This document shows, piece after piece, positions 1 to 64,000 of a stretch of 64,000 nt of DNA (within the stretch, counting starts at the first letter, position 1; each line of letters begins with the position of its first letter). The stretch comes from an uncultured Verrucomicrobiae bacterium (lineage in GTDB: Bacteria > Verrucomicrobiota > Verrucomicrobiia > Limisphaerales > UBA1096): the NCBI GenBank assembly GCA_937770485.1, contig CALJHX010000003.1, positions 60,415 to 124,414 on the forward strand. Reading direction: 5' to 3'. Under the pieces are notes generated by a model, which was not told the origin of the DNA, did no database searches, and worked only from the letters and a program-made list of their open reading frames with translations. A program made the translations under genes and the position numbers.

Positions 1-40
1 TAGCTTTCGTTTGAGGTGATCCAGTCATTGAGTGGTTAAA

Positions 41-118
41 GGAGAATTGGTGGCGGGATTAAACCAACTCACTCCACCACTTGAACGCCTTTGGCGTTCT
101 GGTTCCACACCGTGCACA
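41..118 (+). repeat. Relic of the ankyrin-cassette 3' end plus conserved tail
   Basis: GAATTGGTGGCGGGATTAAACCAAC..CCACCACTTGAACGCCTTTGGCGTTC..GTTCCACACCGTGCACA aligns with the stop region and tail of the ankyrin gene at 36060-36131. It contains a GAACGCC/GGCGTTC 7-bp hairpin. Confidence 0.5.
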
Positions 119-394
119 ATTCTGTCGCCAAGCGGCCAACGTAGTTTTAATGTTCCTCCGTTTCCTTGAGTCCCATAACGTGTGCGATGGCGTGGTACGC
201 CTCGTGCAGAAACGTGTCGTGTATTCAGTCGTTATTGGACTGACGGTCAGCTAATCCGATGGACTGGGTTTACTCCGCTGCCTGCGAAGTTGCTGCTCTG
301 GAGTAATTGAAACGTCTGTAGCTCAACTAAAAGTCTTGCGGCAATTTGGCTCTGGTTTTAGTTTTTCAGCCCCCATTAAAGGGTTCCAAAAATA

Positions 395-1708
395 ATGTTT
401 TTCGTGCAAACAAACAAATTGAAATCAGTACTATATGCAGCCGCGTTGATCGTCAGCGCAGTAAGCGTACAGGCAGGTGACTGGACACAATACCGAGGGC
501 CAAATTTTGACGGATCCTCCTCCGAGAAACTGGAAATACACGCTTGGCCAAGCGGTGGAATTAAGGCCGTTTGGAGAACTCCCACCCGGCTTGGATTTGC
601 CTCGTTCGCCGTAGCCAAGGGGCGAGCGTTCACGATCGTTATGGAAGAGGTTGATGGTGTTAACCGCGAAGTCTGCCTCTCGCTTGACGGCAACACCGGC
701 AAAAAACTTTGGAGCCAAGTGCTAAATATCGCCAAGTACGACGGCGGCGGAAACAGTGGCGCTAAAGACAACAAAGGTGGCGACGGACCACGCACCACGC
801 CCTCCAGCGATGGTGATCGTGTTTACATCCTCGACGGACGCCTAACGTTGCACTGTCTAGATGCCCAAAACGGCAGCAACCTCTGGACAGTCAATCTCGT
901 CAAGAAACACAAAGCCAAATCGATTCGCTGGCAGAATGCCGCAGCTCCAATCCTCGACGGTGATTTGGTTTTTGTCTGCGGCGGCGGTGAAAAACAGTCA
1001 TTGTTGGCAATTAACAAGTTATCAGGCGAGACGGTATGGAGCGGAGAAAGCGATCAAATGACTCACGCCAGCCCGATTATAGCGGACATTCACGGTGAGC
1101 GTCAGGTTGTTTTCTTCACGCAAAAAGGCTTGGTCTCCTGCAACAGCAAGAGTGGCAAGGTCCTTTGGCGCGCGGCTCATCCGTTCAAGATTTCCACTGC
1201 TGCTTCGCCAATCGTTGAAGGCGATATCGTTTACTGTTCCGCAGGTTACGGCGTGGGAGCAGCGGCTTTTCGAGTCAGTAAAAATGGTGGCGAATATTCC
1301 ACCAAGCAACTCTGGCGCAAGCCCAACAAGTTGATGAACCACTGGAGCACCCCGGTCTGCATCGAGGGTCATCTTTATGGGATGTTTCAGTTCAAGGAGT
1401 ACGGTGACGGACCCCTCAAATGCGTTGAGTTGGAAACTGGCGAAATCAAGTGGTCGAAGTCAGGTTTTGGGCCGGGGGGGGTTATCCTCGTCGATGGAAA
1501 ACTGATCAGCACCAGCGATGCGGGCGAAGTGGTTGTCTCAAAAGCGATGCCAAAAGCATACAGCGAGATAGGCCGTTTCAAAGCCATCGACGGCAAGTGC
1601 TGGACTCACGCCGCTTACAGTAATGGGCAAGTCTACGTGAGAAGCACGAAAGAAGGAGTTCGCTACGACCTCCAAGGCAGCGTGGCGGTTCGCCGACTCA
1701 ACCGTTAA
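395..1708 (+). CDS. Secreted PQQ-like (BamB-like) beta-propeller repeat protein
   Basis: 437-aa ORF with an N-terminal signal peptide (..SAVSVQAGDW). It has the GDWTQYRGPNFDG opening and repeated ..G..W motifs typical of PQQ-like propeller proteins of PVC bacteria. Confidence 0.7.
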   Translation: MFFVQTNKLKSVLYAAALIVSAVSVQAGDWTQYRGPNFDGSSSEKLEIHAWPSGGIKAVWRTPTRLGFASFAVAKGRAFTIVMEEVDGVNREVCLSLDGNTGKKLWSQVLNIAKYDGGGNSGAKDNKGGDGPRTTPSSDGDRVYILDGRLTLHCLDAQNGSNLWTVNLVKKHKAKSIRWQNAAAPILDGDLVFVCGGGEKQSLLAINKLSGETVWSGESDQMTHASPIIADIHGERQVVFFTQKGLVSCNSKSGKVLWRAAHPFKISTAASPIVEGDIVYCSAGYGVGAAAFRVSKNGGEYSTKQLWRKPNKLMNHWSTPVCIEGHLYGMFQFKEYGDGPLKCVELETGEIKWSKSGFGPGGVILVDGKLISTSDAGEVVVSKAMPKAYSEIGRFKAIDGKCWTHAAYSNGQVYVRSTKEGVRYDLQGSVAVRRLNR

Positions 1709-1860
1709 TTATCTTGTTGCCTGCGAGGCGATTTTTTTCAGAGCGGGTGATGGTCTGGAAAGAGTTCAGTTTCTCGGGTGGGGTGCCTCCCGATGTTACC
1801 TGTAAAGAGCGTGAACTATAACGGCCTGTCGAACACAAAAGTAATCGGGTTGAGGACCTG
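1655..1860 (+). repeat. Left copy of a ~200-nt duplicated segment (3' end of the PQQ-like gene plus downstream spacer)
   Basis: CCGTTAATTATC..GTTGCCTG.GAGG..TTTTTTCAGAG.GGGT.. and ..GGAACTATAACG.C.T.T..AACAC recur at 37447-37650, at about 70-85% identity by eye. A weak hairpin plus T7 follows the stop codon. Confidence 0.6.
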
Positions 1861-1920
1861 ATAGGGATCAACCGCAAGGGTGATTTGGGGGTTATAGGCT
1901 TTGTGCTGAACTACAAACAC

Positions 1921-2213
1921 AGCTACCTGATGGACCTGGTGCTGACGTGGAGCAGTGCAGCCGGGGGGCTGTCAATCTTGTGAATGAGAGGGCTGGAAGT
2001 GTCGTGACTCCTTTGCATGTGGTGGCTGTGTATGGAAGCAGGGAAACAGCCGAACTGTTAATCGCCAAGGGTGCGGATGTGAATGCGAAGATAGAGCCTG
2101 AGTCGAGCACCGCTAGATTTTGTCGAATCTAAAGAACTCAAAGAAATTGCCTGCCTCCTTATAGCAAACACGGCGGCAAGACGGGTGCCGAATTGAAAGC
2201 TGAAGGGGAATAG
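1921..2213 (+). pseudogene. Ankyrin-repeat cassette pseudogene (frameshifted, lacks the signal-peptide end)
   Basis: ..GADV.., VTPLHVVAVYGSRETAELLIAKGADVNAK, then TPLDFVESKELKEIACLLI, then KHGGKTGAELKAEGE* lie in three different frames with an internal stop. Confidence 0.7.
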
Positions 2214-2234
2214 CCCAAACTGTCTCTAGGGAAA

Positions 2235-2257
2235 CAGTTAAAACACCTTGAAAACTG
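2235..2257 (+). promoter_or_regulatory. Conserved 23-nt motif CAGTTAAAACACCTTGAAAACTG, 28 nt upstream of the 2286 start
   Basis: The same motif, with 1-2 differences, occurs at 5180-5202 and 6677-6700, each time oriented toward a downstream start codon. It contains TTGAAA. Function is not established. Confidence 0.35.
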
Positions 2258-2285
2258 CGACAATGGGGATAATTGTTACCTCGCT

Positions 2286-4445
2286 ATGAAAACACCACTT
2301 TCAAATGAGTGCTGTCGGTTGGTGGAGAAGTTTTGTCTTTCGGCTTTGTTCTTTTCTTTCCATTCATCGTTCGCCGAAGATTCAAAACCGGAGTCCTCGA
2401 AAAAAGCGGTGCCCATCATTAAAGACGGGGAAACACGAGTCTCGCCGAGGTTTAAAGACTCCGACATGTGGATCCGCCACGATTTATGGGTTGAAACTGA
2501 TTTTGATTCCGATGGAGACGGCAAGAAGGATCGAATGCACGTGGATGTGACGCGTCCGCGGCAAACTGAAACCGAAGGCTTGAAGGTACCGGTGGTCTAT
2601 AACTCAAGTCCGTATTTCGCTGGCACCGCCAAACCGGTTCATGGTTTCATGTGGGACCCTAGGCAAGAACTAGGTGTGGATCCACTGAAACGGAGGAAGG
2701 CTCCATCGGCTAAACGGAAGGGCGAGCGACCGATCATCTCAAAAGGACACGTCAAGGATTGGGTGCCTCGCGGCTTTGCCGTCGTTCACTCGTCTTCGCC
2801 GGGTACAGGACTGTCGCAAGGGTGTCCGACAGTCGGCGGCGATAATGAATCGCTTGCCCCCAAGGCAGTAATCGACTGGCTAAACGGACGGGCGGCGGGA
2901 TACACGACAGTGGACGGCGATCAACCTGTCACCTCATGTTGGTCAACTGGCAAGGTAGGAATGATCGGTACGTCATATAACGGCACTTTGTGCCTGGCTG
3001 CTGCAACAACCGGCGTCGATGGCTTGGAGGCAATCATCCCGGTCGCGCCAAATACATCCTATTACCATTACTACCGATCCAACGGCTTGGTGCGCTCGCC
3101 CGGCGGTTACATGGGGGAAGACATCGACGTGCTGTACGACTTTATCAATAGTGGAGATCCTAATAAACGCGAATACTGTAACTCTAATGTTCGCGATAAA
3201 GCCATGGCTAGTGGAATCGATCGAGTAACCGGTGACTACAACAAATTTTGGGCTGGTCGAGATTACCTTAACGACTTGGAACCAGTAAAAGCTGCAGTGT
3301 TAATGTCGCATGCTTTTAATGATTGGAATGTGATGCCCGAACATAGCAACCGAATCTATCAAGCGCTCAAAGAAAAAGGCGTCCCACTCCAAGTGTATTA
3401 CCATCAGGGTGGTCACGGGGGACTGCCTCCCTTCAAATTGATGAACCGCTGGTTTACACGATATCTGCACGGCATCGAAAACAACGTCGAAAAAGACGCT
3501 CGAGCTTGGATCGTCCGAGAAGGGGAAGACAGAAATAAACCGAAACCCTACGACGATTACCCGAATCCGGCGGCATCCCCTGTCACCTTTAAACTTATTG
3601 CTGGTGCACCAGAAATGGGCAAGCTGACAATTGCAACGAATTCAAATCAGGGTACCGAAACAGTAGTCGACAACTTTTCATTTAACGGCTCGGCGCTAGC
3701 CCAGGCTGATTGGACAGAGCATCGGCTAATGTATTTAACGGAAAAACTGACCGAAGCCGTACATCTGTCGGGAACACCCCGAATCACGATCAAGTTGGCC
3801 TGTAATAAAACGACCGCAAATCTGTCAATCTGGCTGGTTTCCCTGCCTTGGAACGCCAACAAGAACGCCAAGATTACTGAAAATATTATCACACGCGGCT
3901 GGGCCGATCCGCAAAACCATCGCTCGCTGACTGAAAGCGAGCCGCTAGTGCCGGGGCATTTTTACGACATGACATTCGACCTGCAACCTGATGACCAAGT
4001 GATACCTGTGGGCCAACAGATCGGGTTGATGATCATGTCCAGCGATCGTGAGTTCACATTGCGACCAGATCCTGGTACCGAATTAACAATTGACCTAGAT
4101 GAGACAAGCATTCAGTTGCCTCTAGTCGGGGGCGCCAAAGCGTTTGCAAAGGCTGTCACTAAGAAGACACAAAAAAAGAATAACAAATCCAAGAAGACTG
4201 CCTCCTCTACCGTAAGCAATAGTGTAAGTAGTAGTGTAAGTAGTAGTGTAATTTATGTGGTCAAGGATACAGATAGAGGGGAATTGCATTACAAGAATGC
4301 AAACGGAGAGGCAGTGCTTAAGGTGATAAGTTCAGATGGCAAGGTGGTTTTTGACGGGTTGATCAACACAAAGAAGCAAAAGTCCAAGGTGCCAAGAGAA
4401 GCGATGAAGTGGTACGAGGAAGTGCACAGAAAAATAAAGAAATAA
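2286..4445 (+). CDS. Xaa-Pro dipeptidyl-peptidase (S15 family, PepX/CocE-NonD type) with an unusual ~105-aa C-terminal extension
   Basis: Signal peptide; DSDGDGKKDRMHVDVTRP..LKVPVVY.SSPY; nucleophile box GMIGTSYNGT; C-terminal beta-sandwich region. The tail is a Lys/Ser-rich linker plus a small extra domain. Confidence 0.8.
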   Translation: MKTPLSNECCRLVEKFCLSALFFSFHSSFAEDSKPESSKKAVPIIKDGETRVSPRFKDSDMWIRHDLWVETDFDSDGDGKKDRMHVDVTRPRQTETEGLKVPVVYNSSPYFAGTAKPVHGFMWDPRQELGVDPLKRRKAPSAKRKGERPIISKGHVKDWVPRGFAVVHSSSPGTGLSQGCPTVGGDNESLAPKAVIDWLNGRAAGYTTVDGDQPVTSCWSTGKVGMIGTSYNGTLCLAAATTGVDGLEAIIPVAPNTSYYHYYRSNGLVRSPGGYMGEDIDVLYDFINSGDPNKREYCNSNVRDKAMASGIDRVTGDYNKFWAGRDYLNDLEPVKAAVLMSHAFNDWNVMPEHSNRIYQALKEKGVPLQVYYHQGGHGGLPPFKLMNRWFTRYLHGIENNVEKDARAWIVREGEDRNKPKPYDDYPNPAASPVTFKLIAGAPEMGKLTIATNSNQGTETVVDNFSFNGSALAQADWTEHRLMYLTEKLTEAVHLSGTPRITIKLACNKTTANLSIWLVSLPWNANKNAKITENIITRGWADPQNHRSLTESEPLVPGHFYDMTFDLQPDDQVIPVGQQIGLMIMSSDREFTLRPDPGTELTIDLDETSIQLPLVGGAKAFAKAVTKKTQKKNNKSKKTASSTVSNSVSSSVSSSVIYVVKDTDRGELHYKNANGEAVLKVISSDGKVVFDGLINTKKQKSKVPREAMKWYEEVHRKIKK
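4212..4251 (+). repeat. 12-bp in-frame tandem repeat (GTAAGYARTAGT x3.3) encoding VSNS-VSSS-VSSS
   Basis: Direct reading gives gtaagcaatagt gtaagtagtagt gtaagtagtagt gtaa, inside the C-terminal linker of the peptidase. Confidence 0.85.
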
Positions 4446-4511
4446 AAGCTGAAGGGAAATAAAACACCTTCTACTCACAACAATCCCAGCCGTGCTAATG
4501 GTTGGGTGTGG
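4445..4511 (+). repeat. Decayed cassette junction (..KAEGK stop/start region plus signal peptide) with ATG mutated to ATA
   Basis: AAAGCTGAAGGGAAATAAAACACCTTCTACTCACAACAATCCCAGCCGTGCTAATGGTTGGGTGTGG compares with the intact junction GAAAGCTGAAGGCAAATGAAACACCTCCT(A/G)CTCACAACAATCGCAGCCGTGGTGCTGGTGGGGTGTGG at 34460 and 35405. Confidence 0.75.
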
Positions 4512-4621
4512 AAAACTCAGTAAGGTATCGAAAATATGGTGCGCTCGAAAGGGCTTAAACCTTCACGCCTTTTGGTCACAACCACCTCAAGATTGCATGC
4601 CTACCAATTCCGCCATGAGCG

Positions 4622-4903
4622 TCATTGATTACGATTTTTTATCCTCCAAAGGAATGGCAGATAGGCTGTCAGTAGTCCGAAGATCAAAGTGATCAAGATT
4701 GGTGTGAAATATTCATCAAGTTCTCCAATACGGAGTGATCCAATCAGAAGGATCATTTTGAAATTTTCGACAACCCCTTGCGCGATTTCGGGGTTAGGAA
4801 GGTTTTCCTCAATCAGGTAGGCCACGCAGGCGCAGTAGACGAGGAATCCCAAAAAACTACCCCCAAAAAAACATAGTAAAACGGCTAGTCCCTTAAGCAG
4901 CAT
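4622..4903 (-). CDS. Small hypothetical membrane protein
   Basis: 93-aa ORF with 2-3 hydrophobic helices. It starts 3 nt after the stop of the collapsed cassette ORF. No recognisable family. Confidence 0.35.
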   Translation of the reverse strand: MLLKGLAVLLCFFGGSFLGFLVYCACVAYLIEENLPNPEIAQGVVENFKMILLIGSLRIGELDEYFTPILITLIFGLLTAYLPFLWRIKNRNQ

Positions 4904-4906
4904 TGA

Positions 4907-5151
4907 TCAATATACGTTTATCCTTTGGTTTGCCAGATGAGGCGCGGATGAATAATTTCCGACACGCTGCCGATTCAACGAAAACGGTAGGCAACCCGCC
5001 ATTACTCCGGTTGAGATTGTTGTGAGTAGAAGGTGTTTCATTTCCCTTTAGCTTCCAATTCTTGACCCGTCTTGCCGCCGTGTTCTCGGAGGAGATCGGC
5101 GGTTATGCCCAATAGCGATGTGACTGCGAGTGTCAGGAGTGAGCGTTTCAC
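4907..5151 (-). pseudogene. Two collapsed mini-cassettes (37 aa and 44 aa) joined by an ATGA overlap
   Basis: The minus strand reads GTG..VKRSLLTLAVTSLLGITADLLREHGGKTGQELEAKGK*. This overlaps (ATGA at 5041-5038) MKHLLLTTISTGVMAGCLPFSLNRQ..*. Signal-peptide and tail modules are present and no ankyrin repeats remain. Confidence 0.6.
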
Positions 5152-5179
5152 TGTAAGCCAACAGTCAACCTAATGAGTT

Positions 5180-5202
5180 CAGTTTTCAAGGCGTTTTAAC
5201 TG
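5180..5202 (-). promoter_or_regulatory. Second copy of the 23-nt motif (CAGTTAAAACGCCTTGAAAACTG on the minus strand)
   Basis: Lies 28 nt upstream of the GTG at 5151 on the minus strand. Confidence 0.35.
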
Positions 5203-5212
5203 CTGTCACTAA

Positions 5213-5261
5213 GGCGGGTTGGTTGCTTCCACTCAGTTTTCCATTCTTCATTCGTCTAGCC
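5213..5261 (-). repeat. Degenerate cassette 3' end plus tail relic
   Basis: The minus strand GGCTAGACGAATGAAGAATGGAAAACTGAGTGGAAGCAACCAACCCGCC aligns with GGCAAGACGGGTGCAGAATTGAAAGCCGCTGGCAACTAAACCAACCCCC at 36040-36090. Confidence 0.5.
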
Positions 5262-5332
5262 ACCCCGGTTCGGGGCTTTGATCTTTCGTTTCCAGGAACA
5301 AGCCACTAGGCTATAGGCAAGAGCACAGCTTT

Positions 5333-5914
5333 ATGACGACAGGTGAAAAAGTTGAAAACTGGTTTGTCCCGCTATCGACTACGGACCTCACACTCCAGCA
5401 GGCGCATTCCCAACTCGATGAGTTCGGCCTCGAGCAGGAGGACGTACCACTAATCATTCAACTTGTAGAAAACCCCAAGTACGACCTGCCGGGCTTCGAT
5501 ATCTTCCATGGCGCGACCAACCTAGGTACGCACGACTACATCCATATCCTGCTCGGACGGGGAGTAATGATCAAAGACGAGGCGTTTGTGCTGGGTTTCA
5601 CAATGGGCAGCAGCAATCGAGTCACCACAACCGAAGAGAAAATATTCAGTTTTCTCACCAAATATATCTACCCAAAGAACTACCAGTTTACCGATCAGGA
5701 TCTGGATGTATTCAAGGATGCTGTAAGACTTGGCTTCATCTCAGACTGCCAGTCGCTGGCCAAAGTTGACTACAAAAAGTACATCGAATGGCCAGTGCAA
5801 AAAATCCGCGATGAAATCGGCCTAGAAGTGGATCTGCTCAAGGCCTACTACGCCATCGAGGCAAAGCGATATCCGCATATCAAGGAATGCACCCGCAACC
5901 TCATCGGCTTTTGA
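5333..5914 (+). CDS. Coq4-like protein (HDxxH-x11-E metal-binding signature)
   Basis: 193-aa ORF. THDYIHILLGRGVMIKDE fits the Coq4-family HDxxH-(x)10-13-E motif. There is no other family evidence. Confidence 0.45.
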   Translation: MTTGEKVENWFVPLSTTDLTLQQAHSQLDEFGLEQEDVPLIIQLVENPKYDLPGFDIFHGATNLGTHDYIHILLGRGVMIKDEAFVLGFTMGSSNRVTTTEEKIFSFLTKYIYPKNYQFTDQDLDVFKDAVRLGFISDCQSLAKVDYKKYIEWPVQKIRDEIGLEVDLLKAYYAIEAKRYPHIKECTRNLIGF

Positions 5915-5980
5915 GGCTCTGAATCAAAAAGAAGGATCAAGTTGCGAACGGGACTTGTGGCGGCAGTACCTAGTGATCCG

Positions 5981-6059
5981 GTTATCCAAAAGGACTAAAG
6001 TTTCGTTAGTCTGGAGGGGTTAATTATTTGCTCAATGTTGCTGTGTAAGCCAATGCCAG
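5981..6059 (+). repeat. Copy A of an ~80-nt intergenic element
   Basis: TTATCCAAA..GTTAGTCTGGAGGGGTTAATTATTTGCTCAATGTTGCTGTGTAAGCCAATGCCAG. Copy B at 18305-18386 is about 85% identical by eye. Confidence 0.6.
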
Positions 6060-6120
6060 TTCACAGTCAAGCGGTCAAAAAGGTAATGGTTTAATTATTA
6101 CCGTATAATAAAATCGCTAC

Positions 6121-6165
6121 GGCGTTCAAGTGGTGGAGAGGGTTGGTTTAGTTTCCTTTAACTCG
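6121..6165 (-). repeat. Cassette 3' relic with an internal deletion (..SLLR-VKGN*) plus tail
   Basis: The minus strand reads CTCTTGCGAGTTAAAGGAAACTAAACCAACCCTCTCCACCACTTGAACGCC. The tail matches 36078-36105 and 61-90. Confidence 0.55.
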
Positions 6166-6365
6166 CAAGAGACTCTTAATCAAAAGGTAAATTGTCTGCT
6201 CCAATGAACATGGCAGCGATTCCTCACTTCCCATTAAATTCGGTAACATTGTAAAACGCATCAGTCGTCAATAACCTCTTTCCATCTTTGGTCATCCGAC
6301 TGAAATTAAGCCGTGCGATTCCTTTTTTCGGGGAATCATAAATAACTTCCATTTTATTGACTACA

Positions 6366-6611
6366 CTACGATCCACCGGTCGCTCGCAATTTGGAAAAAT
6401 CGACTAATTGCGGGGACGGTTCGTCCGACCACTCAACTTCAGGACTCATTACACGAACAAAAGGGAAGTGATGGTATTTTTTTAAAACGACTGGTTCACT
6501 ACCGCTAAAACCATCAATAAGCTCGCGGTAAAATCTCATAAACTCTCGCGTGGCAGTGGACTGTTTTTGGCTCGGTGGACTCACTTTTGTGTGACTGCAA
6601 ACGGTAAGCAT
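6366..6611 (-). CDS. Hypothetical protein, possibly disrupted
   Basis: 81-aa ORF preceded by the 23-nt motif. A further 42-aa ORF (MEVIYDSPKKG..) follows at about 6210-6338. No family recognised. Confidence 0.3.
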   Translation of the reverse strand: MLTVCSHTKVSPPSQKQSTATREFMRFYRELIDGFSGSEPVVLKKYHHFPFVRVMSPEVEWSDEPSPQLVDFSKLRATGGS

Positions 6612-6676
6612 ACAACTGATCGTAAAGATTAGGATTAGATTGGGTTTAATAGAGCATTAATTTTCAACCCTTTACA

Positions 6677-6700
6677 CAGTTTTCAAGGCGTTTCTAACTG
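6677..6700 (-). promoter_or_regulatory. Third copy of the 23-nt motif (CAGTTAGAAACGCCTTGAAAACTG on the minus strand)
   Basis: Lies 66 nt upstream of the minus-strand start at 6611. Confidence 0.35.
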
Positions 6701-6818
6701 ATTGCTCAGAACTAGGAGCAAAATTATGGTCTGATAAATCGCCTCTCGAAATTTAGATTAATTTTCTAGTTTATCTTGAATAACGATCACCACAACCGGC
6801 AGTATTTGCGATGTAAAC

Positions 6819-7928
6819 GTGAGGCTCATAAATATTATTTTGTTTTTTGCAGTTGCTACGGTTCCCTTTGGACGAGCGGAAAAATCCGTCATTAAACATG
6901 TTGTCATAGAGCCTGCCACAGCTCAGACGCCTCGAAGCGATACCGCCTCGGTTATCTCGCTGCCTAATGGTCTATTAATGGTGGCATATCATAAATACCA
7001 TCGAGGAAAAGAGGCTGGTAATGATCACGGTTTGTGCACAGTTTGGTCTAAAACCAGTGCAGACAACGGTCTTACATGGCATTCACCTCGCCGTTTGGTC
7101 GATGTGGCCAAGGGCGATATGAATGTGCAGGCTCCGGCTCTCTTGCAGGCCAAATCTGGTGAACTATTTTTGATCGCACTTCGCGCTCATAAAGGCGGAA
7201 ATAGTAGCACAATGAGTCTGTTCGTTTCACGCGATGCTGGCATAACCTTCACTGATATGCCGCCGGTGTGGGAACGTTCAAAAGGGCAGTTTCTTCAAGG
7301 TGGTGCTAGTTGTCTGATCGAATTGGCAGGAGGCCGTTTACTGCTTCCATTTCACGGGGGGATCGGAAACCAGTGGCGACAAAAAAACTCGGCCGGATGT
7401 TTTTTTAGCGATGACAAAGGTGAAACGTGGGAACGCTCGTCTATTATCAAACTACCCAAACGCGGTGCTATGGAAGCCTCTGTTGCCGAACTCACGGATG
7501 GATCGTTGCTGATGTCCCTTAGGACTCAACTCGGTGGCCCGTATATCGCACGATCTAATGATCGTGGCAAAACATGGAGCATGGCGGCTTTCAGCGGTCT
7601 GGAAGGAGGCGAGTCAGGCACTTGTCTGCGGCGAGTTCCAGGGAGCGACCGCGTGGTTTTATTCTGGAACAACAGTCAGTTCAATCCCAAACATCATCAC
7701 TTAGGTGAACGCACTCCGCTGACCGCTGCCATATCAGATGACGATGGCATAAGCTGGCGCAAGCTAGGTAACATTGGAGAAAACCCAAAAGCCGAATATA
7801 CCAACCTCGACTGCTATTTCACGAAGACAGGTGATGCAATTTTAACCTATATGTATGCTGAGCCTGCATGGAACAGGAAAGCTATCCACTTAAAAGCTGC
7901 CCTCATTCCAGAAGATTGGTTCAAGTAA
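6819..7928 (+). CDS. BNR/Asp-box repeat exo-alpha-sialidase-like beta-propeller (GH33-like)
   Basis: GTG start and signal peptide. Five Asp-boxes: SADNGLTW, SRDAGITF, SDDKGETW, SNDRGKTW, SDDDGISW. Confidence 0.8.
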   Translation: MRLINIILFFAVATVPFGRAEKSVIKHVVIEPATAQTPRSDTASVISLPNGLLMVAYHKYHRGKEAGNDHGLCTVWSKTSADNGLTWHSPRRLVDVAKGDMNVQAPALLQAKSGELFLIALRAHKGGNSSTMSLFVSRDAGITFTDMPPVWERSKGQFLQGGASCLIELAGGRLLLPFHGGIGNQWRQKNSAGCFFSDDKGETWERSSIIKLPKRGAMEASVAELTDGSLLMSLRTQLGGPYIARSNDRGKTWSMAAFSGLEGGESGTCLRRVPGSDRVVLFWNNSQFNPKHHHLGERTPLTAAISDDDGISWRKLGNIGENPKAEYTNLDCYFTKTGDAILTYMYAEPAWNRKAIHLKAALIPEDWFK

Positions 7929-7944
7929 ACATCGGATTATGGGT

Positions 7945-7978
7945 CAACTAACCCGTCTTGCTGCCGTGTTTGAGTGGA
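7945..7978 (-). repeat. Cassette 3' relic (..LKHGSKTG*) 43 nt downstream of the S9 peptidase stop
   Basis: The minus strand reads CCACTCAAACACGGCAGCAAGACGGGTTAG. Confidence 0.5.
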
Positions 7979-8021
7979 AACACTGCAACCATGGAGTGAT
8001 CTAGAGTGTTCAGTGAACGTA

Positions 8022-10583
8022 TCATTCCCACCTAGGCTTCATCTTAAGGATGTGCTCTACAAAATAATCCATTTGTCTTCGACGACCGTAGGGGGTTCCT
8101 GCAGCGCCGTGCCCTGCACCCGGAATAAGAAGGTAGTCAAAGTCCTTATCCGCTTTAATTAAAGCATCAACGACCTGTGTCGTGCTTGCTGGATCGACAT
8201 TCCGATCAAGTTCACCCACTATCAATAATAACTTACCTTTTAGTTTGTGGGCGTGAGTGACATTGCTGTTTTGAGAGTATTCCGGGCCGACCGGCCAACC
8301 CATCCATGCCTCATTCCACCAGATTTTATCCATGCGATTGTCATGGCAGCCACAATCTGAAACACCGACCTTATAAAAGTTCCCATGATGCAGCAACCCA
8401 CTCATTGTGTTTTGACCTCCCGCTGAACCACCGTAAATACCAATATTGGACAAATCCATCTCGGGGTGTTTTTTGGCAGCAGCTTTTATCCATGGTATTC
8501 GATCCGGGAAACCGGCATCCTTAATGTTTTTCCAGCAAAAATCGTGAAATTCTTTCGAGCGCCAGTTGGTGCCCATTCCATCAATTTGGACCAGAATGAA
8601 TCCCAACTCAGCCATTCGTTGCTGACCGTAATAATCACGGAATTCTTTTGGTACATAGAAGCTATGTGGCCCAGCATAGATATTTTCTATCACTGGATAC
8701 CGCTTATCCCGGTCGAAATTAGTCGGACGCCAAATTACTCCAAAAATATCAGTTCCTCCATCTCGCCCCTTGGCCACAAAGCGTTCGGGCAACGTCCATC
8801 CGGTTTTATATAGTTTCACACAATCAGCTCGTTCCAATTCACAAATGAATTCCCCATCAGCTGAACGCAGTTCATTCACGGGAGGTTGATCCACTCGTGA
8901 CCATTTATCGATAAAGAACCGTCGGTCAGGAGACCACTGCAGTTCGTGTGTACCATTTCCCTCGGTTAAAACAGTGAAGCCTGTGCCGTCAAGATTAACA
9001 CGGCAGTGATGGATGTAATAGGGGTCCTGTTTCGGGTGAACCCCCATTCCCTGGAACCATATTTGTCGTCCGGATTCGTCAATATGTTCAACCTTTCTAA
9101 CGACCCAATTTCCATGTGTGAGAGCGTTCTTCAGTTTCTTTTTTCGCACGTCAAAAAGGTAGAGATGGTTCCATCCGTTACGTTCACTCATCCAAATCAA
9201 TTCTTCACCATCGCCAAGCCGGTATTCATAGTTTTTTTGCGAATAATCGATAAACGTGTCGCTTGTTTCTTCAACAACAGGCTTGGTTTTTCCATTTCGC
9301 GAGTTTACGGAAATTATTCTAAACACCTGATGTCCTCGCTCGTTATAATTAAAGGTAAACTCCCGTGAATCCTTTGCCCAGCGAATGCCATTGATTCGCC
9401 ACGGATTGTTAAATAATCCCTGTTCGATTTGAATTTCTTGCCTTTTGCCAACATTAAACAACTTGGGGCGTTGTTTTTCCACTCGATCACCCGGTTTCAG
9501 ATAGCTGAAGGAATGCAACTTGGGCTGCAATTGATCCTTTGGTGACGACTCAACAACATTAACAAGATGTTCCTCTTTCTTAAGCGTACGAAAAGCTGCC
9601 AACCGCTTCGAATCGGGTGACCAGTGAATGTCCCCTCTGCGATAAGAATCCTCAACAGTACCATCTTTACTGAGTTGATGATACTGACCGTTCTTGCCCT
9701 GAATCCAAAGGTTATGCTCTTTGAGCAGCACCTCCCACTTGCCATCAGGCGAACGCAAGCCTTGGGGTGGACTGTATTTCTCATGTTCAGGTCGCTTGAA
9801 GTCTTCATCTGACTCGTATGTACTCTTCTTAAATGCCGTAGTTTGGCCATCGATAATCACGGTGGGGTTTCCGGGTTTTGCCTCATAGATGCCAAGACGT
9901 TTTCCTTTTTCAGTTTCAATGAGCCAGACATGGTTTGCATATGTGTGTTGTTTGAATTCCGATTTATCGCCAATCACCTCGTAAAGATGCCGTCCGCCAT
10001 CGCCTGACACCCAAACCAAGCGAATGATCTGATCCGACACATTGCGGAATGTGACATAGGTTTCTGGCCCGCTACTGCCTGACGGACGAATGGACTCGGG
10101 GGGTTCCAGTAACAGAGGTTCATTAGAAGGTAACGTGAACTCACCCAACTCATTGTTTTTTAGGTCCAGTACCCATATATTATTTTTCCCAATCAGGTGT
10201 AGCTGATTCGGGTTATCGGTAAAAGCCAACTCATTGATTGGAAGTTTCTCAGCATCTACAGATTGGCCAAGAGTGTTAGTCAGAGTCTCAGCAACTTTGA
10301 CATGGTCGAATGCCAATTGACGTTCGCCCTTGCTGGCGTTAACCAAGACAAACTCACGTCGGTCGTTCGACAAATCGTTGCGATACCAGAAACGATCTCC
10401 GTCCGCGGACCACTTGGGATTGACATCCTTTTTGAAGACTTTATTTCGAACCTTATCTCGTAATCCCATTGCACGCTCATAATCCGCTTTGGACCCCTGC
10501 GCGAAAAGCTGTGTCATACAATTAAAGCTGACGACAAAAAGCGCGAAGCCAAGACGAATGATATTGTTTGAAAACACAGCCAA
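8022..10583 (-). CDS. S9B family dipeptidyl-peptidase IV-like serine peptidase
   Basis: 853 aa. The N-terminal part is a DPP-IV-type propeller region (repeated W.pDg.. motifs). The C-terminal part is an alpha/beta hydrolase with nucleophile box IYGGSAGGQ and downstream D and H. TTG or GTG start. Confidence 0.85.
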   Translation of the reverse strand: MAVFSNNIIRLGFALFVVSFNCMTQLFAQGSKADYERAMGLRDKVRNKVFKKDVNPKWSADGDRFWYRNDLSNDRREFVLVNASKGERQLAFDHVKVAETLTNTLGQSVDAEKLPINELAFTDNPNQLHLIGKNNIWVLDLKNNELGEFTLPSNEPLLLEPPESIRPSGSSGPETYVTFRNVSDQIIRLVWVSGDGGRHLYEVIGDKSEFKQHTYANHVWLIETEKGKRLGIYEAKPGNPTVIIDGQTTAFKKSTYESDEDFKRPEHEKYSPPQGLRSPDGKWEVLLKEHNLWIQGKNGQYHQLSKDGTVEDSYRRGDIHWSPDSKRLAAFRTLKKEEHLVNVVESSPKDQLQPKLHSFSYLKPGDRVEKQRPKLFNVGKRQEIQIEQGLFNNPWRINGIRWAKDSREFTFNYNERGHQVFRIISVNSRNGKTKPVVEETSDTFIDYSQKNYEYRLGDGEELIWMSERNGWNHLYLFDVRKKKLKNALTHGNWVVRKVEHIDESGRQIWFQGMGVHPKQDPYYIHHCRVNLDGTGFTVLTEGNGTHELQWSPDRRFFIDKWSRVDQPPVNELRSADGEFICELERADCVKLYKTGWTLPERFVAKGRDGGTDIFGVIWRPTNFDRDKRYPVIENIYAGPHSFYVPKEFRDYYGQQRMAELGFILVQIDGMGTNWRSKEFHDFCWKNIKDAGFPDRIPWIKAAAKKHPEMDLSNIGIYGGSAGGQNTMSGLLHHGNFYKVGVSDCGCHDNRMDKIWWNEAWMGWPVGPEYSQNSNVTHAHKLKGKLLLIVGELDRNVDPASTTQVVDALIKADKDFDYLLIPGAGHGAAGTPYGRRRQMDYFVEHILKMKPRWE

Positions 10584-10680
10584 AAGTTTGGTGTGTATTC
10601 AGCAGAATATCAAGCCGTAGATGTTGGGCGAATAAGATTTTAAATGACTGCGAGAAGTTGAAGCCCTAAGGACTTATCTG

Positions 10681-10745
10681 GCTCCTTTGAGCTTTTAATT
10701 CTTCAATCGCTTTGCTGCCGTGTTTGCCGAGGAGGCTGACGGTTT
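10681..10745 (-). repeat. Cassette 3' relic (KTVSLLGKHGSKAIEELKAQRS..) directly after the CotH gene stop
   Basis: The minus strand reads ..CTCCTCGGCAAACACGGCAGCAAAGCGATTGAAGAATTAAAAGCTCAAAGG. Confidence 0.6.
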
Positions 10746-10760
10746 TTCAGATTCTTAGTC

Positions 10761-13700
10761 TCACATCGAGAGGTTTCGGTGTGTCCAGTTGCCGTCAAAA
10801 GTTAGTTGATGTACGGATGTTCCCTCTCCCTGGTAAATATAGTGTCTCGTCCCAACTTTGCCGTCAATCCAGCCTGTTGGATCACCTATTGCATTTGGGG
10901 CATTGGCAAGCTCGGTAGGTTTGGTCATTTCCCATGTTTCACCTCGAAGCACATACTCCCGGATGGTTCCCTGCATGTCTCGGAACGCCAAATAGTGTTT
11001 AGCATTCGAAGAACCACTTAAAAGATGGAAAGTTCCAGCAACTTGATCGGTAGTTCCTTCAATTGACAACAAATCCTTAAACCGCTGTCCGATATCCATA
11101 GCGTAAACCAGCGTGTTGCGCTTGCCTTGATAAGTGCGATAACCCGGCACCCGCTTACGCTCGTTCCAATCGAAGACGAACGGAGCCCGTCTTGGCCAGT
11201 CGCTGGCAGCTAGAAAGACTGCATTGCGCCTGCCATTTACAGTCAGCCCAAACGGTTGGCCAGCTGCGGGCAGTCTATGCACACCCCTCTTTGTTATCCA
11301 TTGTCGTCTATCTTTGGTCGCGGCTCTCAGGTCAAGCGATTGTTCGTAAGATACTCCGTACATGGAGCGATATATCACATGTAATGTGGACCCGTTGAGT
11401 GCCGCCACAGCCCCGCCCTCGGCACGAGGCAAAGCGGGCAGGGGATAGTGCCGCCACAGCCCGTCATACCATAACTCATGAACCCGTCCCTTTTCATCAA
11501 CATAAAAAACGTGTGGCTTGCCGTTTGCAACGACTACCGAAGGATCTGATGCTGCTTTCGGCAAGCCAAGGGTCAAATTATACCCGTTCCACTTGCCGTC
11601 TAGACTAGCGTTCGAGTCACTGGAGTACTCATAAAGGTGACCGTTCGTTACACGATAAACTATCCTTCGTTCATCCTTTGAAAGAGCATACAACGCAGGG
11701 CGCCCAGCGGGTGGAGGTGAAACAGGCAAACTTCTTATTGTCCATTTATCTTCATCGGGTGCAGCAATGAGTTCCTGCCACTTGCCTTCTGAAGATCGGC
11801 GAACAATGTGCCGATACCCCGCTTGATTTTGAAAGCGAGCAAGTCCCAAGTTGGAATTTGGCTTGTTGCGGTATGCAAAATATTCATCTGTGCATTTCTG
11901 GAAAAATGCTCCGCCAATGCTGGCAAACTCCTCAACCTCCTTGATTTTACGTCGCCAATTATCGATATTATAGTTGCGCAATTGGTATGTGTTCTCTACT
12001 TCGGCTGCTATTAAGTCACTCTGCTGACGGATCCGCAGCAGCACGTTTTCCTTAGACAGTGCTCCCCTCAAGTGGCGCCGAACTTCACTCTGATAATACT
12101 TACGATAGTCACGGTTCCCGAGTAGGACGGCAAACATCTTTCTTTGAAGAGCGAAACCATACGCACCTCCGCTATCAATAAATGCGTAAGCGTCTGTGTC
12201 GGGTTTATAAGGTCCGCCGCGTATCCCCCATTCGGCATCCCAGCACATGAAATGCCACTTGCCGTCAGGCCGGCGGCGAGCAGCGTACCAGTTGTTGTGA
12301 GGCCAGTCGTAGTTCTGCCCCCAAAGGTTTACAATCATATAAGAAGTAAAGTCCTCGATATCGACGCGCGCTTTCAACATCTCGTAGTTTTCCGGACGCG
12401 AAAAATCATTTGAAGAGATGAACTCTTCCAACTCATCCCAACCATCGCGCGTGCCGCTAAGTAACGTACGGCCAGTTTTCATAATATCGAACTCCCCCTT
12501 TCCGGTGTGCGACGCCATAAACTCCTCATCCATCCGTTCAACGACGTTGTACACCCCATAATTTACGCCGTTGACGTAAAGGAGGTACCACGTACCGTTT
12601 GAGATGAGGCCTCCCATGTCCTTGTGCAGATCACGCATTAATTGATCTCGAATGTAGGCTCCCCCCGGAGGTCGGTCATTGGCATTGGCCCGCAAGACAA
12701 GTTTGTCGAAATTCTTCACATCAGCCGTGGGGATGATGTTGTATTTCACCTTGGGCGAACCATAGACATCCCGGAAATAGGTACGGTAAGACTTTTTGGT
12801 TTTGAAGTCGCCGCGGCGACCGGCACCACCGTGCAGCCTTAACCCAAAACCTGTCGCAACCTTGCGGTTCCCCTTGGTGTTGAACAGCTCCAGATGTGAC
12901 GCCCGTTCGCTGCCTCGCCCAGTGGCGCTGCTTCGCATGTGCACTTCGTAAAAATCTCCTGGCTTCATCGAGATCGACATCACAGGCAACGTAGGCCGAC
13001 GCCCGACGATATAGGTTGCCGACTCTATCTCCCCCAAGCGCTCCCTGCCGATGAATGCTGCCGCACGAAAAAGCCCTGTTTTATCCAACCGCACCGGACC
13101 ATCCACTCGGGTGCTTTTTACAACCGGCTCCGAGCCGTCCTGCGTGTATCGGATGTCCACTTCGGTCGACGCATTCACTGTGATTTGCACCTCGACATCG
13201 GCATCGTGAAAACCTGGCTTGGGTGTGAACTTTAGTTTGGACTTTAACGGCCCGGTTTGTTGGGGGCCGTCGTTGGCTGCACCCGGGGTGGGCGTCAGGA
13301 AATATCCCCAATCAGCTTCCGCTGTTTGAGCCCTGCCATATGATTGGTCGCTGGCTTGTTGGTCGTATAGAACGCTATCCATGACTCGCCCCTCCGGACC
13401 AATCAGCTGCAATTGACCGCCTTCCTTCAGTAGTCGAAAACTGGCGTGCAAAGTGGTGGGTAAAACCCCCAGCCCCGCTTTCAGACTCATGTCGGAGCTC
13501 CCACGACTTGAGTTTAACCCCGCGATGGCGAGCATGTTATCGCCTCTGCGCAAAAGACTCGCATGTGCCGAAAGGTCGAACCGATCTGCCACTCCGGCCT
13601 CGCGTGCGTTTGTGGCGAGGCTGTCCAACTGTATTTCACCCTTGGCGGCGTTTAACTCAGCAACGCGGATGCCGTTCAGGTAGGCGACGAATCCATCGTC

Positions 13701-14306
13701 AAAATCCACCTCCAACACAATCGACTCCGACATCGGGAGTTCGTCGACCCGAAACTTGTGCCGCAGCAAAACCAGTGTCGTTCCTACCGGGAGTTCGGTT
13801 GCGTCATCCTCGTCCCCAAATCCAAAGCCCGCTTGTCCAAGCTCAAACGTGCTATCATCGAAATCCAATCTCGTCCAATCGGTGGGCACTTCCCCTTTAT
13901 TTGCCGGGGCGAGATACTTCCACTTTGCGTTGGAAGGGATCAATGTTGATTCAAACGGAAGCGTTGCCACCGAGGTTCGCAATGCTTCAGGGGAGAGGGT
14001 TACTCGATCCAGCCCGGACATCCAGATAACGCGAAATCCGCCCGGCGCAATAGCGATATTTGGCAACTGCCACCCATCCGCTGGAGCCTCCGACTTGGCC
14101 AAGCGATACCCACCCAATCGGAGCACTTTGCTGCCGGTGTTGTGGAGTTCAACCCAATCGCTGCTGTTTCCCTCGTCATCCAACAAACCGTGTCGGTTCG
14201 AGGCCTGAAGTTCGTTGATCCGAAGCGAATCAATCGGTGTAAGTGGTTCGGCTGCGGCCCTCACCAGAAGCACAGCTGAGATTATTGAGAGTAGTAGGTA
14301 TTTCAT
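10761..14306 (-). CDS. CotH kinase-family protein with an N-terminal lamin-tail domain and C-terminal lectin-like beta-propeller repeats
   Basis: LTD: LRINELQASN..DWVELHNTG..LGGYRL. CotH: KKSYRTYF..LVLRANANDRP..IRDQLMRDLHKDMGG..YLLYVNGVNYGVYNVVERMDEEF..NWYAARRRPDGKWHFMCWDAEW. The C-terminus has repeated W/Y-rich blades. I prefer the start at MKYLLLSIISAVLL (14306), which overlaps the upstream stop as ATGA. Confidence 0.85.
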   Translation of the reverse strand: MKYLLLSIISAVLLVRAAAEPLTPIDSLRINELQASNRHGLLDDEGNSSDWVELHNTGSKVLRLGGYRLAKSEAPADGWQLPNIAIAPGGFRVIWMSGLDRVTLSPEALRTSVATLPFESTLIPSNAKWKYLAPANKGEVPTDWTRLDFDDSTFELGQAGFGFGDEDDATELPVGTTLVLLRHKFRVDELPMSESIVLEVDFDDGFVAYLNGIRVAELNAAKGEIQLDSLATNAREAGVADRFDLSAHASLLRRGDNMLAIAGLNSSRGSSDMSLKAGLGVLPTTLHASFRLLKEGGQLQLIGPEGRVMDSVLYDQQASDQSYGRAQTAEADWGYFLTPTPGAANDGPQQTGPLKSKLKFTPKPGFHDADVEVQITVNASTEVDIRYTQDGSEPVVKSTRVDGPVRLDKTGLFRAAAFIGRERLGEIESATYIVGRRPTLPVMSISMKPGDFYEVHMRSSATGRGSERASHLELFNTKGNRKVATGFGLRLHGGAGRRGDFKTKKSYRTYFRDVYGSPKVKYNIIPTADVKNFDKLVLRANANDRPPGGAYIRDQLMRDLHKDMGGLISNGTWYLLYVNGVNYGVYNVVERMDEEFMASHTGKGEFDIMKTGRTLLSGTRDGWDELEEFISSNDFSRPENYEMLKARVDIEDFTSYMIVNLWGQNYDWPHNNWYAARRRPDGKWHFMCWDAEWGIRGGPYKPDTDAYAFIDSGGAYGFALQRKMFAVLLGNRDYRKYYQSEVRRHLRGALSKENVLLRIRQQSDLIAAEVENTYQLRNYNIDNWRRKIKEVEEFASIGGAFFQKCTDEYFAYRNKPNSNLGLARFQNQAGYRHIVRRSSEGKWQELIAAPDEDKWTIRSLPVSPPPAGRPALYALSKDERRIVYRVTNGHLYEYSSDSNASLDGKWNGYNLTLGLPKAASDPSVVVANGKPHVFYVDEKGRVHELWYDGLWRHYPLPALPRAEGGAVAALNGSTLHVIYRSMYGVSYEQSLDLRAATKDRRQWITKRGVHRLPAAGQPFGLTVNGRRNAVFLAASDWPRRAPFVFDWNERKRVPGYRTYQGKRNTLVYAMDIGQRFKDLLSIEGTTDQVAGTFHLLSGSSNAKHYLAFRDMQGTIREYVLRGETWEMTKPTELANAPNAIGDPTGWIDGKVGTRHYIYQGEGTSVHQLTFDGNWTHRNLSM

Positions 14307-15151
14307 TTCTTTCGGTTCTGAGAGAACATCCACTCCATAAACCCATCAGTGAAGTAAGCGAAGTCATCAATAACGTGACCTTGTGATTTGTATTCGTGAT
14401 ATCTGACGTCGACGGCACCAGCTTCCTTTAGAGCCTTGAAGCTGATACGTGATCCTTTGACCCCTTTATCGCCATCACCGTTGAAGATCCAAATTGGGAT
14501 TTGCTTGATGGGATTTGCTTCTTCAGCATTTTGCGGGCCGTGGAAGTAGCCAGATAGAGGAGCAGCGGCTGCAAACTTGTTTGGGAATATCCTGATAAAA
14601 TTCCACGTGCCCTGGCCTCCTCTAGAAAAACCGGTCAAGTAGAGTCTATTCACGTCTACATTAGGGGTATTTGGGTTATCATTCAGTTCAGCAACCATGT
14701 CATCAAGGGCATTAATGGTCATCGTTCGATATTTGTCGCTAGACCAGTTGTCCTCTTTCTTCTGATTCCGTGGCACGAAAAGAATGTGAGGATGGGCTTT
14801 TTGAATCTTTGGCAGCGACCACACCCCCTTGGGGAAACCTTTGTGCGTATCGATCGTAAGGTCAGTATAGCCATGAAGAAAAGTCACCACCGGATACTTC
14901 ACACCGGCCTTGAGATGTTTCGGGACATAGAAGTGATAAGGCAGCCCGCTTTTGTGTTTCCGATCTTTGTAAAGTGAATTAAGGTTCTTTATTGATCCAA
15001 TCTTGTCTCTAACCGCCTTAAGTTTTTTGGTTTCTTCTATGTGGATAATTCTAGAAACACCGGTCTTAGCAATGGCTAGTTGCACTACAGTGAAACAGAG
15101 GATTAGCGTAAAATAAGTTTTATTTTGGGTGTATTGTTTCTTGAGATTCAT
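14303..15151 (-). CDS. Secreted alpha/beta-hydrolase (esterase or peptidase-like, GxSxG)
   Basis: 282 aa. YPVVTFLHG, the nucleophile elbow LTGFSRGGQG, and C-terminal ..H.. motifs are typical of carbohydrate-esterase or PHB-depolymerase-like hydrolases. Confidence 0.7.
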   Translation of the reverse strand: MNLKKQYTQNKTYFTLILCFTVVQLAIAKTGVSRIIHIEETKKLKAVRDKIGSIKNLNSLYKDRKHKSGLPYHFYVPKHLKAGVKYPVVTFLHGYTDLTIDTHKGFPKGVWSLPKIQKAHPHILFVPRNQKKEDNWSSDKYRTMTINALDDMVAELNDNPNTPNVDVNRLYLTGFSRGGQGTWNFIRIFPNKFAAAAPLSGYFHGPQNAEEANPIKQIPIWIFNGDGDKGVKGSRISFKALKEAGAVDVRYHEYKSQGHVIDDFAYFTDGFMEWMFSQNRKK

Positions 15152-15250
15152 TTTTCCTGCCTGGGACTGTTTCGGTTTCGGCCAGGGTAGTGGGGTTCAC
15201 GGCGAGTCGTTGCAGGGACGATTGTAGACGGGCGCGAAGCGCTGGGTCAA
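15152..15250 (-). promoter_or_regulatory. Sigma70-like promoter (TTGACC-N18-TACAAT) plus ~60-nt leader, copy A of a duplicated promoter/leader
   Basis: On the minus strand the -35 is at 15250-15245 and the -10 at 15226-15221. About 110 nt align with 26180-26284, which ends at another ATGAATC start. Confidence 0.5.
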
Positions 15251-15397
15251 GATGGGGGCTGGCCCGGGCAGTGATTGAGTACTGGTCGATATCCTCGCCG
15301 AGGGAGTGACCGTGGTTGTTGAACATCCCAAGATTAAAGATGGCTCAGGCGGCCCAAATCGTGTCATGGCCATAGTTTAGCACTTGGCCAAACGGGG

Positions 15398-18124
15398 TTA
15401 GTCAGCTGGAATAAGAGGCTCTTCGACCAGTAATTTTACGAGGGAGGGCTCCATGGCCCTGGCCCAAGCGGCGTAGCCTTGTTGGTTTGGGTGTGAGCCG
15501 TCAGGGATGAGGTTTTGGCGAAGTCTGCGACCGTTGAGAAAGGCTTCGTTGATGTTTAGGTAATGCACCATTCTGCCGTCGCCAATATCTGAGATGAGTT
15601 CATTGACTTTCATGTTGATCTGCCTTGCTCTGTCATCGTCCCCCCCGCCTCGTGGGAAGATTGCTAGGACAAGAACCTTGGTTTGCGGTAGTTTTTTTCG
15701 GAGTTTTTTGACAATTAACCGGATATCGCGGGCGCTGATTTCCGGAGGACTGCTCATGTGGTTGTTGGTGCCGATCATCAGCACTGCCAGCTTGGGTGAG
15801 ATGCCGTCGATATTGCCGTTTTCGATTCGCCATAAAACATGTTCGGTGCGGTCGCCGCTGATCGCTAAATTTACGGCGTTGCGATTGGCGTAGTATTGAT
15901 CCCAGACTTTTTTGCCGGCTTTATCCCACCAGTGGGTGATAGAGTCGCCGATCATGATAAGGTCGACATTTCCTTTCTTGACTCGTTTGTTGATAGAGTT
16001 GTGCCGCTCCAGCCAAGCGGACTTGTGCCAGCGCGGCTCGGGGCGGGCGGTGATGATTCTGTCGCCGTCGCTCATCCGCCAGGTGGGAATGCTGACGTTG
16101 TCGTAAGTGACGGTGGTGGTGACTTTTTTGAGTTGAGAACAGGCGGGTAGCCCGATGTAAAATTTTCGACTCATCGGGATTTCAACAGAACCGAGTTCCT
16201 GCCAATGAAATCCGTCGGGCGACATGTACCCTGTGAACCGGTCCCGGAAACGGATGAGCCGAACCCAGTAAGGGGTGCTTAGTCGGTTCTTTTTGATGAT
16301 ATGTTTTTCGCTCAACTGCCTCTTGCCATGGATGGTTGTTGTGCCTCCACTTTCCATTCGCGTGACCAAGGCCCCGCTCCAATGTGGTAATAGCAAAACG
16401 GATGCGTGTCGTGAATCGGCGTCGAGGCTTTCGCGCATCATGACGCCGGGCTTGGTCCATTGCGAACTCATGGGGCGAATGATACGCGCAGTGATGGTTC
16501 CTTCGCCAATGAAGGGAGCGAAAGCGAAATGTAATTTGTCACTTTCCCCATTAATATCGCTGCCTTCTCCTTCGAGCGTGAAGTTTCTGCCGTTGAATTC
16601 CGTGAAGCCAGAAATTCCAACATTGCCAATGTCCAGACTCAGCCAAGGATCCGGCAAACCCGCACTAGCTCGGAGTTCTGCGGAAGCAGTGCTGGCGCCG
16701 ATTTTATTCGCCGCTTTGACAACGTAAAAATAGAGGCCGCCGCGCTGTAAGTCTGTGTCGTGAAATTCAGGTGCAGAAACTTTGTCGGCGATTACTTGGT
16801 AGGGCCCACCGGATTTGATGGCACGGTGAATCGAATAATTTTCCGCATCAGTATAGCTTACCGGATCGACCGACTTTACCCAAGTAAGCTTGATTCCCTG
16901 ATCGCTTGTGCGCGCAACGAGCCCCGCTGGAATGCCGGGAGCTTGGTTTGCTTTGCCTTGGGTCAGTTGTGGCCGCCAATGTACAAGTGTGCCCAGCCCG
17001 ACATGATCGCGATTGTGGTTTTCCGGCATCTGCATTTCAGCGACCTTCGCTGAATAGGGTGCCGGAATGCCTCGGCGATTTTGATAATGATGGTAGGACC
17101 GTTCGAAGATGGGCCAAAAGCCACCCCGACTGACTGTGGAGATTTTGTTATATTTGTTGTGGCGACCTCCGAACCCATATTTGCCGGTGCGATCGAGGTA
17201 ATGCTGATACGGCACCTCTTCGCCGAGGCCGTATTTTGCGGTATACTCGAAGCCTTTCAGAATGCGATTGTCGCCCCAGCCGTAAAGATCAACACCCTGA
17301 TTCCAAGCAACTTCCGCGGCGCTCCCAAGCAGGCCAAGGCCAAGTTGAGCGTAATGTTGGGCGCGACTTGTCTCCTGACATTGGCCGGTCGGATAGACGA
17401 TCATGTGTGGGATGCTGCCGTTGCCGGCTCCGTTCACGGCGTACCGCACCGTCCTCTCAAATAGTTTGCGATCATTGCAAAACACTGCAATCGCCATGTT
17501 GGTCTGTAGTGCCGCCGTTTCCCAATTTCCGTTTGCGAAATAAGCGTAGTGCTTGATCGTCGGATACCATACCTCCACAAACGATTTCTCGCAGCGCTTG
17601 GCCTCGCTCTCCGTCCAGCCGGAGTCTGTGTAACGCAGAATCTCGGCCGCATTGGCAAACTTGAAACCCTGCAATCCGGACGCGAGTACACCGTCGATAC
17701 CACTCACTTTTTTCAAGGTGCGAGCCCAAGCGTTCACAATTTTGATTGCCTTGTCGGCGTGGGCTTGTTTGCCGGTAATTACCCACATGAGAGAGTTTTG
17801 ATAAGCCGCCTTGGCATCACTTTGGGCGATACCGGTATTGATGTTAGGCGCTCGCCCCCATTCCTCAACCGGCCCCCGCATTTTGTAGTCCGCCTTCGCA
17901 TTGTCACTTTGTTCCAAAACCTTGAACCCTTCGTAAATCGGTCCCTTCTTTTTAGCAACCGCCTCCTTCATCCGAACAATATCCTCCCTGCTATGGAGTA
18001 GCCCGGGATGGATGAACCCATCCGCAGCATATCCCATTAATGATGTGACCAAAAATATTGTTACTAAACTTATTTTGAAAAAAAATTTCACACTAAGATC
18101 ACTTTGGGAAAATCGTCTTTTCAA
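15398..18124 (-). CDS. Multidomain secreted protein: alginate-lyase-like (alpha/alpha) domain, FN3, ConA-like beta-sandwich, SGNH/GDSL hydrolase
   Basis: 908 aa. N-terminus HPGLLHSREDIVRMKEAV..AYQNSLMW..NAWARTL. FN3 segment ..IKLTWVKS..YSIHRA..YFYVVKA. C-terminal SGNH blocks: IMIGDSIT, GTNN, DGSHPN. Confidence 0.7.
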   Translation of the reverse strand: MKRRFSQSDLSVKFFFKISLVTIFLVTSLMGYAADGFIHPGLLHSREDIVRMKEAVAKKKGPIYEGFKVLEQSDNAKADYKMRGPVEEWGRAPNINTGIAQSDAKAAYQNSLMWVITGKQAHADKAIKIVNAWARTLKKVSGIDGVLASGLQGFKFANAAEILRYTDSGWTESEAKRCEKSFVEVWYPTIKHYAYFANGNWETAALQTNMAIAVFCNDRKLFERTVRYAVNGAGNGSIPHMIVYPTGQCQETSRAQHYAQLGLGLLGSAAEVAWNQGVDLYGWGDNRILKGFEYTAKYGLGEEVPYQHYLDRTGKYGFGGRHNKYNKISTVSRGGFWPIFERSYHHYQNRRGIPAPYSAKVAEMQMPENHNRDHVGLGTLVHWRPQLTQGKANQAPGIPAGLVARTSDQGIKLTWVKSVDPVSYTDAENYSIHRAIKSGGPYQVIADKVSAPEFHDTDLQRGGLYFYVVKAANKIGASTASAELRASAGLPDPWLSLDIGNVGISGFTEFNGRNFTLEGEGSDINGESDKLHFAFAPFIGEGTITARIIRPMSSQWTKPGVMMRESLDADSRHASVLLLPHWSGALVTRMESGGTTTIHGKRQLSEKHIIKKNRLSTPYWVRLIRFRDRFTGYMSPDGFHWQELGSVEIPMSRKFYIGLPACSQLKKVTTTVTYDNVSIPTWRMSDGDRIITARPEPRWHKSAWLERHNSINKRVKKGNVDLIMIGDSITHWWDKAGKKVWDQYYANRNAVNLAISGDRTEHVLWRIENGNIDGISPKLAVLMIGTNNHMSSPPEISARDIRLIVKKLRKKLPQTKVLVLAIFPRGGGDDDRARQINMKVNELISDIGDGRMVHYLNINEAFLNGRRLRQNLIPDGSHPNQQGYAAWARAMEPSLVKLLVEEPLIPAD

Positions 18125-18304
18125 GATTTCAACGATGTGGCGGCCTTGTTTTGGATAAACAAAAAAAGTGGGCAGTTTCGCCTGCTGTTCTCTGGATACT
18201 CATTATTCCTTGTAGGTTCCTCTCTACGAGGTGTCGTCCGTTACTTTGAAAATCTACAATGGCAAATGGGGCTGTTTCCACAAGTTCGAGGCTGTGTGTG
18301 GTCA

Positions 18305-18386
18305 ATTTATCCAAACTGGGTCAAAACTTTTGTTAGTCTGGACGGCTTAATTATTTGCTCAATGTTGTTGCGTAAGTCAATCCTAG
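18305..18386 (+). repeat. Copy B of the ~80-nt intergenic element
   Basis: ATTTATCCAAA..GTTAGTCTGGACGGCTTAATTATTTGCTCAATGTTGTTGCGTAAGTCAATCCTAG, in a divergent intergenic region. Confidence 0.6.
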
Positions 18387-18515
18387 GACGCTGTGAGGGG
18401 ATAGCTCGGTCCATGGCCCTGTATTGGCCTTTGAGCCTCTTCTTCAACAAATTTGGACCTTGAAACTCTTTTGGTGCTTGTCTGAGTTAGGCTCATTGCA
18501 TCACATTTCTGTGCG

Positions 18516-20801
18516 TTGAAATTTTTAATTGAAACACTTGCTGTATGCTGTGTTATTTGTGTGGATTTGGTTTATGCAGATTCTCAGCACTTTGAGTTTT
18601 TTGAAAACAAAGTGCGACCTGTTTTGGCGGATAATTGCTATGAATGCCACAGCGGACTGAATGAGAGACATAGGAGCGGACTCCGTTTGGACAGCCGGGA
18701 CGCAATTTTGAAAGGGGGCGAACACGGGCCAGCCATCATTCTTGGAAACCCGGACGATAGTCGAATGATTCGTTACGTCCGGCACCAGGGCAAGAAGATG
18801 CCGGCAATGGGTAAACCTAAGTTGAGCGACCCGGAGATTGCGGCTTTGGCGAAGTGGGTTGAGTTGGGGGCTCCTTGGCCCAGGGCAACGGTCGTGCCAA
18901 CGACGGATAATTACGATTGGCCAAAGGCTCGCGAACATTGGGCATGGCGACCGGTGAAAAAAGTGATCCCTCCGAATGTGCCGGGTGCGCGGGTACGGAA
19001 TCCAATCGACCAATTCGTTGCTGAAGGTTTACGCGAAGCCGGCTTCATGCAGCCGCCGGAAGCCAAGGCGTCTATATTCGTTCGCCGCGTATTTTTGGAT
19101 TTAATGGGACTGCCGCCCACGCCTGATGAGTTGCGCTACTGGACTCAGCGGTTGGGGGGCGACTCCGAGGATGAGCTAAACGATCAGGCTGTGTCTGTAT
19201 TGGTGGATTCGCTGCTCAACCGTCCCCAGTACGGCGAACGCTGGGGGCGTCATTGGCTGGACGTGGCGCGGTATAGTGATGCGGGGGGCTGGACGCAGGA
19301 TAATCGGTCGCATCCCAAGGCGTGGCAGTATCGCGACTGGGTGGTTCGCGCGTTCAATGCAGATCTACCGTTCGACGAGTTCGTTCGAAGCCAGATCATA
19401 GGCGACAAGATGGGGCGCGAGGCAGCGGCCGGTACCGGTTTTTTTGCGCTGGGCCCCACATATTCTTCGGACGGCGGCGACCCGGAGAGCATCGCGCAGG
19501 CAAAGAGTGAAACACTCGACGATCGCGTGGACACTTTTTCGCGTGCGTTTCTCGGGCTGACAGTGGCGTGTGCTCGCTGCCACGATCACAAGTTTGATCC
19601 GATCCCGACTGAGGATTACTACTCGATTGCCGGCGTATTCAAAAATACGCGCGAAGGCGAAACACCGTTGGCTAAGGAGAAGGTTATCAACGCCTACCAC
19701 AACGCCCGAAAACCCATCGATGCCCTGCACGATAAAATCGGAAAATCCAAGAAGCAGCCCCAGTCGGACGAGATCAAGAAACAGATCGCCAACTGGCAAA
19801 TTGAGCTCAAGGAGCTGGAGGCAAAGGCACCGCTGAAATTTGAGTTTGCCCATACACTGCGGGACGCTGGCAGCGAGGATATGAAAGTGGCGCTACGCGG
19901 CAATTCGATGAAGCCGGGCAAGGTGGCGCCGCGCCGGTTTTTGCGCATTGTCGCCGGCAAAGACCGCAAGCATTTTAATCAGGGCAGCGGGCGTGAACAA
20001 TTGGCTAAGGCAGTGGTCGATCCGACCAATCCGCTGACGGCACGAGTTTTTGTGAACCGTGTGTGGCAGCATCACCTTGGTGAAGGGTTGGTGCGTTCGC
20101 CGGATAATTTCGGCGTACTTGGTCAAGAGCCAACACACCCTGAATTGCTCGATTGGCTGTCTGCGACCTTCGTCGAAAGCGGCTGGTCGACTAAGGCGTT
20201 GCATCGACTGATTCTTACCTCCGCGACCTATCGTGGCAGCAGCGCATTTGACGAAACATCCTTTGCGAGCGACGGGGATAACCGCTCGCTCTGGCGCATG
20301 ACACCACGCCGGATGGACGCGGAAACGTGGCGGGATTCTCTGCTCGCAGTCACTGGCGAACTCGACCTTCAGATAGGTGGCGGGCCGGTGCAGGATATCG
20401 TCGCCAGCAACCGCCGCACACTTTACGCAAAGGTCAGCCGTAACGCGCCCTTGGCCTCGGATAAATTTCTTCGCCTGTTCGATTTTCCAATCCCGCGGGC
20501 CAGCGCAGCCAAGCGCACGGCTAACGTCATTCCTCAACAGTTTTTGTTCATGATGAACAGCCGGTTTATGCTCGACCGTGCCAGTGCATTGTCCAAGCGT
20601 TTGGAGAGAGAGTCCGACGATATGGCAACCCGCATTGCACGTGCCTACTCTCTGCTCTATGGTCGGGCCCCTACCGACCGCGAACAGCGCCTAGCCAAAG
20701 GATTCTTGAAGGGTTCGCAGCCGGTCGCCAGCGGACTGACCCGCTGGCAGCAGTATTGTCAGGCCTTGCTCAGCGCAAACGAGTTCATGTATATTCGATA
20801 A
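18516..20801 (+). CDS. PSCyt1/PSCyt2 (DUF1549)/PSD1 (DUF1553) domain protein
   Basis: 761 aa, TTG start, signal peptide. The N-terminal box is CYECHS. Architecture is DUF1549/DUF1553-type. It is followed, as is typical, by a DUF1501 gene. Confidence 0.8.
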   Translation: MKFLIETLAVCCVICVDLVYADSQHFEFFENKVRPVLADNCYECHSGLNERHRSGLRLDSRDAILKGGEHGPAIILGNPDDSRMIRYVRHQGKKMPAMGKPKLSDPEIAALAKWVELGAPWPRATVVPTTDNYDWPKAREHWAWRPVKKVIPPNVPGARVRNPIDQFVAEGLREAGFMQPPEAKASIFVRRVFLDLMGLPPTPDELRYWTQRLGGDSEDELNDQAVSVLVDSLLNRPQYGERWGRHWLDVARYSDAGGWTQDNRSHPKAWQYRDWVVRAFNADLPFDEFVRSQIIGDKMGREAAAGTGFFALGPTYSSDGGDPESIAQAKSETLDDRVDTFSRAFLGLTVACARCHDHKFDPIPTEDYYSIAGVFKNTREGETPLAKEKVINAYHNARKPIDALHDKIGKSKKQPQSDEIKKQIANWQIELKELEAKAPLKFEFAHTLRDAGSEDMKVALRGNSMKPGKVAPRRFLRIVAGKDRKHFNQGSGREQLAKAVVDPTNPLTARVFVNRVWQHHLGEGLVRSPDNFGVLGQEPTHPELLDWLSATFVESGWSTKALHRLILTSATYRGSSAFDETSFASDGDNRSLWRMTPRRMDAETWRDSLLAVTGELDLQIGGGPVQDIVASNRRTLYAKVSRNAPLASDKFLRLFDFPIPRASAAKRTANVIPQQFLFMMNSRFMLDRASALSKRLERESDDMATRIARAYSLLYGRAPTDREQRLAKGFLKGSQPVASGLTRWQQYCQALLSANEFMYIR

Positions 20802-20814
20802 ACCGTTCCAAACA

Positions 20815-22230
20815 ATGCAACTCCACAGAAATCCACTCCCGCCGATTTCCCGACGTGACGCCTTGCACCGGATCGGTGCGGGGCTTGGGAGCGTCGGCCT
20901 CGCCGGGATGTTAAGCCAAAGTGCCAGCGCTGGACAGGCTTCGCCACTAGCCCCCAAGGCGCCTCACTTTGCACCCAAGGCCAAGCATGTGATTCAGCTA
21001 TTCATGCCAGGCGGGCCGTCGCAAGTGGATACATTTGATTACAAACCGAAGATCGCCGAGTTCGCCGGTAAACGACCGAAGATTGTCGATCGAAAGTCGC
21101 TCCGGAACACCAAAAACGGCTTGTTCCCGTCGCCCTTCGGTTTCAATCAATATGGGCAAACAGGCAAATGGGTGAGCGATATTTTTCCTCACACAGCGAA
21201 GTGCTCCGATGACATTTGTTTCATCCACTCAATGCATACGGACATTCCCGAGCATGCGGGCGCGATGATGATGTTTAATCTAGGCCACCTGCAGCCCAGT
21301 CGGCCCAGCCTCGGCTCGTGGTTATGCTATGGTCTCGGCACGGAGAATCAGGAACTGCCCGGTCTTGTTGCCATGAGCCCGCGCGCTAAACCTCGAGGCA
21401 AAGCGGCGCACTGGGGCAACTCGTTTTTGCCAGGAGCCTATGCCGGTGTGTACGCGAATATCGCCGAGATGAAGCCAGACAGCGTTTTGCGTGACCTGAA
21501 AAATCCGCATCTATCCAGGACCGAACAACGTCAACAGGCCAACCTACTCGCTCAGCTCAATAAGTTTGATCTCGAGCGCCAGCAGCAGGATCAGAAACTG
21601 GAGTCAAGCATTCAGGCGATGGAGATGGCCTTCCGCATGCAGTTCGCCGTCCCGGAGGTTTTTGATACGGCCAAGGAAAGCAAACCTACACTTGATCTCT
21701 ACGGCAAAAGCGAATTCGCCAAAGGCTGCCTAATCGCTCGTCGCCTTGTTGAACGAGGCGTGCGCATGGTGCAACTCTCGCACTCCATTAGCGGCTACGA
21801 CATCGCGTGGGACACCGGGCATGGCGATATCAAGGGTGGCCATGCCCATCTCGCCCGCGAATGCGACCAGGGCATCGCAGGTTTGATTCAGGATTTAAAA
21901 CTCCGCGGTTTACTCGATGAAACACTGGTCATCTGGGGTGGCGAGTTCGGTCGTGCTCCGACTTCCGAGGGTCAGAAAGGCCGCGACCATGACCACTACG
22001 GATTCACCGTCTGGATGGCGGGCGGTGGTGTGAAACCCGGCTTCACCTACGGGTCCACAGACGAGTTCGGCTGTTCCGCCGCCGAGAATCCCGTGCACGT
22101 ACACGACCTGCACGCCACCATCCTGCACCTCATGGGGCTAAACCACGAAAAGCTCACGTACCGCTACAGCGGTCGTGACTTCCGCCTGACGGACGTCCAC
22201 GGAAAAGTCGTACACGAAATCATTGCCTGA
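20815..22230 (+). CDS. DUF1501 domain protein (sulfatase-like fold) with a Tat-type signal
   Basis: 471 aa. SRRDALHRIGAGLGSVGLAGML; ..FMPGGPSQVDTFDYKP..; C-terminal WGGEFGR.P...GRDHH. This is the canonical partner of DUF1553 proteins. Confidence 0.85.
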   Translation: MQLHRNPLPPISRRDALHRIGAGLGSVGLAGMLSQSASAGQASPLAPKAPHFAPKAKHVIQLFMPGGPSQVDTFDYKPKIAEFAGKRPKIVDRKSLRNTKNGLFPSPFGFNQYGQTGKWVSDIFPHTAKCSDDICFIHSMHTDIPEHAGAMMMFNLGHLQPSRPSLGSWLCYGLGTENQELPGLVAMSPRAKPRGKAAHWGNSFLPGAYAGVYANIAEMKPDSVLRDLKNPHLSRTEQRQQANLLAQLNKFDLERQQQDQKLESSIQAMEMAFRMQFAVPEVFDTAKESKPTLDLYGKSEFAKGCLIARRLVERGVRMVQLSHSISGYDIAWDTGHGDIKGGHAHLARECDQGIAGLIQDLKLRGLLDETLVIWGGEFGRAPTSEGQKGRDHDHYGFTVWMAGGGVKPGFTYGSTDEFGCSAAENPVHVHDLHATILHLMGLNHEKLTYRYSGRDFRLTDVHGKVVHEIIA

Positions 22231-22369
22231 ACCGCAAAGAATGGAGTCGGGCAGGCTATTGTGATTCGCATCGACCGGCACCTGGCTGTTCAGCTTGCAG
22301 TGATTGAAAATCCAAGATTTCCCTAATTTCTTATGTCAGCATCGTTATCACGAATGCCGGCTGAAGACC

Positions 22370-23710
22370 TCAAACCATCTCCTTGACGGAATAAGGGTTC
22401 ATGTTCTGGCGCTTGGCCAAGCGGTTTGCTGGGTCGCTGTCGATGAACCGCTCCGATCTGGCGTCGTAACGCAGCTTTTGGTTGCCGACCCGGTGCGCGA
22501 TATTACCCATATGCATCACAGAAGTTGTCACCTGCGCGAGCCCAACGTCCGCGTTGGGCAACTCGCGCGAGCGGATACAGTCGACAAAATTCTGCTGATG
22601 CTCCGGGTCCGGATGTCGGCCATACTGCTGCCCCGCTACCCTGCCGTTTGAGGCGAACACCTGCCAACCGCCGCCGTGTCGCCCGAGCATCATCATGTCC
22701 TTAGTGCCGTAAAACTCGATGCGAGTTGCGCACTGTGGCCAGTGCGGAAACTTGTCACTCGAACGGATGCTGCCGTTAATCTTGCTCATTGCACCGGCGA
22801 AATGCGAATGCTCTAAGGTCATAACAAAACCGGGATAGTCATACTGCAGAATCTCCACATCCGGCACCTCGGCGTCGTCACCCCGGTGCTGGATACGACC
22901 GCCCGAGGCGGACACCGCAGCCGGTGCGGCGGGATCGCCCATCACCATCAGCGCAAGGTCGAGTTGGTGAATGCCGCAGTCAGCCAAATCACCTCCGGAG
23001 TAGTCCCAGAAATAATGCCAACCAGCGTGAAAGATGCGGCTGTGATAAGGCCGCGCCTTTGCCGGTCCCAGCCAGGTTTTCCAGGAAAAGCCTTTCGGTG
23101 GACTACCGCTTGCCCCGAGATGAAACGGCCCGCCGCCCTTGAGATTGAATACCTTGACCAGGCGCACATCGCCGAGTCTGCCGGATCGGATGTACTCCCG
23201 TGCCGCTTGGTTGTATGGGGCACTGCGATTCTGTGTGCCAACCTGCACGATGCGCTTGTACTTCCGCGCCGCCTCCACGAGCTTGCGACCCTCCCAAATG
23301 TTGTGGCTGAATGGTTTCTCGACGTAGACATCCTTTCCCGCCTGACAGGCGAGGATGGCAGCCGGCGTATGCCAATGATCCGGCGTAGCCAACACCACGG
23401 CATCGACGTCTTTATTGGCAAAAACCTCCTCCATTCGCCGGGCCAGCAATGGCTTCCGGCCGCTCTGCTGTTCCGCCATGTGGTCGGCAATCCGGACTAG
23501 GCGCTCCTCGTGGATGTCGCACACCTGCGAGCACTCGACATCACTACGCCGGGCCATGCTCGCGGTGACCTGCGTGCCCCGGCCGCCGCATCCAATCAGT
23601 GCCACCTGTACTCTTTCGTTGGCCCCCCGCACTTGGCCAAGCGCCGGGAAACCCAACGCGGAGGCGGCCAATCCACTTTTCAAGAACGTTCTGCGTTTGA
23701 TGGGGTTCAT
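22370..23710 (-). CDS. Gfo/Idh/MocA family oxidoreductase with a Tat signal
   Basis: 446 aa. MNPIKRRTFLKSGLAASALG; Rossmann motif VALIGCGGRG. Confidence 0.85.
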   Translation of the reverse strand: MNPIKRRTFLKSGLAASALGFPALGQVRGANERVQVALIGCGGRGTQVTASMARRSDVECSQVCDIHEERLVRIADHMAEQQSGRKPLLARRMEEVFANKDVDAVVLATPDHWHTPAAILACQAGKDVYVEKPFSHNIWEGRKLVEAARKYKRIVQVGTQNRSAPYNQAAREYIRSGRLGDVRLVKVFNLKGGGPFHLGASGSPPKGFSWKTWLGPAKARPYHSRIFHAGWHYFWDYSGGDLADCGIHQLDLALMVMGDPAAPAAVSASGGRIQHRGDDAEVPDVEILQYDYPGFVMTLEHSHFAGAMSKINGSIRSSDKFPHWPQCATRIEFYGTKDMMMLGRHGGGWQVFASNGRVAGQQYGRHPDPEHQQNFVDCIRSRELPNADVGLAQVTTSVMHMGNIAHRVGNQKLRYDARSERFIDSDPANRLAKRQNMNPYSVKEMV

Positions 23711-23928
23711 ATGAACGGAAGTTTAGCAAGCCAGTCTTTGAACCACACGACTTTATTGATTGCCCATCTTGGCCAAGTGAGGTGAAGCTTCGCTCACGTG
23801 GTGTTCGGATTTCCGGCAACCGTCGGAAGGCAAAGATTCCCAAAGGTTTGTTTTCTTCAACATGGATGGAGATCCTCAGATAGTATTCACCCATCTGTCT
23901 TAAACTCACTGTTGAAGATCAGCTAGAG

Positions 23929-24189
23929 TTGCATGGAAAGCCCTTGTTTTTTTTCAATCAGAAAACGTTCGAAGGCTGCCGTGGGCTGGAGATTAACGCC
24001 GAGATTCGGGTGTCCGTTGCAGCTCAGGCAAGCGTGTTATTGCTACACCGCGAACCGGCCTTCTATTCGACGCTGCGTACTATCCTTGTTTATCCCTGCT
24101 CGCACCTCGCAAAAACAGCACTTACGATGAGAAAAGCTATGTGCATCGACTGGAGGACTGTTGCCTGTATGCAACGGCTCATACAATGA
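23929..24189 (+). pseudogene. N-terminal fragment of an MtfA/M90-like zinc peptidase (truncated, no HExxH region)
   Basis: ..KTFEGCRGLEINAEIRVSVAAQASVLLLHREPAFYSTLRTILVYP.. resembles the conserved N-terminal half of MtfA-family proteins. The ORF stops after 86 aa and I found no continuation in other frames. Confidence 0.35.
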
Positions 24190-24361
24190 CTGCAAGTCTG
24201 GTGAGCAGCGCTTGGACTAAACGCACAAAAAAACTGAGAAGGATTCAGAGGGAGGTCGTGTTACACCTCGCCATGGGCGAATGATCGTACTGCGTCATAC
24301 CTACTGCTAGCACCTTGCCCGGGTTGATGGTTTTGACGGAAATAATAAGATTCTTTCAAAT

Positions 24362-25636
24362 TCAGGCTATCCTATTTGATTTGAAGCTTTTATTTTTTTT
24401 GGGCTCATCAACGTCGAGATTTAACTCAACTATTTTTGAGAATTCTTCTAAATACGGTTTCATTGAACTGATTAAATCTACCGTTGGATGCCCTTTTAGT
24501 ACCATGCCGTCCAAATACATAAGTGAACGGATTATTGGAAATGATTCTTCACCAAATTCGCAGCCAGCTAACACTGCAGTTTTGACAGTCTTCATCATTT
24601 GTTGGGTCAGTGAAATTTCACTTACGCTTTTCCCACTGAATCCGTTATAAAGTTTATGCATGGCTTCAAAGTACTCTTTTTTTGTTTGCTCATCCGGTTC
24701 TTTTTTTGCCATACCTAGAAGAGAGCTGTAGGCGTCTTCCAATTTTCCGTTTGCCAAGAAATAAAAGAACCGGAACAAGCTTTCTCTTACATTCTTTGGA
24801 GACTCACAAATTGCTCCATTATCAATAAAAGTAAACGTGCCATTTTTGTCGAGCATGGAGTTTCCAGGGTGAAGGTCTCCGTGAAATCTTCCCAATCCAA
24901 ACATAAACGCCCCGTGTATACGGAATAGTTCCAGCATATCTTTCCACAAAAAAGTTTTTTGTTCCAAATGTGTCTGGATGGTAGGTGCGTGTATTCTCTC
25001 CATCACCAAAACATTCGCATTGGATAGTTCTGGGTACATCTTAGGGAAATTCAGCTTGGATATGACAAAGCCACTGTCATTCAAAATCTTGAGGGATTTT
25101 TCAAGAAAAGCGCAACCCTTGATTTCGTTTCGTAAATCGAGCTCTCTCATTGTGTAATCCTCAATGTGATCGAGAAGGCCCATTGGATTGCCGACCCTTC
25201 GTAGAGGAGGATAAAGTAATAGCCCAATTTTAATCCATCTCCTCATTCTCCTTAAGTCCCTTTGGAATGTTTTTAAGTAGTCAGTCTTAATTATTTTGAT
25301 TACGACCTTATCGCCATTCTTTAGTTGACCTGCATGAACCTGGCCAATGCTAGCGCTGGCTATCGGGTGCATATCCAGTGATGTGAAATTTTCTTGAAAC
25401 CCTTTTGGAGAGACTTTTTCGAGCAGGTTTTGTGTGTCCTCCGGGGGTAAATGCACTCCATCTTGATAAAGTTTTTGAAGTTGGACGCATTTTTCAGTAG
25501 GAAGAATGTCAGGCCTTAAGGCTAGTAGTTGACAAAGTTTAACTGTCAACAGGCCCATGTCTTGTATGCGCTCTATATCGACTGGAGCGGTTCGAAAAAA
25601 ACTACGAACCAGTAAAATGAAACTAAATAAATTCAT
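24362..25636 (-). CDS. ABC1/UbiB-family atypical protein kinase
   Basis: 424 aa. ..LGLLTVKLCQLLALRPDILP.., ASASIGQVHAGQLKNGDKVVIKI, HGDLHPGN. The gene and its flanks are visibly AT-rich compared with neighbouring genes. Confidence 0.8.
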   Translation of the reverse strand: MNLFSFILLVRSFFRTAPVDIERIQDMGLLTVKLCQLLALRPDILPTEKCVQLQKLYQDGVHLPPEDTQNLLEKVSPKGFQENFTSLDMHPIASASIGQVHAGQLKNGDKVVIKIIKTDYLKTFQRDLRRMRRWIKIGLLLYPPLRRVGNPMGLLDHIEDYTMRELDLRNEIKGCAFLEKSLKILNDSGFVISKLNFPKMYPELSNANVLVMERIHAPTIQTHLEQKTFLWKDMLELFRIHGAFMFGLGRFHGDLHPGNSMLDKNGTFTFIDNGAICESPKNVRESLFRFFYFLANGKLEDAYSSLLGMAKKEPDEQTKKEYFEAMHKLYNGFSGKSVSEISLTQQMMKTVKTAVLAGCEFGEESFPIIRSLMYLDGMVLKGHPTVDLISSMKPYLEEFSKIVELNLDVDEPKKNKSFKSNRIA

Positions 25637-26187
25637 CAGATCGAACTAACATTACAAGAAGATTGACTCATATCAGATTCCTAAACTAGCAATTTAATTT
25701 TTAAATTCAAACTTTATCAAGATTCAACAATTGTGATGATATTATGAATAATGTTAAAAAAGTTAGTTATGGAGAACTTATCTGCCGCATAAGAATCACA
25801 TTTGGCATTATTTTTTTTTGATTTTTCATTGTGCGCCAGTGGTTTTTGTCAGAGCTCGGGACTGATACATGCTAGGCCTAAAGTAAAATGCGAATTCGTT
25901 GTTGCCTCAGAAGACGTTAGCGATACTTTCACCGGTGACGAAGCGGCCAAGTAGTTTTCCATTTGGCGGCACCACTGTCCTGAAGTGCCTCTCGAGGGGA
26001 ACTGCAAGAGCCTCTGCTCTCCGCATCCGCATCTCTGAAACCCTCAAATGGCTTGCCTACCACTTCAAAAGAGAGGCAGGACTAATGGAGCCCTTCGCCC
26101 CCTCAAGCACCAGCTTAGCCTTGACTCCCGGCGCTGGCCTGCACCTGCACATCAAAAGGCCCCAGCCTACCGCCCCCGTCCCGCACC

Positions 26188-26284
26188 TTGACCCCGTGCT
26201 TCGCGCCCGACTAGTATAGGCCATGCACCGACCTTACCTGAAGCCCATCAATCTGGCCAAAACCGAGGCAGCTCGCAAAACGCT
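26188..26284 (+). promoter_or_regulatory. Sigma70-like promoter (TTGACC-N18-TAGTAT) plus leader, copy B
   Basis: -35 at 26188-26193 and -10 at 26212-26217. Aligns with the minus-strand copy at 15152-15260. Confidence 0.5.
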
Positions 26285-28222
26285 ATGAATCATCTACTAC
26301 TCAAAACAATCACAGCCTTTCTCATGGTGGAGATGAACATGTTTATTCCTGGCTCCGCCTGGGCCGTTGAGGATGGCTTGGTTTTCGATGCAAAGCTTGG
26401 ACACTACAAAGATCTTTCTTATGAAGCCTTGTCAGACAAGGGGTTACCTTGGAAGGAGCGCACACAGTTGTTTGGAGGTGAGACGCTTCATTACGGTGGT
26501 TTAACGGGGATGCAGCGCTTGGCCAAACGGAGGGAACTCGAAGTGCTACTGGCTACAATCAAGATGCGCGAAACGAGCAACTGGGCTGATCCGAAGTTGG
26601 CCGAGCGCGTTGAAACAGAAATTCACACTTGGCTTTATGCACAAATCCAAAATATGCCCGAGAAGTATGCTGAAACTAATGTTTACCCACTTAGAACCGG
26701 TGCGGTTGGATTCTTTCGCGCTTACGAAATTTTCGGAGATAAAAAATATCTCGAAGCTGGGTTGAATCGTACGGATGTAATTTTAAAAGCGCAGTGGCCG
26801 AAAGGGCATTGGCCGTGGGGGACAAGGCTTGGGGAAAACTTCGTGCGAATTCAGGATGGTTTCAACAACGAGCCGTTTTGGATCATGCTCTATGCCTACA
26901 AGTTGAGTGGTGATAAAAAGTATTTCGAATCTGCGAGGCGTTGCGCAGATGTGCTGCTTTCGTTGCAGCGCAGAAATGGCGGTTGGCCGGATCAATGGTC
27001 TTTTAACGGTAGTTCATCAGGGCATTCTGGCGTTATGCGAGGTGTGTCATTTAATGACAACGCCACGAATTCCTGCGTGCAAATGATGGTCGCCATGTAT
27101 CATATGACAGCCGACAAGAAGTATATTGCCAGATTATCTGAGCTGGGCAGATTTGTTGCCAAATCTAAAATAGGTGAAGGAATACTTGTTGGCTGGTGTG
27201 AGCAATACAATGACGACGGGAGACCGGTACGGGCTCGTCAATACGAGATCGAATTGCCTTATCCACGTGCTTTGACGCGTGGTGTTGGGCCATTGTTAGT
27301 CTGGCTTTATCTGATGGACAACAATGAGGCGCATATGGATTTGTTGAGGAGAGCCTACGCTTGGCATGAACATGTTCGCCAAGAGGAGATTAAACCGCAG
27401 GTTCTTTCACATTGGAGGGCGATGAGCCGAATGTGGTCGCCTTCACATCATTCGATGACACAAAATTATTTGATGGAATATCGGCCGGGCTGGCCGGATG
27501 CTTATTTGCCGGATGGTTCCAATTGGGGACGAGTGCTGAGCTTTCGTTTGATGCCGTGGAACCGAGTCACGCCGGAGCAAACGACAAAATACGACAGCTT
27601 TATCGACCATGGTTGGCCCCCAGTGGAGGAGTTGGCCAGAATGGCAAGTGCAAATCAGGCTCCGCCGCGCGGGTACAATATGTACGTTCATTGTCATTCA
27701 TCGATCGGTAATTCGTTGAGCGAAATCCGTCGAGCACTGCTTGAACACAAACGCGGAGGACGCGAAGGGATGCTCAAGTATTATTCAAACCCAACCAAGT
27801 ACACAGCGGATCAGTATTTGCAGGCGCGTGTCGATTCAGCTAAGCGTGCGCTCGATTTGAGGAATCGCCGTATGGCTTATCCATTTTCTAATTCTCCAGG
27901 CTATACGGGAATGGCTGCAATGAAAGATTTTAGCTTTCTCGGATCCAAAAGCCGTTGGTATGGCAAGACCGGCACAAAATGGGGTGCTGCATTTCAAAAT
28001 GTTTACCCGTCTCCCAGTGTAACTTGGTATCAATGGCAATTTATTTACGACATGAAGTTGGCGCATGGAGAAATTGATTCAGAAGCGGCCGCACGAGGTG
28101 GGCGTGGCTTTGAAACGGTCGCCAGCCAAACTCATTTGGATTCTTGGGACGTACTTGGTGAATGGGGTATGGGAGTTCTGGAAAGGGAGAACCATTTCGA
28201 CGTTCCGTTGGATAAGGACTAG
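26285..28222 (+). CDS. PL10-like pectate lyase (PelA/Pel-15E-type alpha/alpha barrel) with a cassette-derived N-terminus
   Basis: 645 aa. LQRRNGGWPDQW, VSFNDNATNS, GWCEQYNDDGRPVRARQYE resemble Pel-15E/PL10 boxes. The first 33 nt match the ankyrin-cassette start at 29/33. Confidence 0.55.
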   Translation: MNHLLLKTITAFLMVEMNMFIPGSAWAVEDGLVFDAKLGHYKDLSYEALSDKGLPWKERTQLFGGETLHYGGLTGMQRLAKRRELEVLLATIKMRETSNWADPKLAERVETEIHTWLYAQIQNMPEKYAETNVYPLRTGAVGFFRAYEIFGDKKYLEAGLNRTDVILKAQWPKGHWPWGTRLGENFVRIQDGFNNEPFWIMLYAYKLSGDKKYFESARRCADVLLSLQRRNGGWPDQWSFNGSSSGHSGVMRGVSFNDNATNSCVQMMVAMYHMTADKKYIARLSELGRFVAKSKIGEGILVGWCEQYNDDGRPVRARQYEIELPYPRALTRGVGPLLVWLYLMDNNEAHMDLLRRAYAWHEHVRQEEIKPQVLSHWRAMSRMWSPSHHSMTQNYLMEYRPGWPDAYLPDGSNWGRVLSFRLMPWNRVTPEQTTKYDSFIDHGWPPVEELARMASANQAPPRGYNMYVHCHSSIGNSLSEIRRALLEHKRGGREGMLKYYSNPTKYTADQYLQARVDSAKRALDLRNRRMAYPFSNSPGYTGMAAMKDFSFLGSKSRWYGKTGTKWGAAFQNVYPSPSVTWYQWQFIYDMKLAHGEIDSEAAARGGRGFETVASQTHLDSWDVLGEWGMGVLERENHFDVPLDKD

Positions 28223-28395
28223 TCAATTGTCACAAGGAAGTCGTTGAACTGTTGATTGCCAATGGTGCGGATGTGAGTCCGAAGGATATGAAAGATCAAA
28301 CACCACTAGATATGACCAAGCATCCCGAAACCGCTGGCCTCTTCCGTAAGCACGGCGGCAAGACTGAGAAGGAGCGGGAAGCTGAAGAAAGATGA
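28216..28395 (+). pseudogene. 3' fragment of an ankyrin cassette with no start
   Basis: The open frame reads [59 protein letters not shown]. It overlaps the stop of the previous gene, and its TGA overlaps the next ATG (ATGA at 28392-28395). Confidence 0.75.
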
Positions 28396-28886
28396 AATAT
28401 CTCCTAACTGTAACAATCACAGCTGTACTGTTGGCGGGGTGTGAGCCATTGCAGTCAAATGCAAAGTCATTACATCTTGCTGCCGAAGAAGGGGATATCG
28501 AAGCAGTAAAGGAGCATTTAGCCGCTGGAACGGATAAGAATGTGAGGGCGGGTAAGTGGGGAGACACTCCATTGCACCGTGCAGCTTTTTGGGGTTACAC
28601 AGAGATCGTCGAATTATTGATAAATAATGAAGTAGATGTGAACGCCAAGGATGACTATGGATGCACACCTTTACATGATGCGGCGGAATACTCTCACTTG
28701 GAAATCACTGAAATGCTGATTGGTAGGGGTCCGGACATGAATGCACTGGATAACAACGGTGATACACCCCTGGACTTGGCCAGCGGTAAAATAGCCGACC
28801 TCCTACGCAAACACGGAAGTAAGACAGGTGAAGAATTGAAAGCTGAAGGGAAATTAAAACGAAACAAAGCCGAGGATTTACGCTAA
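28392..28886 (+). CDS. Ankyrin-repeat lipoprotein (cassette family), extended by stop-codon loss
   Basis: [17 protein letters not shown] lipobox, about 3 ANK repeats (TPLH.AA..G..E.V.LL...G.DVNA), then [20 protein letters not shown] followed by 10 extra codons. Confidence 0.85.
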
Positions 28887-29596
28887 TTGAACTGCTGGTA
28901 GTCATCGCCATTATCGCAATCCTTGCGGGCTTGCTGTTGCCCGCATTGGCTAAGGCAAAATTTAAGGCCAAGGTGACCAACTGCACTTCAAACTACCGGC
29001 AGTGGGGAATATCTGCCAACATGTACGCCATGGATTTCGAAGACAAACTGCCTTCGTTCAAAATGCCGCGCACCGGCCTTAACCCATGGGATGTTTCCAT
29101 CGATATGGCCCCCGGCATTGAGCCGTATGGATTAACTGTGCCGATGTGGTTCTGCCCGACCCGCCCCAACGAATTCACTGATGCAGACCAGTGGGCGCGA
29201 AAAAACCTCAAGCGAGCCATCAGTTCCATCGAGGACCTAAACCGCTACTATCGGCGTAGCTATGGCAGTTTTGCCATCATCAAGCACAACTGGTGGGTGC
29301 CTCGGAACGCCGGAGGTTTCATGTTTCCTACACCAAAAATGAACGGCGACGCAAAAGACCCCAACGGATGGCCGGTCTCCCTGTCGGATTCCCGTGCAGC
29401 AGACCGTCCAATCATTTCCGATTTAACTGCTATGAAGGTGGGGGGCAAGCCAACCCCGGCCAAGGCAGGTGGCGGCCATCAATATCAAGGAAGCCTTCAC
29501 TCTGTGAACGTGGCTTTTGGCGACGGCCATAACGAGACGCGGCCCATTGCCAAAATTAAACTAAGGCACACCGGCAACTGGCATGCGTTTTATTGA
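28853..29596 (+). CDS. Prepilin-type N-terminal cleavage/methylation domain protein (pseudopilin-like, DUF1559-like), with ATG replaced by ATT
   Basis: (I)[35 protein letters not shown].. compares with paralog [23 protein letters not shown] at 51939. It has the C-terminal ..NVAFGDGH.. box. The longest ATG/TTG ORF begins only at 28931, inside the pilin helix. Confidence 0.6.
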
Positions 29597-29605
29597 CGGC
29601 ATTAC

Positions 29606-29653
29606 AAACACGGCGGCAAGAGCAAGTATAACCTGGAAGCCGCTGGGAACTAA
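29606..29653 (+). repeat. Cassette 3' relic (KHGGKSKYNLEAAGN*), 10 nt after the pseudopilin stop
   Basis: AAACACGGCGGCAAGAGC..GAAGCCGCTGGGAACTAAACCAC. Confidence 0.6.
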
Positions 29654-29815
29654 ACCACTTTCATGGCGGCACTCGGACTGCAAGGGTTCGCCGTTCACAG
29701 GCATATGAAAGTATCATTGGCAACAATCAGGAAGTTAGTCAGCGACAGGACTGACTTCCTAGAGAAAATCAAAGGCGTTGCTGTGCTGGCCAGCTTCTTG
29801 ATTTGTTGAAAACTG

Positions 29816-30295
29816 TTGCACGAGGATATACTCGCACTGTTTTTTCTGGTATGGGTTTTTATGTTCCTTGCCGTTATGATTAGCGATTTCATCAAATTGA
29901 TTTCCACCTTTGATTCCGACAGTCTTAGGGATCTTCCTGAAATTTACAGTCCAACGATTGAATTCGAAGACCCAATCAACACAGTCCAAGGGTTAGACAA
30001 CTTGTATTTGATGTTTGAAGATCTTCTTAAGGTGTTTTCTGAAATTGAGATTCAAGTCAAAGAAACCTCATCAACGGATCATACGGCCTTCGTTCGTTGG
30101 CTTATGACATATCGGTTTAGAAAAAAGAAATACTCTATCGATGGGGTAACTCATCTGAAATTCGATTCCTCGGGATTAATTTGTAAGCACAAAGATTATT
30201 GGGATGCATCTTTTCCTCTATACGGGACGTTTCCGTTGCTTGGTTCTTTAATGCGAGGCATAAAAAAAATAGCTGCTGTGAAAATCCCCCGATAG
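29816..30295 (+). CDS. NTF2/SnoaL-like fold protein
   Basis: ..IYSPTIEFEDPINTVQGLDNL..FVRWLMTYRF..GVTHLKFDSSGLICKHKDYWD resembles the NTF2-family pattern (..F.DP..G..W......G.s.l.fd..G.I..H.DYwD). The real start may be the internal M (MISDF..). AT-rich. Confidence 0.45.
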   Translation: MHEDILALFFLVWVFMFLAVMISDFIKLISTFDSDSLRDLPEIYSPTIEFEDPINTVQGLDNLYLMFEDLLKVFSEIEIQVKETSSTDHTAFVRWLMTYRFRKKKYSIDGVTHLKFDSSGLICKHKDYWDASFPLYGTFPLLGSLMRGIKKIAAVKIPR

Positions 30296-30324
30296 TTTGT
30301 ACGTTATTTATAAAATCAAGTAGA

Positions 30325-30387
30325 CAAATTGACGGACTCCTCCGCAAACACGGCGCCAAGACGAGTGAAGAATTGAAAGCTGAATAA
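30325..30387 (+). repeat. Cassette 3' relic (QIDGLLRKHGAKTSEELKAE*)
   Basis: CTCCTCCGCAAACACGGCGCCAAGACGAGTGAAGAATTGAAAGCTGAATAA, 30 nt after the previous stop. Confidence 0.65.
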
Positions 30388-30537
30388 AGGGTAGAGCCTT
30401 AAAGATAAATATTTGAGATACATGGGGACATGGTACTTTTAATAGATAAAACTTGTATTTTATTTTACAGAAAAAGTGTTTACACAACCCTTCGCTCAAG
30501 TGATTGTTCTTTACTATTAATTAACTCCAACAGGAAT

Positions 30538-33500
30538 ATGAAAAGAAAAACCATTCAATCATTTTTCAAATATTTGTACATGAGCGCACTTGTCGCGCTG
30601 GTGGCTGTCGTGACGCCGGTGACAGCCCAGACGTTGCTTGAGGAGGACTTTTCCTCCGGTTTTGAGGAGTGGACCGTGGTGCATCCCCCGGGTGCCTTCA
30701 ACGGTTCCACCCGGTGGCAGGTTGGTGCTTCGGGAGAGACGCTTTTTGAAAACAGCAATGTCCGGGCGCCCGGCTCGGCAGGAATGTTGATCAATGAAGC
30801 CAAGACCGGTGAAAACTACACCTACAAGGCGCTCCTGATGAGCGGGGATGACGACGGCATCGGGCTGGTGTTTGGCTACAAGGATGCATCCAACTTTTAC
30901 CGGATCATGTTTGCCTCCCAAGAGGAGCGTAACACGTTTCCCGGTGAGGGTTGGCTGCTGGAGCGGGTTGTGGATGGTAGTGCCATTCATCTGGGTGGGG
31001 ACGATTACAGTGAAGATTGGGAACCTGATTTCATCTATATACAAGGGTATCCGTTTGAAGTGACGATCAAAACCAAAGGAAAGAAATTGACCATTACCGT
31101 GGTAGATGATCCCGAGGAAGACGGGACCGAGTACGAACTGGTCAGCAACCTTACAATCCCCGCGGACGCGGACGGCAACGTGGGGCTTGCGAGTTGGGAA
31201 CAGGCAGGCGGAATTCCCTCCGGGTCTCACTTTAGTGATATTTCGGTGGACGGGAAGGAAGTCGCGATACCCAATCCGCTTGAGGGATGGGAGGAAGTGA
31301 TCCCCCTAAACTATGAGGAAAATGATTTCCTGGAGGGTGGGAACGAAGGCATACCCCTGTGGAGTGTTGGAATCACTACCGATTCTGTAGCTGGGGGGAT
31401 CCTGACCGAGTCGAGCAACAGTGGGTTGGCCGGCATCGAGATTGAGGGAGTGGATGAAGAATTCTACAGCAATCTCGACTGGGTGAGCGGTATGCTTGTC
31501 AAGGGTGATGCGAAGTGGAAGGACTACCGCATTTCCACAAAGCTGCATCCCTATCCCCACTGCGCCTTCACAGGATGCTGGGTCAATGGGCATGGGGTAG
31601 TTTTCCGGTACAAGGATCCGGAGAATTTTTATCGGCTCTCCTTTTCGAGTCGGAATCCTGGCGACGGCTTGCCGCGCCAGGGTGTTTCGATCCAAAAGGT
31701 GGTTAACGGGGAATGGAGCGAGGTGTTTTGGGAGAAGGGGGCGGCGTTTTCCTCCAAGAAATTTGTCCCTAGCGGCAAGGCGGACCAAAGCGAATTTAAC
31801 CTGAACATGTCGATTGTTGGCAATCAGCTGGAGTTTAGCATCGTGAACGACCCGGACGGGATGGCTAAGGTGTTTAACTATGGCCCGATCGAAATCACCG
31901 GGGTTGATTCAGGCAAGGTAGGTTTTTTCAGCTGGTACCAGCACAAGCTGGACATCCATCATATCAAGGTGGAGGAGATTGCCGGAATGCCCTTTGAGGT
32001 GTTCAGCAATTTTGGAAAACCGAGTCCACCGGCCGGTTTGACCAACTTCGAGCCGGGGACAAAGGTGCTTGCGACAGTTCCCAGTCCTATTGTGGATCCT
32101 CCGGGATTTCGCCGTAAGGTGACCGGTTGGAGCGGGACTGGCTCTGCTCCCAAGGGGGGCATCTGGTTTTTGCCGGGAAACCCGAGGCTGTCATTCGTCA
32201 TCAACCAGGCCTCCTCGTTGACTTGGAATTGGAAGACTGAGGTCAAGGTCAACATTACTGCGGATGGAGGAGGGAAGGTAACCGGTGGAAGTTCCAAGTG
32301 GTACAAGGAGGGATCCAAGTTGATCGTCACTGCGGTACCCAGTACTGGCAATATGTTTGATGGCTGGTACGGAGCTGTCGCAAGTAAAGAGCGCAAGCTG
32401 ACTGTGTATACCGACCGTCCGCTGGATTTGATTGCTGCTTTCCGTCCGGACTCGGATCGGGACAAGATGGACGATGATTGGGAGAAGAAATATATTGGCA
32501 ACCTTAACGAACAAGGGAGTGGCGACTTTGACGGGGACGGGGTGAGCAACATGGACGAGTACCGTCGTCGCACCAACCCGGCGGCGGAGGAGGAGCTGGT
32601 GTACGAGGTGCCCTCCAACTGGAAGAATCCAAATGTATCCAATCCCTATACGGTCGGGCGTATGGTCGTGGCGGACTTCGGCAAGGGCTACAGTGGTATC
32701 TGGGAGAACAGCGGAACTGGAATCGCTGCTAGCAGCGACGAATTTGAATTTATTGATTGGCGCGGGCCAAAGGTCGTTCTGAAGGACTCGGTCTGGGAGG
32801 AGGACTGGAAGGATGGCGTTTACGAAGCGACCTTTGTGGTCGGAGATTCCGACACGAGCTGTATTTATTTTCGCTATCAGGATGAGGACAACTGGTACCG
32901 GGCCTCGATTTCAGGGAGAGAAGGAGACGGAATTCAAAAGACTGACAAATGGGGCTCCTATACTGTCAATGGTGTGACTGCGGCGCAGATTGGCTTAACC
33001 ATCCAGAAGAAGGTAAATGGGGTGTATCAGTTAATTGAGGAATACGACGATTATATGATTCCTGATCCGGAGGATGACACGCTGAAGATCATCAAGTTGA
33101 AGGTCTCCGCGAATGGGAATTCCTTCAAGGTGCAGGCTATTCCCTACGACCCGATTAATCTGAAAGACTTTGATGATGATGAAGCCTCCGAGGAAGTGTC
33201 GTTCAATGATGAAGCTCTGGCAACCGGCTGTGTGGGAGTTGGCTTTGCTTATCAGGGTAATGGTTTTAACTGGTGTCGATCATGTCCTGGGGGACCGGCG
33301 GACACGGCGACAGAAAATATCCCAGTTGGTTCTGGTGTTTTGTTAAATGATTTATCCATCCAAGTGAACGAAAAAATCGTCTTTCGTGACTCATGGACCT
33401 TCCACGACACTCCAACAGGTCTGCCCGTTGGTTGGTTCAATCCTTTTGCGAGCCAAGAAGGCTCCATGGCAGGAGAATGGGTGCCTAGCGCTCACGGTGG

Positions 33501-34311
33501 ATTTATCCAGATGTCCCCATTTTTCCTGCCAAGCCTCACGAAAAAAGACATCGCTAAGGCAGACGGCGAGGGTCCTGTACTACTAGCTCCGCTGGTAAAA
33601 GAGCAGGATTTTGTCCTTGAGCTAGGCTTGCTGTCACACAACGCCAATAATTTGCTAACAACAGTCGACGGTCTCGGTTTTGTCTATGATTACATCGATG
33701 AAAACAATTTTGCCCGTGTGCTTTTCGTGAATCCAAAGGCGCTCAACCTCGAAGGCGGGTCAACAATACCTCGGGGCATTAACATAAGTCGCAAGATCCA
33801 GGGACAGTGGCGTGATATCATTGTTGGTGATCTATCCTTCACCTATCAGCGAGGAAGACCTTTCGATGTTGCATTTACGGCTGAAAAAGGGAATTATCAT
33901 TTAGTGATAAAAGAACACGACCCAATGTTCGTTTGGAATAGTTGGGAAAGGGTTTACGTTCCGGCTACACCGAACGAGATCAAAAAAGGTCCAAAGTCCG
34001 CAGAATTGCACTGGAGTGACAAAGAAATCACCAGTGGAACTCGATATGGGCTAACTACCTGGGGTTCAAGATATGCCCATTTTCTTCATGCTAGAGCTTA
34101 CTCACTTGATGGCAAGAATTCACAGCCGTCCAAACCACCCGTTCTTGCCGTTTCACGCAACGGTAACAAAGTGAGCATTACATGGGAGGGCGAAGGCACT
34201 TTGGAAAGTGCGGAGCAGATCGGAGGTCCGTGGTCTGAGGTTCGTGGCGTTTCCAGTCCAACCACTGTTCAACCTGTTGCCAAGCAAGGTTACTACCGTT
34301 TGAAGAGATGA
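30538..34311 (+). CDS. Large secreted protein with four ConA/LamG-like beta-sandwich modules, an InlB-B-type repeat, a TSP3-like Ca-binding linker and a shared C-terminal module
   Basis: I prefer the start MKRKTIQSFF.. with a signal peptide. The signature recurs four times: GIGLVFGYKDASNFYRIMF, HGVVFRYKDPENFYRLSF, SCIYFRYQDEDNWYRASI, LGFVYDYIDENNFARVLF. Also present: GGGKVTGG..GSKLIVTAVPSTGNMFDGWYG and DSDRDKMDDDWE..GDFDGDGVSNMDEY. Confidence 0.7.
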   Translation: MKRKTIQSFFKYLYMSALVALVAVVTPVTAQTLLEEDFSSGFEEWTVVHPPGAFNGSTRWQVGASGETLFENSNVRAPGSAGMLINEAKTGENYTYKALLMSGDDDGIGLVFGYKDASNFYRIMFASQEERNTFPGEGWLLERVVDGSAIHLGGDDYSEDWEPDFIYIQGYPFEVTIKTKGKKLTITVVDDPEEDGTEYELVSNLTIPADADGNVGLASWEQAGGIPSGSHFSDISVDGKEVAIPNPLEGWEEVIPLNYEENDFLEGGNEGIPLWSVGITTDSVAGGILTESSNSGLAGIEIEGVDEEFYSNLDWVSGMLVKGDAKWKDYRISTKLHPYPHCAFTGCWVNGHGVVFRYKDPENFYRLSFSSRNPGDGLPRQGVSIQKVVNGEWSEVFWEKGAAFSSKKFVPSGKADQSEFNLNMSIVGNQLEFSIVNDPDGMAKVFNYGPIEITGVDSGKVGFFSWYQHKLDIHHIKVEEIAGMPFEVFSNFGKPSPPAGLTNFEPGTKVLATVPSPIVDPPGFRRKVTGWSGTGSAPKGGIWFLPGNPRLSFVINQASSLTWNWKTEVKVNITADGGGKVTGGSSKWYKEGSKLIVTAVPSTGNMFDGWYGAVASKERKLTVYTDRPLDLIAAFRPDSDRDKMDDDWEKKYIGNLNEQGSGDFDGDGVSNMDEYRRRTNPAAEEELVYEVPSNWKNPNVSNPYTVGRMVVADFGKGYSGIWENSGTGIAASSDEFEFIDWRGPKVVLKDSVWEEDWKDGVYEATFVVGDSDTSCIYFRYQDEDNWYRASISGREGDGIQKTDKWGSYTVNGVTAAQIGLTIQKKVNGVYQLIEEYDDYMIPDPEDDTLKIIKLKVSANGNSFKVQAIPYDPINLKDFDDDEASEEVSFNDEALATGCVGVGFAYQGNGFNWCRSCPGGPADTATENIPVGSGVLLNDLSIQVNEKIVFRDSWTFHDTPTGLPVGWFNPFASQEGSMAGEWVPSAHGGFIQMSPFFLPSLTKKDIAKADGEGPVLLAPLVKEQDFVLELGLLSHNANNLLTTVDGLGFVYDYIDENNFARVLFVNPKALNLEGGSTIPRGINISRKIQGQWRDIIVGDLSFTYQRGRPFDVAFTAEKGNYHLVIKEHDPMFVWNSWERVYVPATPNEIKKGPKSAELHWSDKEITSGTRYGLTTWGSRYAHFLHARAYSLDGKNSQPSKPPVLAVSRNGNKVSITWEGEGTLESAEQIGGPWSEVRGVSSPTTVQPVAKQGYYRLKR

Positions 34312-34477
34312 TCGAAATGGGCCACTGTTAGTCAAGCATGGGAATTGGGATGGGCCTCTTTGCACAGGCGGTTTATTCAGTTTACAACACCATAAGTGGA
34401 GACGAAATAAATCCGCCGAGCTTTTCCGCAAACAAGGTGGTAAGACGGGTGAAGAATTGAAAGCTGAAGGCAAATGA
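34304..34477 (+). pseudogene. Start-less ankyrin cassette relic overlapping the stop of the large gene and the start of the next ankyrin gene
   Basis: The frame reads ..[41 protein letters not shown]. Its TGA overlaps the ATG at 34474. Confidence 0.65.
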
Positions 34478-35421
34478 ATCACCTCCTACTCACAACAATC
34501 GCAGCCGTGGTGCTGGTGGGGTGTGGGTCGAGTGTGGATATTTGGATAGGTGCGCAAACTGGAAATATCGAAGCAGTCAAACAGCACTTGGCTGATGGGG
34601 TTGATGTAAATTCTAAGAGTGATATTGGTAGGACGCCACTTGATGTAGCAATAGCTTTTAAACAGCCCCTAATCACTGACCTACTCCGTAAACACGGCGG
34701 CAAAACGAGAGATCAACTAAAAGCAGCTGAATCGATTGTAGTGGCTGTTGAATTAGGAAACATTGAAGCTGTTAAACAGCATTTGAATGGTGGAACCGAG
34801 GTGAATGCGAAGGGTGGGACTGGAAGGACTCCTTTGCATTTGGCGGCTATTGAAGGCCACAAGGGAATCGCCGAACTGCTTATCGCCGAAGGTGCGGATG
34901 TGAATGCGAAGACTAAAGATGGCAAATCACCGCTAGATGAGGCCGTCAACCCCTTCTACAACAAAACCGAAATTGCTAATCTCATCCGCAAACACGGTGG
35001 CAAACATGGAACGATTCATAGTGCGGTTGGCGGTGGAGATGTCGAAGCCGCAAAGGAGTTCTTGGCTGCTGGTGCTGATGTGAATGTGAAGGATAAGCGT
35101 GGGTTCACTTCTTTGCATTGGGCGTCTATTTCCGGTCACAAGGAGGCTGTCGAACTGCTAATCGCCAAGGGTGCGGATGTGAATGCGATGAGGGGTGGTG
35201 GAGGGACTCCTTTGTCTTATGCGTCTTCTTGGGGTCACGAGGAAATCGTCGAACTACTTATCGCCAAGGGTGCGGATGTGAATGTGAAGGATGCTTTTAG
35301 CGAAACCCCACTGGATGTTTCTACTCATCCAGATAACCCAAATGCCTCCGCAGAAACCGCCACCCTTCTCCGCAAACACGGGGGCAAGACCAAGAAGGAA
35401 CTGGAAGCCGCAGGCAAATGA
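34474..35421 (+). CDS. Ankyrin-repeat lipoprotein composed of three fused cassette bodies
   Basis: MNHLLLTTIAAVVLVGC lipobox. Internal tail motifs: TDLLRKHGGKTRDQLKAAES and ANLIRKHGGKHGT. Terminal motif: ATLLRKHGGKTKKELEAAGK*. Confidence 0.9.
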   Translation: MNHLLLTTIAAVVLVGCGSSVDIWIGAQTGNIEAVKQHLADGVDVNSKSDIGRTPLDVAIAFKQPLITDLLRKHGGKTRDQLKAAESIVVAVELGNIEAVKQHLNGGTEVNAKGGTGRTPLHLAAIEGHKGIAELLIAEGADVNAKTKDGKSPLDEAVNPFYNKTEIANLIRKHGGKHGTIHSAVGGGDVEAAKEFLAAGADVNVKDKRGFTSLHWASISGHKEAVELLIAKGADVNAMRGGGGTPLSYASSWGHEEIVELLIAKGADVNVKDAFSETPLDVSTHPDNPNASAETATLLRKHGGKTKKELEAAGK

Positions 35422-36077
35422 AACACCTCCTGCTCACAACAATCGCAGCCGTGGTGCTGGTGGGGTGTGGTGAGTCGTCAATTCACAAAGCTGCCGAAGA
35501 AGGAAAGATTGAAGCCGTTAAACTGTATTTGACTGCTGGTTCAGATATTGAATTGAAATGTACTACATGTGGAGGCACAGCGTTAAGTCATGCAGCGCAT
35601 AGAGGTCATAAGGAAATAGTCGAATTACATATATCACAGGGAGCAATAATTAAAGCAAAGGGCAAGCATGGAGAGACTCCTATACATCAGGCAGCTTTAG
35701 CTGGTCACAGAGAAATTGTTGAACTCCAAATCGACAAAGGTGCCTACGTTAATTGGAAGGATAAAGTTGAGGCGACCCCGTTACATCGAGCGGCTCAAAG
35801 AGGTCATAAGGAGGTTGTCGTACTACTTATAAAAAAAGGCGCAGAAGTAAACACGAATGATATTCTTGAACAGACCCCTTTGCACTTTGCATCAAAACTC
35901 GGCACGAAAGAAGTTACTGAACTGCTTATGCAAAAAGGCGCGGATGTAAATGCGACAAAAGATGACGATAGCACGCCACTAGATATGGCCATCAAACACA
36001 AACGCACCGAAATCGCCAACTTCCTCCGCAAACACGGCGGCAAGACGGGTGCAGAATTGAAAGCCGCTGGCAACTAA
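35418..36077 (+). CDS. Ankyrin-repeat lipoprotein (cassette family)
   Basis: MKHLLLTTIAAVVLVGC lipobox, about 5 ANK repeats, ANFLRKHGGKTGAELKAAGN*. The start overlaps the upstream stop (ATGA). Confidence 0.9.
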   Translation: MKHLLLTTIAAVVLVGCGESSIHKAAEEGKIEAVKLYLTAGSDIELKCTTCGGTALSHAAHRGHKEIVELHISQGAIIKAKGKHGETPIHQAALAGHREIVELQIDKGAYVNWKDKVEATPLHRAAQRGHKEVVVLLIKKGAEVNTNDILEQTPLHFASKLGTKEVTELLMQKGADVNATKDDDSTPLDMAIKHKRTEIANFLRKHGGKTGAELKAAGN

Positions 36078-36131
36078 ACCAACCCCCTCCACCACTTGAA
36101 CGCAGCAGGGCTGTTGTTCCAGACCGTGCAC
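36078..36131 (+). repeat. Conserved cassette tail (ACCAACCCCCTCCACCACTTGAACGC..GTTCCAGACCGTGCACA)
   Basis: Matches 61-118 on the plus strand and 6121-6150 on the minus strand. Confidence 0.6.
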
Positions 36132-36166
36132 AGCCCCGTCAGGCTGATAGCTTTTTGCGGCAACAG

Positions 36167-36838
36167 TTAATCAGCCGAATTAACGTCTGCAGCCAAAATT
36201 GATTGCAATTCTTCACCAGGAGGGCCTTTGCGATATTTCCAACGATCAGCAACCTCAATTTGACCCCAATTTGCAGGAAATGAATCCACGCTAAAATTGA
36301 TCAGACTGTTCATAAGCCATTTCCCTTTCTCTTTGTTGAATACAAGATTGTATGCAAAGCACATTGTTTTTCTGGGCGTTTGATTCGGTGTTGTATGAAA
36401 AACATCAATCAAACTCAGTAGAACAGAATCTTTGGAAACTGGCTGGTAGGCCAGCTTGTATATTTTGAGGCTTTGAAATTCAAATGGACTGCTGATAGCT
36501 GGGTAAATTTTATTACGAACGGAGTTGTAGAAGGCAGTAGTTTCACTGATGTTCGAAAAGGAGACTGTTGGATTTCCGACGAAGCAAAACTGTTCACTAA
36601 ATAGACCGCTCATAACTTCTTTGGATAATTCGTTTTGATTCAGTTTTTCCCAGTATCTATAGAAGGTTTCTAGAGCTCCCTTGTAGCGGGGTTCGATGTC
36701 TACAGCGTGGGACGTATTAGCAAACCACGAAAAACCGAGAAATAAACAAGCGCGTAGAATTAAACCGTAATTAGACCAGAGCATAAAAAAAATACATGGG
36801 CATTTTGAGAACTTCAAGAGGTTTTTTGCGTTATTCAC
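36167..36838 (-). CDS. Hypothetical secreted protein
   Basis: 223-aa ORF. The likely start is the internal MLWSNYGLILRACLFLGFSWFANTSHA signal. AT-rich, with no family recognised. Confidence 0.4.
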   Translation of the reverse strand: MNNAKNLLKFSKCPCIFFMLWSNYGLILRACLFLGFSWFANTSHAVDIEPRYKGALETFYRYWEKLNQNELSKEVMSGLFSEQFCFVGNPTVSFSNISETTAFYNSVRNKIYPAISSPFEFQSLKIYKLAYQPVSKDSVLLSLIDVFHTTPNQTPRKTMCFAYNLVFNKEKGKWLMNSLINFSVDSFPANWGQIEVADRWKYRKGPPGEELQSILAADVNSAD

Positions 36839-36994
36839 CTCTTAGTCCGATTGCGTCTCAGGAGCAGTGACGTTGGGACGGAAGGCGGCCCCTGTGGAGA
36901 GTTGCGGCGGATCCGGGTCTAAAGCTGGTTGACTCACGGCACACTTGGCAGACCTCTTGACGGTGAACTGGCAGTGGCGTCTCATTGGGTTGTT

Positions 36995-37402
36995 ATGATC
37001 AAGCTCGACCATATTGCCGTTGGGGTGTCGAACCTTGACGCTGCCATCGACTTTTATGAGCAGAAAATCGGGCTGAAATTTCTGTTCAAAAAAGTGGACG
37101 AGGCCCACGGTGAAGCCTTCGCCTATCTCGAGATGAAGGGGGCGCGCCTCGAGTTGCTCCAGTCGCTGCGTTTGCCTAAGAGCCGCGCCGCCGATGATCA
37201 TTCGTTTTGCCCTCACATGGCATTTGCGTCTAATGACATTCACGCCACCGAGCAGGATCTGCGTGAAAAAAAAGTGATCATCCTGAAGGGGCCGATGGAG
37301 ATCCCCGGCATGGTTCGCTGGCTGTACGCCGCAGACCCGGACGGCAACGTGCTGGAGTTTGTGCAGTGGCTAAAACAGGAGAAGCCGATCAATCAGACTT
37401 GA
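36995..37402 (+). CDS. VOC-family (glyoxalase I / dioxygenase fold) protein
   Basis: MIKLDHIAVGVSNLDAAIDFYEQKIGLKF..LELLQ..HMAF..DPDGNVLEFVQ. The start is chosen at the ATG at 36995 rather than the longest ORF. Confidence 0.8.
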   Translation: MIKLDHIAVGVSNLDAAIDFYEQKIGLKFLFKKVDEAHGEAFAYLEMKGARLELLQSLRLPKSRAADDHSFCPHMAFASNDIHATEQDLREKKVIILKGPMEIPGMVRWLYAADPDGNVLEFVQWLKQEKPINQT

Positions 37403-37446
37403 GTTGATTTAGCTGCAGGATGCCGTGGTCTGGCCAGTGACTTGTC

Positions 37447-37650
37447 TTCGCTTTGATTCTCCAACCCAACATTCTCGTTTCGTTGACGTTGGCCGTTAAT
37501 TATCCAGTTGCCTGAGAGGTCGTTTTTTCAGAGAGGGTCATAGTTTCTGGAGCAATCTGTTTCAGGGGGGGGCTCCTTTTCTCCAATGTAGAATAATAAC
37601 ATATGGAACTATAACGACTTCTGAAACACTAATAAATACCCCTGACATAA
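37447..37650 (+). repeat. Right copy of the ~200-nt duplicated segment, ending 66 nt from tRNA-Ser
   Basis: Aligns with 1655-1860. This includes a decayed copy of the last codons of the PQQ-like gene (..LRFDSPTQHSRFVDVGR* against ..VRYDLQGSVAVRRLNR*). Confidence 0.6.
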
Positions 37651-37715
37651 ATGAACATCAGTGAAAACGGTGTAACTGTGACCCACAGAAGTCGTAAGTC
37701 GTTGATAGAGAAAAA

Positions 37716-37805
37716 TGGCGGAAGGGGAGGGATTCGAACCCCCGGAACGATTGCTCGCTCAGTGCTTTTCGAGAGCACCCCGTTCGACCACTCCGGCACC
37801 CTTCC
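37716..37805 (-). tRNA. tRNA-Ser (anticodon CGA), class II with a long variable arm and encoded CCA
   Basis: The minus strand reads GGAAGGGTGCCGGAGTGGTCGAACGGGGTGCTCTCGAAAAGCACTGAGCGAGCAATCGTTCCGGGGGTTCGAATCCCTCCCCTTCCGCCA. It has a 7-bp acceptor stem, anticodon stem GTGCT/AGCAC with loop CT-CGA-AA, and T-loop TTCGAAT. Confidence 0.9.
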
Positions 37806-38171
37806 TTTGGGGCACACATCTTGGCCAAATCCAATGATCATTCAAGCCAATTGATAAAAACGCATGGTATTGTCGTGAAACAGTTTTCGTTGATACTGCG
37901 CTAAGCGATTGGAGACGATTTCCTTTAAGTTCTTGGTTTCACGAGACTCCTCAAATTGCGGATAAATATCCAACGGGGTCATTAGCGGAAGCATTTTTCC
38001 CGATCAGCTAGGTGGCCCCAAATGGAACGGTTCGCATGCCGTGTCTTGACGGAGGTGCTTTTTACGACGGGAGGTTAAGGAATAGTCTCAGAATTCCCAG
38101 CAAGATTTGTCCTATAATTTAGCATGGAAAATTGATTTGGCCCAACCGCTTCGCCAAGCGACCATCTGGCC

Positions 38172-38618
38172 GTGGAGATTCGTTCCCCTAAGTCGAAGTC
38201 AGAGTTTGTGGCGTATTACGAGTTGCGCTGGCGCGTGCTGCGCAAGCCTTGGGGTCAACCGTCTGGCAGTGAACGCGACGAACTCGACGCTGCCGCGACG
38301 CACGTCGCTGGATTCGACGAGGCCAAGCGGCTGGTTTGCGTGGGCCGCCTGCATGCTGTCGAAACCGGCGTTGGCCAGGTGCGTTACATGGCGGTGGAGG
38401 AGTCGCTGCGCGGTCGGGGGCTTGGCCAAGCGGTGCTGGATGAACTTGAGCGACTGGCCCAGCGGCAGGGCATGTCGGTGATCGTTCTGGATGCGCGCGA
38501 GGCGGCGGTTGGGTTCTACCGCCGGAACGGTTACGAGGCTGTGGGCGAGGGCCCCGTGCTGTTTGGAGAGGTTCGGCACAGCAAGATGCAAAAGAAGTTT
38601 TCAGTTTCCATGCCCTGA
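38172..38618 (+). CDS. GNAT-family N-acetyltransferase
   Basis: 148 aa, GTG start. Acetyl-CoA box: MAVEESLRGRGLGQAVLDELERLAQRQG..FYRRNGY. Confidence 0.85.
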   Translation: MEIRSPKSKSEFVAYYELRWRVLRKPWGQPSGSERDELDAAATHVAGFDEAKRLVCVGRLHAVETGVGQVRYMAVEESLRGRGLGQAVLDELERLAQRQGMSVIVLDAREAAVGFYRRNGYEAVGEGPVLFGEVRHSKMQKKFSVSMP

Positions 38619-38647
38619 TCAAGAATGTAAGTTCGCTTTTCAATCAA

Positions 38648-40039
38648 ATGGCAGCCGATCAATCTTCATTTTTTGGGACACTGCTTCGCCGGCTGATCCG
38701 CCGGCTAATCCGGTTTTACTACCCGGTCATTCGCGTGACAAACGCCGACCGACTGCCGAGCGAAGGGGCCACCCTTTACATCGCGAATCATCCCAATTCG
38801 CTGATTGACCCGGTGCTGATCGGCATTGCGACCCAGCGCCCGGTGCGGTTCATGGCCAAGGCGCCTCTGTTCGAGGGCAGGGTGCTGGGGGCGCTGTTGC
38901 GCTCGGTGGGGATGATCCCCGCGTATCGTGCGTCGGACGACAAGTCGTCGGTACGGCGCAACGTCGAGTCGCTCAGCGTGGCGGCGGAGAACTTGGCCAA
39001 GGGACTCCCGATGGGGATTTTCCCCGAGGGCAAAAGCCATGACTTGTCGCATGTCGAGCAGGTTAAGACTGGCGCGGCGCGTATCGCGCAGCAGGCGGTG
39101 GTACTCGCCAAGGGCAAGCCGGTATGGGTGGTGCCTCTGGGGATCAATTACGAGGAGAAACCGCGGTTCCGCAGTCGAGTGTGGGTGGCGGTGGGCGAAA
39201 CAGTGGATGCGACCGATTGGTTTGCTGAACACGTGGGGAACGAAAAACAGGCCATGCGTCAGTTGACCATCGCACTCGACGAACGGTTGAAGGCGGTCGT
39301 CGTGCATCTGGACGATCCCCGGTGGGGGCCGCTCCTGGATGACCTGGAGTGGCTTGCCCCTGTGTACGCCAGCGCCGATAAGGTGCGAGCCGTCTCGCGC
39401 GTGCAACGGCGAAAAAACATCGCCGAAGCGGTCAATTATTTTGAATTGAAAGACCCGGAGCGAGCCGAAGTGATTACGGCCAGGGTGGCGGCGCATGAGG
39501 AGGCACTTGGCCAAGCGGGGGTGCGGATCAACTCGCCGGTGTTTCAGTATACCGGCGCGGCTTTGTTTTGGCGCTTCGCATTCAAGGCTTACCGCGTTGC
39601 GTTTGCCCTGCCGGCGTTGATTGGGACGCTGCTTCACCTGATCCCGTTCATCCTGGTTCGGGTGATTTCGCCGAGGCTCGAGGGCATCGGTAAAACGACC
39701 ACGTCGCTCTACCGCATTTTGGTTGGCTTGCCGTTTTATGGGATATGGTACGTGGCCTCTTGGTTTGCATTGCACCGATACACGGACGCAACAATAGCCA
39801 CGACGGCGGTTGCGGCCATGCCGTTGATTGGTATTTTTGCATTCCATTACTGGATCAACGCCGGTGTCGTTTGGCGATCGTTGCGAGAGGAGGCTAAGCT
39901 GTTGTTCAATGCCGAGTTGCTGGCCGAGTTGCGCGCGGAGAACCTCGCCGTCAAAGAACAGATTGCTGAACTGGGCGATGAGTATCGGGAAGCCTTTCCT
40001 GACAAGTTCGCCGATCCCAAATCTACGGCTTCAGTCTGA
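38648..40039 (+). CDS. Lysophospholipid/glycerol-phosphate acyltransferase (PlsC-like) with a C-terminal membrane domain
   Basis: IANHPNSLIDP (H..D catalytic box), MGIFPEGKSHD, and C-terminal hydrophobic helices. Confidence 0.8.
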   Translation: MAADQSSFFGTLLRRLIRRLIRFYYPVIRVTNADRLPSEGATLYIANHPNSLIDPVLIGIATQRPVRFMAKAPLFEGRVLGALLRSVGMIPAYRASDDKSSVRRNVESLSVAAENLAKGLPMGIFPEGKSHDLSHVEQVKTGAARIAQQAVVLAKGKPVWVVPLGINYEEKPRFRSRVWVAVGETVDATDWFAEHVGNEKQAMRQLTIALDERLKAVVVHLDDPRWGPLLDDLEWLAPVYASADKVRAVSRVQRRKNIAEAVNYFELKDPERAEVITARVAAHEEALGQAGVRINSPVFQYTGAALFWRFAFKAYRVAFALPALIGTLLHLIPFILVRVISPRLEGIGKTTTSLYRILVGLPFYGIWYVASWFALHRYTDATIATTAVAAMPLIGIFAFHYWINAGVVWRSLREEAKLLFNAELLAELRAENLAVKEQIAELGDEYREAFPDKFADPKSTASV

Positions 40040-40324
40040 GCGGGGAAAATTATCTTGGTCATTGGGTGTCACGGTCAAGAGGCGTTTATCATTCTACCAC
40101 ATGTCGTTTGGCGTGGTAGCTGTTTGCTGAGTCCCCTATAAATTTGATCACAATTCCGTCTGCACTGGCAATGCCGACGGTGGTCGGTGCTTTCTTCTTA
40201 TTTGGCTTGGGGAGCCAAGTTGCCTATTCGCCGAAGTCGGTTATGGTTTTTCGATCCACTTCCTGTTGACAGTCGACTGCAGGCTTAAGCCGGTGCCGTG
40301 AATCATAGCAAACAACACCACACT

Positions 40325-41884
40325 TTATCGACCGAGTGAGGGGAAGGCAGCAAGCAACTTTTGGCTGAAAGTATTGGGGTGGCCTTCGTTGGATTGAATT
40401 GGGCCGGGGGTAGTGCGACCGTTTTTGATCGCTCTAGCCAAGGTGGCAACGAGATCTTGCACCAGTTTGGGGTGCTTGGCCTGTAGGTTGTTTTGCTCGG
40501 TTGGATCCGCGGCGAGGTCGTACAACTGCACAGGTGGCAGTGACTTGTTTTTCTTGGCGGTAGTTGGCTTGGGGTCGCTCCATCCGCCGGAACCGGGGCA
40601 GAGGGCGAGTTTCCATTTGCCGCGGCGGATGGCGAACGAGCCGTTGATTGAGTGGTGGATGGTGAACGGGCGCCGCTTGGCCTGCGCTTGGCCAAGCAGG
40701 CCAGGGAGGAATGAAAATGAATCCTCGGCGGCGTTGGCCGGGATGGTTTCACTCTTGCCGAGTATATCGGCGACCGTGGCGAAGAGATCCGCCGTGCATA
40801 TGGTTTGGCCAGATGTGGAACTGACTGCAACCTTGCCTGGCCATCGGACGAGAAACGGTACGCGGTGGCCGCCTTCGAAAATGTCGGCTTTGTGCCCGCG
40901 CCAGTCGGCGTTGGGCTTGTGGCTCTTGGCCACGAGCGCCGGGATTTTTGCCGCTGGTGAGCAGCCGTTGTCTGTCGCGAAAATGACGATGGTGTCTTTG
41001 GCCAGGCGATGGCGGTCGAGCGCTTGCAGCACTTGGCCAACGACCCAGTCGGTTTCCATCAGGAAATCGCCGTACTTGCCGATGTCGGATTTGCCCTGCC
41101 ACGGTTTCGACGGAACGATCGGCGTGTGAGGGCTACTCAGCGGCAGGTAGAGGAAAAACGGCTTGTCCCGCTCCTTGGCCCGGGCGTCGATGAACGTGCC
41201 GGCCTCGCGGGCAAAGTCGCGCAGACAATTTATCGCCTCGAAATCCTCCGCGCACGGGCCGGGCCGGTGGAACGCCTTGGTCACCGTTGCCCAGGCGGTC
41301 GGCTTGTCGTTCTGCAAGTAAACATATGGAAACATGTCGAGCGACGCGGGGATGATGAACGATTCGTCAAAGCCGATGGCCAACGGGCCGCCGTTGACTT
41401 TTTTGCCGTAGTCAATTTGCCAGCCGTCGCCCTTGGTCGGGCCGCTCTTGGCTTGGCGTTTTTCGCCGTTGGGCAGCATCTGCCAGCCAAGACCGAGGTG
41501 CCACTTGCCAACGACGCCGGTGTGATAGCCGTTCTCTTGCAGAAACTTTGGCGTGGTGAGTCGATCGGTGGCGACGAGCGGCTCAGACAACCCCCAAAGG
41601 ACGCCTTTCTTCAACGTGCTCCGCCAATTGTAGCGGCCTGTGATGATGCCGTAGCGGGTTGGCGTGCAGACCGACGACGTCGTGTGTGCGTCGGTGAAGC
41701 GCATTCCTTCGTGTGCCAAGCGGTCACAGTGCGGCGTCCGCGCCTTCCCTCCAGCGTGAGAGAGATCGCCATAACCAAGATCGTCGGCAAGAATGAAAAT
41801 AACATTCGGCTTGTCGGCTGCATGTGCCAAGGAAAGAAAAAACAGCGAGAAAACAGTGAGAAACAACAATTTAATGGAAAGCAT
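40325..41884 (-). CDS. Arylsulfatase (formylglycine-dependent sulfatase family)
   Basis: PNVIFILADDLGYGDL, SVCTPTRYGIITGRY (C-x-P-x-R), GKWHLG, ..LYDLAADPTEQNNL. Confidence 0.9.
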   Translation of the reverse strand: MLSIKLLFLTVFSLFFLSLAHAADKPNVIFILADDLGYGDLSHAGGKARTPHCDRLAHEGMRFTDAHTTSSVCTPTRYGIITGRYNWRSTLKKGVLWGLSEPLVATDRLTTPKFLQENGYHTGVVGKWHLGLGWQMLPNGEKRQAKSGPTKGDGWQIDYGKKVNGGPLAIGFDESFIIPASLDMFPYVYLQNDKPTAWATVTKAFHRPGPCAEDFEAINCLRDFAREAGTFIDARAKERDKPFFLYLPLSSPHTPIVPSKPWQGKSDIGKYGDFLMETDWVVGQVLQALDRHRLAKDTIVIFATDNGCSPAAKIPALVAKSHKPNADWRGHKADIFEGGHRVPFLVRWPGKVAVSSTSGQTICTADLFATVADILGKSETIPANAAEDSFSFLPGLLGQAQAKRRPFTIHHSINGSFAIRRGKWKLALCPGSGGWSDPKPTTAKKNKSLPPVQLYDLAADPTEQNNLQAKHPKLVQDLVATLARAIKNGRTTPGPIQSNEGHPNTFSQKLLAAFPSLGR

Positions 41885-42095
41885 CAGACTTTATTAGCTT
41901 ATTAAATCGTTTCATGCAAGGTAAGTTCAAGAACACATAAGCCCATTTATGAAAAGTCAGTCTCTTCGAAATTAACAAAAGAAAACAGTTCTTTAAATAT
42001 TATTATTTTGGTGAAAATCCCTTGACAGGAACCCAGTAAATTATGAATGTCCGGCCGTTGTTTTTGATTTATTACCATCAGGATCTATTTTTATT

Positions 42096-45000
42096 ATGAC
42101 TAAACAAGCTAGTTTAAACGGAGTTATCGCCTTTATTATTGCATTGGCGGTAGGAATGCCTTCCTTGAAGGCGCAGGAATTGTCTCTGAGCGCCGAGGAC
42201 ATGCAGTACGACGCAAATGGAGCAAGCATTACACTTGATGGAGATGCCTCTGATTGGGCGGACGCCGAGTTCAAGAGCCAGATCCCGTTCGAGAAGGGTG
42301 GAGAGCTGGTATTATTTGAGGAGTACGGCGGCGGAACCTGGAGTGGTGTGGAGGATCACTCAAGCGCAGTGGCGTTTGCGTGGGATGCATCCAACTTATA
42401 TATCGGAGTTGTTGTGACAGATGACACGCACCAGAACGGTGGCAGTGGCTGGAACGGTGATTCGATCCAGATGGTATTTGCCAATGCAGCACAGGACACA
42501 GTGACTCACCTGTACAACTACGGTCTGAGCGACGGTGGTGATGTGGTGATCATGAATGAGAAGGGTCCAGGCGGTTCAGAGGCTTCGATCACACGTGATG
42601 AAGATTCAACGACTACGTTGTACGAGTTTTGTTTCCCAGCAGCCTCACTTGGTTTGGATGGCTACGAGAGTGGCATGCAGATCGGAGTGGGAGTATGCGT
42701 GAACGACGGTGATACACAGGATGGTCAGGGTGGCCAGAAGGGTTGGAGTGGTTGGGGTCCGTACGCAGCAGTGTACGGCAAGACAGCCAGTGCAACAGGA
42801 CTTGTGAGCCTTGTCGGTAACGCACCGGCTGCTGATCTAACGTTGAGCGCCGAGGACATGCAGTATGACGCAAATGGAGCAACCATTACACTTGATGGAG
42901 ATGCATCTGATTGGGCGGACGCCGAGTTCAAGAGCCAGATCCCGTTCGAGAAGGGTGGAGAGCTGGTATTATTTGAGGAGTACGGCGGCGGGACCTGGAG
43001 TGGTGCGGAGGATCACTCAAGCGCAGTGGCGTTTGCGTGGGATGCATCCAACTTATATATCGGAGTTGTTGTGACAGATGACACGCACCAGAACGGTGGC
43101 AGTGGCTGGAACGGTGATTCGATCCAGATGGTATTTGCCAATGCAGCACAGGACACAGTGACTCACCTGTACAACTACGGTCTGAGCGACGGTGGTGATG
43201 TGGTGATCATGAATGAGAAGGGTCCAGGCGGTTCAGAGGCTTCGATCACACGTGATGAAGATTTTACGACTACGTTGTACGAGTTTAGTTTCCCAGCGGC
43301 CTCACTTGGTTTGGATGGCTACGAGAGCGGCATGCAGATCGGAGTGGGAATATGCGTGAACGACGGTGACACACAGGATGGTCAGGGTGGCCAGAAGGGT
43401 TGGAGTGGTTGGGGTCCGTACGCAGCAGTGTACGGCAAGACAGCCAGTGCAACAGGACTTGTGAGCCTTGTTGGAGATGCACCGGCTGCTGATCTAACGT
43501 TGAGCGCCGAGGACATGCAGTACGACGCAAATGGAGCAAGCATTACACTTGATGGAGATGCCTCTGATTGGGCGGACGCCGAGTTCAAGAGCCAGATCCC
43601 GTTCGAGAAGGGTGGAGAGCTGGTATTATTTGAGGAGTACGGCGGCGGGACCTGGAGTGGTCCGGCTGATCACTCAAGCGCAGTGGCGTTTGCGTGGGAT
43701 GCATCCAACTTATATATCGGAGTTGTTGTGACAGATGACACGCACCAGAACGGTGGCAGTGGCTGGAACGGTGATTCGATCCAGATGGTATTTGCCAATG
43801 CAGCACAGGACACAGTGACTCACCTGTACAACTACGGTCTGAGCGACGGTGGTGATGTGGTGATCATGAATGAGAAGGGTCCAGGCGGTTCAGAGGCTTC
43901 GATCACACGTGATGAAGATTCAACGACTACGTTGTACGAGTTCAGTTTCCCAGCGGCTTCACTTGGTTTGGATGGCTACGAGAGTGGCATGCAGATCGGA
44001 GTGGGAATATGCGTGAACGACGGTGACACACAGGATGGTCAGGGTGGCCAGAAGGGTTGGAGTGGTTGGGGTCCGTACGCAGCAGTGTACGGCAAGACAG
44101 CCAGTGCAACAGGACTTGTGAGCCTTGTTGGAGATGCACCGGCTGCTGATCTAACGTTGAGCGCCGAGGACATGCAGTACGACGCAAATGGAGCAAGCAT
44201 TACACTTGATGGAGATGCCTCTGATTGGGCGGACGCCGAGTTCAAGAGCCAGATCCCGTTCGAGAAGGGTGGAGAGCTGGTATTATTTGAGGAGTACGGC
44301 GGCGGGACCTGGAGTGGTCCGGCTGATCACTCAAGCGCAGTGGCGTTTGCGTGGGATGCATCCAACTTATATATCGGAGTTGTTGTGACAGATGACACGC
44401 ACCAGAACGGTGGCAGTGGCTGGAACGGTGATTCGATCCAGATGGTATTTGCCAATGCAGCACAGGACACAGTGACTCACCTGTACAACTACGGTCTGAG
44501 CGACGGTGGTGATGTGGTGATCATGAATGAGAAGGGTCCAGGCGGTTCAGAGGCTTCGATCACACGTGATGAAGATTCAACGACTACGTTGTACGAGTTC
44601 AGTTTCCCAGCGGCTTCACTTGGTTTGGATGGCTACGAGAGTGGCATGCAGATCGGAGTGGGAATATGCGTGAACGACGGTGACACACAGGATGGTCAGG
44701 GTGGCCAGAAGGGTTGGAGTGGTTGGGGTCCGTACGCAGCAGTGTACGGCAAGACAGCCAGTGCAACAGGACTTGTGAGCCTTGTTGGAGATGCACCGGC
44801 TGCTGATCTAACGTTGAGCGCCGAGGACATGCAGTACGACGCAAATGGAGCAAGCATTACACTTGATGGAGATGCCTCTGATTGGGCGGACGCCGAGTTC
44901 AAGAGCCAGATCCCGTTCGAGAAGGGTGGAGAGCTGGTATTATTTGAGGAGTACGGCGGCGGGACCTGGAGTGGTCCGGCTGATCACTCAAGCGCAGTGG

Positions 45001-46289
45001 CGTTTGCGTGGGATGCATCCAACTTATATATCGGAGTTGTTGTGACAGATGACACGCACCAGAACGGTGGCAGTGGCTGGAACGGTGATTCGATCCAGAT
45101 GGTATTCGCCAATGCAGCACAGGACACAGTGACTCACCTGTACAACTACGGTCTGAGCGACGGTGGTGATGTGGTGATCATGAATGAGAAGGGTCCAGGC
45201 GGTTCAGAGGCTTCGATCACACGTGATGAAGATTCAATGACTACGTTGTACGAGTTCAGTTTCCCAGCGGCTTCACTTGGTTTGGATGGCTACGAGAGTG
45301 GCATGCAGATCGGAGTGGGAATATGCGTGAACGACGGTGACACACAGGATGGTCAGGGTGGCCAGAAGGGTTGGAGTGGTTGGGGTCCGTACGCAGCAGT
45401 GTACGGCAAGACAGCCAGTGCAACAGGACTTGTGAGCCTTGTCGGAGACGCACCTAGCGTTGATCTAACGTTGAGCGCTGAGGACATGCAGTACGACGCA
45501 AATGGAGCAACCATTACACTTGATGGAGATGCCTCTGATTGGGCGGACGCCGAGTTCAAGAGCCAGATCCCGTTCGAGAAGGGTGGAGAGCTGGTATTAT
45601 TTGAGGAGTACGGCGGCGGGACCTGGAGTGGTCCGGCTGATCACTCAAGCGCAGTGGCGTTTGCGTGGGATGCATCCAACTTATATATCGGAGTTGTTGT
45701 GACAGATGACACGCACCAGAACGGTGGCAGTGGCTGGAACGGTGATTCGATCCAGATGGTATTTGCCAATGCAGCACAGGACACAGTGACTCACCTGTAT
45801 AACTACGGTCTGAGCGACGGTGGTGATGTGGTGATCATGAATGAGAAGGGTCCAGGCGGTTCAGAGGCTTCGATCACACGTGACGACGATACGATGACTA
45901 CGTTGTACGAGTTTAGTTTCCCAGCGGCTTCACTTGGTTTGGATGGCTACGAGAGTGGCATGGCAATCGGAGTGGGAATATGCGTGAATGACGGTGACAC
46001 ACAGGATGGTCAGGGTGGCCAGAAGGGTTGGAGTGGTTGGGGTCCGTACGCAGCAGTGTACGGCAAGACAGCCAGCGCGACCGGTTTGGTTAATCTAGTG
46101 GGAGAGTCCACATCTGATGGTCCTGCTCTAAGCGTTGTGAGCAACGGAGATGGCACGGTAACGATGACCTTTGAAGGTACGCTACAGTCAGCTCCGACAG
46201 TGAATGGTCCATGGTCGGACGTGGACGCAGCGAGTCCGTTGACGGTTCCGGCCGACCAGGCAGCGCAGTTTGGCCGAGCAAAGAATTAA
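42096..46289 (+). CDS. Giant secreted protein: six tandem 219-aa CBM9/DOMON-like modules plus the shared C-terminal module
   Basis: Signal peptide, then 6 x (LSAEDMQYDANGA.ITLDGDASDWADAEF..AFAWDASNLYIGVVVTDDTHQNGGSGWNGDSIQMVFA..GVCVNDGDTQDGQGGQKGWSGWGPY..). The domain-family call is tentative. Confidence 0.75.
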   Translation: MTKQASLNGVIAFIIALAVGMPSLKAQELSLSAEDMQYDANGASITLDGDASDWADAEFKSQIPFEKGGELVLFEEYGGGTWSGVEDHSSAVAFAWDASNLYIGVVVTDDTHQNGGSGWNGDSIQMVFANAAQDTVTHLYNYGLSDGGDVVIMNEKGPGGSEASITRDEDSTTTLYEFCFPAASLGLDGYESGMQIGVGVCVNDGDTQDGQGGQKGWSGWGPYAAVYGKTASATGLVSLVGNAPAADLTLSAEDMQYDANGATITLDGDASDWADAEFKSQIPFEKGGELVLFEEYGGGTWSGAEDHSSAVAFAWDASNLYIGVVVTDDTHQNGGSGWNGDSIQMVFANAAQDTVTHLYNYGLSDGGDVVIMNEKGPGGSEASITRDEDFTTTLYEFSFPAASLGLDGYESGMQIGVGICVNDGDTQDGQGGQKGWSGWGPYAAVYGKTASATGLVSLVGDAPAADLTLSAEDMQYDANGASITLDGDASDWADAEFKSQIPFEKGGELVLFEEYGGGTWSGPADHSSAVAFAWDASNLYIGVVVTDDTHQNGGSGWNGDSIQMVFANAAQDTVTHLYNYGLSDGGDVVIMNEKGPGGSEASITRDEDSTTTLYEFSFPAASLGLDGYESGMQIGVGICVNDGDTQDGQGGQKGWSGWGPYAAVYGKTASATGLVSLVGDAPAADLTLSAEDMQYDANGASITLDGDASDWADAEFKSQIPFEKGGELVLFEEYGGGTWSGPADHSSAVAFAWDASNLYIGVVVTDDTHQNGGSGWNGDSIQMVFANAAQDTVTHLYNYGLSDGGDVVIMNEKGPGGSEASITRDEDSTTTLYEFSFPAASLGLDGYESGMQIGVGICVNDGDTQDGQGGQKGWSGWGPYAAVYGKTASATGLVSLVGDAPAADLTLSAEDMQYDANGASITLDGDASDWADAEFKSQIPFEKGGELVLFEEYGGGTWSGPADHSSAVAFAWDASNLYIGVVVTDDTHQNGGSGWNGDSIQMVFANAAQDTVTHLYNYGLSDGGDVVIMNEKGPGGSEASITRDEDSMTTLYEFSFPAASLGLDGYESGMQIGVGICVNDGDTQDGQGGQKGWSGWGPYAAVYGKTASATGLVSLVGDAPSVDLTLSAEDMQYDANGATITLDGDASDWADAEFKSQIPFEKGGELVLFEEYGGGTWSGPADHSSAVAFAWDASNLYIGVVVTDDTHQNGGSGWNGDSIQMVFANAAQDTVTHLYNYGLSDGGDVVIMNEKGPGGSEASITRDDDTMTTLYEFSFPAASLGLDGYESGMAIGVGICVNDGDTQDGQGGQKGWSGWGPYAAVYGKTASATGLVNLVGESTSDGPALSVVSNGDGTVTMTFEGTLQSAPTVNGPWSDVDAASPLTVPADQAAQFGRAKN
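42177..46118 (+). repeat. Six tandem direct repeats of exactly 657 bp
   Basis: Units start at 42177, 42834, 43491, 44148, 44805 and 45462. Units 3 and 4 are identical over the 657-nt comparison frame 43501-44157 vs 44158-44814 (compared line by line). Unit 5 differs at a handful of positions, and units 1, 2 and 6 differ slightly more. Confidence 0.95.
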
Positions 46290-46323
46290 TTCGGTTAATT
46301 AAACCAAAAAAAACACTCATCTA

Positions 46324-46356
46324 GAGACCGGGCTTAATGCCCGGTCTCTTTTTTTT
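46324..46356 (+). terminator. Rho-independent terminator
   Basis: GAGACCGGGC-TTAAT-GCCCGGTCTC (perfect 10-bp stem) followed by T8. Confidence 0.85.
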
Positions 46357-47085
46357 AAAAGCAACGCAAAAGCGAAACTCGAAAGTATTATGAATAACTG
46401 TAATATTAATCATTTTACACATAACTCAAAAGCATGCCTCGGTAAGAGACCACGCTGAGTGGTGTTCCCTTTGTATGGAGGGAAAGAAGATTGAGAAAGA
46501 ATTGTCAGCTAGAATTAAAAACATTCAATTATTTAAACGCCATAGGATAGTGGTAGAGTGGTGAAAGGGGTAATTGGTGGAAATTGATTTTCATATGACA
46601 CCTAGGATGACTGTCGTAGCCAACTGATGCAGCAAGTTATTGAGTGTATGATAAGTGGTTTTACCATGTGCCCTGGATGACACTATTTTATCCTGATTCA
46701 CAATGGTTAGTTCCTCTCAGGAAGTAACCAGTAATAATAAAATTAGGATGAAAGACGTTAATCTAACTATATGAGTCCTAAATGCTTTTCGCCTGTTTAA
46801 GAATAAAATCGCTGAGTTTATAGGGAAGTACCTCGGTCTTTTGAGACTCGGATTCTTTCGGTTTTAATTGCCGATGGCTATGTTTTGGGTTGTCTCTTAC
46901 ATTATTAATCAATCATATCAGATAACAATGCTATTATGTAAAGGTTCTTCATTTTAAAAGCTGCCTCAATGCATTTGCAGAATGAAGTAAATACCTGTTT
47001 TTTTCATTGAGATTGACTCGCCCTATCACGACTGACACTTTTCTCGCCTTATTTGGTGAGTGCTTAGTATAAGTTTACAGGAATT

Positions 47086-48117
47086 ATGTTTAACAAATCT
47101 AACATTAATAAAAGTCGAATTTCATCTGTTCTTTTTTTAGTGGTTTCTTGTGTGACTATTTTGGGAGAACAGAACGACATGCCTGTTCTTTTTGTCGAAA
47201 AGGAAACGTTCGATTTTGGCAAGGTAATCATCGGCGAGGATGTCGCGGTTCGTTTTGAAATACAAAACAAGGGGAAGCGTGACTTGCTTCTATATAATGT
47301 TTCCCCGTCTTGCGCCATTTGTACGGACGGTCTCTCTTGGCCAGATAAATTGGGGCCCGATGAAAAGGGCTTTATTGGTGCAAGATTACAAACTGGCGAA
47401 CTATATGGTTCGGTAGATCGAACACTATCAATTTACTCAAACCATAAAGAAAAAAGAAAAATCCTGCATGTAACGGGCCAAGTTTGGTCGCCTCTGGAAC
47501 TTAAGCCTTCCTATGCCTATTTTCCCATCTTGAATTCAATTGAGTCCAACACAAATTTGAGAGTTGGGATTCTAAGCAAGGTAGCGGAGGAAGTAATCCT
47601 TTCTCGCCCACGTTGCGACAACCCAAAATTTCAACCCAAACTTGTCACTGAGAAAAAGGGGAGGAAGTATACCCTAATTGTCCAGACAGTTCCCCCAATG
47701 GAGTTTGGCACTAACAGCGGACTGATCAGAATCGACACCAGTTATCCAGGATTGCCTAACATTCTAATCAGAGCAACCGCGAAAGTTACCCCACCTTTGG
47801 AATTTAGTCCTTCCATGATTTTCCTTAAGGCTGGTGACCTTAAGAATCCCATCAGAAAAACCGTCAGGCTTTCAGTCAACTCTACGGAGCCTGTTGAGTT
47901 TTTGGGGTATAGCCTAAACATTGAGGGTCCCACGGTTGAGGTCATGGAAAAGCAACCTAGTAAGTATATTAGATTCGCCATAGAGTTTCCTAAGGGTTTT
48001 CACGTTGATCCAAATTTAGAGGCATCATTATTGGTGAAGACGTCTCACAAGCAATTCAGCGAGTTGAAACTGCCCATCAAAGCCTACACCAATGTTTTCA
48101 GAAGCAAAAAAGATTAA
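47086..48117 (+). CDS. DUF1573 domain protein (ASH/Ig-like fold)
   Basis: FDFGKVIIGEDVAVRFEIQNKGKRDLLLYNVSPSCAIC fits the DUF1573 signature (.FDFG.v..G......f...N.G...L.i..v..sC.C). Confidence 0.7.
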   Translation: MFNKSNINKSRISSVLFLVVSCVTILGEQNDMPVLFVEKETFDFGKVIIGEDVAVRFEIQNKGKRDLLLYNVSPSCAICTDGLSWPDKLGPDEKGFIGARLQTGELYGSVDRTLSIYSNHKEKRKILHVTGQVWSPLELKPSYAYFPILNSIESNTNLRVGILSKVAEEVILSRPRCDNPKFQPKLVTEKKGRKYTLIVQTVPPMEFGTNSGLIRIDTSYPGLPNILIRATAKVTPPLEFSPSMIFLKAGDLKNPIRKTVRLSVNSTEPVEFLGYSLNIEGPTVEVMEKQPSKYIRFAIEFPKGFHVDPNLEASLLVKTSHKQFSELKLPIKAYTNVFRSKKD

Positions 48118-48156
48118 AGAGCCACTTTTCTTGGTTGCGTATATGAGTATTAGACG

Positions 48157-51100
48157 GTGAATTGCTTTCCCTACAATAATTATTGCGCCGGAAATTTCGT
48201 TAGGCTGATTTTTTCTGTTTTCTTTCTAAGTTTCGAAAGCCCAGGAGTTCCTGCCAACTCACCAGATAATAATTTACAAAAGGGATATTCTTCCAGAGAA
48301 CTGAATATCCAATCTCGTGGGACTTCCAATACTTTCTACAGAATACCTCACGAGAAAACTGGGGTTCAATTTGTGAACCAAGTGGATGAATGGGAGGCAT
48401 CCCAAAACAGGGTTCTCTACAACGGTGCAGGTATTGCCGTGGGAGATTATAACAAGGATGGATGGCCGGACATTTTCCTTTGTGCCATCGATGGCAATTC
48501 AGTCTTGTACAAGAACAACGGCAACTGGACCTTTGCGGACACCACCTCCTCGTCCGGCTTGCAAGAACTGGGACACCGTCACCGGGGAGCGGTATTTGCT
48601 GATTTAAATGGGGATGACTGGTTGGATTTGCTCGTAGGGACAGTGGATCGTGGGATCAGGACGTTCATTAATCAGCGTGGTGTATATCAGGAAATGTCCC
48701 AGGCTTCAGGGCTGGCTGGAGTGTATGCACCCATGACCATGGCTTTGGCAGATGTTGACAGTAATGGGACCCTGGACCTGTATGTCACCAATAACCGGCC
48801 CTCAGATATTAGGGATGAGGGCTCAATTACATTGAGGCGTGTTGGAGGCAAATTGGTAATCCCAGCGAAGTACAGAAACCGGCTGATTGTATCCGGTGGT
48901 ATCGTTAAGGAATACGGGTCGGCTGATTTCCTGTTTCTAAATGACGGGAAAGCTATTTTCAGGAAATCTAGTTGGACAGAGGGGAGATTCCTCACTCCCC
49001 AAGGTGAACCGTTAAGTGATGCACCTTTGGATTGGGGGCTGTCTGCGGCGTTTCATGACATCAATCACGATGGCCTTCCGGATTTGTACGTATGCAATGA
49101 TTTTTGGACTCCAGACAGGTTCTGGATAAACCAAGGAGACGCTTTCAAATTATTAGACCCGGAAAAATTTGGCAAGACATCTGCAAGTTCAATGGGCGTG
49201 GATTTTTCCGATTATGACAGGGATGGGGATGTGGACCTTTTTGTGGTGGATATGTTGAGCAGGGATTTGGAGATGCGCAAGCGACAGGCTCCCGCTCAGG
49301 ACTTGTCGGATCGTCTGGTGAACCAAGGTAAATACGCAGACCAAGTCATGAGGAACACCCTGTTGAATAATCGCGGCGACGGTTCCTTTGCAGAATTGGC
49401 AAACATGGCTGGATTGTCTGCATCAGACTGGTCTTGGTCGCCTTTTTTTCTGGATGTGGATCTGGATGGCTATGAGGATTTGATCATCACTGCTGGCCAC
49501 TACAAGGACACACAGGACTTGGACGTCAACGCACTGATTCAGACCAGGCAGAAGCCAAGAGACAGATCGCTTACCGCACAACAAAGAAAGTTGCAGTTTT
49601 CAAAAGAGATGATGGAAAACAACCGTCTCTACCCCAGTTTGGATTTACCCATCATCACATTTCGGAATGAGGGCAATGGTGTGTTTGAGGAGAAGACCTT
49701 ACAGTGGGGGACGAGTGACAATGGGATTCATCATGGGATGGCTTTGGCTGATTTTGACTTGGACGGCGACATGGATTTGATCGTAAACAACATGAATCAG
49801 GAAGCGGGGCTTTATGAAAACAGGTTTATGGCACCACGCCTTGCCGTAATATTGCACGGTGAGTCTCCTAATACTAGTGGCATAGGTAGCAAGGTTTCGC
49901 TGACTGGTGGCGCTGTGGAGGTACAAACCAAGGAAATAGTTTCCGGAGGGCGATTCCTTTCCGGTTCGGAAACAAAAGTTGTCTTTGGCACCGGAAGCGG
50001 GTCAAACAAAATGAGCCTCGTCGTGGAGTGGCGAAGCGGAAAAACGAGTGTAATTGATCAAGTTAAACAGAATTGTCTCTACCATGTTTACGAAAAGGGT
50101 TCATCCGAAGACAAAAAAGATAAAAAACTATTGCCGACTTCTCCTTTATTCGAGAAGTTGAGTGAGAGCATATATCATGTACATGTGGAGAATGTGTTCG
50201 ATGATTTTGCCAATCAACCGCTTTTGCCATTCAAACTGAGCCAAGCAGGCCCGGCAGTCTGTGTGTACGATATTAATGCAGACCATTGGGATGACTTGAT
50301 CGTTGGTTGCAGCGCGGGTGGCCGGCTTCATGTGTTTCTTAACGATCAAAACGGCGGTTTTAGGCAATTGTCGGTCAGCCAGGTTTCTCAAGATGATGTG
50401 GCTTCCATTTTTTCCCTTGGCACAGGCAAAGAAAATGAGTTTTTCACCATCAACTGCGGCTATGAAGGCGGCAGTGGTGTCATTTTGAGCCGCCATCAGT
50501 TGGTGGAAGAAAAAATTCTTTCCAATAGCGTTATGAGTATCCCCATTAAATCGGTGGGTGCCGTTGCCCAGGCGGATATAGATGGCGATGGTGACCTTGA
50601 TTTGTTTCTTGGAGGAGGGGTTTACCCGGGGAAATATCCTGAATCATCAAAGTCTGCAATTTATCTTCAGAATGGACCCCAGTTTGTACCTGATAGTTCC
50701 AACGCAAAAACCCTTTTGGGGTTGGGGGTCGTGAATGGTGCCGTCTGGTCTGATTTGGATGCGGATGGATATCCCGAATTGATCACAGCAGGGCACTGGC
50801 AGCCTGTTCGTATCTTTAAAAATGTGAAAGGCATCCTGAAGAATGTGACCAAAGAGATGGGGTTGGAGGGATTCACTGGTTTATGGAATTCCGTTCAAGT
50901 TGGAGATATCAATGGAGATGGCAGAATGGACTTGGTAGCTGGGAACTGGGGTTTGAACAGTCCCTACAAGTTGCCCCCCGAGAAGCCCTTGAACCTTGTT
51001 TTCGGTGATATTAATCAGGACGGAACCAACGAGCTCATCGAAAGTGATTATAATGCGGGAGTGCTTGTTCCAGTTCGGACATTCAAGGATTTGGCCGGGC

Positions 51101-51846
51101 CCATGCCGTTCCTGTATTCACAATTCAAGAGTTTCAGGCAGTTCAGTCGAGCAAGTGTCGCCCAAGTGCTTGGTGACACCCAAGCAAAGGCGAGGTTGCT
51201 TTCTGTACAAACATTGCATTCCTGCGTGTTCATCAATGAAGGGAATCGCTTTAGAATGGCAAACTTACCGGATGCAGTCCAGAGGGCTCCCACTCATGGC
51301 ATTGTTGTTGACGATTTTGACGGGGACGGTATTGAGGATTTGTTCCTCGCGCAGAACTTCTTCCCGACACGAACCCAGAGTGAGCGGTTGGATGCATCGA
51401 GGGGCGTTCTCCTGAAGGGGCAAGGGACGGGAAACTTCACGGTCCTGGAATCTAAGCAAAGTGGAATTAATCTTGTCGGTGACCAAAGAGCCGCAGTTTC
51501 AGGAGATTTCGACCGCGATGGAATGAGTGATCTTGTCGTGACACGGAACAGTGGAGAGACCGGTCTATTTCTTAATAAATCGAAAAAAATCGGATTGCGT
51601 GTGGTGGTTCAGGGGGCTGCGGGGAATACCCATGGAATAGGATCTGTTTTGAGGTTGAAATATCATGACGGGATGGGCCCGGCTCGCCAAATCACTGGGA
51701 GCAGCGGTTACCGTTCACAGGGTAGTTCCGTTCAAGTGTTACACGCAATTCGGCCGGTTGAATCCGTTTGGATACAGAAACCCGACGGCAAGATTCTGAC
51801 CCATGAAATAAAGAAGGGCACGCGTGAGGTGAGGATCAACTATTAA
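48157..51846 (+). CDS. FG-GAP/VCBS repeat protein with ASPIC/UnbV domains (CRTAC1-like)
   Basis: Many ..D.DGDG..DL.v.. FG-GAP-type repeats. Two UnbV/ASPIC-like segments: GIGSKVSLTGGAVEVQTKEIVSGGRFLSGSE and GIGSVLRLKYHDG..ITGSSGYRSQGS. GTG start, so the exact start is uncertain. Confidence 0.8.
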   Translation: MNCFPYNNYCAGNFVRLIFSVFFLSFESPGVPANSPDNNLQKGYSSRELNIQSRGTSNTFYRIPHEKTGVQFVNQVDEWEASQNRVLYNGAGIAVGDYNKDGWPDIFLCAIDGNSVLYKNNGNWTFADTTSSSGLQELGHRHRGAVFADLNGDDWLDLLVGTVDRGIRTFINQRGVYQEMSQASGLAGVYAPMTMALADVDSNGTLDLYVTNNRPSDIRDEGSITLRRVGGKLVIPAKYRNRLIVSGGIVKEYGSADFLFLNDGKAIFRKSSWTEGRFLTPQGEPLSDAPLDWGLSAAFHDINHDGLPDLYVCNDFWTPDRFWINQGDAFKLLDPEKFGKTSASSMGVDFSDYDRDGDVDLFVVDMLSRDLEMRKRQAPAQDLSDRLVNQGKYADQVMRNTLLNNRGDGSFAELANMAGLSASDWSWSPFFLDVDLDGYEDLIITAGHYKDTQDLDVNALIQTRQKPRDRSLTAQQRKLQFSKEMMENNRLYPSLDLPIITFRNEGNGVFEEKTLQWGTSDNGIHHGMALADFDLDGDMDLIVNNMNQEAGLYENRFMAPRLAVILHGESPNTSGIGSKVSLTGGAVEVQTKEIVSGGRFLSGSETKVVFGTGSGSNKMSLVVEWRSGKTSVIDQVKQNCLYHVYEKGSSEDKKDKKLLPTSPLFEKLSESIYHVHVENVFDDFANQPLLPFKLSQAGPAVCVYDINADHWDDLIVGCSAGGRLHVFLNDQNGGFRQLSVSQVSQDDVASIFSLGTGKENEFFTINCGYEGGSGVILSRHQLVEEKILSNSVMSIPIKSVGAVAQADIDGDGDLDLFLGGGVYPGKYPESSKSAIYLQNGPQFVPDSSNAKTLLGLGVVNGAVWSDLDADGYPELITAGHWQPVRIFKNVKGILKNVTKEMGLEGFTGLWNSVQVGDINGDGRMDLVAGNWGLNSPYKLPPEKPLNLVFGDINQDGTNELIESDYNAGVLVPVRTFKDLAGPMPFLYSQFKSFRQFSRASVAQVLGDTQAKARLLSVQTLHSCVFINEGNRFRMANLPDAVQRAPTHGIVVDDFDGDGIEDLFLAQNFFPTRTQSERLDASRGVLLKGQGTGNFTVLESKQSGINLVGDQRAAVSGDFDRDGMSDLVVTRNSGETGLFLNKSKKIGLRVVVQGAAGNTHGIGSVLRLKYHDGMGPARQITGSSGYRSQGSSVQVLHAIRPVESVWIQKPDGKILTHEIKKGTREVRINY

Positions 51847-51938
51847 ACATGAACCCCTTTCTTGTTTAAGTCCTTGACTGGCGTAACCCTCCAATCACTA
51901 ATTACGTCTTTTCAGTCAACACATCGAACGTTAGTGCT

Positions 51939-52670
51939 ATGAAAACGAAGCAAACTGGATTCACCCTCATCGAACTGTTGGTTGTCATCGCCATCATTGC
52001 CATCCTGGCCAGCCTACTGCTTCCCGCCCTGGGCAGGGCCAAGAGCAAAGCCCGACAAACGGTCTGCATGAGCAACCAAAAACAACTTGGCCTGACTATG
52101 GCAATGTATGCAGAGGATTTTGAAGGAAAGTTCCCTCTCTCATTAGCTGGTTCTACACAGCAGCACGCCAACTGGTTGGTTATTATGCACGAGGTGGGCT
52201 ATCTCAGTACCATGGATTTGTTCAGCGATCCCGCCGATGTCGAAGGATCCCACAATTCGTTCGACTTCCGGAAAAGAACCATCAAGATCGGAAACAAGAG
52301 CCGGGACATTGTTTTTTCATATGGTGCCAGTGAGCAACTGGTTGGCCCGGCCAACATCAAGTACAAGAAAATCAGTCAAGTACCGGTGCCGGACAAGATC
52401 CTTTTATTTGCGTGTGCCAATTACATGGTCGTACCATTCTGGGATCACGAGCGGGTCTACAATGCCAGTGGCCCACACCCAGCAGGGCAAACGACTAATC
52501 CTCCAAATGAACGCTATGCCCGCCACAACTCGGGAAAAAACAACAGGCCGAACAAGCAAAGTAAAGGTGGCAACAACATAACTTTTGCCGATCTTCACTA
52601 TGAGTACAAAAACCAGTACTACATCGACAGAAACCTCTCGTGGTATGAGAATCATAAACCAATGCAATAA
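51939..52670 (+). CDS. Prepilin-type N-terminal cleavage/methylation domain protein (pseudopilin-like)
   Basis: [38 protein letters not shown]. It is a paralog of the gene at 28853. Confidence 0.85.
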
Positions 52671-52728
52671 AATTTGATCGGTGTTTCTTTTATAAAGGTT
52701 TTAGAAGCACCTCTTTTATTCTCATTAT

Positions 52729-52837
52729 TTATTAATTGAAGCACTTGACTGTGCTTCATTTACACATTTTAGGTGGTTTTTCTTTTTTTCATCTCTTTAT
52801 TCTTCTTTTTTTATTAATTAAAGCACTTGACTGAGCT
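52729..52837 (+). promoter_or_regulatory. Duplicated TTATTAATT(G/A)AAGCACTTGACTG(T/A)GCT box; the first copy contains a perfect palindrome
   Basis: Copies lie at 52729-52755 and 52811-52837. GAAGCAC-TTGACT-GTGCTTC at 52738-52757 is a 7-bp inverted repeat around a TTGACT (-35-like) hexamer. The gene start is at 52903. Confidence 0.4.
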
Positions 52838-52902
52838 ATATCATGCTGCAAAGTAAGAACTTCTTTGCCAACTGAGTAGTTATTTTATTAATTAATAATA
52901 GC

Positions 52903-55900
52903 ATGAAACGTCTATTACAAACCGTATTGGTGAGCAGCTTTTTGGCTGCCAGTTCTGTCACCTACGCTCAGAGCGTAGCCCAACCGGGAGATCCGGTTAT
53001 TGCCTCTTCTGCAAACAGTCCCGGATCCGAGGGTGTAGCGAATGCAATTGATGGAAAACCCACAAAATACCTGAATTTTGACGGTAAAGATGGAAACCCC
53101 TCTGGGTTTATCGTTTCCCCTTCTTTGGGCAAAACACTTGTTACTGGCCTTTCGATGCAGACGGCGAATGATGGGCCGGATCGTGATGTCAAGGTGGTTA
53201 CACTCGAAGGGTCTAATGATGCAGAGGCAACCGCATGGGATGCAGGTAACTGGGAGTTGATCGTTCAGTTAGATGATATCCCTGCAATTGAGGATCGTTT
53301 TACAACTCAGACGTTTAGTTTTGAGAATAAAAAAGGTTTCATGCACTACCGCTGGACGGTGGTCGATACTCAGGGCCCAAGTACTTGTTGTATGCAAATC
53401 GCAGAGGTTGGCTTTTTGGGAGGTGTTTACTCTGGGCCGACTGATGTAACGCAGCCAGGTGATGCTATCATAGCATCTTCGGCAAATAGTCCGGGTTCTG
53501 AAGGGGTTGCCAATGCAATTGATGGGCAACCGACCAAGTATTTGAATTTTGATGGTAAAGACAGTCAACCATCAGGATTTGTTGTTACACCTTCACTGGG
53601 TATGACCTATGTGACAGGAATGGCCTTGCAGTCAGCAAATGATGGCCCAGATCGGGACCCGAAGTCGATTACACTTGAAGGGTCCAATGACGATGAGATA
53701 ACAGCATATGATGAGGGTAATTGGCAGTTAATCACTCAAATAGATGATATCCCTGCATGGACAGGTCGTTTTCAAACAAAAGAATTGTTTTTTGAAAATG
53801 ATCGAGCATTTAAACACTACCGTTGGGTTGTATTGGATACACAAGGACCTAGTACTTGCTGCTTGCAGATCGCTGAGGTCGAACTACTTGGGGCGGTTCC
53901 TCCGTCTGATGTCACAAGCCCTGGAGATGCCTTGATTGCATCTTCTGCCAATAGTCCGGGTTCTGAAGGCGTAGCTAATGCGATCGATGGACAGCCGACG
54001 AAGTATTTGAATTTTGACGGTAAAAACAGTGTGCCATCCGGTTTCGTAGTGACCCCTTCGATTGGCAAGACTGTTATTACTGGTGTGCATATGCAATCAG
54101 CAAACGATGGCCCGGATCGTGATGTGAAAGTTGTTAGGATTGAGGGATCCAATGATAACGAAATTGCAGACTACGATTCTGGGAATTGGCAATTGATCAC
54201 AGAGATGAATGTTCCTGCTTACACGGGTCGTTTTCAGTCTCAAGTGCTCATGTTTGATAATGTTTGGGCTTTCAAGCATTACAGGTGGATAGCGGTTGAC
54301 ACGCAGGGGCCGAGTACCTGCTGTATGCAGATCGCAGAAGTAGAACTGCTGGGTGGAGCTGCTCCAAAGGATGTTACATCACCAGGTGATGCAGTATTCG
54401 CAAGTTCAGCTAACAGCCCCGGTTCTGAGGGTGTTGCTAACGCAATCGATGGCCAACCCACAAAATACTTGAACTTTGATGGGAAGAATAGTGTTCCCTC
54501 AGGTTTTGTGGTTACTCCAGGAATTGGCGCTACGACAATTACAGGAGTATCTATGCAGACCGCAAATGATGGTCCTGACAGAGATGTAAAGGTCCTTTTA
54601 ATTGAGGGAACAAATGATGTTGTTTCTGGTTGGGATGACGGCGCTAGCTGGACACAGATTATCCAGATTGATGACATTCCAGCAATTGAAGATCGTTTCA
54701 CAAACCAAGAATTTTATTTTGCAAACGACAAATCTTACACCAGTTACAGGTGGACTGCAGTAGATACGCAAGGGCCGAGCACTTGCTGTATGCAGATTGC
54801 TGAAGTGGAGTTTTTAGCCGCCACAACATCAGTTGACTGTGACTTGGCCGCATTCAAGCGGCAGCCTGTCGACGCGGTTGTGCTGGATGGGGAACCGGCC
54901 ACGTTCCTGGTGGAGGTGAACGGTCCCTGGCCACTGCAGTGGCACAAAAATGGAGAGCCGATTTCGGGAGCGGTTTCAACCAGCTACACAACTGAAGCGG
55001 TTAACGCAGGAAATATATCTGACAAGTATTCCGTTCAGATAGTGGGATGTGAAATGAGTGCCGAGGTAGTTGCGAGCATCCATGATCCGAGCGCGCACCC
55101 GGTTAGCATCGGTCTTAACTTTAATGGTGGAGGTGCCAATGGTGCTCCAACTGCCTCACTTCCGACAGATATAGCTGGAGTTCAGCTTCAGGCATATTGG
55201 AATAATATTGCGAACAATACCGGAAATAATGAGGAGGTGCTGCTGGATAGTCTTGGTAAAGATGCCTTGGGAGTTGAAGACTATGAAATTACAGTCGATT
55301 TTGCTTCTGCGGGCAATTGGGGTGCGGGAACAGGTGATGCAAATCCGACTCAGAGATTACTTAATGGAACACTGGTAGGGCGGGGAGGCGATTCGCATAT
55401 AGAATTCCAGGAGATTCCAGATGGAAATCACACCCTGATCGTCTATACGGTCGGAATTCCACTTCAGTTTCAAAACCAATACTACAAGGTTGTAGGGGAA
55501 GAGGAGGACTCAGATCGCGTAATTTACACCGATCAGATGAATGCGGATCAATATAATCCCATTCAGCGGTTTTTCCGTGGCTCGAGTGAAGATTCAAACA
55601 ATAGGACACTATCAAACTATGTGAGATTTGATAATGTAAAACCAGTTGAAGGTTATGTTCGGCTTGAGTGGGGCACAACAACAACTGGTTTTGATAGGGG
55701 TGTTGCTGTCAATGCTGTTCAGTTGATCTTGAATAATCCGGCATTGTCAATCGATCCCCCCTCAGTCACGTCTAATCCGACACCAACTATCGCTCAGGAG
55801 GGAAGTGCAGCTTCGATCTCAGTTGCAGCAACTGGCGAGGGGTTGACCTACCAGTGGCTTAAGAACGGTGCTGCCATCCCTGATGGCGGAAAAATTAGTG

Positions 55901-57009
55901 GCGCAACGACAGGGACTATAGTTGTCAATGGTCTATCGGAAGCCGAAGAGGGCTTTTATAGTTTGGCTATTTTTAATGAAGCAGGGAGCGTTATCACATC
56001 AAAAGCTAAACTTTCGATGGTTTCCAGTGGAGCCACGATGTCAGATGACTTGGTTGTTCACCTGAAGTTCGACGAAACCAGTGGAACAACGAGTTCAAAC
56101 TCTGGTTCGGGTACTGATACAGCAACTATTTATGATGATTACGGTGACCCGAACGAGGAGCCAATTGGTGCGGAAGGACTTGTCGGGAACGGAATACTGA
56201 TTAATGGCGCTGAAAGTGAGACTTACGCTTTCGGAGTTTTGGATAATTATCCCAAGATCAATGACAACGGAACGGTTTCTCTTTGGTTAAATACTCCGGG
56301 AATAGATGGTGAATCGGCCGTTGTTGTGAGAAATGGATCAGCCGTTAGTATTGTAACTGAAAACCAGTTTCAAATTACAATAACGAACAATCTCGATGGA
56401 GAGCCGGTTTTGGGCTGTGCCATTTCAGCAGGACCCAATGTGATGAACATAGTCGACACCGAAGCGCTAGCTCTAGACGAGTGGGTTCATGTTGCACTGA
56501 CTGTAGATGGAGGTCAGCTAAGGTTATACAAGAATGGCAAATTAATCGGAGTGGCCGATTATTTGGATAGAATTAATGGATCAACGGAGGACTGGTTGGC
56601 TATCGGGGCGAACCTCACTTTGGTTCAGGAGGAAGGTGAAGATCCTTACTTTGCAATGGATGAAGCAAACCCTCAGGCATTCTCTGGAACTCTTGATGAT
56701 TTAGCCTTGTGGCACACCTCAAGAAGTGCTGAGGAGATCGAGTCGATTTATGCTAAAGGTGTTGCAGGATCGGATGCCACAAGTGCAACTGTTACAATTC
56801 CGGATTTCGTGGAACCCGGAGAGGTCAGTGGCACGGAACCGACTATTAGTTTGGCGCGCAATAATGATGGAACGGTCACAGTAACGTATAATGGTACATT
56901 ACAGTCTGCTCCTTCAGCAAACGGCCCGTGGGAGGATGTAGCAGGAGCGACAAGTCCGCTTACTATTGAGGCAGATGCTCCAGTAACATTTGCACGAAGC
57001 CGTAATTGA
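52903..57009 (+). CDS. Giant secreted protein: four F5/8 type C (discoidin)-like modules, two Ig-like modules, a LamG-like module and the shared C-terminal module
   Basis: 4 x (SSANSPGSEGVANAIDG.PTKYLNFDGK..NDGPDRD.K..EGSND..HYRW...DTQGPSTCC.QIAEVE.LG). Ig-like segments: ..LQWHKNGEPISGA and ..LTYQWLKNGAAIPDG. LamG segment: DEWVHVALTVDGGQLRLYKNGKLIG..FSGTLDDLALW. Confidence 0.7.
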   Translation: MKRLLQTVLVSSFLAASSVTYAQSVAQPGDPVIASSANSPGSEGVANAIDGKPTKYLNFDGKDGNPSGFIVSPSLGKTLVTGLSMQTANDGPDRDVKVVTLEGSNDAEATAWDAGNWELIVQLDDIPAIEDRFTTQTFSFENKKGFMHYRWTVVDTQGPSTCCMQIAEVGFLGGVYSGPTDVTQPGDAIIASSANSPGSEGVANAIDGQPTKYLNFDGKDSQPSGFVVTPSLGMTYVTGMALQSANDGPDRDPKSITLEGSNDDEITAYDEGNWQLITQIDDIPAWTGRFQTKELFFENDRAFKHYRWVVLDTQGPSTCCLQIAEVELLGAVPPSDVTSPGDALIASSANSPGSEGVANAIDGQPTKYLNFDGKNSVPSGFVVTPSIGKTVITGVHMQSANDGPDRDVKVVRIEGSNDNEIADYDSGNWQLITEMNVPAYTGRFQSQVLMFDNVWAFKHYRWIAVDTQGPSTCCMQIAEVELLGGAAPKDVTSPGDAVFASSANSPGSEGVANAIDGQPTKYLNFDGKNSVPSGFVVTPGIGATTITGVSMQTANDGPDRDVKVLLIEGTNDVVSGWDDGASWTQIIQIDDIPAIEDRFTNQEFYFANDKSYTSYRWTAVDTQGPSTCCMQIAEVEFLAATTSVDCDLAAFKRQPVDAVVLDGEPATFLVEVNGPWPLQWHKNGEPISGAVSTSYTTEAVNAGNISDKYSVQIVGCEMSAEVVASIHDPSAHPVSIGLNFNGGGANGAPTASLPTDIAGVQLQAYWNNIANNTGNNEEVLLDSLGKDALGVEDYEITVDFASAGNWGAGTGDANPTQRLLNGTLVGRGGDSHIEFQEIPDGNHTLIVYTVGIPLQFQNQYYKVVGEEEDSDRVIYTDQMNADQYNPIQRFFRGSSEDSNNRTLSNYVRFDNVKPVEGYVRLEWGTTTTGFDRGVAVNAVQLILNNPALSIDPPSVTSNPTPTIAQEGSAASISVAATGEGLTYQWLKNGAAIPDGGKISGATTGTIVVNGLSEAEEGFYSLAIFNEAGSVITSKAKLSMVSSGATMSDDLVVHLKFDETSGTTSSNSGSGTDTATIYDDYGDPNEEPIGAEGLVGNGILINGAESETYAFGVLDNYPKINDNGTVSLWLNTPGIDGESAVVVRNGSAVSIVTENQFQITITNNLDGEPVLGCAISAGPNVMNIVDTEALALDEWVHVALTVDGGQLRLYKNGKLIGVADYLDRINGSTEDWLAIGANLTLVQEEGEDPYFAMDEANPQAFSGTLDDLALWHTSRSAEEIESIYAKGVAGSDATSATVTIPDFVEPGEVSGTEPTISLARNNDGTVTVTYNGTLQSAPSANGPWEDVAGATSPLTIEADAPVTFARSRN

Positions 57010-57044
57010 TTTAGTTAGATTAACTAAAACGAGAACACACACCA

Positions 57045-57076
57045 GAGGCCGGGCTTTATGCCCGGCTTCTTTTTTT
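57045..57076 (+). terminator. Rho-independent terminator, homologous to the one at 46324
   Basis: GAGGCCGGGC-TTTAT-GCCCGGCTTC (10-bp stem with one G-U pair) followed by T7. Confidence 0.8.
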
Positions 57077-57197
57077 GTTTAGAGTGCTTTGGTAGAGCGA
57101 AGTGTCGACACCGGACTAGGAGATTCAATTTTCCCCTTCGGCTGCGATGGAAACTTCCGACCAAAAGCCTTTACCCGCTATCCAAGCATCTTAACTT

Positions 57198-57953
57198 TTG
57201 CCTGTTAGGTTTATCCTGATATTTGCATTGGCCATACGTTTGGAAAAGACGCTGGGTGCTGAGAAGTCCAGCGTGTTTAATATCGGCCTGAATGACTGGG
57301 GCTGTGAAGATGCGAGATTACGAAGTACCAATTTTTTCGAGACGCCCAATATCGACCGGTTGGCCGGCAGGGGATTCGGTTTAGCCAAGCCTTCGTCGGA
57401 GCGGCGATCTGCTCGCCGCCGCGTGCAGCTATCCTAACCGGAAAAATCACCCGCGCGCCTTTACATGATAATTTGGTACGAGGGTGCCGTGAGTGACGGG
57501 AAAGACAACAGGCGACTGCTGGAGGCCAAGGCCTAGCCCAATCTTCCGCGCAAGAGGTGACGCTGACTGTGACATTCAAGTACCGCGGTTATTCCACCGC
57601 GCATATCGGCAGATGGCACCTCGGGGAGTCCTCATTTTTTTCTGAAATCCGGGGATGCAAAGTGAACTTCGTTGATGCCTGCAGGGGCGAGTCGGCGACT
57701 TTCTTTTTGCGTTACGGGGGCCGTAGTCGAGGAGTGACCTTAAACTGCGCTACCTGCCGGTATGGCAGAAGCACCTAGGCGATTATCTCAGCGACCACAC
57801 TCATATTTCATTGGGCAGGAGCGGGTGCAGTGGTTTTTTTATCTTTATTTCTCTACCGTGCACACGCAAATCGAGGGGAGTTTTAAATTTGAGGATGACC
57901 CCGGCAAAACAAATAACCTTTTTTCGGAACAACCCGTTCGGGGAAAGGCTTGA
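57198..57953 (+). pseudogene. Degraded sulfatase pseudogene (frameshifts and large deletions)
   Basis: Sulfatase landmarks are scattered over three frames within about 750 nt: ..ETPNIDRLAGRGF.., AICSPPRAAILTGK (C-x-P-x-R), GYSTAHIGRWHLGE, ..DDPGKTNNLFSEQP. Confidence 0.75.
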
Positions 57954-58053
57954 GAAGGAATATTGACGACTGAGGCGATCTGTTGATGCCAAGGAGTTGG
58001 CTCGAAAATCAAACTGGGTTCTCCCTGGAAGTAACCTGCATCTCTCCAGCTTA

Positions 58054-59700
58054 TTAGTCCGTGATGAGTCGGGCTTTTTCTTGTATCAGGCTGTCCATTT
58101 GTTGCAATTGCGGAACAATGGACTGCACCTCCTCAGGGAACCAGCGGTGGGCGGAGTCGTTGTGGTCGCGGCTGCTGGGCTGAGTCTGGCGGTTGCCGTA
58201 GAGGAATGCCCAGTTTGTTGGTAGCCAGAATTGTCGCCACAACATGTTTTTTTGCAGAATGGTTTGTCGCAATTCTTCGGCGGGAATAGGAATCAATTCG
58301 CCGGTCAGAGAGGCGCGGATAGCAGACGTGGGGTCGGTCAGGCTAAGTTGTGTGGAGATGGTGCGAGCGACGAGCCATTGACCTTTGCGCGATAGCGTGG
58401 CGCCGTCGCGGGTAATCGCTTGGCCAAGCAGGGAGTAAGTCAGATCAACAACTGGCAGTTTTCGCGCCTGGCCAAGGCGGAGAATGGCCGAGGTGTAATG
58501 TTTGAGATTAGCGTTTCGTTTTTTGATATCTAGGCCAAGGCCAAGAGGATCCTCGAACGGCACTGGTGTGATCAAAACCAATCGGCTAGTACGAGAGGAA
58601 AGTTGCTCGAGGATTTGTTCGTAACACTTAGTGAAGTCATCCAACTTTGCAAAGCCCTCGAGTGACTCCGCTTGGCCTAGCCACACAAATACCATGTTTG
58701 CGGCGAGTGGCTTGCGGCGATCTGCCTCTCCGTAGCTTGGCTTGGTAGTGCCAAAAAAATTGCGAGGCCGCTGCTGTTGGTAGACGGTGTCCGCAGGCCA
58801 GGCCATGTTGCGAATGCTCAATCTCTGTTTTGGATGTGCAGCAGTCATCAGCGTCTCGAGATAACCGTGCCCCTGGCTCTCGGCGGCGTTGGTAGAGCCG
58901 ACGATCACAATGTTGGTGTCGCCGGTGATTTGGAATCCGTTACGGAATCCCGGAGACGCCTTGGCCGCCTTGGCCAAGGGCCGTGTCAATACAGGGATTG
59001 AAGGTGTGACCGCCACTGCTTTTTTCGGCAATTCAGCGAGCAGTTGTTTTTCAGTGAAGTCGTCCAGCGCGAGCTTGGGATTGTGGATAAGCTTAACGGG
59101 GCGATAGAGTACCGTCTGCGCCGGGCCGGCATGGAGTTGAAAAGCGATGTCACCGGCCAGCTCGCCTTTGGGATCGTCGATGGCCACGCAGAGTGTGCCG
59201 TTGATGGCGCTCCAAATACGGTGGCCGACGGCGAGGATTTCGTAGCGGTTCCATTCACCTCGCTTCACGGCCTTGTCGGCGCGATTGTTCCAGTCAAGTT
59301 TACCGCGGCCGTGTTCGTGGTAGAGTTTACCCCATACGCCCGCGCCCACATCAGCCTGATAACCAAGCGCTTGCCCGGCGGCATTGGTTTTCTTTGAGCG
59401 AAATTGTATCCCCGCGTTACGGTTGTCCGGTGTGAGCTTCACGTCCACCGATAAATAAAAATCCTTCACCGTCACGTCCGACCAAAGGAATTCATTCTTC
59501 GGCACTTTTTCTGTCGAGTGCCCGACAATCGTTCCGCCCTTCACCGACCAATATTTGGGCTGTGAAGTCGACCAAGCATCTAGGTCATTGCCGGTGAAAA
59601 ATGTGTCATCTACACGCGGCGTTGTGGATTGTCCCGTGGAGGTGGTTGCGAGGGCAAATAGGCAGAGGGTGAGGGTGAATCGTTTTTTCATTTTTGCCAT
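58054..59700 (-). CDS. DUF1080 (ConA-like) domain plus SGNH-like hydrolase-fold protein
   Basis: I prefer the start MAKMKKRFTLTLCLFALA, downstream of the sulfatase stop. ..WSVKGGTIVGHS..EFLWSDV.VKDFYLSVDVKL....NAGIQFRS..GYQADV..WNRYEILAVGHRIW is DUF1080-like. The C-terminal half has a flavodoxin-like SGNH-type pattern. Confidence 0.65.
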   Translation of the reverse strand: MAKMKKRFTLTLCLFALATTSTGQSTTPRVDDTFFTGNDLDAWSTSQPKYWSVKGGTIVGHSTEKVPKNEFLWSDVTVKDFYLSVDVKLTPDNRNAGIQFRSKKTNAAGQALGYQADVGAGVWGKLYHEHGRGKLDWNNRADKAVKRGEWNRYEILAVGHRIWSAINGTLCVAIDDPKGELAGDIAFQLHAGPAQTVLYRPVKLIHNPKLALDDFTEKQLLAELPKKAVAVTPSIPVLTRPLAKAAKASPGFRNGFQITGDTNIVIVGSTNAAESQGHGYLETLMTAAHPKQRLSIRNMAWPADTVYQQQRPRNFFGTTKPSYGEADRRKPLAANMVFVWLGQAESLEGFAKLDDFTKCYEQILEQLSSRTSRLVLITPVPFEDPLGLGLDIKKRNANLKHYTSAILRLGQARKLPVVDLTYSLLGQAITRDGATLSRKGQWLVARTISTQLSLTDPTSAIRASLTGELIPIPAEELRQTILQKNMLWRQFWLPTNWAFLYGNRQTQPSSRDHNDSAHRWFPEEVQSIVPQLQQMDSLIQEKARLITD

Positions 59701-59722
59701 GGTCAAAAACTTGAACCAACAA

Positions 59723-61273
59723 TTATCGTTTCGGAGCGCTGCGACCGTTTTTTTTGAACTCATTCAGCTTCTCTTTTAGTTCCCCAACAATCTCGGGATA
59801 CTTGAAGTAAAGATTGTTGGTTTCGCCCGGATCATTTGCCAGATCATACAATTGGCCGGGGGCATTCGGAGATTTCTCGGGTAATGCGTACTGTTTCATG
59901 CCCCATCTGCCTTCGCGGCCATAGTTGTTGCCGCCGGAGCCTTTGTGATCAAGGTACTTCCATTGGCCGCGCCTGATGGCCATGGCGAGGCTGATAGTTT
60001 GGTGCAAGGTATAGTTACGAATGGGTTTGGTGTCTTTGCCAAGAAGCGCAGATAAAATATTGTAGCTGTCTTCGGCGGCATTATTGGGAATTTTCGCGCC
60101 GGTGATTGCGGCGGCTGTGGCCATGATGTCCGTGAGGCAAATAGTCTGGTCAGATGTGCTGTCGGGTTTGATCTTGCCGGGCCAACGGGCGATAAAAGGA
60201 ACGCGGTGACCGCCTTCCCACTGATCGCGCTTTACGCCACGCCATGGGTGGGCACCGTTGTGGTTGTGATCATGCCGCATGGAAATGGAGGTGGGCACTT
60301 CAGGGCCGTTATCACTCGTGAAGATGACCAGTGTGTTGTCTGCCATACCATGGTTATTAAGCTTCTTCATTAGTTCACCCACTACAAAGTCCATTTCGAA
60401 AATAAAATCACCGTGTGGTCCGGCCTTGGTTTTGCCTTTGAAGGCATCGCCGGGGAATGAGGGCAGATGCACAGCCTGCATGGAGTGAAAGAGGAAGAAC
60501 GGTTTCTTGGGCGATTGCTTGGCGTGGTTATCCAGAAACTTCAGGCTCCGCTCCAGGAAAACCATGTCCACTTCCTCCAGATCAAAGCCCGGCGCAATCA
60601 TGCCCGGGCGATTGTCGTTTGAGTAAGGATGCTTCGGGAGTGGCGTGCGATCGACAATGTGAGTGGGAGGTACAGGTATACGATCTCCATCAACAAAGGC
60701 GTAGAGCCAGTCGGTGGTGGGACAGCACACGGTCCCGAAGAAATAATCGAAGCCTCGGTGGATTGGTGCATCGGGAATGGCCCGGCTGTAATCGATCCGT
60801 TTCACTGCGGGCAGGCCGTTTTGGTTGATGGGTTTGCCCGCCTTGTCAAAGAAGGTCATGCCCACATGCCATTTACCGAACATCGCCGTCGCGTAACCTT
60901 TGCTGCGCAACAAGGAGGGCAGCGTCAGGCGCGTTTTTTCAATCATGCATGGGCCGCCCGCACCGGTGAAAACACCGCGCATCCCCGTACGAAACGCCAT
61001 CCGGCCGGTAAGCAGGCTGTAACGCGTGGGCGTGCAAACCGTCGACGGACTGTGCGCGTCGGTGAACCTCATTCCCTGCTTGGCCAAGAGATCCAAATTC
61101 GGTGTGGGCACTTTGGATTCCGGGTTGTAGCAACCGACGTCGCCGTAACCCAAATCATCGGCCAGAATCACGATGATGTTCGGAGTGCCAGTTCCTTCTC
61201 CTGCGAACGCGAGACTGGCCGTGAAGAGCATCGAGATACTGACGGCCCATGTGGTTAATAGTTTCCTAAACAT
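59723..61273 (-). CDS. Arylsulfatase (formylglycine-dependent)
   Basis: PNIIVILADDLGYGDVGCY, STVCTPTRYSLLTGR, GKWHVG, LYDLANDPGETNNL. Confidence 0.9.
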   Translation of the reverse strand: MFRKLLTTWAVSISMLFTASLAFAGEGTGTPNIIVILADDLGYGDVGCYNPESKVPTPNLDLLAKQGMRFTDAHSPSTVCTPTRYSLLTGRMAFRTGMRGVFTGAGGPCMIEKTRLTLPSLLRSKGYATAMFGKWHVGMTFFDKAGKPINQNGLPAVKRIDYSRAIPDAPIHRGFDYFFGTVCCPTTDWLYAFVDGDRIPVPPTHIVDRTPLPKHPYSNDNRPGMIAPGFDLEEVDMVFLERSLKFLDNHAKQSPKKPFFLFHSMQAVHLPSFPGDAFKGKTKAGPHGDFIFEMDFVVGELMKKLNNHGMADNTLVIFTSDNGPEVPTSISMRHDHNHNGAHPWRGVKRDQWEGGHRVPFIARWPGKIKPDSTSDQTICLTDIMATAAAITGAKIPNNAAEDSYNILSALLGKDTKPIRNYTLHQTISLAMAIRRGQWKYLDHKGSGGNNYGREGRWGMKQYALPEKSPNAPGQLYDLANDPGETNNLYFKYPEIVGELKEKLNEFKKNGRSAPKR

Positions 61274-61274
61274 T

Positions 61275-62462
61275 TTAAGCTCCGATTTTCAAACGGCCCA
61301 AGCGCACGCGGTTCTCGCCGGTCCAAGTGACCCATAAATAACCACCGCTGACGACGGCGCGTGGCATGCCGCTGGAGCGGTTGCTGTCGATGCGTGCGAG
61401 CGTTGTTCGGCGCTCGATTTTTCCGACTGGAGAAACCTGTGCCATTTGCAGCGCGGTTTGCTTTCCTTCGCGGCCAATCCACACAGTGAACACCGCATCC
61501 TTGGTGAAGACGGTGGCGCAGCGTCCGACGGGGCTGTCTTGGTCGAGAATGATTTCTTTTCCGAATTTCATTTTGCCGGTTTTCGATAACCGGAGAATCA
61601 CCTGCGCCTTGTTGTTAGAGACGGTGAAGCGGCTGACGGCGACGAGATCCCCGTGAGAGGCGATACTCGGACCGTTGACTGGGCAGCCGGGAAAGAACCA
61701 ATTGTCCGTGTGAACGGTTGAGGGCTTGCTCCATCCTTTATCATTCCTGTGCGTGAAGCCGATGTCGCGTATTTCCTTGGGCGAGCGATCGCGATAAACG
61801 ACCATCGGGCCGGTGGCCATTTGCGCGGCCGAGGTGGGGCAGCAGGTGCAGACGTCGTCATCGAGAACGCGCTCGTCCTTGATTTTTTCGCCGTCGAGGA
61901 TGGCGGTGCGCAGCATCATCTTGCCGCCCTCTTTCGCCATCGCACGGCCGTCCAGCCAGAAGGCGCGCACCCGTTTGCCTTCAGGGATGAAGGAAACAAA
62001 ACCGTGCTCTGTCGGGCTGGTATCGTTGTGCAGCCAGCCCATCGGGTTCCAGCTTTTGCCGCGGTCAGTCGAGCGCACGATGCGGATGCCGTAGGCGTAG
62101 GTTTCGCCGCTGATGCGATCGAGCCAGTGCGCATAGAGAGCGCCCGACGGTGCCTCGATGACCGACGGAATGTCAGCCCAGTTGGCAAACATCTGCTTGG
62201 ATGTCGCGACCGTGCTCGTTTCGCCAAAGGCGTTGCCGTTCCAACCGGCAACGCGCACGCTCGCCACGCCTTTGCTTTTGCGATCAATCCAACTCAGAGC
62301 AAAGTGATCGCCAAACGAACACAGATTGGGTGCCATTGATCCTTGTGTAGCGGGGATCTTCAGCAGCTCGAAAGGCAACTCATTCGCACGAGGCAGAGTC
62401 GTTGTGTTCAGGGCCAACAGTGTTGCAATCAATCCGAAGGTAAAAGGACTTCTGTCTTTCAT
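61275..62462 (-). CDS. BNR/Asp-box-containing beta-propeller (sialidase-like) protein
   Basis: 395 aa with a signal peptide and one clear Asp-box (STDRGKSW). The repetitive beta-strand pattern is propeller-like. Its stop lies 1 nt from the sulfatase start. Confidence 0.5.
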   Translation of the reverse strand: MKDRSPFTFGLIATLLALNTTTLPRANELPFELLKIPATQGSMAPNLCSFGDHFALSWIDRKSKGVASVRVAGWNGNAFGETSTVATSKQMFANWADIPSVIEAPSGALYAHWLDRISGETYAYGIRIVRSTDRGKSWNPMGWLHNDTSPTEHGFVSFIPEGKRVRAFWLDGRAMAKEGGKMMLRTAILDGEKIKDERVLDDDVCTCCPTSAAQMATGPMVVYRDRSPKEIRDIGFTHRNDKGWSKPSTVHTDNWFFPGCPVNGPSIASHGDLVAVSRFTVSNNKAQVILRLSKTGKMKFGKEIILDQDSPVGRCATVFTKDAVFTVWIGREGKQTALQMAQVSPVGKIERRTTLARIDSNRSSGMPRAVVSGGYLWVTWTGENRVRLGRLKIGA

Positions 62463-62495
62463 TTCTTTTTTATTAGCAAAGTTTTCAGTCAGGCG

Positions 62496-64000
62496 TCACT
62501 TCAGCTCGCCGGTGGTTTTCAGGGTGGACAAATATTTAATGAGGTCGCGCAGTTCAGCGCGTGTGAGGCTGGCGGTAAGGCCCGGCGGCATCACGGTGCC
62601 GTTGCGGGTGCGTTGCTTGATGTTGGCGGTTTGGACGGGGGCGATTTTGCCGGTGGCCAGGTCGCGAACGCGCAGCACGGTTTTGTCTTCGCTGTGGGCG
62701 AAGCCGCTCAGCACGCGGCCGTCTTTCGTGATCACCGTGGTGGCGGCGTAACCTTCCTTGATTTGCCGTGCGGGCCACAGCACGCTTTCCACCAAAAGAT
62801 CCATCGGCAACCCCGCCGCCACTGCCGAGAGGTTCGGGCCTTTCACCGAAGTCACCGCGCCGCGCACGCCGTCCACCGCGTGGCACGCCGTGCAACTGGC
62901 CAGCGGCAGTTGGAAAACCTTTTTGCCATTCACCGCATCACCCTTCGCCAGTGCTTCCTTGGCCAACGCGCCCACAAAGTCCGCACTGTAAACCGGCGCG
63001 ACCGATTGCACGCCGATGAGTTTATTTAAAACTAAGTTTAATTTTTGCTCCACCCGCCCCGCCGCGTTGAGCCAGCGCAGTATCAACTTGGCGGTATCCG
63101 CCGAAACCTCCGCTTGGCCAAGCGCGCCAGCCATCGCATCCGCGCCGGCGTTGCGTTGCAACAACGCGGCCAAGACCGGCCCCAATTCATCCGGCTTCAC
63201 TTGGCCTGACAGCCGCGCCGTCAATTGCGCCGCGCGAGCCACGTCGTGCTTGGCCAAGCTGCCCAAGGCCGCCACGCGCAAATCCGCTGCGCCATTCACC
63301 GTCACCAACGACGCCAGCGTTTCCACCGCCTGCGGGATGTTCAACTGCCCCAACGCCACCGCAGCGGCCACCCGCACGGCGCGCGGTTCCGTTTGGCCGG
63401 TGGCCAAGGCGCGGATGGTCTCCGCATGCGCGTTAAGTTTCCACGCGCCAATTAATTGGACCGCTCCGGCGCGCGTCGCGGTGGTCTTCAATGGCACGTT
63501 GAGTAATTCCGCCGCATTGGCGGGTGCTTGCAAATTGCGTTCGCGGGCGGCGTTCACCAACGCGTGCAGGATGGTTGGATGGATTGAAGCCAACTCCAGC
63601 GCCAGCGCGGCATCGGCGCTGTTGCCGATCTGGGCGAGCAATTCCGCGAGAACAAGTTTGCGCGCGGTGGACAGCGCGGGGTCGGCCAGTTTTTGGCGCA
63701 CCACGCTGGCGACTTCGTTGCCGCCGCCTTCGCGCACGACGCTTAACAGATGCGCCGGTTTGGCAAAATCCAGTTTGCCCGCCAATAACGCGGGCTTCCA
63801 TTCGCTGGCGAGGGCGTGGACGGCGTTTTTGAAGGCGAAGGTGATAAAGCGATCCGCCGAGCCATCGGCGGCTTGCGCGGCGATGGCGATGGATTCCGCC
63901 TCGCGCACATCGCTCGCGGCCACGATGGCTTCCAGCCGCACGCGCGAATGTTCATCGGTCGCGCTGCGGCGCAAAAGTGCAAGCGGGTTTTTCAAACGGT
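62496..64000 (-). CDS. HEAT-repeat / PVC-type heme-binding (CxxCH) domain protein, with the N-terminus outside the window
   Basis: The frame is open to the window edge. Ala/Leu-rich HEAT-like repeats are followed by SCTACHAVDG..GPNLS..LLVESVLWP..TKDGRVLSG..GTVMPPGL...LTRAELRDLIKYL. Confidence 0.8.
   Translation of the reverse strand, partial: RLKNPLALLRRSATDEHSRVRLEAIVAASDVREAESIAIAAQAADGSADRFITFAFKNAVHALASEWKPALLAGKLDFAKPAHLLSVVREGGGNEVASVVRQKLADPALSTARKLVLAELLAQIGNSADAALALELASIHPTILHALVNAARERNLQAPANAAELLNVPLKTTATRAGAVQLIGAWKLNAHAETIRALATGQTEPRAVRVAAAVALGQLNIPQAVETLASLVTVNGAADLRVAALGSLAKHDVARAAQLTARLSGQVKPDELGPVLAALLQRNAGADAMAGALGQAEVSADTAKLILRWLNAAGRVEQKLNLVLNKLIGVQSVAPVYSADFVGALAKEALAKGDAVNGKKVFQLPLASCTACHAVDGVRGAVTSVKGPNLSAVAAGLPMDLLVESVLWPARQIKEGYAATTVITKDGRVLSGFAHSEDKTVLRVRDLATGKIAPVQTANIKQRTRNGTVMPPGLTASLTRAELRDLIKYLSTLKTTGELK

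Follow-up and report, generated by a model that had tools for sequence, protein, structure and literature searches.

The cyanobacterial elements HIP1 (GCGATCGC) and alternative HIPs are short palindromes that are the most over-represented words of their genomes (PMC4390886, PMC5861425). They are dispersed, with flanks unique to each copy, over non-coding DNA and all three reading frames, have spread by substitution, are conserved above control octamers, are restricted to particular lineages and extend symmetrically past 8 bp. These properties are shared by a palindrome with the core TTGGCCAA that we found across the genes of an uncultured marine bacterium of the Verrucomicrobiota, in a 64-kb window (the whole stretch of DNA analyzed). 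The motif is also comparable in density to HIP1 (300-2700 copies per Mb): the window has 330 per Mb, and relatives have about 800-1100. However, the Verrucomicrobiota motif is another word in another phylum, carries graded information to 16 bp, forms frequent 12-bp doublets that make a 20-bp palindrome, and rises in density with GC content. Orphan methyltransferases for GATC and CGATCG define the company of HIP1 and have no demonstrated counterpart for this motif. The initial annotation of this DNA had drawn the parallel with HIP1 and proposed a PVC host. The unique flanks, the placement in all frames and between genes, the spread by substitution and the preferential conservation between genomes upheld the parallel when compared with the published properties of HIP1 (PMC5861425, PMC4390886), and the host proved to belong specifically to Verrucomicrobiota. 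The motif showed every HIP-type property open to testing, with a new sequence in a new phylum, and behaves like HIP1, which is itself still unexplained; it thus provides an independent second case, beside HIP1, for studying what such elements do. A search of the searchable literature found no description of the motif.

Pasteurellaceae and Neisseriaceae have DNA uptake sequences (USS and DUS, respectively) that are asymmetric words read in one orientation, whereas the Verrucomicrobiota motif is a perfect palindrome. In the lineages richest in them, uptake sequences and the motif both reach about 1 per kb; both have a conserved core with graded flanks, lie mostly within genes in all frames with a visible peptide effect, are in excess between genes, can form hairpins from paired copies, and are scarcer in fast-evolving or accessory genes. 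Substitution plus biased fixation is the presumed route by which uptake sequences build up, and the same route is proposed for the motif. The motif differs from them in its uneven spacing, and neither evidence of competence nor a receptor was found for its lineage. Chi hotspots are likewise over-represented short words inside genes, and a phage facing host exonucleases would benefit from them too; however, Chi words are asymmetric, 5-8 nt long, co-oriented with replication and few-fold enriched, whereas the motif is a 10-16-bp palindrome enriched 60- to 500-fold. REP/BIME elements and MITEs are also palindromic and highly repeated, but they are longer, imperfect, extragenic, bounded by conserved flanks and mobilized by transposases, whereas the motif has unique flanks, is mostly intragenic and originates by point substitution. 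In Campylobacter jejuni, a short palindromic word, methylated RAATTY, is the self-DNA mark for natural transformation, and only DNA methylated at it is taken up (PMC10046745); therefore, a palindrome can serve as an uptake tag. RAATTY differs from the motif in being a degenerate 6-mer that base composition makes common, with no hyper-enrichment known, and its activity needs a known methyltransferase, whereas none was found for the motif in the DNA sampled.

On recount, TTGGCCAA occurred 21 times in the window, CTTGGCCAAG 14 times and GCTTGGCCAAGC seven times, each at exactly the position first annotated. The one-off variants listed there were also present, and the reading frames given (A-W-P-S at 544, L-G-Q at 38422, L-A-K at 22413 and 38993) were right. 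Coding sequence held 18 of the 21 core sites (eight L-A-K, eight L-G-Q and two W-P), and three were intergenic. The perfect 14-bp palindrome CGCTTGGCCAAGCG at 541..554 coded A-W-P-S in the PQQ_2 gene 395-1708 (+). A core-only TTGGCCAA (10263..10270, L-G-Q) lay in the DPP-IV-type peptidase gene 8022-10583 (-), and CTTGGCCAAG at 14094..14103 (L-A-K) in the CotH gene 10761-14333 (-). The core site at 15384..15391 (CTTGGCCAAA) was intergenic, 7 bp past the stop codon of gene 15398-18124 (-), and that at 18917..18924 coded W-P in the PSCyt/PSD1 gene 18516-20801 (+). Two sites in the Gfo/Idh/MocA gene 22370-23710 (-), CGCTTGGCCAAGCG at 22410..22423 (L-A-K) and CTTGGCCAAG at 23632..23641 (L-G-Q), matched 15/16 consensus positions each; another CTTGGCCAAG, at 23768..23777, was intergenic, about 59 bp upstream of the start of this gene. 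Core sites were also found at 26519..26526 (GCGCTTGGCCAAAC, L-A-K) in gene 26285-28222 (+) and at 37821..37828 (CTTGGCCAAA) between the convergent ORFs 36929-37402 (+) and 38188-38643 (-), the latter ORF containing GCTTGGCCAAGC at 38420..38431 (L-G-Q).

Further downstream, the acyltransferase gene 38648-40039 (+) carried CTTGGCCAAG at 38992..39001 (L-A-K), a site kept at the orthologous position in the related loci L327 and L328, and at 39506..39515 (L-G-Q), which was kept in L327 and read L-G-R in L328. In the sulfatase gene 40325-41884 (-), GCTTGGCCAAGC at 40686..40697 (L-G-Q) was kept in L327, and the core site at 41033..41040 was present in the window lineage only. The latter coded V-G-Q where all four relatives had V-G-E, and this site therefore involves an amino-acid change. 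Gene 58054-59763 (-) contained GCTTGGCCAAGC at 58418..58429 (L-G-Q) and the 12-bp palindrome CCTTGGCCAAGG with variant flanks at 58968..58979 (L-A-K), and the sulfatase gene 59723-61273 (-) contained CTTGGCCAAG at 61079..61088 (L-A-K). The remaining sites lay in the HEAT/cytochrome c gene 62496-64000+ (-), whose start is beyond the window end: a core site at 62959..62966 (L-A-K), CGCTTGGCCAAGCG at 63111..63124 (L-G-Q, 15/16 consensus positions) and GCTTGGCCAAGC at 63248..63259 (L-A-K). Near-sites with one mismatch to the 10-mer were CTTGTCCAAG (13832..13841), CTTGGCCCAG (18874..18883), CTTGGTCAAG (20118..20127), the intergenic CTTCGCCAAG (38149..38158), CATGGCCAAG (38851..38860), CTTGGCCACG (40925..40934), CTAGGCCAAG (58530..58539), CTTGGCCTAG (58671..58680) and CTTTGCCAAG (60034..60043). 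The near-site CCTGGCCAAG (58467..58476) was of the commonest one-off type of the large sample.

Dinucleotide shuffles predicted 1.9 copies of the 8-mer, 0.11 of the 10-mer and 0.01 of the 12-mer, against 21, 14 and 7 observed, and none of 100 shuffles reached the observed count. The excess persisted under both nulls that the initial annotation had proposed. Under an order-3 Markov model, the observed/expected ratios were 5.6, 64 and about 500 for the 8-, 10- and 12-mer, respectively. A codon shuffle that held every protein and the codon usage of each gene constant gave 3.3, 0.9 and 0.29 expected against 18, 13 and 7 observed (5.5-, 14- and 24-fold), and the observed counts were reached in none of 500 shuffles. 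A maximal-order Markov model did predict the 8-mer from its own 7-mers; this is to be expected of a unit longer than 8 bp and therefore does not count against the finding. CTTGGCCAAG was the most enriched 10-mer of the window. The other over-represented words checked (GGATGCATCC, ACCCTTCT, GCAGTGGC, GCTCAGAC and AGGACATG) owed their excess copies to one tandem repeat (657 bp x 6), and TTGGCCAA is therefore the only dispersed one among the words checked.

L-A-K, L-G-Q and W-P are common peptides, and low-GC genes without them also lacked sites, as would be expected if the enrichment were a side effect of these peptides and of codon usage. This explanation has practically no chance of being correct and was rejected. 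Besides the excess that survived the protein-preserving codon shuffle, one DNA word was reached from three different frames, and its density was about 2-fold higher outside ORFs. The exact motif codons spelled 8 of 17 L-A-K and 7 of 12 L-G-Q tripeptides, where 1.4 and 0.3 would follow from codon usage (hand calculation). The site was missing from orthologues that encode the same peptide in different codons, and the motif peptides were, by hand calculation on the codon-shuffle data, themselves in excess by about 2.3- to 2.5-fold, having been created by replacements such as LEQ -> LGQ. Frame placement, codon shuffle and orthologue comparison thus agreed with the original proposal of enrichment at the DNA level.

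The unit, 10-16 bases long, was fitted as a graded two-fold-symmetric 16-bp palindrome, GCGCTTGGCCAAGCGC. The central TGGCCA was the most constrained part of the core, and flank conservation fell outward from the core (C 86%, G 67%, C 65%, then G or C). In the large sample, 415 perfect 12-mers stood against 10-50 one-offs per inner half-site position. Because 48% of CGCTTGG occurrences continued into CCAAG, the whole palindrome, rather than the half-site, is the unit. Orthologue comparisons, also suggested in the initial annotation for synonymous changes, revealed that single sites arise in place through point substitutions, both synonymous and amino-acid-changing, with no indels. Over 20 independent orthologous pairs, the motif was conserved in 67% of cases. 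The figure for 8-mers in general was 42%, for the other palindromic ones 42% and for those matched in GC 40%. The copies are not a mobile repeat; they are made by point substitutions in place, with occasional 12-bp tandem duplication. These results indicate that the motif is almost certainly a genuine highly iterated palindrome of a marine Verrucomicrobiota lineage, with the consensus above, non-mobile and with preferentially retained sites.

The motif-bearing group consists of common marine Verrucomicrobia. The motif was dominant in several related MAG lineages (GC 0.51 to 0.62) and in >120 marine metagenome contigs, at 3-11 sites per 10 kb, up to about 1 per kb, whereas about 70 other PVC loci had it at close to background level. 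Its density tracked GC content; over the 79 kb examined, it followed gene GC and evolutionary rate rather than position. One bona fide phage contig had 8 sites against 0.28 expected, and this contig and its relatives mirrored the motif density and GC of hosts.

As a tentative explanation, with somewhat less than an even chance of being right, we favor a recognition tag of a two-fold-symmetric host protein in DNA exchange, spread by biased fixation. A sequence-specific protein of the symmetric, homodimer type would recognize the word, and it could partner a methyltransferase modifying the embedded TGGCCA or GGCC. This protein would act during genetic exchange, either when DNA from relatives is taken up or when it recombines, with word-bearing DNA preferentially taken up or recombined. 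Fixation would favor alleles that gain the word over those that lose it, a molecular drive that over time would write the word wherever codons or tolerable amino-acid changes permit. The highest density would be expected in slowly evolving, GC-richer core genes, in intergenic DNA and also in phages living in the hosts. Dimeric DNA-binding proteins recognize dyad-symmetric sites with graded information, the kind of site seen here, and the density, the core with graded flanks, the peptide effect and the intergenic excess parallel USS and DUS. [quoted passage not shown] On the other hand, sites were slightly clustered and unevenly spaced, the phage enrichment is not an obvious prediction of a drive through uptake alone, and the rise of density with GC has no direct explanation. 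Classical uptake sequences are non-palindromic, and we know of no report of natural transformation in Verrucomicrobiota. No cognate protein, methyltransferase or competence/uptake gene was linked to the motif in the motif-rich DNA sampled. A strong repair bias would yield preferential conservation too, and biased repair is the main rival to DNA exchange: an orphan cytosine methyltransferase on TGGCCA or GGCC, together with a sequence-specific, very-short-patch-like mismatch repair, would keep turning near-motifs into the motif on any DNA replicating in the cell, and the motif would be a functionless by-product. TGGCCA and GGCC are classical methyltransferase targets, single substitutions turn near-motifs into motifs, and the host-like phage contigs fit a process acting on all cell-resident DNA. 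Cyanobacterial HIPs also co-vary with methyltransferases (PMC4390886). We nevertheless consider biased repair unlikely. Gains and losses ran most often through T<->C at the outer position of the core and not through a cytosine within GGCC; deamination-type one-offs were in neither excess nor deficit, and central-G changes were rare and evenly spread. The specificity of 10-16 bp with graded flanks exceeds the 4-8 bp typical of Type II methyltransferases and Vsr, and the 60- to 500-fold enrichment contrasts with the modest known VSP effects on word frequencies. No methyltransferase or Vsr gene was seen in ~1 Mb of motif-rich DNA, which is weak evidence as this sample consists of fragments of many genomes.

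Binding by an abundant nucleoid-associated or chromosome-organizing protein of the Noc, SlmA, MatP or ParB kind, with sites kept by selection on chromosome structure, would likewise account for a dyad-symmetric site of 14-16 bp conserved above controls, and such a nucleoid-structure role has been argued for HIP1 by Xu et al. (PMC5861425). It is distinctly improbable here, as the phage contig was equally site-rich, spacing was not regular and density did not track position within the 79 kb examined. The copy number would also far exceed that of the Noc, SlmA, MatP and ParB palindromes, known systems being 10 to 100 times sparser than the motif at up to 1 per kb. Very improbable, finally, is that a site-specific nuclease or a mobile element targets the motif or leaves it as a scar, by symmetric cutting and repair or by insertion and excision, with the 12-bp doublets as fill-in or target-site duplications. 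Single sites were made by substitution without indels, flanks were unique, and the motif-rich DNA sampled showed no transposase or nuclease gene associated with the sites. The sole 12-bp indel in the 12.4-kb alignment of L032 and L051 was, however, a precise duplication of the motif unit. Doublets occurred in 122 independent contexts and triplets never, but doublets made up just ~1-3% of sites (an estimate outside probe-selected doublets).

The palindromic octamer TTGGCCAA was found 21 times in the window, and its extensions to the 10-mer CTTGGCCAAG and the 12-mer GCTTGGCCAAGC were found 14 and 7 times, respectively; the counts and positions reported for these words in the initial annotation proved exact. 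Dinucleotide-preserving shuffles of the window gave expectations of 1.9, 0.11 and 0.01 copies, and no shuffle matched the observed counts (observed/expected ratios of 11, 127 and 700). Under an order-3 Markov null, one of two nulls that the initial annotation had proposed, the ratios for the 8-, 10- and 12-mer were 5.6, 64 and approximately 500, the second of these making CTTGGCCAAG the most enriched 10-mer of the window. For the other proposed null, synonymous codons were permuted inside each of 36 ORFs, with the proteins and per-gene codon usage held fixed. The coding DNA of the window held 18, 13 and 7 copies of the three words compared to expectations of 3.3, 0.9 and 0.29 (ratios of 5.5, 14 and 24), and none of 500 shuffles matched these counts. 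By reading frame, the window sites encoded L-A-K (8 sites), L-G-Q (8 sites) and W-P (2 sites), and three sites were intergenic. Motif codons spelled 8 of the 17 L-A-K and 7 of the 12 L-G-Q tripeptides, where codon usage predicts approximately 1.4 and 0.3 (hand calculation). An explanation by peptide motifs or codon usage is refuted by the codon shuffle together with the frames in which the sites lie.

A pooled profile was made from 981 sites in 992 kb, the core TTGGCCAA being fixed by the search itself. The flanks were symmetric and graded outward, with C in 86%, G in 67% and C in 65% of the sites, followed by G or C, which yields the 16-bp consensus palindrome GCGCTTGGCCAAGCGC. There were 415 perfect 12-mers; at the five inner positions of the half-site, one-off variants numbered only 33, 50, 11, 14 and 10. 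The central TGGCCA was the most constrained part, and variants of the deamination type were neither in excess nor in deficit. The palindrome is the unit, because 48% of CGCTTGG half-sites continued as CCAAG; the half-site showed no independent enrichment and was rejected as the real unit. In an 841-kb sample, the three frames held 390, 304 and 82 sites, and 129 sites lay outside ORFs. The latter represented 14% of the sites in at most 7% of the DNA, an approximately two-fold higher density.

A secondary form of the element was a 12-bp tandem doublet, TTGGCCAAGCGCTTGGCCAA, which is a 20-bp perfect palindrome. It was observed in 122 distinct contexts and in all frames (LAKRLAKR, LGQALGQA and WPSAWPS), and it is present in the MAG locus L051 (6511-6530 and 12383-12402) and in the doublet contigs L207-L326. 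Among the doublets, 21% were intergenic, and no triplet was present among 127 doublets. As DNA, the doublet forms a hairpin with an 8-9-bp stem and a GCGC loop (-7.7 to -9.7 kcal/mol; z -3 to -3.9). Single sites folded no better than shuffles (z -0.1), and a hairpin role was rejected for them. Terminator-like placement was also rejected, as single intergenic sites were not preferentially located in convergent, tandem or divergent regions; the doublets showed only a weak 3'-end tendency. A few intergenic doublets adjoined T-runs directly past stop codons.

No two sites shared flanks outside the graded 16-bp consensus, and the copies were dispersed singly, so the element is not a longer repeat or a MITE. 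A REP/MITE-type repeat was rejected on the further grounds that 86% of the window sites were intragenic and that no transposase was found among the window genes. A search of the window against Rfam gave no matches. An active Type II restriction-modification system would be expected to cause avoidance of its target; TGGCCA was approximately 1.9-fold over-represented in the window, and the extended word was enriched in a phage contig, which argues against such a target. Even spacing was likewise rejected: the mean z of 41 loci against random placement was +0.44, indicating slight clustering.

We examined the gain and loss of sites in L032 and L051, two MAG loci sharing 90.6% identity over 12.4 kb. 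Ten of 11 L032 sites were kept in L051, compared to 52% of background octamers. Five of the six extra sites in L051 corresponded to L032 near-motifs one to three substitutions away, and the sixth was a precise duplication of the motif unit, which formed the only 12-bp indel in the alignment. In a conserved DUF1501 gene, L051 carried TTG-GCC-AAG and L032 carried CTA-GCC-AAG with the peptide unchanged, and other lineages had L-A-Q, L-A-N or L-A-R at this position. Window sites 38993, 39507 and 40688 were common to L327, a relative of the window lineage, at approximately 80% nucleotide identity. The initial annotation had suggested comparing orthologues for sites arising by synonymous changes. 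Such changes were found at other, lineage-specific sites (CTG-GCC-AAA vs TTG-GCC-AAG), and sites also arose by amino-acid replacements (LEQ/LGQ, VGE/VGQ, LAE/LAK and LGK/LGQ).

Conservation was then assessed in 20 non-redundant orthologous pairs covering 80 kb at 75-95% identity, with the probe doublets masked; the strain copies L001-L006 (99-99.97% identity) are too close for such an analysis. The conservation of core sites was 66.7%, that of octamers overall 41.9%, that of other palindromic octamers 42.1% and that of octamers matched for GC 39.8% (P = 8e-9 by two-way counting; approximately 1e-4 when estimated one-way per pair). The commonest partner of an unshared site was CTGGCCAA or TTGGCCAG, i.e., a TTG/CTG leucine switch. 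The element is a lineage-restricted, DNA-level word that is made in place by substitution and rare 12-bp duplication and is retained above background.

The window genes were typical of PVC bacteria (PSCyt1/PSCyt2/PSD1, DUF1501, sulfatases, CotH and FG-GAP). Identical proteins were present in many marine metagenomes, including Tara, and the named cluster members or close homologues of window proteins were from Verrucomicrobiota MAGs. The density persisted beyond the window, where the 9.6 kb upstream contained 5 sites and the 5.7 kb downstream 4. The contiguous sequence of this genome comprised 79 kb, and its density was 3.3-3.8 sites per 10 kb, while GC-rich relatives had 8-11 per 10 kb. Among 80 loci surveyed around DUF1501 homologues of GTDB species representatives, only three, all from Verrucomicrobiota MAGs, had TTGGCCAA as their leading palindromic octamer with strong enrichment: L008 (7 copies in 12.6 kb; GC 0.60), L032 (15 copies in 21.4 kb; GC 0.58) and L051 (21 copies in 18 kb, 19 of them as the 10-mer, compared to 1.23 octamers expected; GC 0.62). 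The remaining approximately 70 PVC loci had 0-2 sites each. Iterated palindromes proper to other PVC lineages (CGAATTCG, GCGATCGC and GCCGCGGC) were considered, but after Bonferroni correction against an order-3 Markov null fitted to each locus, neither these nor any palindromic octamer other than TTGGCCAA was significant in any locus. The words seen in this way were GCGATCGC, the HIP1 word (4-6 times in 13-21 kb per locus), or CGAATTCG (6 times in 13 kb), in L013, L053 and L086 (Planctomycetaceae and Rhodopirellula MAGs) and L016 (Pirellulales).

Acyltransferase orthologues identified relatives of the window lineage. At 86% protein identity, L327 had 11 core sites in 18 kb (GC 0.57) and L328 had 5 in 16.7 kb (GC 0.53). 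At 65% identity, L329 (GCA_902590685.1) and L330 (ERZ23491778) had three core sites each in 19.6-21.4 kb, with 10-mers almost absent (GC 0.45). These two loci represent a low-GC sister lineage of the window organism, in which the motif is either decaying with falling GC or never expanded. The doublet TTGGCCAAGCGCTTGGCCAA was present in at least 120 metagenome contigs, where approximately one or fewer would be expected by chance (rough estimate), and the contig names that indicate a source were marine. These contigs (841 kb) held 905 core sites, or 10.8 per 10 kb; without the probe doublet, the median was 8.2 per 10 kb, at GC 0.48-0.65. The density in the doublet contigs falls inside the range of HIP1, 300-2700 per Mb (PMC4390886).

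A viral collection was scanned with a 14-mer, and nearly all matches were single chance copies; the 20-mer doublet was absent from this collection. One phage contig, L155 (IMGVR_UViG_3300032087_002358; 1-13670, 13.7 kb), carried 8 copies of TTGGCCAA compared to 0.28 expected, several with the full extended consensus. Its genes encoded a large terminase, a DnaB helicase, a DnaD-like loader, an exonuclease and RusA. Relatives whose terminases shared 89% identity with its own had a GC of 0.44-0.46 and 1-2 sites, and those at 59-61% terminase identity had none. Phage composition and motif density thus appear to follow the range of the putative hosts.

Inside the window, sites were unevenly distributed with respect to GC. 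In 4-kb bins, 19 sites lay in the 32 kb with GC >0.51 and 2 in the 32 kb with GC <0.50 (binomial P of approximately 1e-4, hand calculation). Site density correlated with GC among the window genes (Spearman 0.56, P = 4e-4) and among 73 metagenome loci (Spearman 0.48, P = 1e-5). The per-gene codon-level observed/expected ratio was approximately 5 in both GC classes (16 vs 2.94 and 2 vs 0.43), and the difference between the classes therefore lies in the frequency of compatible peptides; the orthologue comparison indicated that the motif itself is able to create such peptides. The site-free FG-GAP and DUF1573 genes were syntenic in relatives, fast-diverging (62-77% nucleotide identity) and devoid of sites in all three genomes.

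The initial annotation had likened the behavior of the word to that of HIP1, the highly iterated palindrome of cyanobacteria, and this likeness was borne out. Following the HIP-type criteria of Robinson 1995, Elhai 2015 and Xu 2018, we found all five properties examined: over-representation, unique flanks, presence in non-coding DNA as well as in all frames, propagation by substitution, and conservation above that of control motifs. HIP-type criteria also include a 10-90 kb periodicity along the chromosome (Xu 2018; PMC5861425) and cognate, often orphan, methyltransferases (MTases) recognizing sub-sequences of the palindrome (Elhai 2015; PMC4390886). The element is not HIP1 proper, since its word is TTGGCCAA, not GCGATCGC, and its host belongs to Verrucomicrobiota, not to cyanobacteria; HIP1 itself is not abundant outside cyanobacteria (PMC5861425). 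The element also resembles the uptake sequences of Pasteurellaceae and Neisseriaceae (USS/DUS) in having approximately one copy per kb (8-11 per 10 kb in the GC-rich relatives), a conserved core and graded flanks. However, USS/DUS are asymmetric words used in one orientation and are spaced more evenly than random, whereas the present word is a perfect palindrome and slightly clustered. The view that the motif was undescribed in PVC bacteria was upheld by the literature searched in full text, which contained no earlier account of the word, of iterated palindromes or uptake sequences in Verrucomicrobia, or of a comparable palindrome from another phylum.

With regard to mechanism, the symmetry suggests that some component of the cell would recognize a two-fold-symmetric site of approximately 16 bp, and the simplest reader would be a homodimeric protein. 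TGGCCA and GGCC, both embedded in the word, are classical methylation targets. No MTase or Vsr, the endonuclease of very-short-patch (VSP) repair, was found in 6634 stop-to-stop ORF fragments (≥70 aa) from approximately 1 Mb of motif-rich DNA, made up of fragments of many genomes, by a phmmer search seeded with M.HhaI, M.HaeIII, Dam, CcrM and Vsr or by an m5C-motif regex; the window and the 15 kb flanking it lacked DNA-metabolism genes. Our best explanation, which we hold tentatively and at somewhat less than even confidence, is that the word is a tag read in DNA exchange (uptake or recombination) and spread by biased fixation. This explanation is favored because the element agrees with uptake sequences in its density, its core with graded flanks, its imprint on peptides, its excess in intergenic DNA and its scarcity in fast-evolving genes. 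It is also favored because Campylobacter uses a palindromic methyl-tag in DNA uptake (PMC10046745) and because HIP1 has been linked experimentally to methylation-dependent transformation (bioRxiv 10.1101/2024.09.10.611283; 10.64898/2026.06.24.733823). The uneven spacing, the enriched phage and the lack of an identified factor among the approximately 1 Mb of motif-rich fragments count against an exchange tag. To our knowledge, there is also no case of competence in Verrucomicrobiota, which weighs in the same direction.

The main rival is a functionless repair bias produced by an MTase together with a VSP-like activity. Such a bias would explain both the enriched phage and the gains from near-motifs, but it sits uneasily with a specificity of 10-16 bp, with so large an enrichment and with the substitution spectrum, and we consider it unlikely. 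A nucleoid-protein site is more improbable still. Noc, SlmA, MatP or ParB-type sites number tens of copies per genome and lie in one macrodomain; the density of the word, 3-11 per 10 kb, implies thousands of copies per genome. That the word is a nuclease or mobile-element scar seems very remote. Returning to the exchange tag, a more specific form of it, in which the word would serve for self-recognition in a natural-transformation or recombination system with a dimeric receptor, possibly only when methylated at TGGCCA, is doubtful. If true, the PVC superphylum would have its first evidence for sequence-biased gene exchange, and the word would be a palindromic uptake-type sequence with a strong drive signature that has no precedent outside cyanobacteria; HIP1 and this element would then be convergent solutions to one problem. 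In a variant of this form, the 12-bp doublets could have arisen when the site was cut symmetrically with a stagger and the ends were filled in, and the recognizing protein would then also be a nuclease.

Three decades of study have left HIP1 unexplained, in part because only one case, in one phylum, was available. The present element is real and abundant in the ocean and is an independent second case, with an unrelated sequence in an unrelated and ecologically abundant marine lineage, which makes it a useful system for the HIP problem. Its motif-rich and motif-poor sister clades lie close together and allow gene families that track density in both phyla to be sought among MTases, pilus/competence genes and recombination nucleases, as well as a check of whether methylation at the word is common to both phyla. 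For HIP1, gene families have been profiled phylogenetically against motif density (bioRxiv 10.64898/2026.06.24.733823). Contigs of these Verrucomicrobiota can be binned by the word as a specific signature, above all by the 20-bp doublet, and the word may help to assign phages to these hosts. If the HIP1 transformation results carry over, its inclusion in constructs could aid the genetic tractability of such uncultured-type bacteria.

The composition of the window was unusually mosaic for a single genome segment. Gene GC ranged from 0.39 to 0.635 inside the 64 kb, and the low-GC genes mostly encoded ankyrin-repeat, secreted or surface proteins. A reading of the low-GC depletion of sites as evidence of foreign origin was softened, given the similar codon-level ratio and the synteny of the FG-GAP and DUF1573 genes; the sole clear insertion was a CBM9-repeat ORF (42096-46289), which L327 and L328 lack between their sulfatase and DUF1573 genes and which is therefore a lineage insertion. 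Its 1397-aa protein has six CBM9 carbohydrate-binding domains, and the ORF lacks palindrome sites. The array (42187-46128) consists of six head-to-tail 657-bp copies, 98% identical, and was missed by TRF because its period exceeds 500. GGATGCATCC was rejected as a further iterated palindrome, together with the remaining leading words checked (ACCCTTCT, GCAGTGGC and others), as their excess came from this one tandem repeat. Near 28.9 kb of the window, in a site-free stretch, a strain-variable spot was observed: L005, a strain copy 99% identical elsewhere, carried two extra prepilin-like N_methyl genes (18045-19641). Stretches of 70-85 nt at 28889-28973 and 51972-52043 of the window and 12530-12614 of L008 were 80-85% identical between otherwise unalignable loci; they lie at the 5' ends of genes of the N_methyl/DUF1559 type and represent the conserved signal region of prepilin-type proteins.

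Follow-up and report, generated by a model that had tools for sequence, protein, structure and literature searches.

Two copies of a dispersed repeat in the window

The window, a 64,000-nt stretch of DNA from an uncultured bacterium whose genus of uncultivated marine bacteria probably belongs to the Verrucomicrobiota, carries a gene for a PQQ-like beta-propeller protein (395..1708, plus strand; Pfam domain PF13360) and, on the minus strand, tRNA-Leu(gag) (4537..4622) and tRNA-Ser(cga) (37716..37805), both located with ARAGORN. An initial annotation had already placed tRNA-Ser here and noted a rise in G+C beyond it, and both observations stand: G+C is 0.497 across 1655-37715 and 0.567 across 37806-42000, against a genome mean of 0.564. 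It had also described a direct duplication of segments 1655-1860 and 37447-37650, bracketing the 36 kb between them. This repeat is real. Local alignment of the two segments scores 57, compared with 16.1 +/- 2.0 for dinucleotide shuffles (z ~21), and a profile HMM constructed without the left copy, on ten others, matches both the left copy (1700-1839, envelope 1672-1844, E 1.2e-24) and the right (37432-37714, E 2.5e-76). Across the whole repeat family, conservation is highest in the boxes singled out earlier, CCGTTAATTATC..GTTGCCTG.GAGG..TTTTTTCAGAG and GAACTATAACG. Identity between the two copies, estimated by eye at 70-85%, measures 65% over the 140 positions they share and 82% within a 61-nt core.

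The supposed pair belongs to a multi-copy family of repeats about 240-290 nt long, which we refer to as arms. The genome itself holds three copies, the third on contig C13; among 25 genomes of the genus, 12 have matches, often at contig ends, and 42 marine metagenome contigs carry the repeat. Most members bear two GGTGTAAC sites in tandem. Many arms begin at the distal block, at model positions 54-63, with unrelated DNA upstream.

The left copy (1700..1840, plus strand) is a truncated arm in which only model positions 56-196 are represented. It breaks off at about 1840, has neither GGTGTAAC sites nor contact with a tRNA, and is followed by DNA (1845-2000) without significant likeness to the proximal arm. 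The arm's CCGTTAATTATC box contains the last codons of the PQQ gene together with the stop codon TAA (1706-1708). The gene end further upstream (1655-1699), previously read as a decayed part of the duplication, is not supported as part of the repeat: the profile match starts only at model position 56, near 1700, and PQQ orthologs that lack the repeat share codons up to ~1690 without any profile match. A metagenome contig orthologous to the left copy (L099) is 87.4% identical to window positions 269-1840 and continues, past the left-copy match, into a full arm and then a tRNA-Gly(ccc) fragment.

This ortholog bears on a possible local origin for the left copy, as the distal half of a tRNA-Leu(gag) arm split from its proximal half by insertion of an S15-peptidase cassette. 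The orientation of the left copy would fit, an arm does lie at tRNA-Leu(gag) in G007, and for three of four proximal arms the score against window positions 4446-4536 was reached in only 2-8 of 500 shuffles. Yet the profile HMM returns no match beside tRNA-Leu, even when 4.8 kb is searched, and the likeness is explained by the 5' stub of a cassette (about 4455-4512, ATG changed to ATA), 88% identical to cassette starts, which adjoins the tRNA-Leu(gag) 3' end in place of an arm. With the metagenome contig tying the left arm to a tRNA-Gly fragment instead, we consider a split tRNA-Leu arm very unlikely. The window's tRNA-Leu(gag) has two A-C mismatches in its acceptor stem and the T-loop TTTAAGC.

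The right copy (37430..37715, plus strand) is a near-complete arm that, by profile HMM and family alignment, spans model positions 3-291 and runs right up to the 3' end of tRNA-Ser(cga), with no base in between. The 66-nt gap reported between the two reflects only where likeness to the truncated left copy stops; family sequence extends to the tRNA. Within this copy lie the distal block GGCCGTTAATTATCCAGTTGCCTGAGAGGTCGTTTTTTCAGAGAGGGTCATAG (37491..37543, plus strand), conserved across family copies, and a single GGTGTAAC site (37669..37676, plus strand), identified by family alignment and profile HMM; a 13-nt deletion took out the other. We read the remaining site as a candidate arm-type integrase binding site. 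Adjoining the arm is a glyoxalase/VOC gene (36929..37402, plus strand); in G007, a VOC-and-arm pair 87% identical to this one lies beside tRNA-Leu(gag). Further upstream, Pfam matches and comparison of cassette 5' ends identify a cassette array (26285..36077, plus strand) comprising a lyase with a cassette-type start, ankyrin lipoproteins, a pseudopilin, a SnoaL protein and a 1293-aa protein. Nearly all ankyrin-cassette material had been placed between the repeats, but such cassettes also occur elsewhere: cassette ends match on at least 12 other contigs of the genome.

Could the two copies nonetheless be the diverged ends of one old ~36-kb insertion that duplicated its target beside tRNA-Ser? 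They lie in the same orientation, the right one at a tRNA, and the G+C between them is below the genome mean. However, rather than being each other's closest relatives at two boundaries only, they are members of a multi-copy family, fall in different clades when arms are compared, and have their nearest relatives elsewhere: a G021 copy for the left (76%) and the contig C13 copy for the right (84%). The left-copy ortholog adjoins a fragment of tRNA-Gly, not tRNA-Ser, and no tRNA-Ser 3' fragment lies anywhere on the window's contig. The interior contains a second tRNA gene and blocks shared with relatives in other contexts. Moreover, the gene that adjoins tRNA-Ser in G010 has its counterpart in this genome 47 kb from tRNA-Ser, well past the left copy, and that 47-kb interval also holds a gene block conserved across the genus. 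A single bracketed insertion is thus extremely unlikely. The 36 kb between the copies is a mosaic that includes genes common across the genus in other contexts; of the variable region proposed earlier, the edge at tRNA-Ser marked by the right copy survives, while the bracketing of one 36-kb unit and the target duplication do not.

Arms, tRNA genes and islands in related genomes

Wherever the proximal end of an arm can be read, it adjoins either a tRNA gene, at its 3' end, or a 3' fragment of a tRNA, 27-49 nt long. Seven tRNA species are represented, Gly(ccc), Ser(cga), Glu(ttc), Arg(tct), Arg(cct), Leu(gag) and His(gtg), and arm clades do not sort by tRNA type. A dispersed multi-copy repeat was one of the findings that the initial annotation had named as speaking against its own reading, with the difference that this family is tied to tRNA boundaries in general.

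At three loci, the 3' part of the tRNA recurs at the far end of an island. The G007 contig C185 reads tRNA-Leu(gag), arm, VOC gene, ~11 kb of further sequence, a 27-nt tRNA-Leu fragment (26/27 identical) and DNA syntenic with contig C27 of the window's own genome. Metagenome contig L071 has two tRNA-His copies, one decayed and one intact, that enclose an island whose arm lies beside the intact gene. Contig C13 of the window's own genome reads fragment, arm, cargo, integrase pseudogene, P arm, 31-nt tRNA-His fragment and flank; its left junction is a chimeric fragment rather than a tRNA. The right copy in the window displays the first half of this arrangement, contact with a tRNA 3' end. Arrays of tRNA fragments also occur, with four Arg fragments on contig C25 of the same genome and two Gly fragments on C6. 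Cases in which an arm lies beside a tRNA fragment could equally be explained by a later island having displaced the tRNA end, and so they do not on their own prove that the arm is element DNA.

The initial annotation had pointed to empty and occupied tRNA-Ser sites among relatives as informative, and both exist. Almost every relative has a different 3' flank at tRNA-Ser(cga): a full arm is present in G000, G007, G017 and G019, a stump remains in G014 (46 nt) and G009 (87 nt), and G010 and G011 have no arm.

Presence and absence at one and the same tRNA gene argue against the arm being native chromosomal DNA, or a functional RNA or terminator (a 3' trailer or small RNA) downstream of tRNAs and unrelated to integrases. 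Such an origin would accommodate the constant position of the repeat downstream of tRNAs and on the tRNA's strand, its T-run, and the lack of a nearby integrase at most copies. But we obtained no Rfam match at the gathering score, the consensus folds weakly (-6.85 kcal/mol) and gains no net support from covariation (RNAalifold covariation term +1.26; 2 of 27 pairs compensatory), and the arm yielded neither a terminator nor a promoter signal. The failure of arms to group by tRNA type, the inclusion of the arm within tRNA-to-fragment islands in G007 and L071, and the occurrence of the GGTGTAAC module in both the arm and an integrase-side P arm, described below, also weigh against it. We regard a native or RNA function as improbable.

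Integrase-bearing elements and the arm module

Intact elements of the family run in the order tRNA fragment, core, integrase, DUF3987 primase-helicase, small ORFs and ankyrin cassettes. The displaced tRNA 3' fragment measures 27-49 nt, and the core, readable directly from the sequence, consists of two 9-bp inverted sites with a 9-nt spacer between them. The P arm carries a pair of GGTGT(A/T)AC sites directly before the integrase start codon. The tyrosine integrase is 384 aa long; after it come ORFs of 275, 96 and ~341-350 aa, and the primase-helicase that follows these is succeeded by three small ORFs and then by ankyrin lipoprotein cassettes, the next genes in the series after integrase and DUF3987. 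The arm and a regenerated tRNA would follow, past the contig breaks.

Intact 384-aa integrases lie beside tRNA fragments at L102-L107, placing a tyrosine integrase next to an attachment site of the same element. On C13, the integrase is a frameshift-split pseudogene (PF13102 and PF00589) between the cargo and the His fragment. The N-terminal region of the integrase resembles the arm-binding type (MAWLRK..SPYWQA..DGR). Arm profile positions 192-254, which contain the GGTGTAAC pair, match the P arm before the integrase ATG at seven loci (C13, G016, G020 and L102-L105; E 0.0004-0.025), with a match at L107 that we rate weaker (E 0.013). Repeated short sites, candidate arm-type binding sites, are thus common to both arms, and at the same place, more distant family integrases carry tandem 9-11-nt repeats of their own. 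Because the GGTGTAAC-pair module also precedes the integrase start codon beside displaced tRNA fragments, we read the repeat as the tRNA-side (P') arm of integrative elements. Integrase and arm occur together in an intact element on no single contig, as every intact-element contig breaks in the cassette zone; C13 is the only locus with both, and its integrase is the pseudogene.

Tandem short sites near one end, a link to tRNAs, and a similar module at the other end of the C13 island might instead suggest a transposon-type end (Tn7-like, CRISPR-associated transposon or MITE) homing downstream of tRNAs. Several features speak against this. Island ends are 27-49-nt direct repeats of the tRNA rather than short target duplications; homology reaches the last base of the tRNA, with no fixed spacing; and the two modules share an orientation, where inverted ends would be expected. 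Linked to the repeat is a tyrosine integrase that has a SAM-like domain, and in place of transposase genes, none of which were seen in the elements, there are integrase and primase-helicase genes. We see only a slim chance that the arm is a transposon end. In support of the tRNA-associated variable region proposed earlier, the repeat belongs to integrase-type elements.

Both stretches in the window are thus probably relics of a dispersed repeat family that constitutes the tRNA-proximal (P', attL-side) arm of integrative elements, and they are independent of one another rather than the ends of one insertion. Judging from sequence, the integrase would bind the GGTGTAAC pairs on both arms as well as the core sites, one of which would be the tRNA's own T-loop and 3' T-stem (TCGAGTCC). 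Strand exchange would take place in the 5' strand of the T-stem, and the element would supply a new tRNA 3' end joined to its arm.

The right copy would then be the arm of a tRNA-Ser(cga) element that has lost its integrase half and far attachment site. Upstream of the array, directly before the first cassette, lies a frameshifted relic of the element's 148-aa ORF (25982..26220, plus strand; tblastn against the whole genome, E 1.4e-5), in which EVPLEGNCKSLCS aligns with EIPLEGNAKSLCS at 11 of 13 positions; its order and orientation are those of intact elements. The 5' ends of the array's cassettes are 91-93% identical to the first cassette of intact elements, and we read the array as cargo of the decayed element. 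Together, these features suggest an integrase-less remnant of ~12 kb at tRNA-Ser(cga), starting from the ORF relic at about 25982 and retaining cassettes, VOC gene and arm. Its left limit is drawn from this one frameshifted ORF relic and from composition, because the window holds neither an integrase, the nearest fragment being outside it at C3:46898-47131, nor a tRNA-Ser fragment. The left copy would be the middle part of another arm, formerly beside a tRNA-Gly(ccc) fragment, now fused to the PQQ gene and with its tRNA-side third replaced.

How one family came to occupy so many tRNA genes may be illustrated by two metagenome element contigs with 97.6% identity across 6.1 kb, whose integrases are 94% identical in protein. 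The adjacent fragment comes from tRNA-His in one and from tRNA-Leu(gag) in the other, and each has the near-universal T-loop sequence TCGAGTCC as one of its core sites. Surveys of the Islander type usually find a single target for each integrase clade. From the core sequences, retargeting would appear to need change only in the 9-nt spacer and the tRNA 3' end. An integrase lineage might accordingly be re-aimed at different tRNAs by swapping only ~100 nt beside the core, a proposal to which we give somewhat less than even weight; the His/Leu contrast comes from two short-read contigs that differ at a repeated module, and chimeric assembly is possible. If true, this would be a "tRNA-hopping" element family that has colonized at least seven tRNA species in one genus. 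The element would be the seed of ankyrin-cassette arrays, and dispersed arms would reshuffle neighboring genes between tRNA loci, as with the VOC-and-arm pair found at tRNA-Ser here and at tRNA-Leu in G007.

Comparison with known integrative systems

Our literature search found no description of this element family. The repeat family is new but of a familiar kind, and it is found at an unusually large number of different tRNA genes.

When an island integrates into a tRNA gene, that gene is restored and a displaced fragment stays behind (Islander, PMC4383910). Like these islands and P4-like elements, the present family integrates into the 3' part of a tRNA gene that element sequence restores, has its far end marked by the displaced 3' fragment and its integrase beside one attachment site, and carries repeated short sites on both arms together with a primase-helicase (DUF3987). 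Unlike Islander islands, one closely related arm family occurs at seven tRNA species, two 97.6%-identical element contigs lie beside different tRNA fragments (His and Leu), and arrayed ankyrin lipoprotein cassettes make up the cargo at the arm end.

Decayed elements have been well documented, as has tandem accretion at att sites (PMC5704250). As in CIMEs and accreted arrays, most arm copies have no integrase nearby and tRNA fragments form arrays; junctions of a fragment with an arm fit later integration into an occupied attachment site. The tRNA-Leu island of G007 keeps both attachment sites without an integrase and is a CIME by definition. The window copies keep at most one attachment site each, the right relic only the tRNA-side site and the left relic neither, and are therefore relics rather than CIMEs. 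Also unlike CIMEs, no conjugation or mobilization genes were seen in this family.

The closest parallel in site architecture is with lambda-type attP, which likewise has tandem sites on both arms (8 nt here), inverted 9-bp sites around a short crossover spacer, and an integrase with an N-terminal region of the arm-binding type, although binding in this family is predicted from sequence. It differs from lambda-type attP in that the spacer is 9 nt, not 7, and in that one core site is the tRNA T-loop itself.

A repeat family at tRNA 3′ ends

The initial annotation described a diverged direct repeat linking 1655–1860 to 37447–37650, and formal local alignment of these segments showed it to be real (score 57, against 16.1 +/- 2.0 for dinucleotide shuffles). 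A whole-genome BLAST search for further copies in the source genome (G000), a binned assembly of 3.3 Mb in 46 contigs that is 83% complete, found one more on contig C13, with 79% identity to the right copy over 225 nt; the window itself spans 60415–124414 of contig C3. When 60 related genomes were searched, matches were obtained in 12 of the 25 belonging to the same genus, along with a single weak one in a different family; many of them fall at the ends of contigs, as repeats would be expected to. A pattern scan of public metagenome contigs contributed 42 further loci, the repeat being present in all 42. Wherever the proximal neighbor of a copy could be read, it was a tRNA 3′ end, in the form of either a whole gene or a 27–49-nt fragment. 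Copies in related genomes touch the 3′ ends of tRNA-Arg(tct), His(gtg), Leu(gag), Glu(ttc), Ser(cga), and Gly(ccc) (ARAGORN), and the metagenome loci add Arg(cct), bringing the number of species to seven; the copies do not group by tRNA species. We read the repeat, hereafter the arm, as the tRNA-side (P′) attachment arm of tyrosine-integrase elements.

We built a profile HMM of 292 positions from ten copies, excluding the left copy of the window. In its alignment, a distal conserved block (GGCCGTTAATTATCCAGTTGCCTGAGAGGTCATTTTTTCAGAGAGGGTCATAG) is followed by a variable stretch of ~60 nt, a conserved box (GGAACTATAACGAC), and a proximal stretch (..CACTAAAACACATCCCTGACATCAATGAACATCAGTGAAAATGGTGTAACTTTTGGGTGTAACTTTGACC..AAGTCGTAAGTCATTGA), after which ~10 nt precede the tRNA. 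Many copies start at model positions 54–63, with unrelated DNA upstream, and the constant unit is therefore ~240 nt. The right copy spans positions 3–291, with a 13-nt deletion that cost it one of two GGTGTAAC sites, and the left copy covers positions 56–196 only. Homology of the right and C13 copies extends to the base before the tRNA 3′ end, which corrects the earlier view that the right copy stops 66 nt short of the tRNA. The idea that the arm encodes a structured RNA found no support, as there was no sign of one in the arm, and a promoter and terminator scan gave no signal within it. A phage or plasmid origin was likewise rejected, with no matches in IMG/VR, INPHARED, or PLSDB.

Integrase elements carrying the arm

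On contig C13, the arm (5723–6002) is preceded by a 31-nt tRNA fragment. Some 10 kb past it, the sequence runs through a tyrosine integrase pseudogene (PF13102 and PF00589, split by a frameshift), a short integrase-side module termed the P arm, a 31-nt tRNA-His fragment, and an aminotransferase gene; two relatives (G016 and G020) have this integrase, P arm, His fragment, and flank as well. A match to the arm profile also falls in the P arm, immediately ahead of the integrase start codon (ATGGTGTAGCTGTAGGTGTAAC), and the GGTGTAAC modules of the two arms share one orientation rather than being inverted. At the equivalent place, beside other tRNA fragments, integrases more distantly related within the family carry tandem 9–11-nt repeats of their own. 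The C13 island as a whole (L001, 5690–15680) is 10 kb long and holds a cNMP-binding/MGS gene and an RND efflux operon in addition to the integrase pseudogene. At its left junction lies a chimeric fragment that combines a T-stem of His type with an acceptor end of Glu type, which suggests that attachment sites of different tRNA types have recombined.

Protein searches of marine metagenomes returned many intact integrases of 383–384 aa (82–96% identity), and more distant relatives are labeled Verrucomicrobiota and Opitutaceae by their sources. The element contigs run from a tRNA fragment through the core, or crossover region, and a P arm with a GGTGT(T/A)AC pair to the integrase, followed by ORFs of 275, 96, and 341–350 aa, a DUF3987 gene (DNA helicase and primase families per PHROGs), ORFs of 102, 148, and 107 aa, and an ankyrin lipoprotein cassette, the start (MKHLLLTTIAAVL) and tail (KHGGKT..KAEGK) of which are the same as in the window cassettes. 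All contigs with intact elements break in the cassette zone, and none of them connects the integrase to an arm. A complete element was also sought in the genus genomes, where no DUF3987 gene turned up in any of 26; these are incomplete bins, and absence from the genus does not follow.

Judged by its sequence, the core can be read as two putative 9-bp inverted sites around a 9-nt spacer, namely GGGACTCGA-ACCCGCAAC-TCCAGTCCC beside the His fragment and AGGACTCGA-ACCTTCACC-TCGAGTCCT beside the Leu(gag) fragment. One site consists of the T-loop and 3′ T-stem of the tRNA; the 5′ strand of the T-stem forms the spacer, and it is here that displaced fragments have their inner end. A 40-kb metagenome contig (L112) bears a defense-carrying relative of the element family at 3160–17785, comprising five consecutive tRNA-Arg(tct) fragments, an integrase fragment, DUF3987, and McrBC-like/EVE defense genes. 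A distant relative of the element lies beside tRNA-Val(cac) in the source genome (C28:5273–8695), with an integrase and homologs of the 275-, 96-, and 341-aa ORFs (27–49% identity).

Two copies in the window

The right copy adjoins tRNA-Ser(cga) (37716–37805, minus strand), a locus taken initially for the edge of a tRNA-associated variable region. Comparison across relatives upholds this description: the upstream side of the tRNA is syntenic, and the downstream side differs in almost every genome. Lying 3′ of the tRNA are an arm and VOC in the source genome, a different arm subtype in G007, an arm in G017 and G019, stumps of 46 nt in G014 and 87 nt in G009 followed by genes like those of contig C41 of the source genome, DNA 98.5% identical to the source genome's contig C17 in G011, and sequence without any arm in G010. 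The reported compositional change at the tRNA stands as a rise in G+C, from 0.497 between the copies to 0.567 just past the gene (genome mean 0.564).

The cassette-rich, low-G+C stretch beside tRNA-Ser is most likely the remnant of an element with ankyrin lipoprotein cassettes at its cargo end. The 148-aa ORF of the element survives as a frameshifted relic (~25982–26220) directly ahead of the first cassette (26285), in an order and orientation that match intact elements. Because of this relic, we lean slightly toward a cargo-end remnant that would occupy ~25.98–37.7 kb, a limit drawn from the one relic and the low G+C, with the integrase half and the far site lost. In the arm-less G010, sequence upstream of a 1025-aa gene meets the last base of tRNA-Ser directly, in a precise junction, and the counterpart of this gene in the source genome lies 47 kb from tRNA-Ser. 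A 47-kb insertion relative to the G010 site was considered and rejected; the interval contains a three-gene block common across the genus, and the close relative G007 shares the source genome's junction. These 47 kb are therefore not one island, and the interval is a rearranged mosaic.

Between the 5′ side of tRNA-Ser and an acyltransferase gene, at 37927–37942, most relatives (G009, G014, G019, G010, G011, G002, and others) hold 3.7–4.7 kb that the window and G017 are without. To the left of the window, ~28 kb (C3:20015–48026) is missing from G010 and G011, in which the genes on either side adjoin each other; its right end carries an integrase fragment (C3:46898–47131).

The left copy (1700–1840) had been thought to include a decayed PQQ gene end. 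This was rejected: the profile match begins at ~1700, and the PQQ orthologs of three relatives, none of which matches the profile, share coding sequence up to ..YDLxGS (~1690) and then each end differently. A metagenome locus (L099) is 87.4% identical to window positions 269–1840, that is, the PQQ gene plus the arm from model position 54, and continues into a full proximal arm and a 30-nt tRNA-Gly(ccc) fragment. The window diverges from it at ~1840 and proceeds to an ankyrin relic and an S15 peptidase gene; the upstream neighbor of the latter is different in G014 and G019 and in G011 has no recognizable match in the source genome. Onward decay of the left copy to a tRNA-Gly fragment found no significant support in 1845–2000, where 233 of 1000 shuffles reached the observed score and likeness to the proximal arm was not significant. 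A reading of the left copy as a split arm of tRNA-Leu(gag) was rejected. The latter gene (4537–4622, minus strand) looks impaired beside the G007 copy, with acceptor stem mismatches A1-C72 and A7-C66 and a T-loop of GGTTTAAGCCC where G007 has GGTTCGAGTCC; possibly it is decaying or has been displaced, as with the decayed tRNA-His in the metagenome locus L071. Outside the window, ~2.3 kb beyond its left end (C3:57990–58174), a relic of the 103-aa ORF of the element hints at a second remnant.

The initial annotation saw the two copies as the ends of one 36-kb insertion. We found no tRNA-Ser fragment on the contig and, as the annotation itself had observed, no integrase within the window. Between the copies lie genes for peptidases, a BNR protein, CotH, a lyase/GDSL protein, a PSCyt/PSD1 and DUF1501 pair, an oxidoreductase, and an ABC1 kinase, many of which occur singly in relatives at 85–93% identity and in other contexts. 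These observations speak against a single insertion. The copies closest to the left one are those of G021, L099, and L065, and the closest to the right one is that of C13. We conclude that the left and right copies are independent relics; the window architecture is thus explained by an element remnant at tRNA-Ser and an unrelated second relic. Over 388–18170, relatives match the window in blocks of one gene each (PQQ 388–1697, S15 peptidase 2204–4484, 5331–5915, BNR 6677–7972, S9 peptidase 7989–10620, CotH, esterase 14262–15251, and lyase/GDSL 15282–18170). In the cases checked, the neighbors of PQQ, the S15 and S9 peptidases, and the esterase vary between genomes, and gene order here is unusually fluid.

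Target choice and the tRNA islands

The metagenome element loci L102 and L107 share 97.6% identity across 6127 nt, with integrases at 94% identity and differences confined to ~100 nt next to the core. L102 adjoins a His fragment, and L107 a Leu(gag) fragment of 27 nt. This contrast, together with the failure of arms from seven tRNA species to cluster by tRNA, suggests that the element may be easily re-aimed among tRNAs; the loci are short-read contigs that differ at a repeated module and could be chimeric assemblies. If the multi-tRNA reading is true, the element would be a natural example of an easily re-aimed site-specific integrase, with bearing on integrase target choice and on the design of programmable integration tools. 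Apart from the targeting question, it is an ordinary decayed tRNA-linked island. The arm profile and the GGTGTAAC pair provide a practical marker: in the fragmented genomes of this marine group, whose contigs often break at arm repeats, they can locate the edges of islands.

Under the standard model, the tRNA is restored by the island that enters it, and a fragment is displaced (PMC4383910). A 61-kb contig of a relative (G007:C185), on which no integrase is left, reads tRNA-Leu(gag), arm, VOC gene, ~11 kb, and a 27-nt tRNA-Leu fragment (26/27 identical), beyond which synteny with contig C27 of the source genome (87–92%) sets in. L071 reads aminotransferase flank, decayed whole tRNA-His, 6 kb of cargo, arm, and intact tRNA-His. 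Both loci place the arm at the island's inner end on the tRNA side, the position of the P′ arm in the standard model (PMC4383910).

Arrays of tRNA 3′ fragments without this arm family also occur in the source genome (C25:130020–135036, C6:23355–34322, C1:40841–40885, and C13:47602–47645), with four Arg(tct), two Gly(ccc), one Thr(cgt), and one Gln(ttg) fragments; tRNA genes thus bear stacks of several further island families. Junctions that pair a fragment with an arm were found on C13, on G021:C60, and in many Gly cases, and they fit a scenario in which the same tRNA later received another island. This is seen directly in L093, where an intact tRNA-Gly is followed by 3 kb, a fragment, and an arm stump. 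Such junctions correspond to the accretion pattern that has been reviewed for integrative elements (PMC5704250).

Follow-up and report, generated by a model that had tools for sequence, protein, structure and literature searches.

Introduction

Chromosomal super-integrons have cassette repeats of 120-130 nt, as in the Vibrio VCR. Surface-protein families with recombining conserved ends include the Borrelia lipoproteins, which have a common upstream region and leader peptide, Neisseria pilS/opa, Anaplasma msp2, and Helicobacter outer-membrane protein genes. Short interspersed repeats situated at gene ends or inside genes include REP/BIME, the Neisseria Correia elements, and the Rickettsia palindromic elements. 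Heterogeneous polyimmunity loci of polymorphic toxin systems contain ankyrin-repeat (Imm-ank) and NTF2-fold immunity proteins (PMC3482391).

We analyzed a 64-kb stretch of DNA (the window) with copies of a junction unit, J, a repeat of approximately 118 nt that spans the boundary between consecutive small ankyrin lipoprotein genes, covering the 3' end of the first and the 5' end of the second. J consists of the last ~22 codons, a ribosome-binding site, an ATGA stop/start overlap, and 18 lipoprotein signal-peptide codons. Integron arrays, like the window, have co-oriented, mostly promoterless genes of unrelated function, a repeat of about 120 nt behind each gene, a promoter at the array head, and contents that vary among close relatives. 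However, J is protein-coding on both sides of the stop/start overlap, shows neither an imperfect palindrome nor R''/R' core sites, is no more stably folded than shuffled sequence, and has scattered breakpoints, and no IntI integrase or attI was seen. The window is best read as an integron-like layout in which no integron parts were found.

The surface-protein families resemble J cassettes in that conserved 5' (signal peptide) and 3' ends surround variable interiors, the ends provide recombination homology, and leaders are attached to unrelated mature proteins. In contrast, the J ends form one continuous block over the gene boundary, their cargo includes wholly unrelated enzymes, there are no silent donors feeding one expression site, neighboring J copies have no excess similarity, and the hosts are free-living marine Verrucomicrobia. 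Polyimmunity loci (PMC3482391) share with the window tandem small ankyrin and NTF2-like genes, high turnover, and occurrence in Verrucomicrobia, and one related J array has a TIR-domain gene. They differ in that the window showed no toxin gene or toxin cassette, its ankyrin proteins have lipoprotein signal peptides, most of the cargo consists of hydrolases, sulfatases, and pseudopilins, and a conserved junction repeat is not described for those loci. The interspersed repeats are, like J, high-copy, about 100-150 nt long, located at gene boundaries, and sometimes translated; however, they are either palindromic or bounded by terminal inverted repeats and insert as units, whereas J is non-palindromic and constitutes a gene family's native end.

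With a probability of about 60%, we interpret the J stubs as scars of gene swapping at J junctions between promoterless, translationally coupled cassettes whose ends serve as recombination homology.

Conservation of the junction unit

An nhmmer profile built from 27 full junctions (model positions 1-126, ATG of the ATGA at 70-72) matched 17 J copies or stubs in the window, with E from 1e-39 to 4e-3 apart from one weak match at 0.027. The core 17-mer AAACACGGCGGCAAGAC, allowing up to 3 mismatches, was found 14 times in the window compared to 0.13 expected by chance; the cassette-end relics claimed behind unrelated genes are therefore real. The edges of J were sharp, with mean pairwise identity of 0.7-0.95 inside and about 0.3 in both flanks. 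Among same-amino-acid pairs, codon identity was 0.84-0.87 in J compared to 0.58 in cassette interiors, with 0.31-0.40 expected from codon usage. Identity within a locus compared to between loci was 0.826 and 0.856 for the J tail, and 0.829 and 0.822 for the signal peptide. Since copies from the same locus were no more alike than copies from other loci, simple local gene conversion fails to explain this uniformity. A sequence-specific role of J is possible because synonymous sites are kept across genomes without local homogenization. Stubs were 92.2% identical to the consensus and intact tails 94.4% (p = 0.02), a slight divergence indicating stubs that are either young, still being converted, or constrained. 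There were two tail haplotypes, one of them TKKELEAAGK.

Gene arrays in the window

Co-oriented, mostly promoterless genes form two or three arrays in the window. A shared promoter-like module, U, stands at the head of at least two of these arrays, and one array closes with a terminator-like hairpin. The original prediction of one unit organizing about 36 kb was overstated, as there are two or three separate arrays, and 14.4-26.2 kb and 36.2-64 kb are without copies. The promoter-like and terminator-like sites are no more than consensus matches, and their totals do not exceed the shuffled expectation. Features of the S15 region and window edge were as follows.

41-118, +: terminal-variant tail stub at the window edge
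1921-2285, +: ankyrin-repeat remnant and tail (2143-2211; model 5-71, E 4e-13), then B2, a conserved 75-nt spacer ending at the S15 ATG
2286-4445, +: S15 peptidase gene, its end fused into a tail
4435-4511, +: junction stub, tail end and signal-peptide half, ATG now ATA (model 46-122, E 1.5e-19)
4991-5107, -: full junction stub, an inverted pair with 4435-4511 (model 4-120, E 1e-32)
5228-5267, -: weak J match (model 29-68, E 0.027)
6122-6165, -: terminal-variant tail stub (96.9% over 32 nt to 36072-36103)

The S15 stop does lie inside a relic, as had been described (TAA at 4443-4445, within the stub), and the S15 orthologue of L072 has a C-terminus reading KELKSEGK before the stop, in the tail frame. 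The relic reported at 1921-2213 is the ankyrin-repeat remnant with its tail match. A tail is present at 41-118 as well, in a terminal variant form (TAAACCAACYCNCTCCACCACTTGAACGC) that recurs at 6121-6165 (-); these are 93-97% identical to 36072-36103. All that was found of a relic placed at 5213-5261 was the weak minus-strand match. The strongest stub, at 4991-5107, had been missed and has no co-oriented ORF ahead of it. Among eight proposed gene/relic pairs, seven were co-oriented with the gene; the pair at 6121-6165 was weaker, since this relic, said to be directly behind ORFs, is 200 nt past an 81-aa ORF without a family match, which is not a convincing gene.

The minus-strand array at 8-15 kb, in order of transcription, contained the following.

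15152-15340, -: promoter-like module U, second copy, at the array head (TTGACC-18-TACAAT at 15250-15221)
14303-15151, -: esterase gene, first of the array, ending in NRKK with an ATGA overlap
14259-14313, -: junction remnant linking esterase to CotH (model 55-117, E 5e-11; aligned with L125 and L137)
10761-14306, -: CotH gene, in the slot of the L125/L137 ankyrin cassettes
10685-10745, -: tail stub, 15 nt past the CotH stop (model 6-66, E 2e-8)
8022-10583, -: S9 peptidase (DPP IV) gene
7949-7986, -: short tail stub, 36 nt past the S9 stop (model 11-48, E 0.004; 17-mer with 1 mismatch)

The esterase was 88-92% identical to its L137 and L125 orthologues, and the remnant behind it holds a ribosome-binding site, ATGA, and a degenerate signal-peptide half. 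The plus-strand array at 26-36 kb contained the following.

26085-26284, +: promoter-like module U at the array head (TTGACC-18-TAGTAT at 26188-26217), followed by a leader to the PL10-like ATG
26285-28222, +: PL10-like (Pec_lyase) gene (Pfam)
26285-26331, +: J signal-peptide half, the first ~47 nt of the PL10-like gene, MNHLLLKTITAFLMV (model 70-116, E 4e-7)
28216-28445, +: ankyrin-repeat remnant (by translation) and full J, directly behind the PL10-like stop (gap 0)
28325-28445, +: the full J of that remnant (model 3-123, E 6e-27)
28392-28886, +: intact ankyrin lipoprotein cassette Ank164, 164 aa (Ank Pfam; TGA stop now TTA)
28788-28857, +: J copy (model 5-74, E 1e-15)
28853-29596, +: pseudopilin gene, at the junction ATG position (ATT here)
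29605-29662, +: tail stub, 8 nt past the pseudopilin stop (model 25-82, E 2e-5)
29816-30295, +: NTF2/SnoaL-like gene
30326-30384, +: tail stub, 30 nt past the NTF2-like stop (model 6-64, E 7e-14)
30430-34311, +: large secreted protein, LamG-type according to the original prediction, C-terminus YYRLKR
34304-34528, +: ankyrin remnant (by translation) and full J behind the LamG-type gene, heading Ank315 (gap 0-96 nt)
34408-34528, +: the full J of that remnant (model 4-124, E 8e-39)
34474-36077, +: pair of intact genes for ankyrin lipoproteins of 315 and 219 aa, ATGA overlap at 35418-35421
34670-34727, +: tail copy internal to Ank315 (E 1.4e-8)
34967-35003, +: tail copy internal to Ank315 (E 2.5e-5)
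35352-35472, +: full J copy (model 4-124, E 7e-35)
36008-36155, +: terminal tail variant, a stop and then AACCAACCCCCTCCACCACTTGAACGC (J match 36008-36116, model 4-111, E 7e-18)
36131-36155, +: terminator-like hairpin and T-run behind the terminal tail variant

This copy of U was 77% identical to L137 1341-1531 and aligned with the esterase upstream region and with L210, and L137 and the window had only the first 46 nt past the PL10-like stop in common. The prepilin N-methylation domain comprises residues 7-28 of the pseudopilin reading from 28853. The J 5' halves heading the CotH and PL10-like genes had been missed in the original prediction.

Orientation and breakpoints of stubs

Across some 450 kb of DNA from related marine Verrucomicrobia, 283 J matches were found at 90 loci. 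The proposed profile scan of this DNA showed a bias in orientation and distance, with 49 of 53 tail stubs co-oriented with the upstream ORF (baseline 0.70, p = 7e-5) and a median gap of 38 nt. Match starts were scattered across model positions 3-70, the projected distance from ORF stop to J start ranged from -48 to +93 nt, and partial tails of varied length were fused in frame to unrelated proteins.

Many tail-only copies ended at ATGA(AA), many signal-peptide-only copies began at 67-70, and one pair of relatives (L124/L128, below) switched exactly at ATGA. These ends would suit J as the recognition site of a dedicated, sequence-specific recombination (integron-like, with a coding junction) or as a selfish junction element, J-flanked cassettes being actively excised and inserted. 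Co-oriented cassettes of unrelated cargo behind a common promoter-like module, a length about that of the Vibrio cassette repeats, the conserved synonymous sites, and a J tail on a phage-like contig point the same way. However, selection for intact genes would equally cluster ends at the ATG, and many breakpoints were elsewhere, at positions 29-66 and in frame within the tail. Neither an inverted repeat nor a stable single-strand fold was present in the J consensus (z = -0.6 and -0.7), which contains no GTT and therefore no GTTRRRY core. No recombinase, integrase, or transposase was among the genes of the 64-kb window, and the 25 commonest families in a set of 71 J-adjacent proteins included neither an integrase nor a transposase. 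We consider this explanation unlikely.

The last ~15 nt of J (GCTGAAGGGAAATGA) hold a Shine-Dalgarno-like AAGGG and a coupled start, and with the ATGA they resemble a ribosome-binding site and coupling point serving the gene that follows. In 20 tail-only copies, an unrelated ORF came next, starting within 9 nt of the J ATG and mostly exactly there. Together with the approximately 92% identity of stubs to the consensus and the conserved synonymous sites, this could indicate that the tail is an RNA-level element (processing, stabilizing, terminating, or coupling) retained because it is functional behind genes. We regard such a role as improbable: the minimum-free-energy fold of J was no better than shuffles, the consensus fold was -2.3 kcal/mol with essentially no covariation, an Rfam search with J gave no match, and both tail haplotypes were paired with the same signal-peptide half. 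In addition, several window stubs lack the ATG, with the next gene 40-210 nt away, stub cut points vary, and terminator-like sites lined up with stubs only where the array ends. The function once proposed for the 3' module thus has partial support, through its coupling and ribosome-binding appearance; no conserved RNA structure was found, and breakpoints were scattered, not fixed.

Cassette turnover in relatives

More than 7000 ankyrin proteins matched, and among the best 120, the signal peptide and tail motif were both present in 79. J-adjacent genes in relatives represented 72 Pfam families. Orthologous loci had different slot contents, as the original prediction anticipated: in the esterase slot, L137 carries ANK288, L125 carries ANK108, and the window carries CotH flanked by degenerate J ends. 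In L017, the downstream flank of the window pseudopilin and its stub is instead preceded by an intact ankyrin gene, with the breakpoint at CAAACACGG. Contexts changed as well; the Ank164 interior was about 95% identical to L062 with different flanks, the window pseudopilin was 91% identical to L240 8612-9357 with different neighbors, and L174 and L240 had a common cassette with neighbors that differed on both sides. Contigs L124 and L128 were 99.5% identical up to GAAGGGAA and unrelated beyond, the switch being exactly at ATGA. In the small set of loci sharing at least 2 segments, there was no clean J-cassette-J versus single-J polymorphism.

Different genes in the esterase slot, identical cassettes amid different neighbors, near-identical strains that switch exactly at J, and a J signal-peptide half fused to unrelated proteins make it very doubtful that the stubs are plain debris of a big, decaying ankyrin paralogue family, with regularity coming from operons and compact intergenic regions and J having no recombination role, as random decay predicts interior or 5' fragments as often as 3' fragments and no J ends more alike than interiors, although stubs have no starts and contain stops, the single point mutation between L241 and L242 breaks an ankyrin gene, bacterial neighbors separated by only tens of bases generally share an orientation anyway, and in the window alone co-orientation (8 of 8) gave p of about 0.06 against the 0.70 baseline.

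Discussion

We found a repeat with sharp edges and scattered breakpoints, along with slot replacement and context switching; homologous recombination was probably the agent, and U may drive transcription. Gene replacement in cassettes, as originally proposed, is supported by the slot replacement, L017, the context changes, and the L124/L128 switch. These results do not point specifically to a single ancestral ankyrin array; many cases are explained equally well if ankyrin cassettes entered operons and were later deleted. Only the CotH slot reveals the direction of change, whether ankyrin cassettes into operons or foreign genes into ankyrin arrays.

The native cassette is a small ankyrin-repeat lipoprotein gene, linked to its neighbors by the 4-nt ATGA, with J as nearly invariant DNA. 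Because cassette interiors differ and ends are alike, the ends would offer recombination a homology that moves with the cassette; there may also be deletions or illegitimate joins, one end of which falls within or beside J. Such events would exchange, remove, or fuse the contents of cassettes. If a slot comes to hold an unrelated gene, part of the old cassette tail would remain behind as the relic, sometimes the old signal-peptide part would remain in front (CotH, PL10-like), and sometimes a few tail codons would join the C-terminus in frame (S15 in L072). The regular orientation and distance of the relics would arise because cassettes need transcription from upstream as well as translational coupling, and because these genomes have short intergenic regions.

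A conserved junction unit and its copies in the window

When window copies were aligned with those of relatives, the junction unit J (a tail of about 22 last codons, an ATGA stop/start overlap and 18 signal-peptide codons) proved to be one sharp-edged DNA block of approximately 118 nt, GAAACCGCCGACCTCCTCCGCAAACACGGCGGCAAGACGGGTGAAGAATTGAAAGCTGAAGGGAAATGAAACACCTCCTACTCACAACAATCGCAGCCGTGCTGCTGGTGGGGTGTGG. A junction profile search recovered 17 J copies or stubs in the window, a stub being a J remnant, mostly behind an unrelated gene, and the 17-mer at the core of J occurred 14 times compared to 0.13 expected by chance. The same search found no copy between 14.4 and 26.2 kb or past 36.2 kb, where a 1397-aa secreted protein with six near-identical repeats of about 219 aa (657 nt) is encoded at 42096-46289.

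The original prediction listed 8 genes each followed by a co-oriented relic of this kind. The pairs are real, 7 of them with gaps of 0-36 nt, and the weak one is the relic at 6121-6165, which follows a doubtful 81-aa ORF at a distance of 200 nt. The tail is present both there and at 41-118, in each case as a "terminal" variant, and the relic proposed at 5213-5261 is a marginal match only. Overlooked were a strong minus-strand stub at 4991-5107, which has no co-oriented gene ahead of it, and the signal-peptide half of J at the head of the CotH and PL10-like genes. The stubs at 4435-4511 (plus strand) and 4991-5107 (minus strand) form a facing inverted repeat 480 nt apart, possibly an inversion end-point between plus- and minus-strand blocks.

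The intact cassettes of the window are three ankyrin lipoprotein genes, identified by translation and, for the first, also by Pfam:
28392-28886, plus strand, Ank164 (164 aa)
34474-35421, plus strand, Ank315 (315 aa)
35418-36077, plus strand, Ank219 (219 aa)

Their N-terminus is MKHLLLTTIAAVVLVGCG, with a variant 17-residue start in Ank164, and all three share a common 18-residue C-terminal ending. The adjacent pair Ank315 and Ank219 is joined by the ATGA overlap. Ank164, the one of the three that was scanned, scored above the Pfam cut-off (Ank, E = 8e-27; Ank_2, E = 2e-24). Ank219 has more than 7000 matches among database proteins, and the best 120 of these carry precomputed Ank Pfam domains; 79 of the 120 have both the signal-peptide and the tail motifs. 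Matches of Ank219 to ankyrin-effector NCBIfam models scored well below the cut-offs of those models, and an exact-protein look-up returned no record of Ank219 itself. As read from the sequence, MKHLLLTTIAAVVLVGC-G agrees with the lipobox pattern [LVI][ASTVI][GAS]C in Ank315 and Ank219, and it is also present in most of the best 120 homologues.

Ank315 contains two internal tail copies (34670-34727 and 34967-35003) and has the appearance of an in-frame fusion of three cassettes, with the stop and signal-peptide parts lost. At 28853-28856, ATTA stands in place of ATGA, so that the stop of Ank164 is gone (10 extra codons) together with the ATG of the pseudopilin. The complete prepilin N-methylation domain of the pseudopilin needs a start at this site; ATT may serve as the start codon, the gene may be a recent pseudogene, or the sequence may be in error. 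Between 34408 and 36116, two discrete DNA haplotypes, ..ACGGGTGAAGAATTGAAAGCTGAAGG.. and ..ACCAAGAAGGAACTGGAAGCCGCAGG.., alternate from one tail to the next.

Distribution and position of tail stubs in relatives

Related DNA (approximately 450 kb) was collected from a metagenome scan with a 17-nt tail pattern and from the true matches of a genome-collection scan; the pattern used for the latter, CAAACACGGNNNNAAGAC, was too unspecific, with about 13 real loci among 119 and the rest due to chance. The J profile gave 283 matches across 90 loci in this DNA, so the relics are not confined to the window locus. The named sources are marine Verrucomicrobia (SCGC AAA164-E04, Pedosphaera-labelled MAGs, and MAGs from the ETNP, Arabian Sea and Saanich Inlet), and J-bearing contigs carry the labels Mediterranean, Arabian Sea, Saanich Inlet, ETNP and Fram Strait. 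Long-read contigs from Fram Strait have the same interleaving of cassettes, with called genes that include DUF1501, Amidohydro_2, N_methyl pseudopilin, SnoaL/DUF4440, TIR and Laminin_G_3. Among 71 J-adjacent proteins of relatives we counted 72 Pfam families, the most frequent being N_methyl (8) and sulfatase (4). One J-bounded slot of a related array (L241, 5246-7516) holds a protein with TIR_2 and a Tricorn/PD40 beta-propeller, suggestive of a conflict or defence setting.

Tail stubs in relatives, defined by an open stretch of less than 60 codons upstream in the tail's own frame (n = 59), were biased in both orientation and distance. Of the 53 stubs with an ORF of 100 aa or more upstream, 49 were on the same strand as that ORF, a significant excess over the co-orientation of adjacent ORFs in the same loci (0.70; p = 7e-5). 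The gap from ORF to stub had a median of 38 nt and was 60 nt or less in 32 of these 49. Closely spaced bacterial genes are mostly co-oriented regardless. The arrangement described in the original prediction is confirmed and generalises beyond the window.

Gene replacement between conserved ends

Replacement of cassette interiors by unrelated genes, which had been proposed from the window alone, was observed at an orthologous locus. The esterase gene (14303-15151, minus strand) is 88-92% identical to its copies in two relatives (L137 and L125) and has an identical ATGA end. The gene that follows is ankyrin in both relatives (ANK288 in L137, ANK108 in L125) and CotH in the window, where a degenerate signal-peptide half precedes CotH and a tail stub lies 15 nt behind it. 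Because the ankyrin state is found in both relatives and the ends of CotH are worn, it is parsimonious that CotH would have replaced an ankyrin interior and not the reverse. Large J-flanked proteins of L135 and L210, considered as a second CotH cassette, proved unrelated to the window CotH except for the common leader.

Comparisons with relatives located further breakpoints in the conserved ends. In L017 the ankyrin gene is intact, and its tail and the flank downstream (78% identity) align with window positions 29605-29777; the window pseudopilin stops 8 nt ahead of the point where similarity starts (CAAACACGG). The S15 peptidase of L072 (83% identity) ends ..NSKELKSEGK* in the tail frame, followed by ATGA and an intact signal-peptide half, and the window S15 gene has the same fusion plus a 5-nt insertion and a change of ATG to ATA. 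L124 and L128 share 99.5% identity across a gene, a spacer of 193 nt and the tail stub, with their rare mismatches concentrated within the tail, and are unrelated directly after ..GAAGGGAA, where L128 continues with a pseudopilin from the ATGA and L124 with a Cys-rich small ORF. A rearrangement involves the PL10-like gene (95% identity), which is followed in L137 by the esterase in the same orientation. The window has the two on opposite strands with 11 kb between them, and similarity ends 46 nt past the PL10-like stop, within an ankyrin remnant. Neighbours differ on both sides of the Ank164 cassette (95% identical in L062), the pseudopilin segment (91% identical in L240) and a cassette shared by L174 and L240 (95% identical).

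Among the few loci sharing at least two segments, there were no pairs in which one has a gene between two J copies and the other a single J. The strain pair L241/L242 is uninformative about recombination; its ankyrin gene is broken by point mutation only. The initial 16.7 kb of the pair is 99.3% identical, and its first 10.9 kb contains about ten differences. A single base (position 8926) turns a 150-aa ankyrin gene (8951-9403) into fragments, which is strain-level pseudogenisation in progress.

The best-supported mechanism, with a probability of roughly 0.6, is that members of a cassette-type family of ankyrin lipoproteins recombine and undergo deletion at their conserved ends. Such events would leave a tail stub behind whichever gene now lies upstream.

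Conservation of J and alternative explanations

Third codon positions of J had a mean pairwise identity of 0.75-0.80, compared to 0.30 in the flanks. For pairs with the same amino acid, the fraction using the same codon was 0.865 in the signal peptide and 0.835 in the tail versus 0.582 in cassette interiors, with 0.31-0.40 expected from codon usage; the ends therefore exceed the interiors in synonymous-site conservation, as in multigene families with conserved ends. Of the known systems compared, multigene surface-protein families are the closest in having conserved ends that drive exchange, and integron arrays are the closest in layout.

An alternative is that J is an active, sequence-specific cassette-exchange site, served by a recombinase or by phage-assisted homologous exchange, in an integron-like gene-capture system. 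This could also account for the conservation of synonymous sites across genomes, and we regard it as unlikely. Pfam scans found no recombinase among the window genes, and there was no IntI tyrosine recombinase or attI among the main ORFs of the window or in the 25 commonest families of the 71 J-adjacent proteins. The features of attC (imperfect inverted repeats, a hairpin and RYYYAAC/GTTRRRY core sites) are absent from J, whose consensus contains no GTT and no attC-like palindrome or core site; the array is therefore not filed as an integron. Breakpoints are scattered, with matches starting at positions 3-70 of the profile (model positions 1-126, ATG at 70-72) and ORF stops from -48 to +93 nt relative to the projected J start, which does not support a fixed crossover point.

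Selection on the sequence itself, or exchange via a shared pool, could possibly maintain J. A phage is one possible route for exchange: the phage-like IMG/VR contig UViG_3300030329_002155 (L282; DnaB-like helicase, exonuclease and large terminase by PHROGs) encodes at 11442-11969 (minus strand) an ankyrin protein without a signal peptide, the last 58 nt or so of which match the J tail in DNA (..CTCCTCCGCAAACACGGCGGCAAGACGAGTGAAGAATTGAAAGCTGAAGGTAACTAAACC). The same tail ending is found in L197. Local concerted evolution was not supported. J copies within a locus were no more alike than those between loci, a comparison that covers arrays and not whole genomes since the loci are short; tails were even slightly less alike within loci, and stubs were just 2 points more diverged than intact tails. 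Local gene conversion therefore does not explain the conservation of J.

The original prediction also offered the 3' module as a functional DNA or RNA element. The synonymous-site conservation of J, the lack of extra likeness within loci and the slight divergence of stubs speak for such an element; the scattered breakpoints and the lack of attC features and of a recombinase in the window speak against it, and its RNA form did not hold. No Rfam 15 covariance model matched window 1-37000 at E <= 1, RNA and DNA single-strand folds of J were no better than shuffles (DNA consensus fold -16.5 kcal/mol, z = -0.7), and the alignment supported no hairpin (consensus fold -2.3 kcal/mol, covariation essentially absent). 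Polyimmunity loci of polymorphic toxin systems have linked toxin genes or toxin cassettes and immunity-family domains, and general Pfam scans of the window revealed no toxin domain. Read-through or frameshifting into the tail was dismissed, as stub frame offsets of 0, +1 and +2 (8, 18 and 9 stubs) had no in-frame bias, the +1 excess being due to one recurrent ..FYRVRVVE* junction class.

Use of the junction and layout of the arrays

In 20 of 105 tail-only copies examined, an unrelated ORF begins at most 9 nt from the ATG in the ATGA, mostly exactly there; these ORFs include several pseudopilins and enzymes of 570 and 585 aa. The last 15 nt or so of the tail (GCTGAAGGGAAATGA) therefore look like a ribosome-binding site and coupling point for the next gene. 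Uncoupled tails have two conserved continuations. One is the terminal variant (TAAACCAACCC.CTCCACCACTTGAACGC..), and the other is B2, a 75-nt spacer after the tail stop that ends at the next ATG, precisely where the S15 gene begins (2286). B2 (..CCAACCCACCTCTGCGGCAACAGTTAAAACGCCTTGAAAACTGCGCTCATCGGGATGACAG..ATGAAA) occupies window positions 2209-2285 and is also present in L125, L234, L149, L222, L210, L166 and L104; in relatives it leads to MKSQLIAIVAAV.. lipoproteins.

In-frame fusions of partial tails to unrelated proteins are common and vary in fusion point (for example, ..DAELKAEGK). Large secreted proteins often end ..FYRV[KR]V[VI]E* or ..YYRLKR* (window 34270-34311; L121, L128, L206, L208, L213 and L258), and in the relatives the tail lies directly behind, from model position 13. 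This looks like a single fusion type that has been propagated.

Upstream of the first genes of different arrays is a repeated module of about 130 nt, U, consisting of TTGACC-18-TACAAT/TAGTAT followed by a conserved leader about 65 nt long. The array boundaries, in the window by consensus match, are as follows:
26085-26284, plus strand, U ahead of the PL10-like gene
15152-15340, minus strand, U ahead of the esterase gene
36131-36155, plus strand, hairpin and T-run after the last ankyrin gene
L137 1341-1545 and L210 5595-5851, U in relatives

These consensus matches fit two operon-like arrays in the window, at 26.1-36.2 kb (plus strand) and 15.3-7.9 kb (minus strand). Co-orientation and unrelated cargo are seen in the arrays, and their common head U is a predicted promoter.

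Significance

No account of this repeat turned up in the searchable literature. Were J an exchange site, abundant marine Verrucomicrobia would have a new gene-capture system with a coding junction (tail, ATGA and signal peptide) instead of a hairpin attC. The analysis raises the question of why a 118-nt coding junction stays constant at synonymous sites across genomes.

If recombination at conserved ends is the right reading, it would account for short-read assembly breaks in these regions, where many J-bearing contigs are 0.7-2 kb, and "..ELKAEGK" tails or "MKHLLLTTIAAV.." leaders on unrelated proteins should be annotated with caution as recombination products. Cosmopolitan marine Verrucomicrobia would then have shared expression slots into which recombination shuffles hydrolases, sulfatases, peptidases, pseudopilins and ankyrin lipoproteins, an integron-like outcome reached without integron parts.
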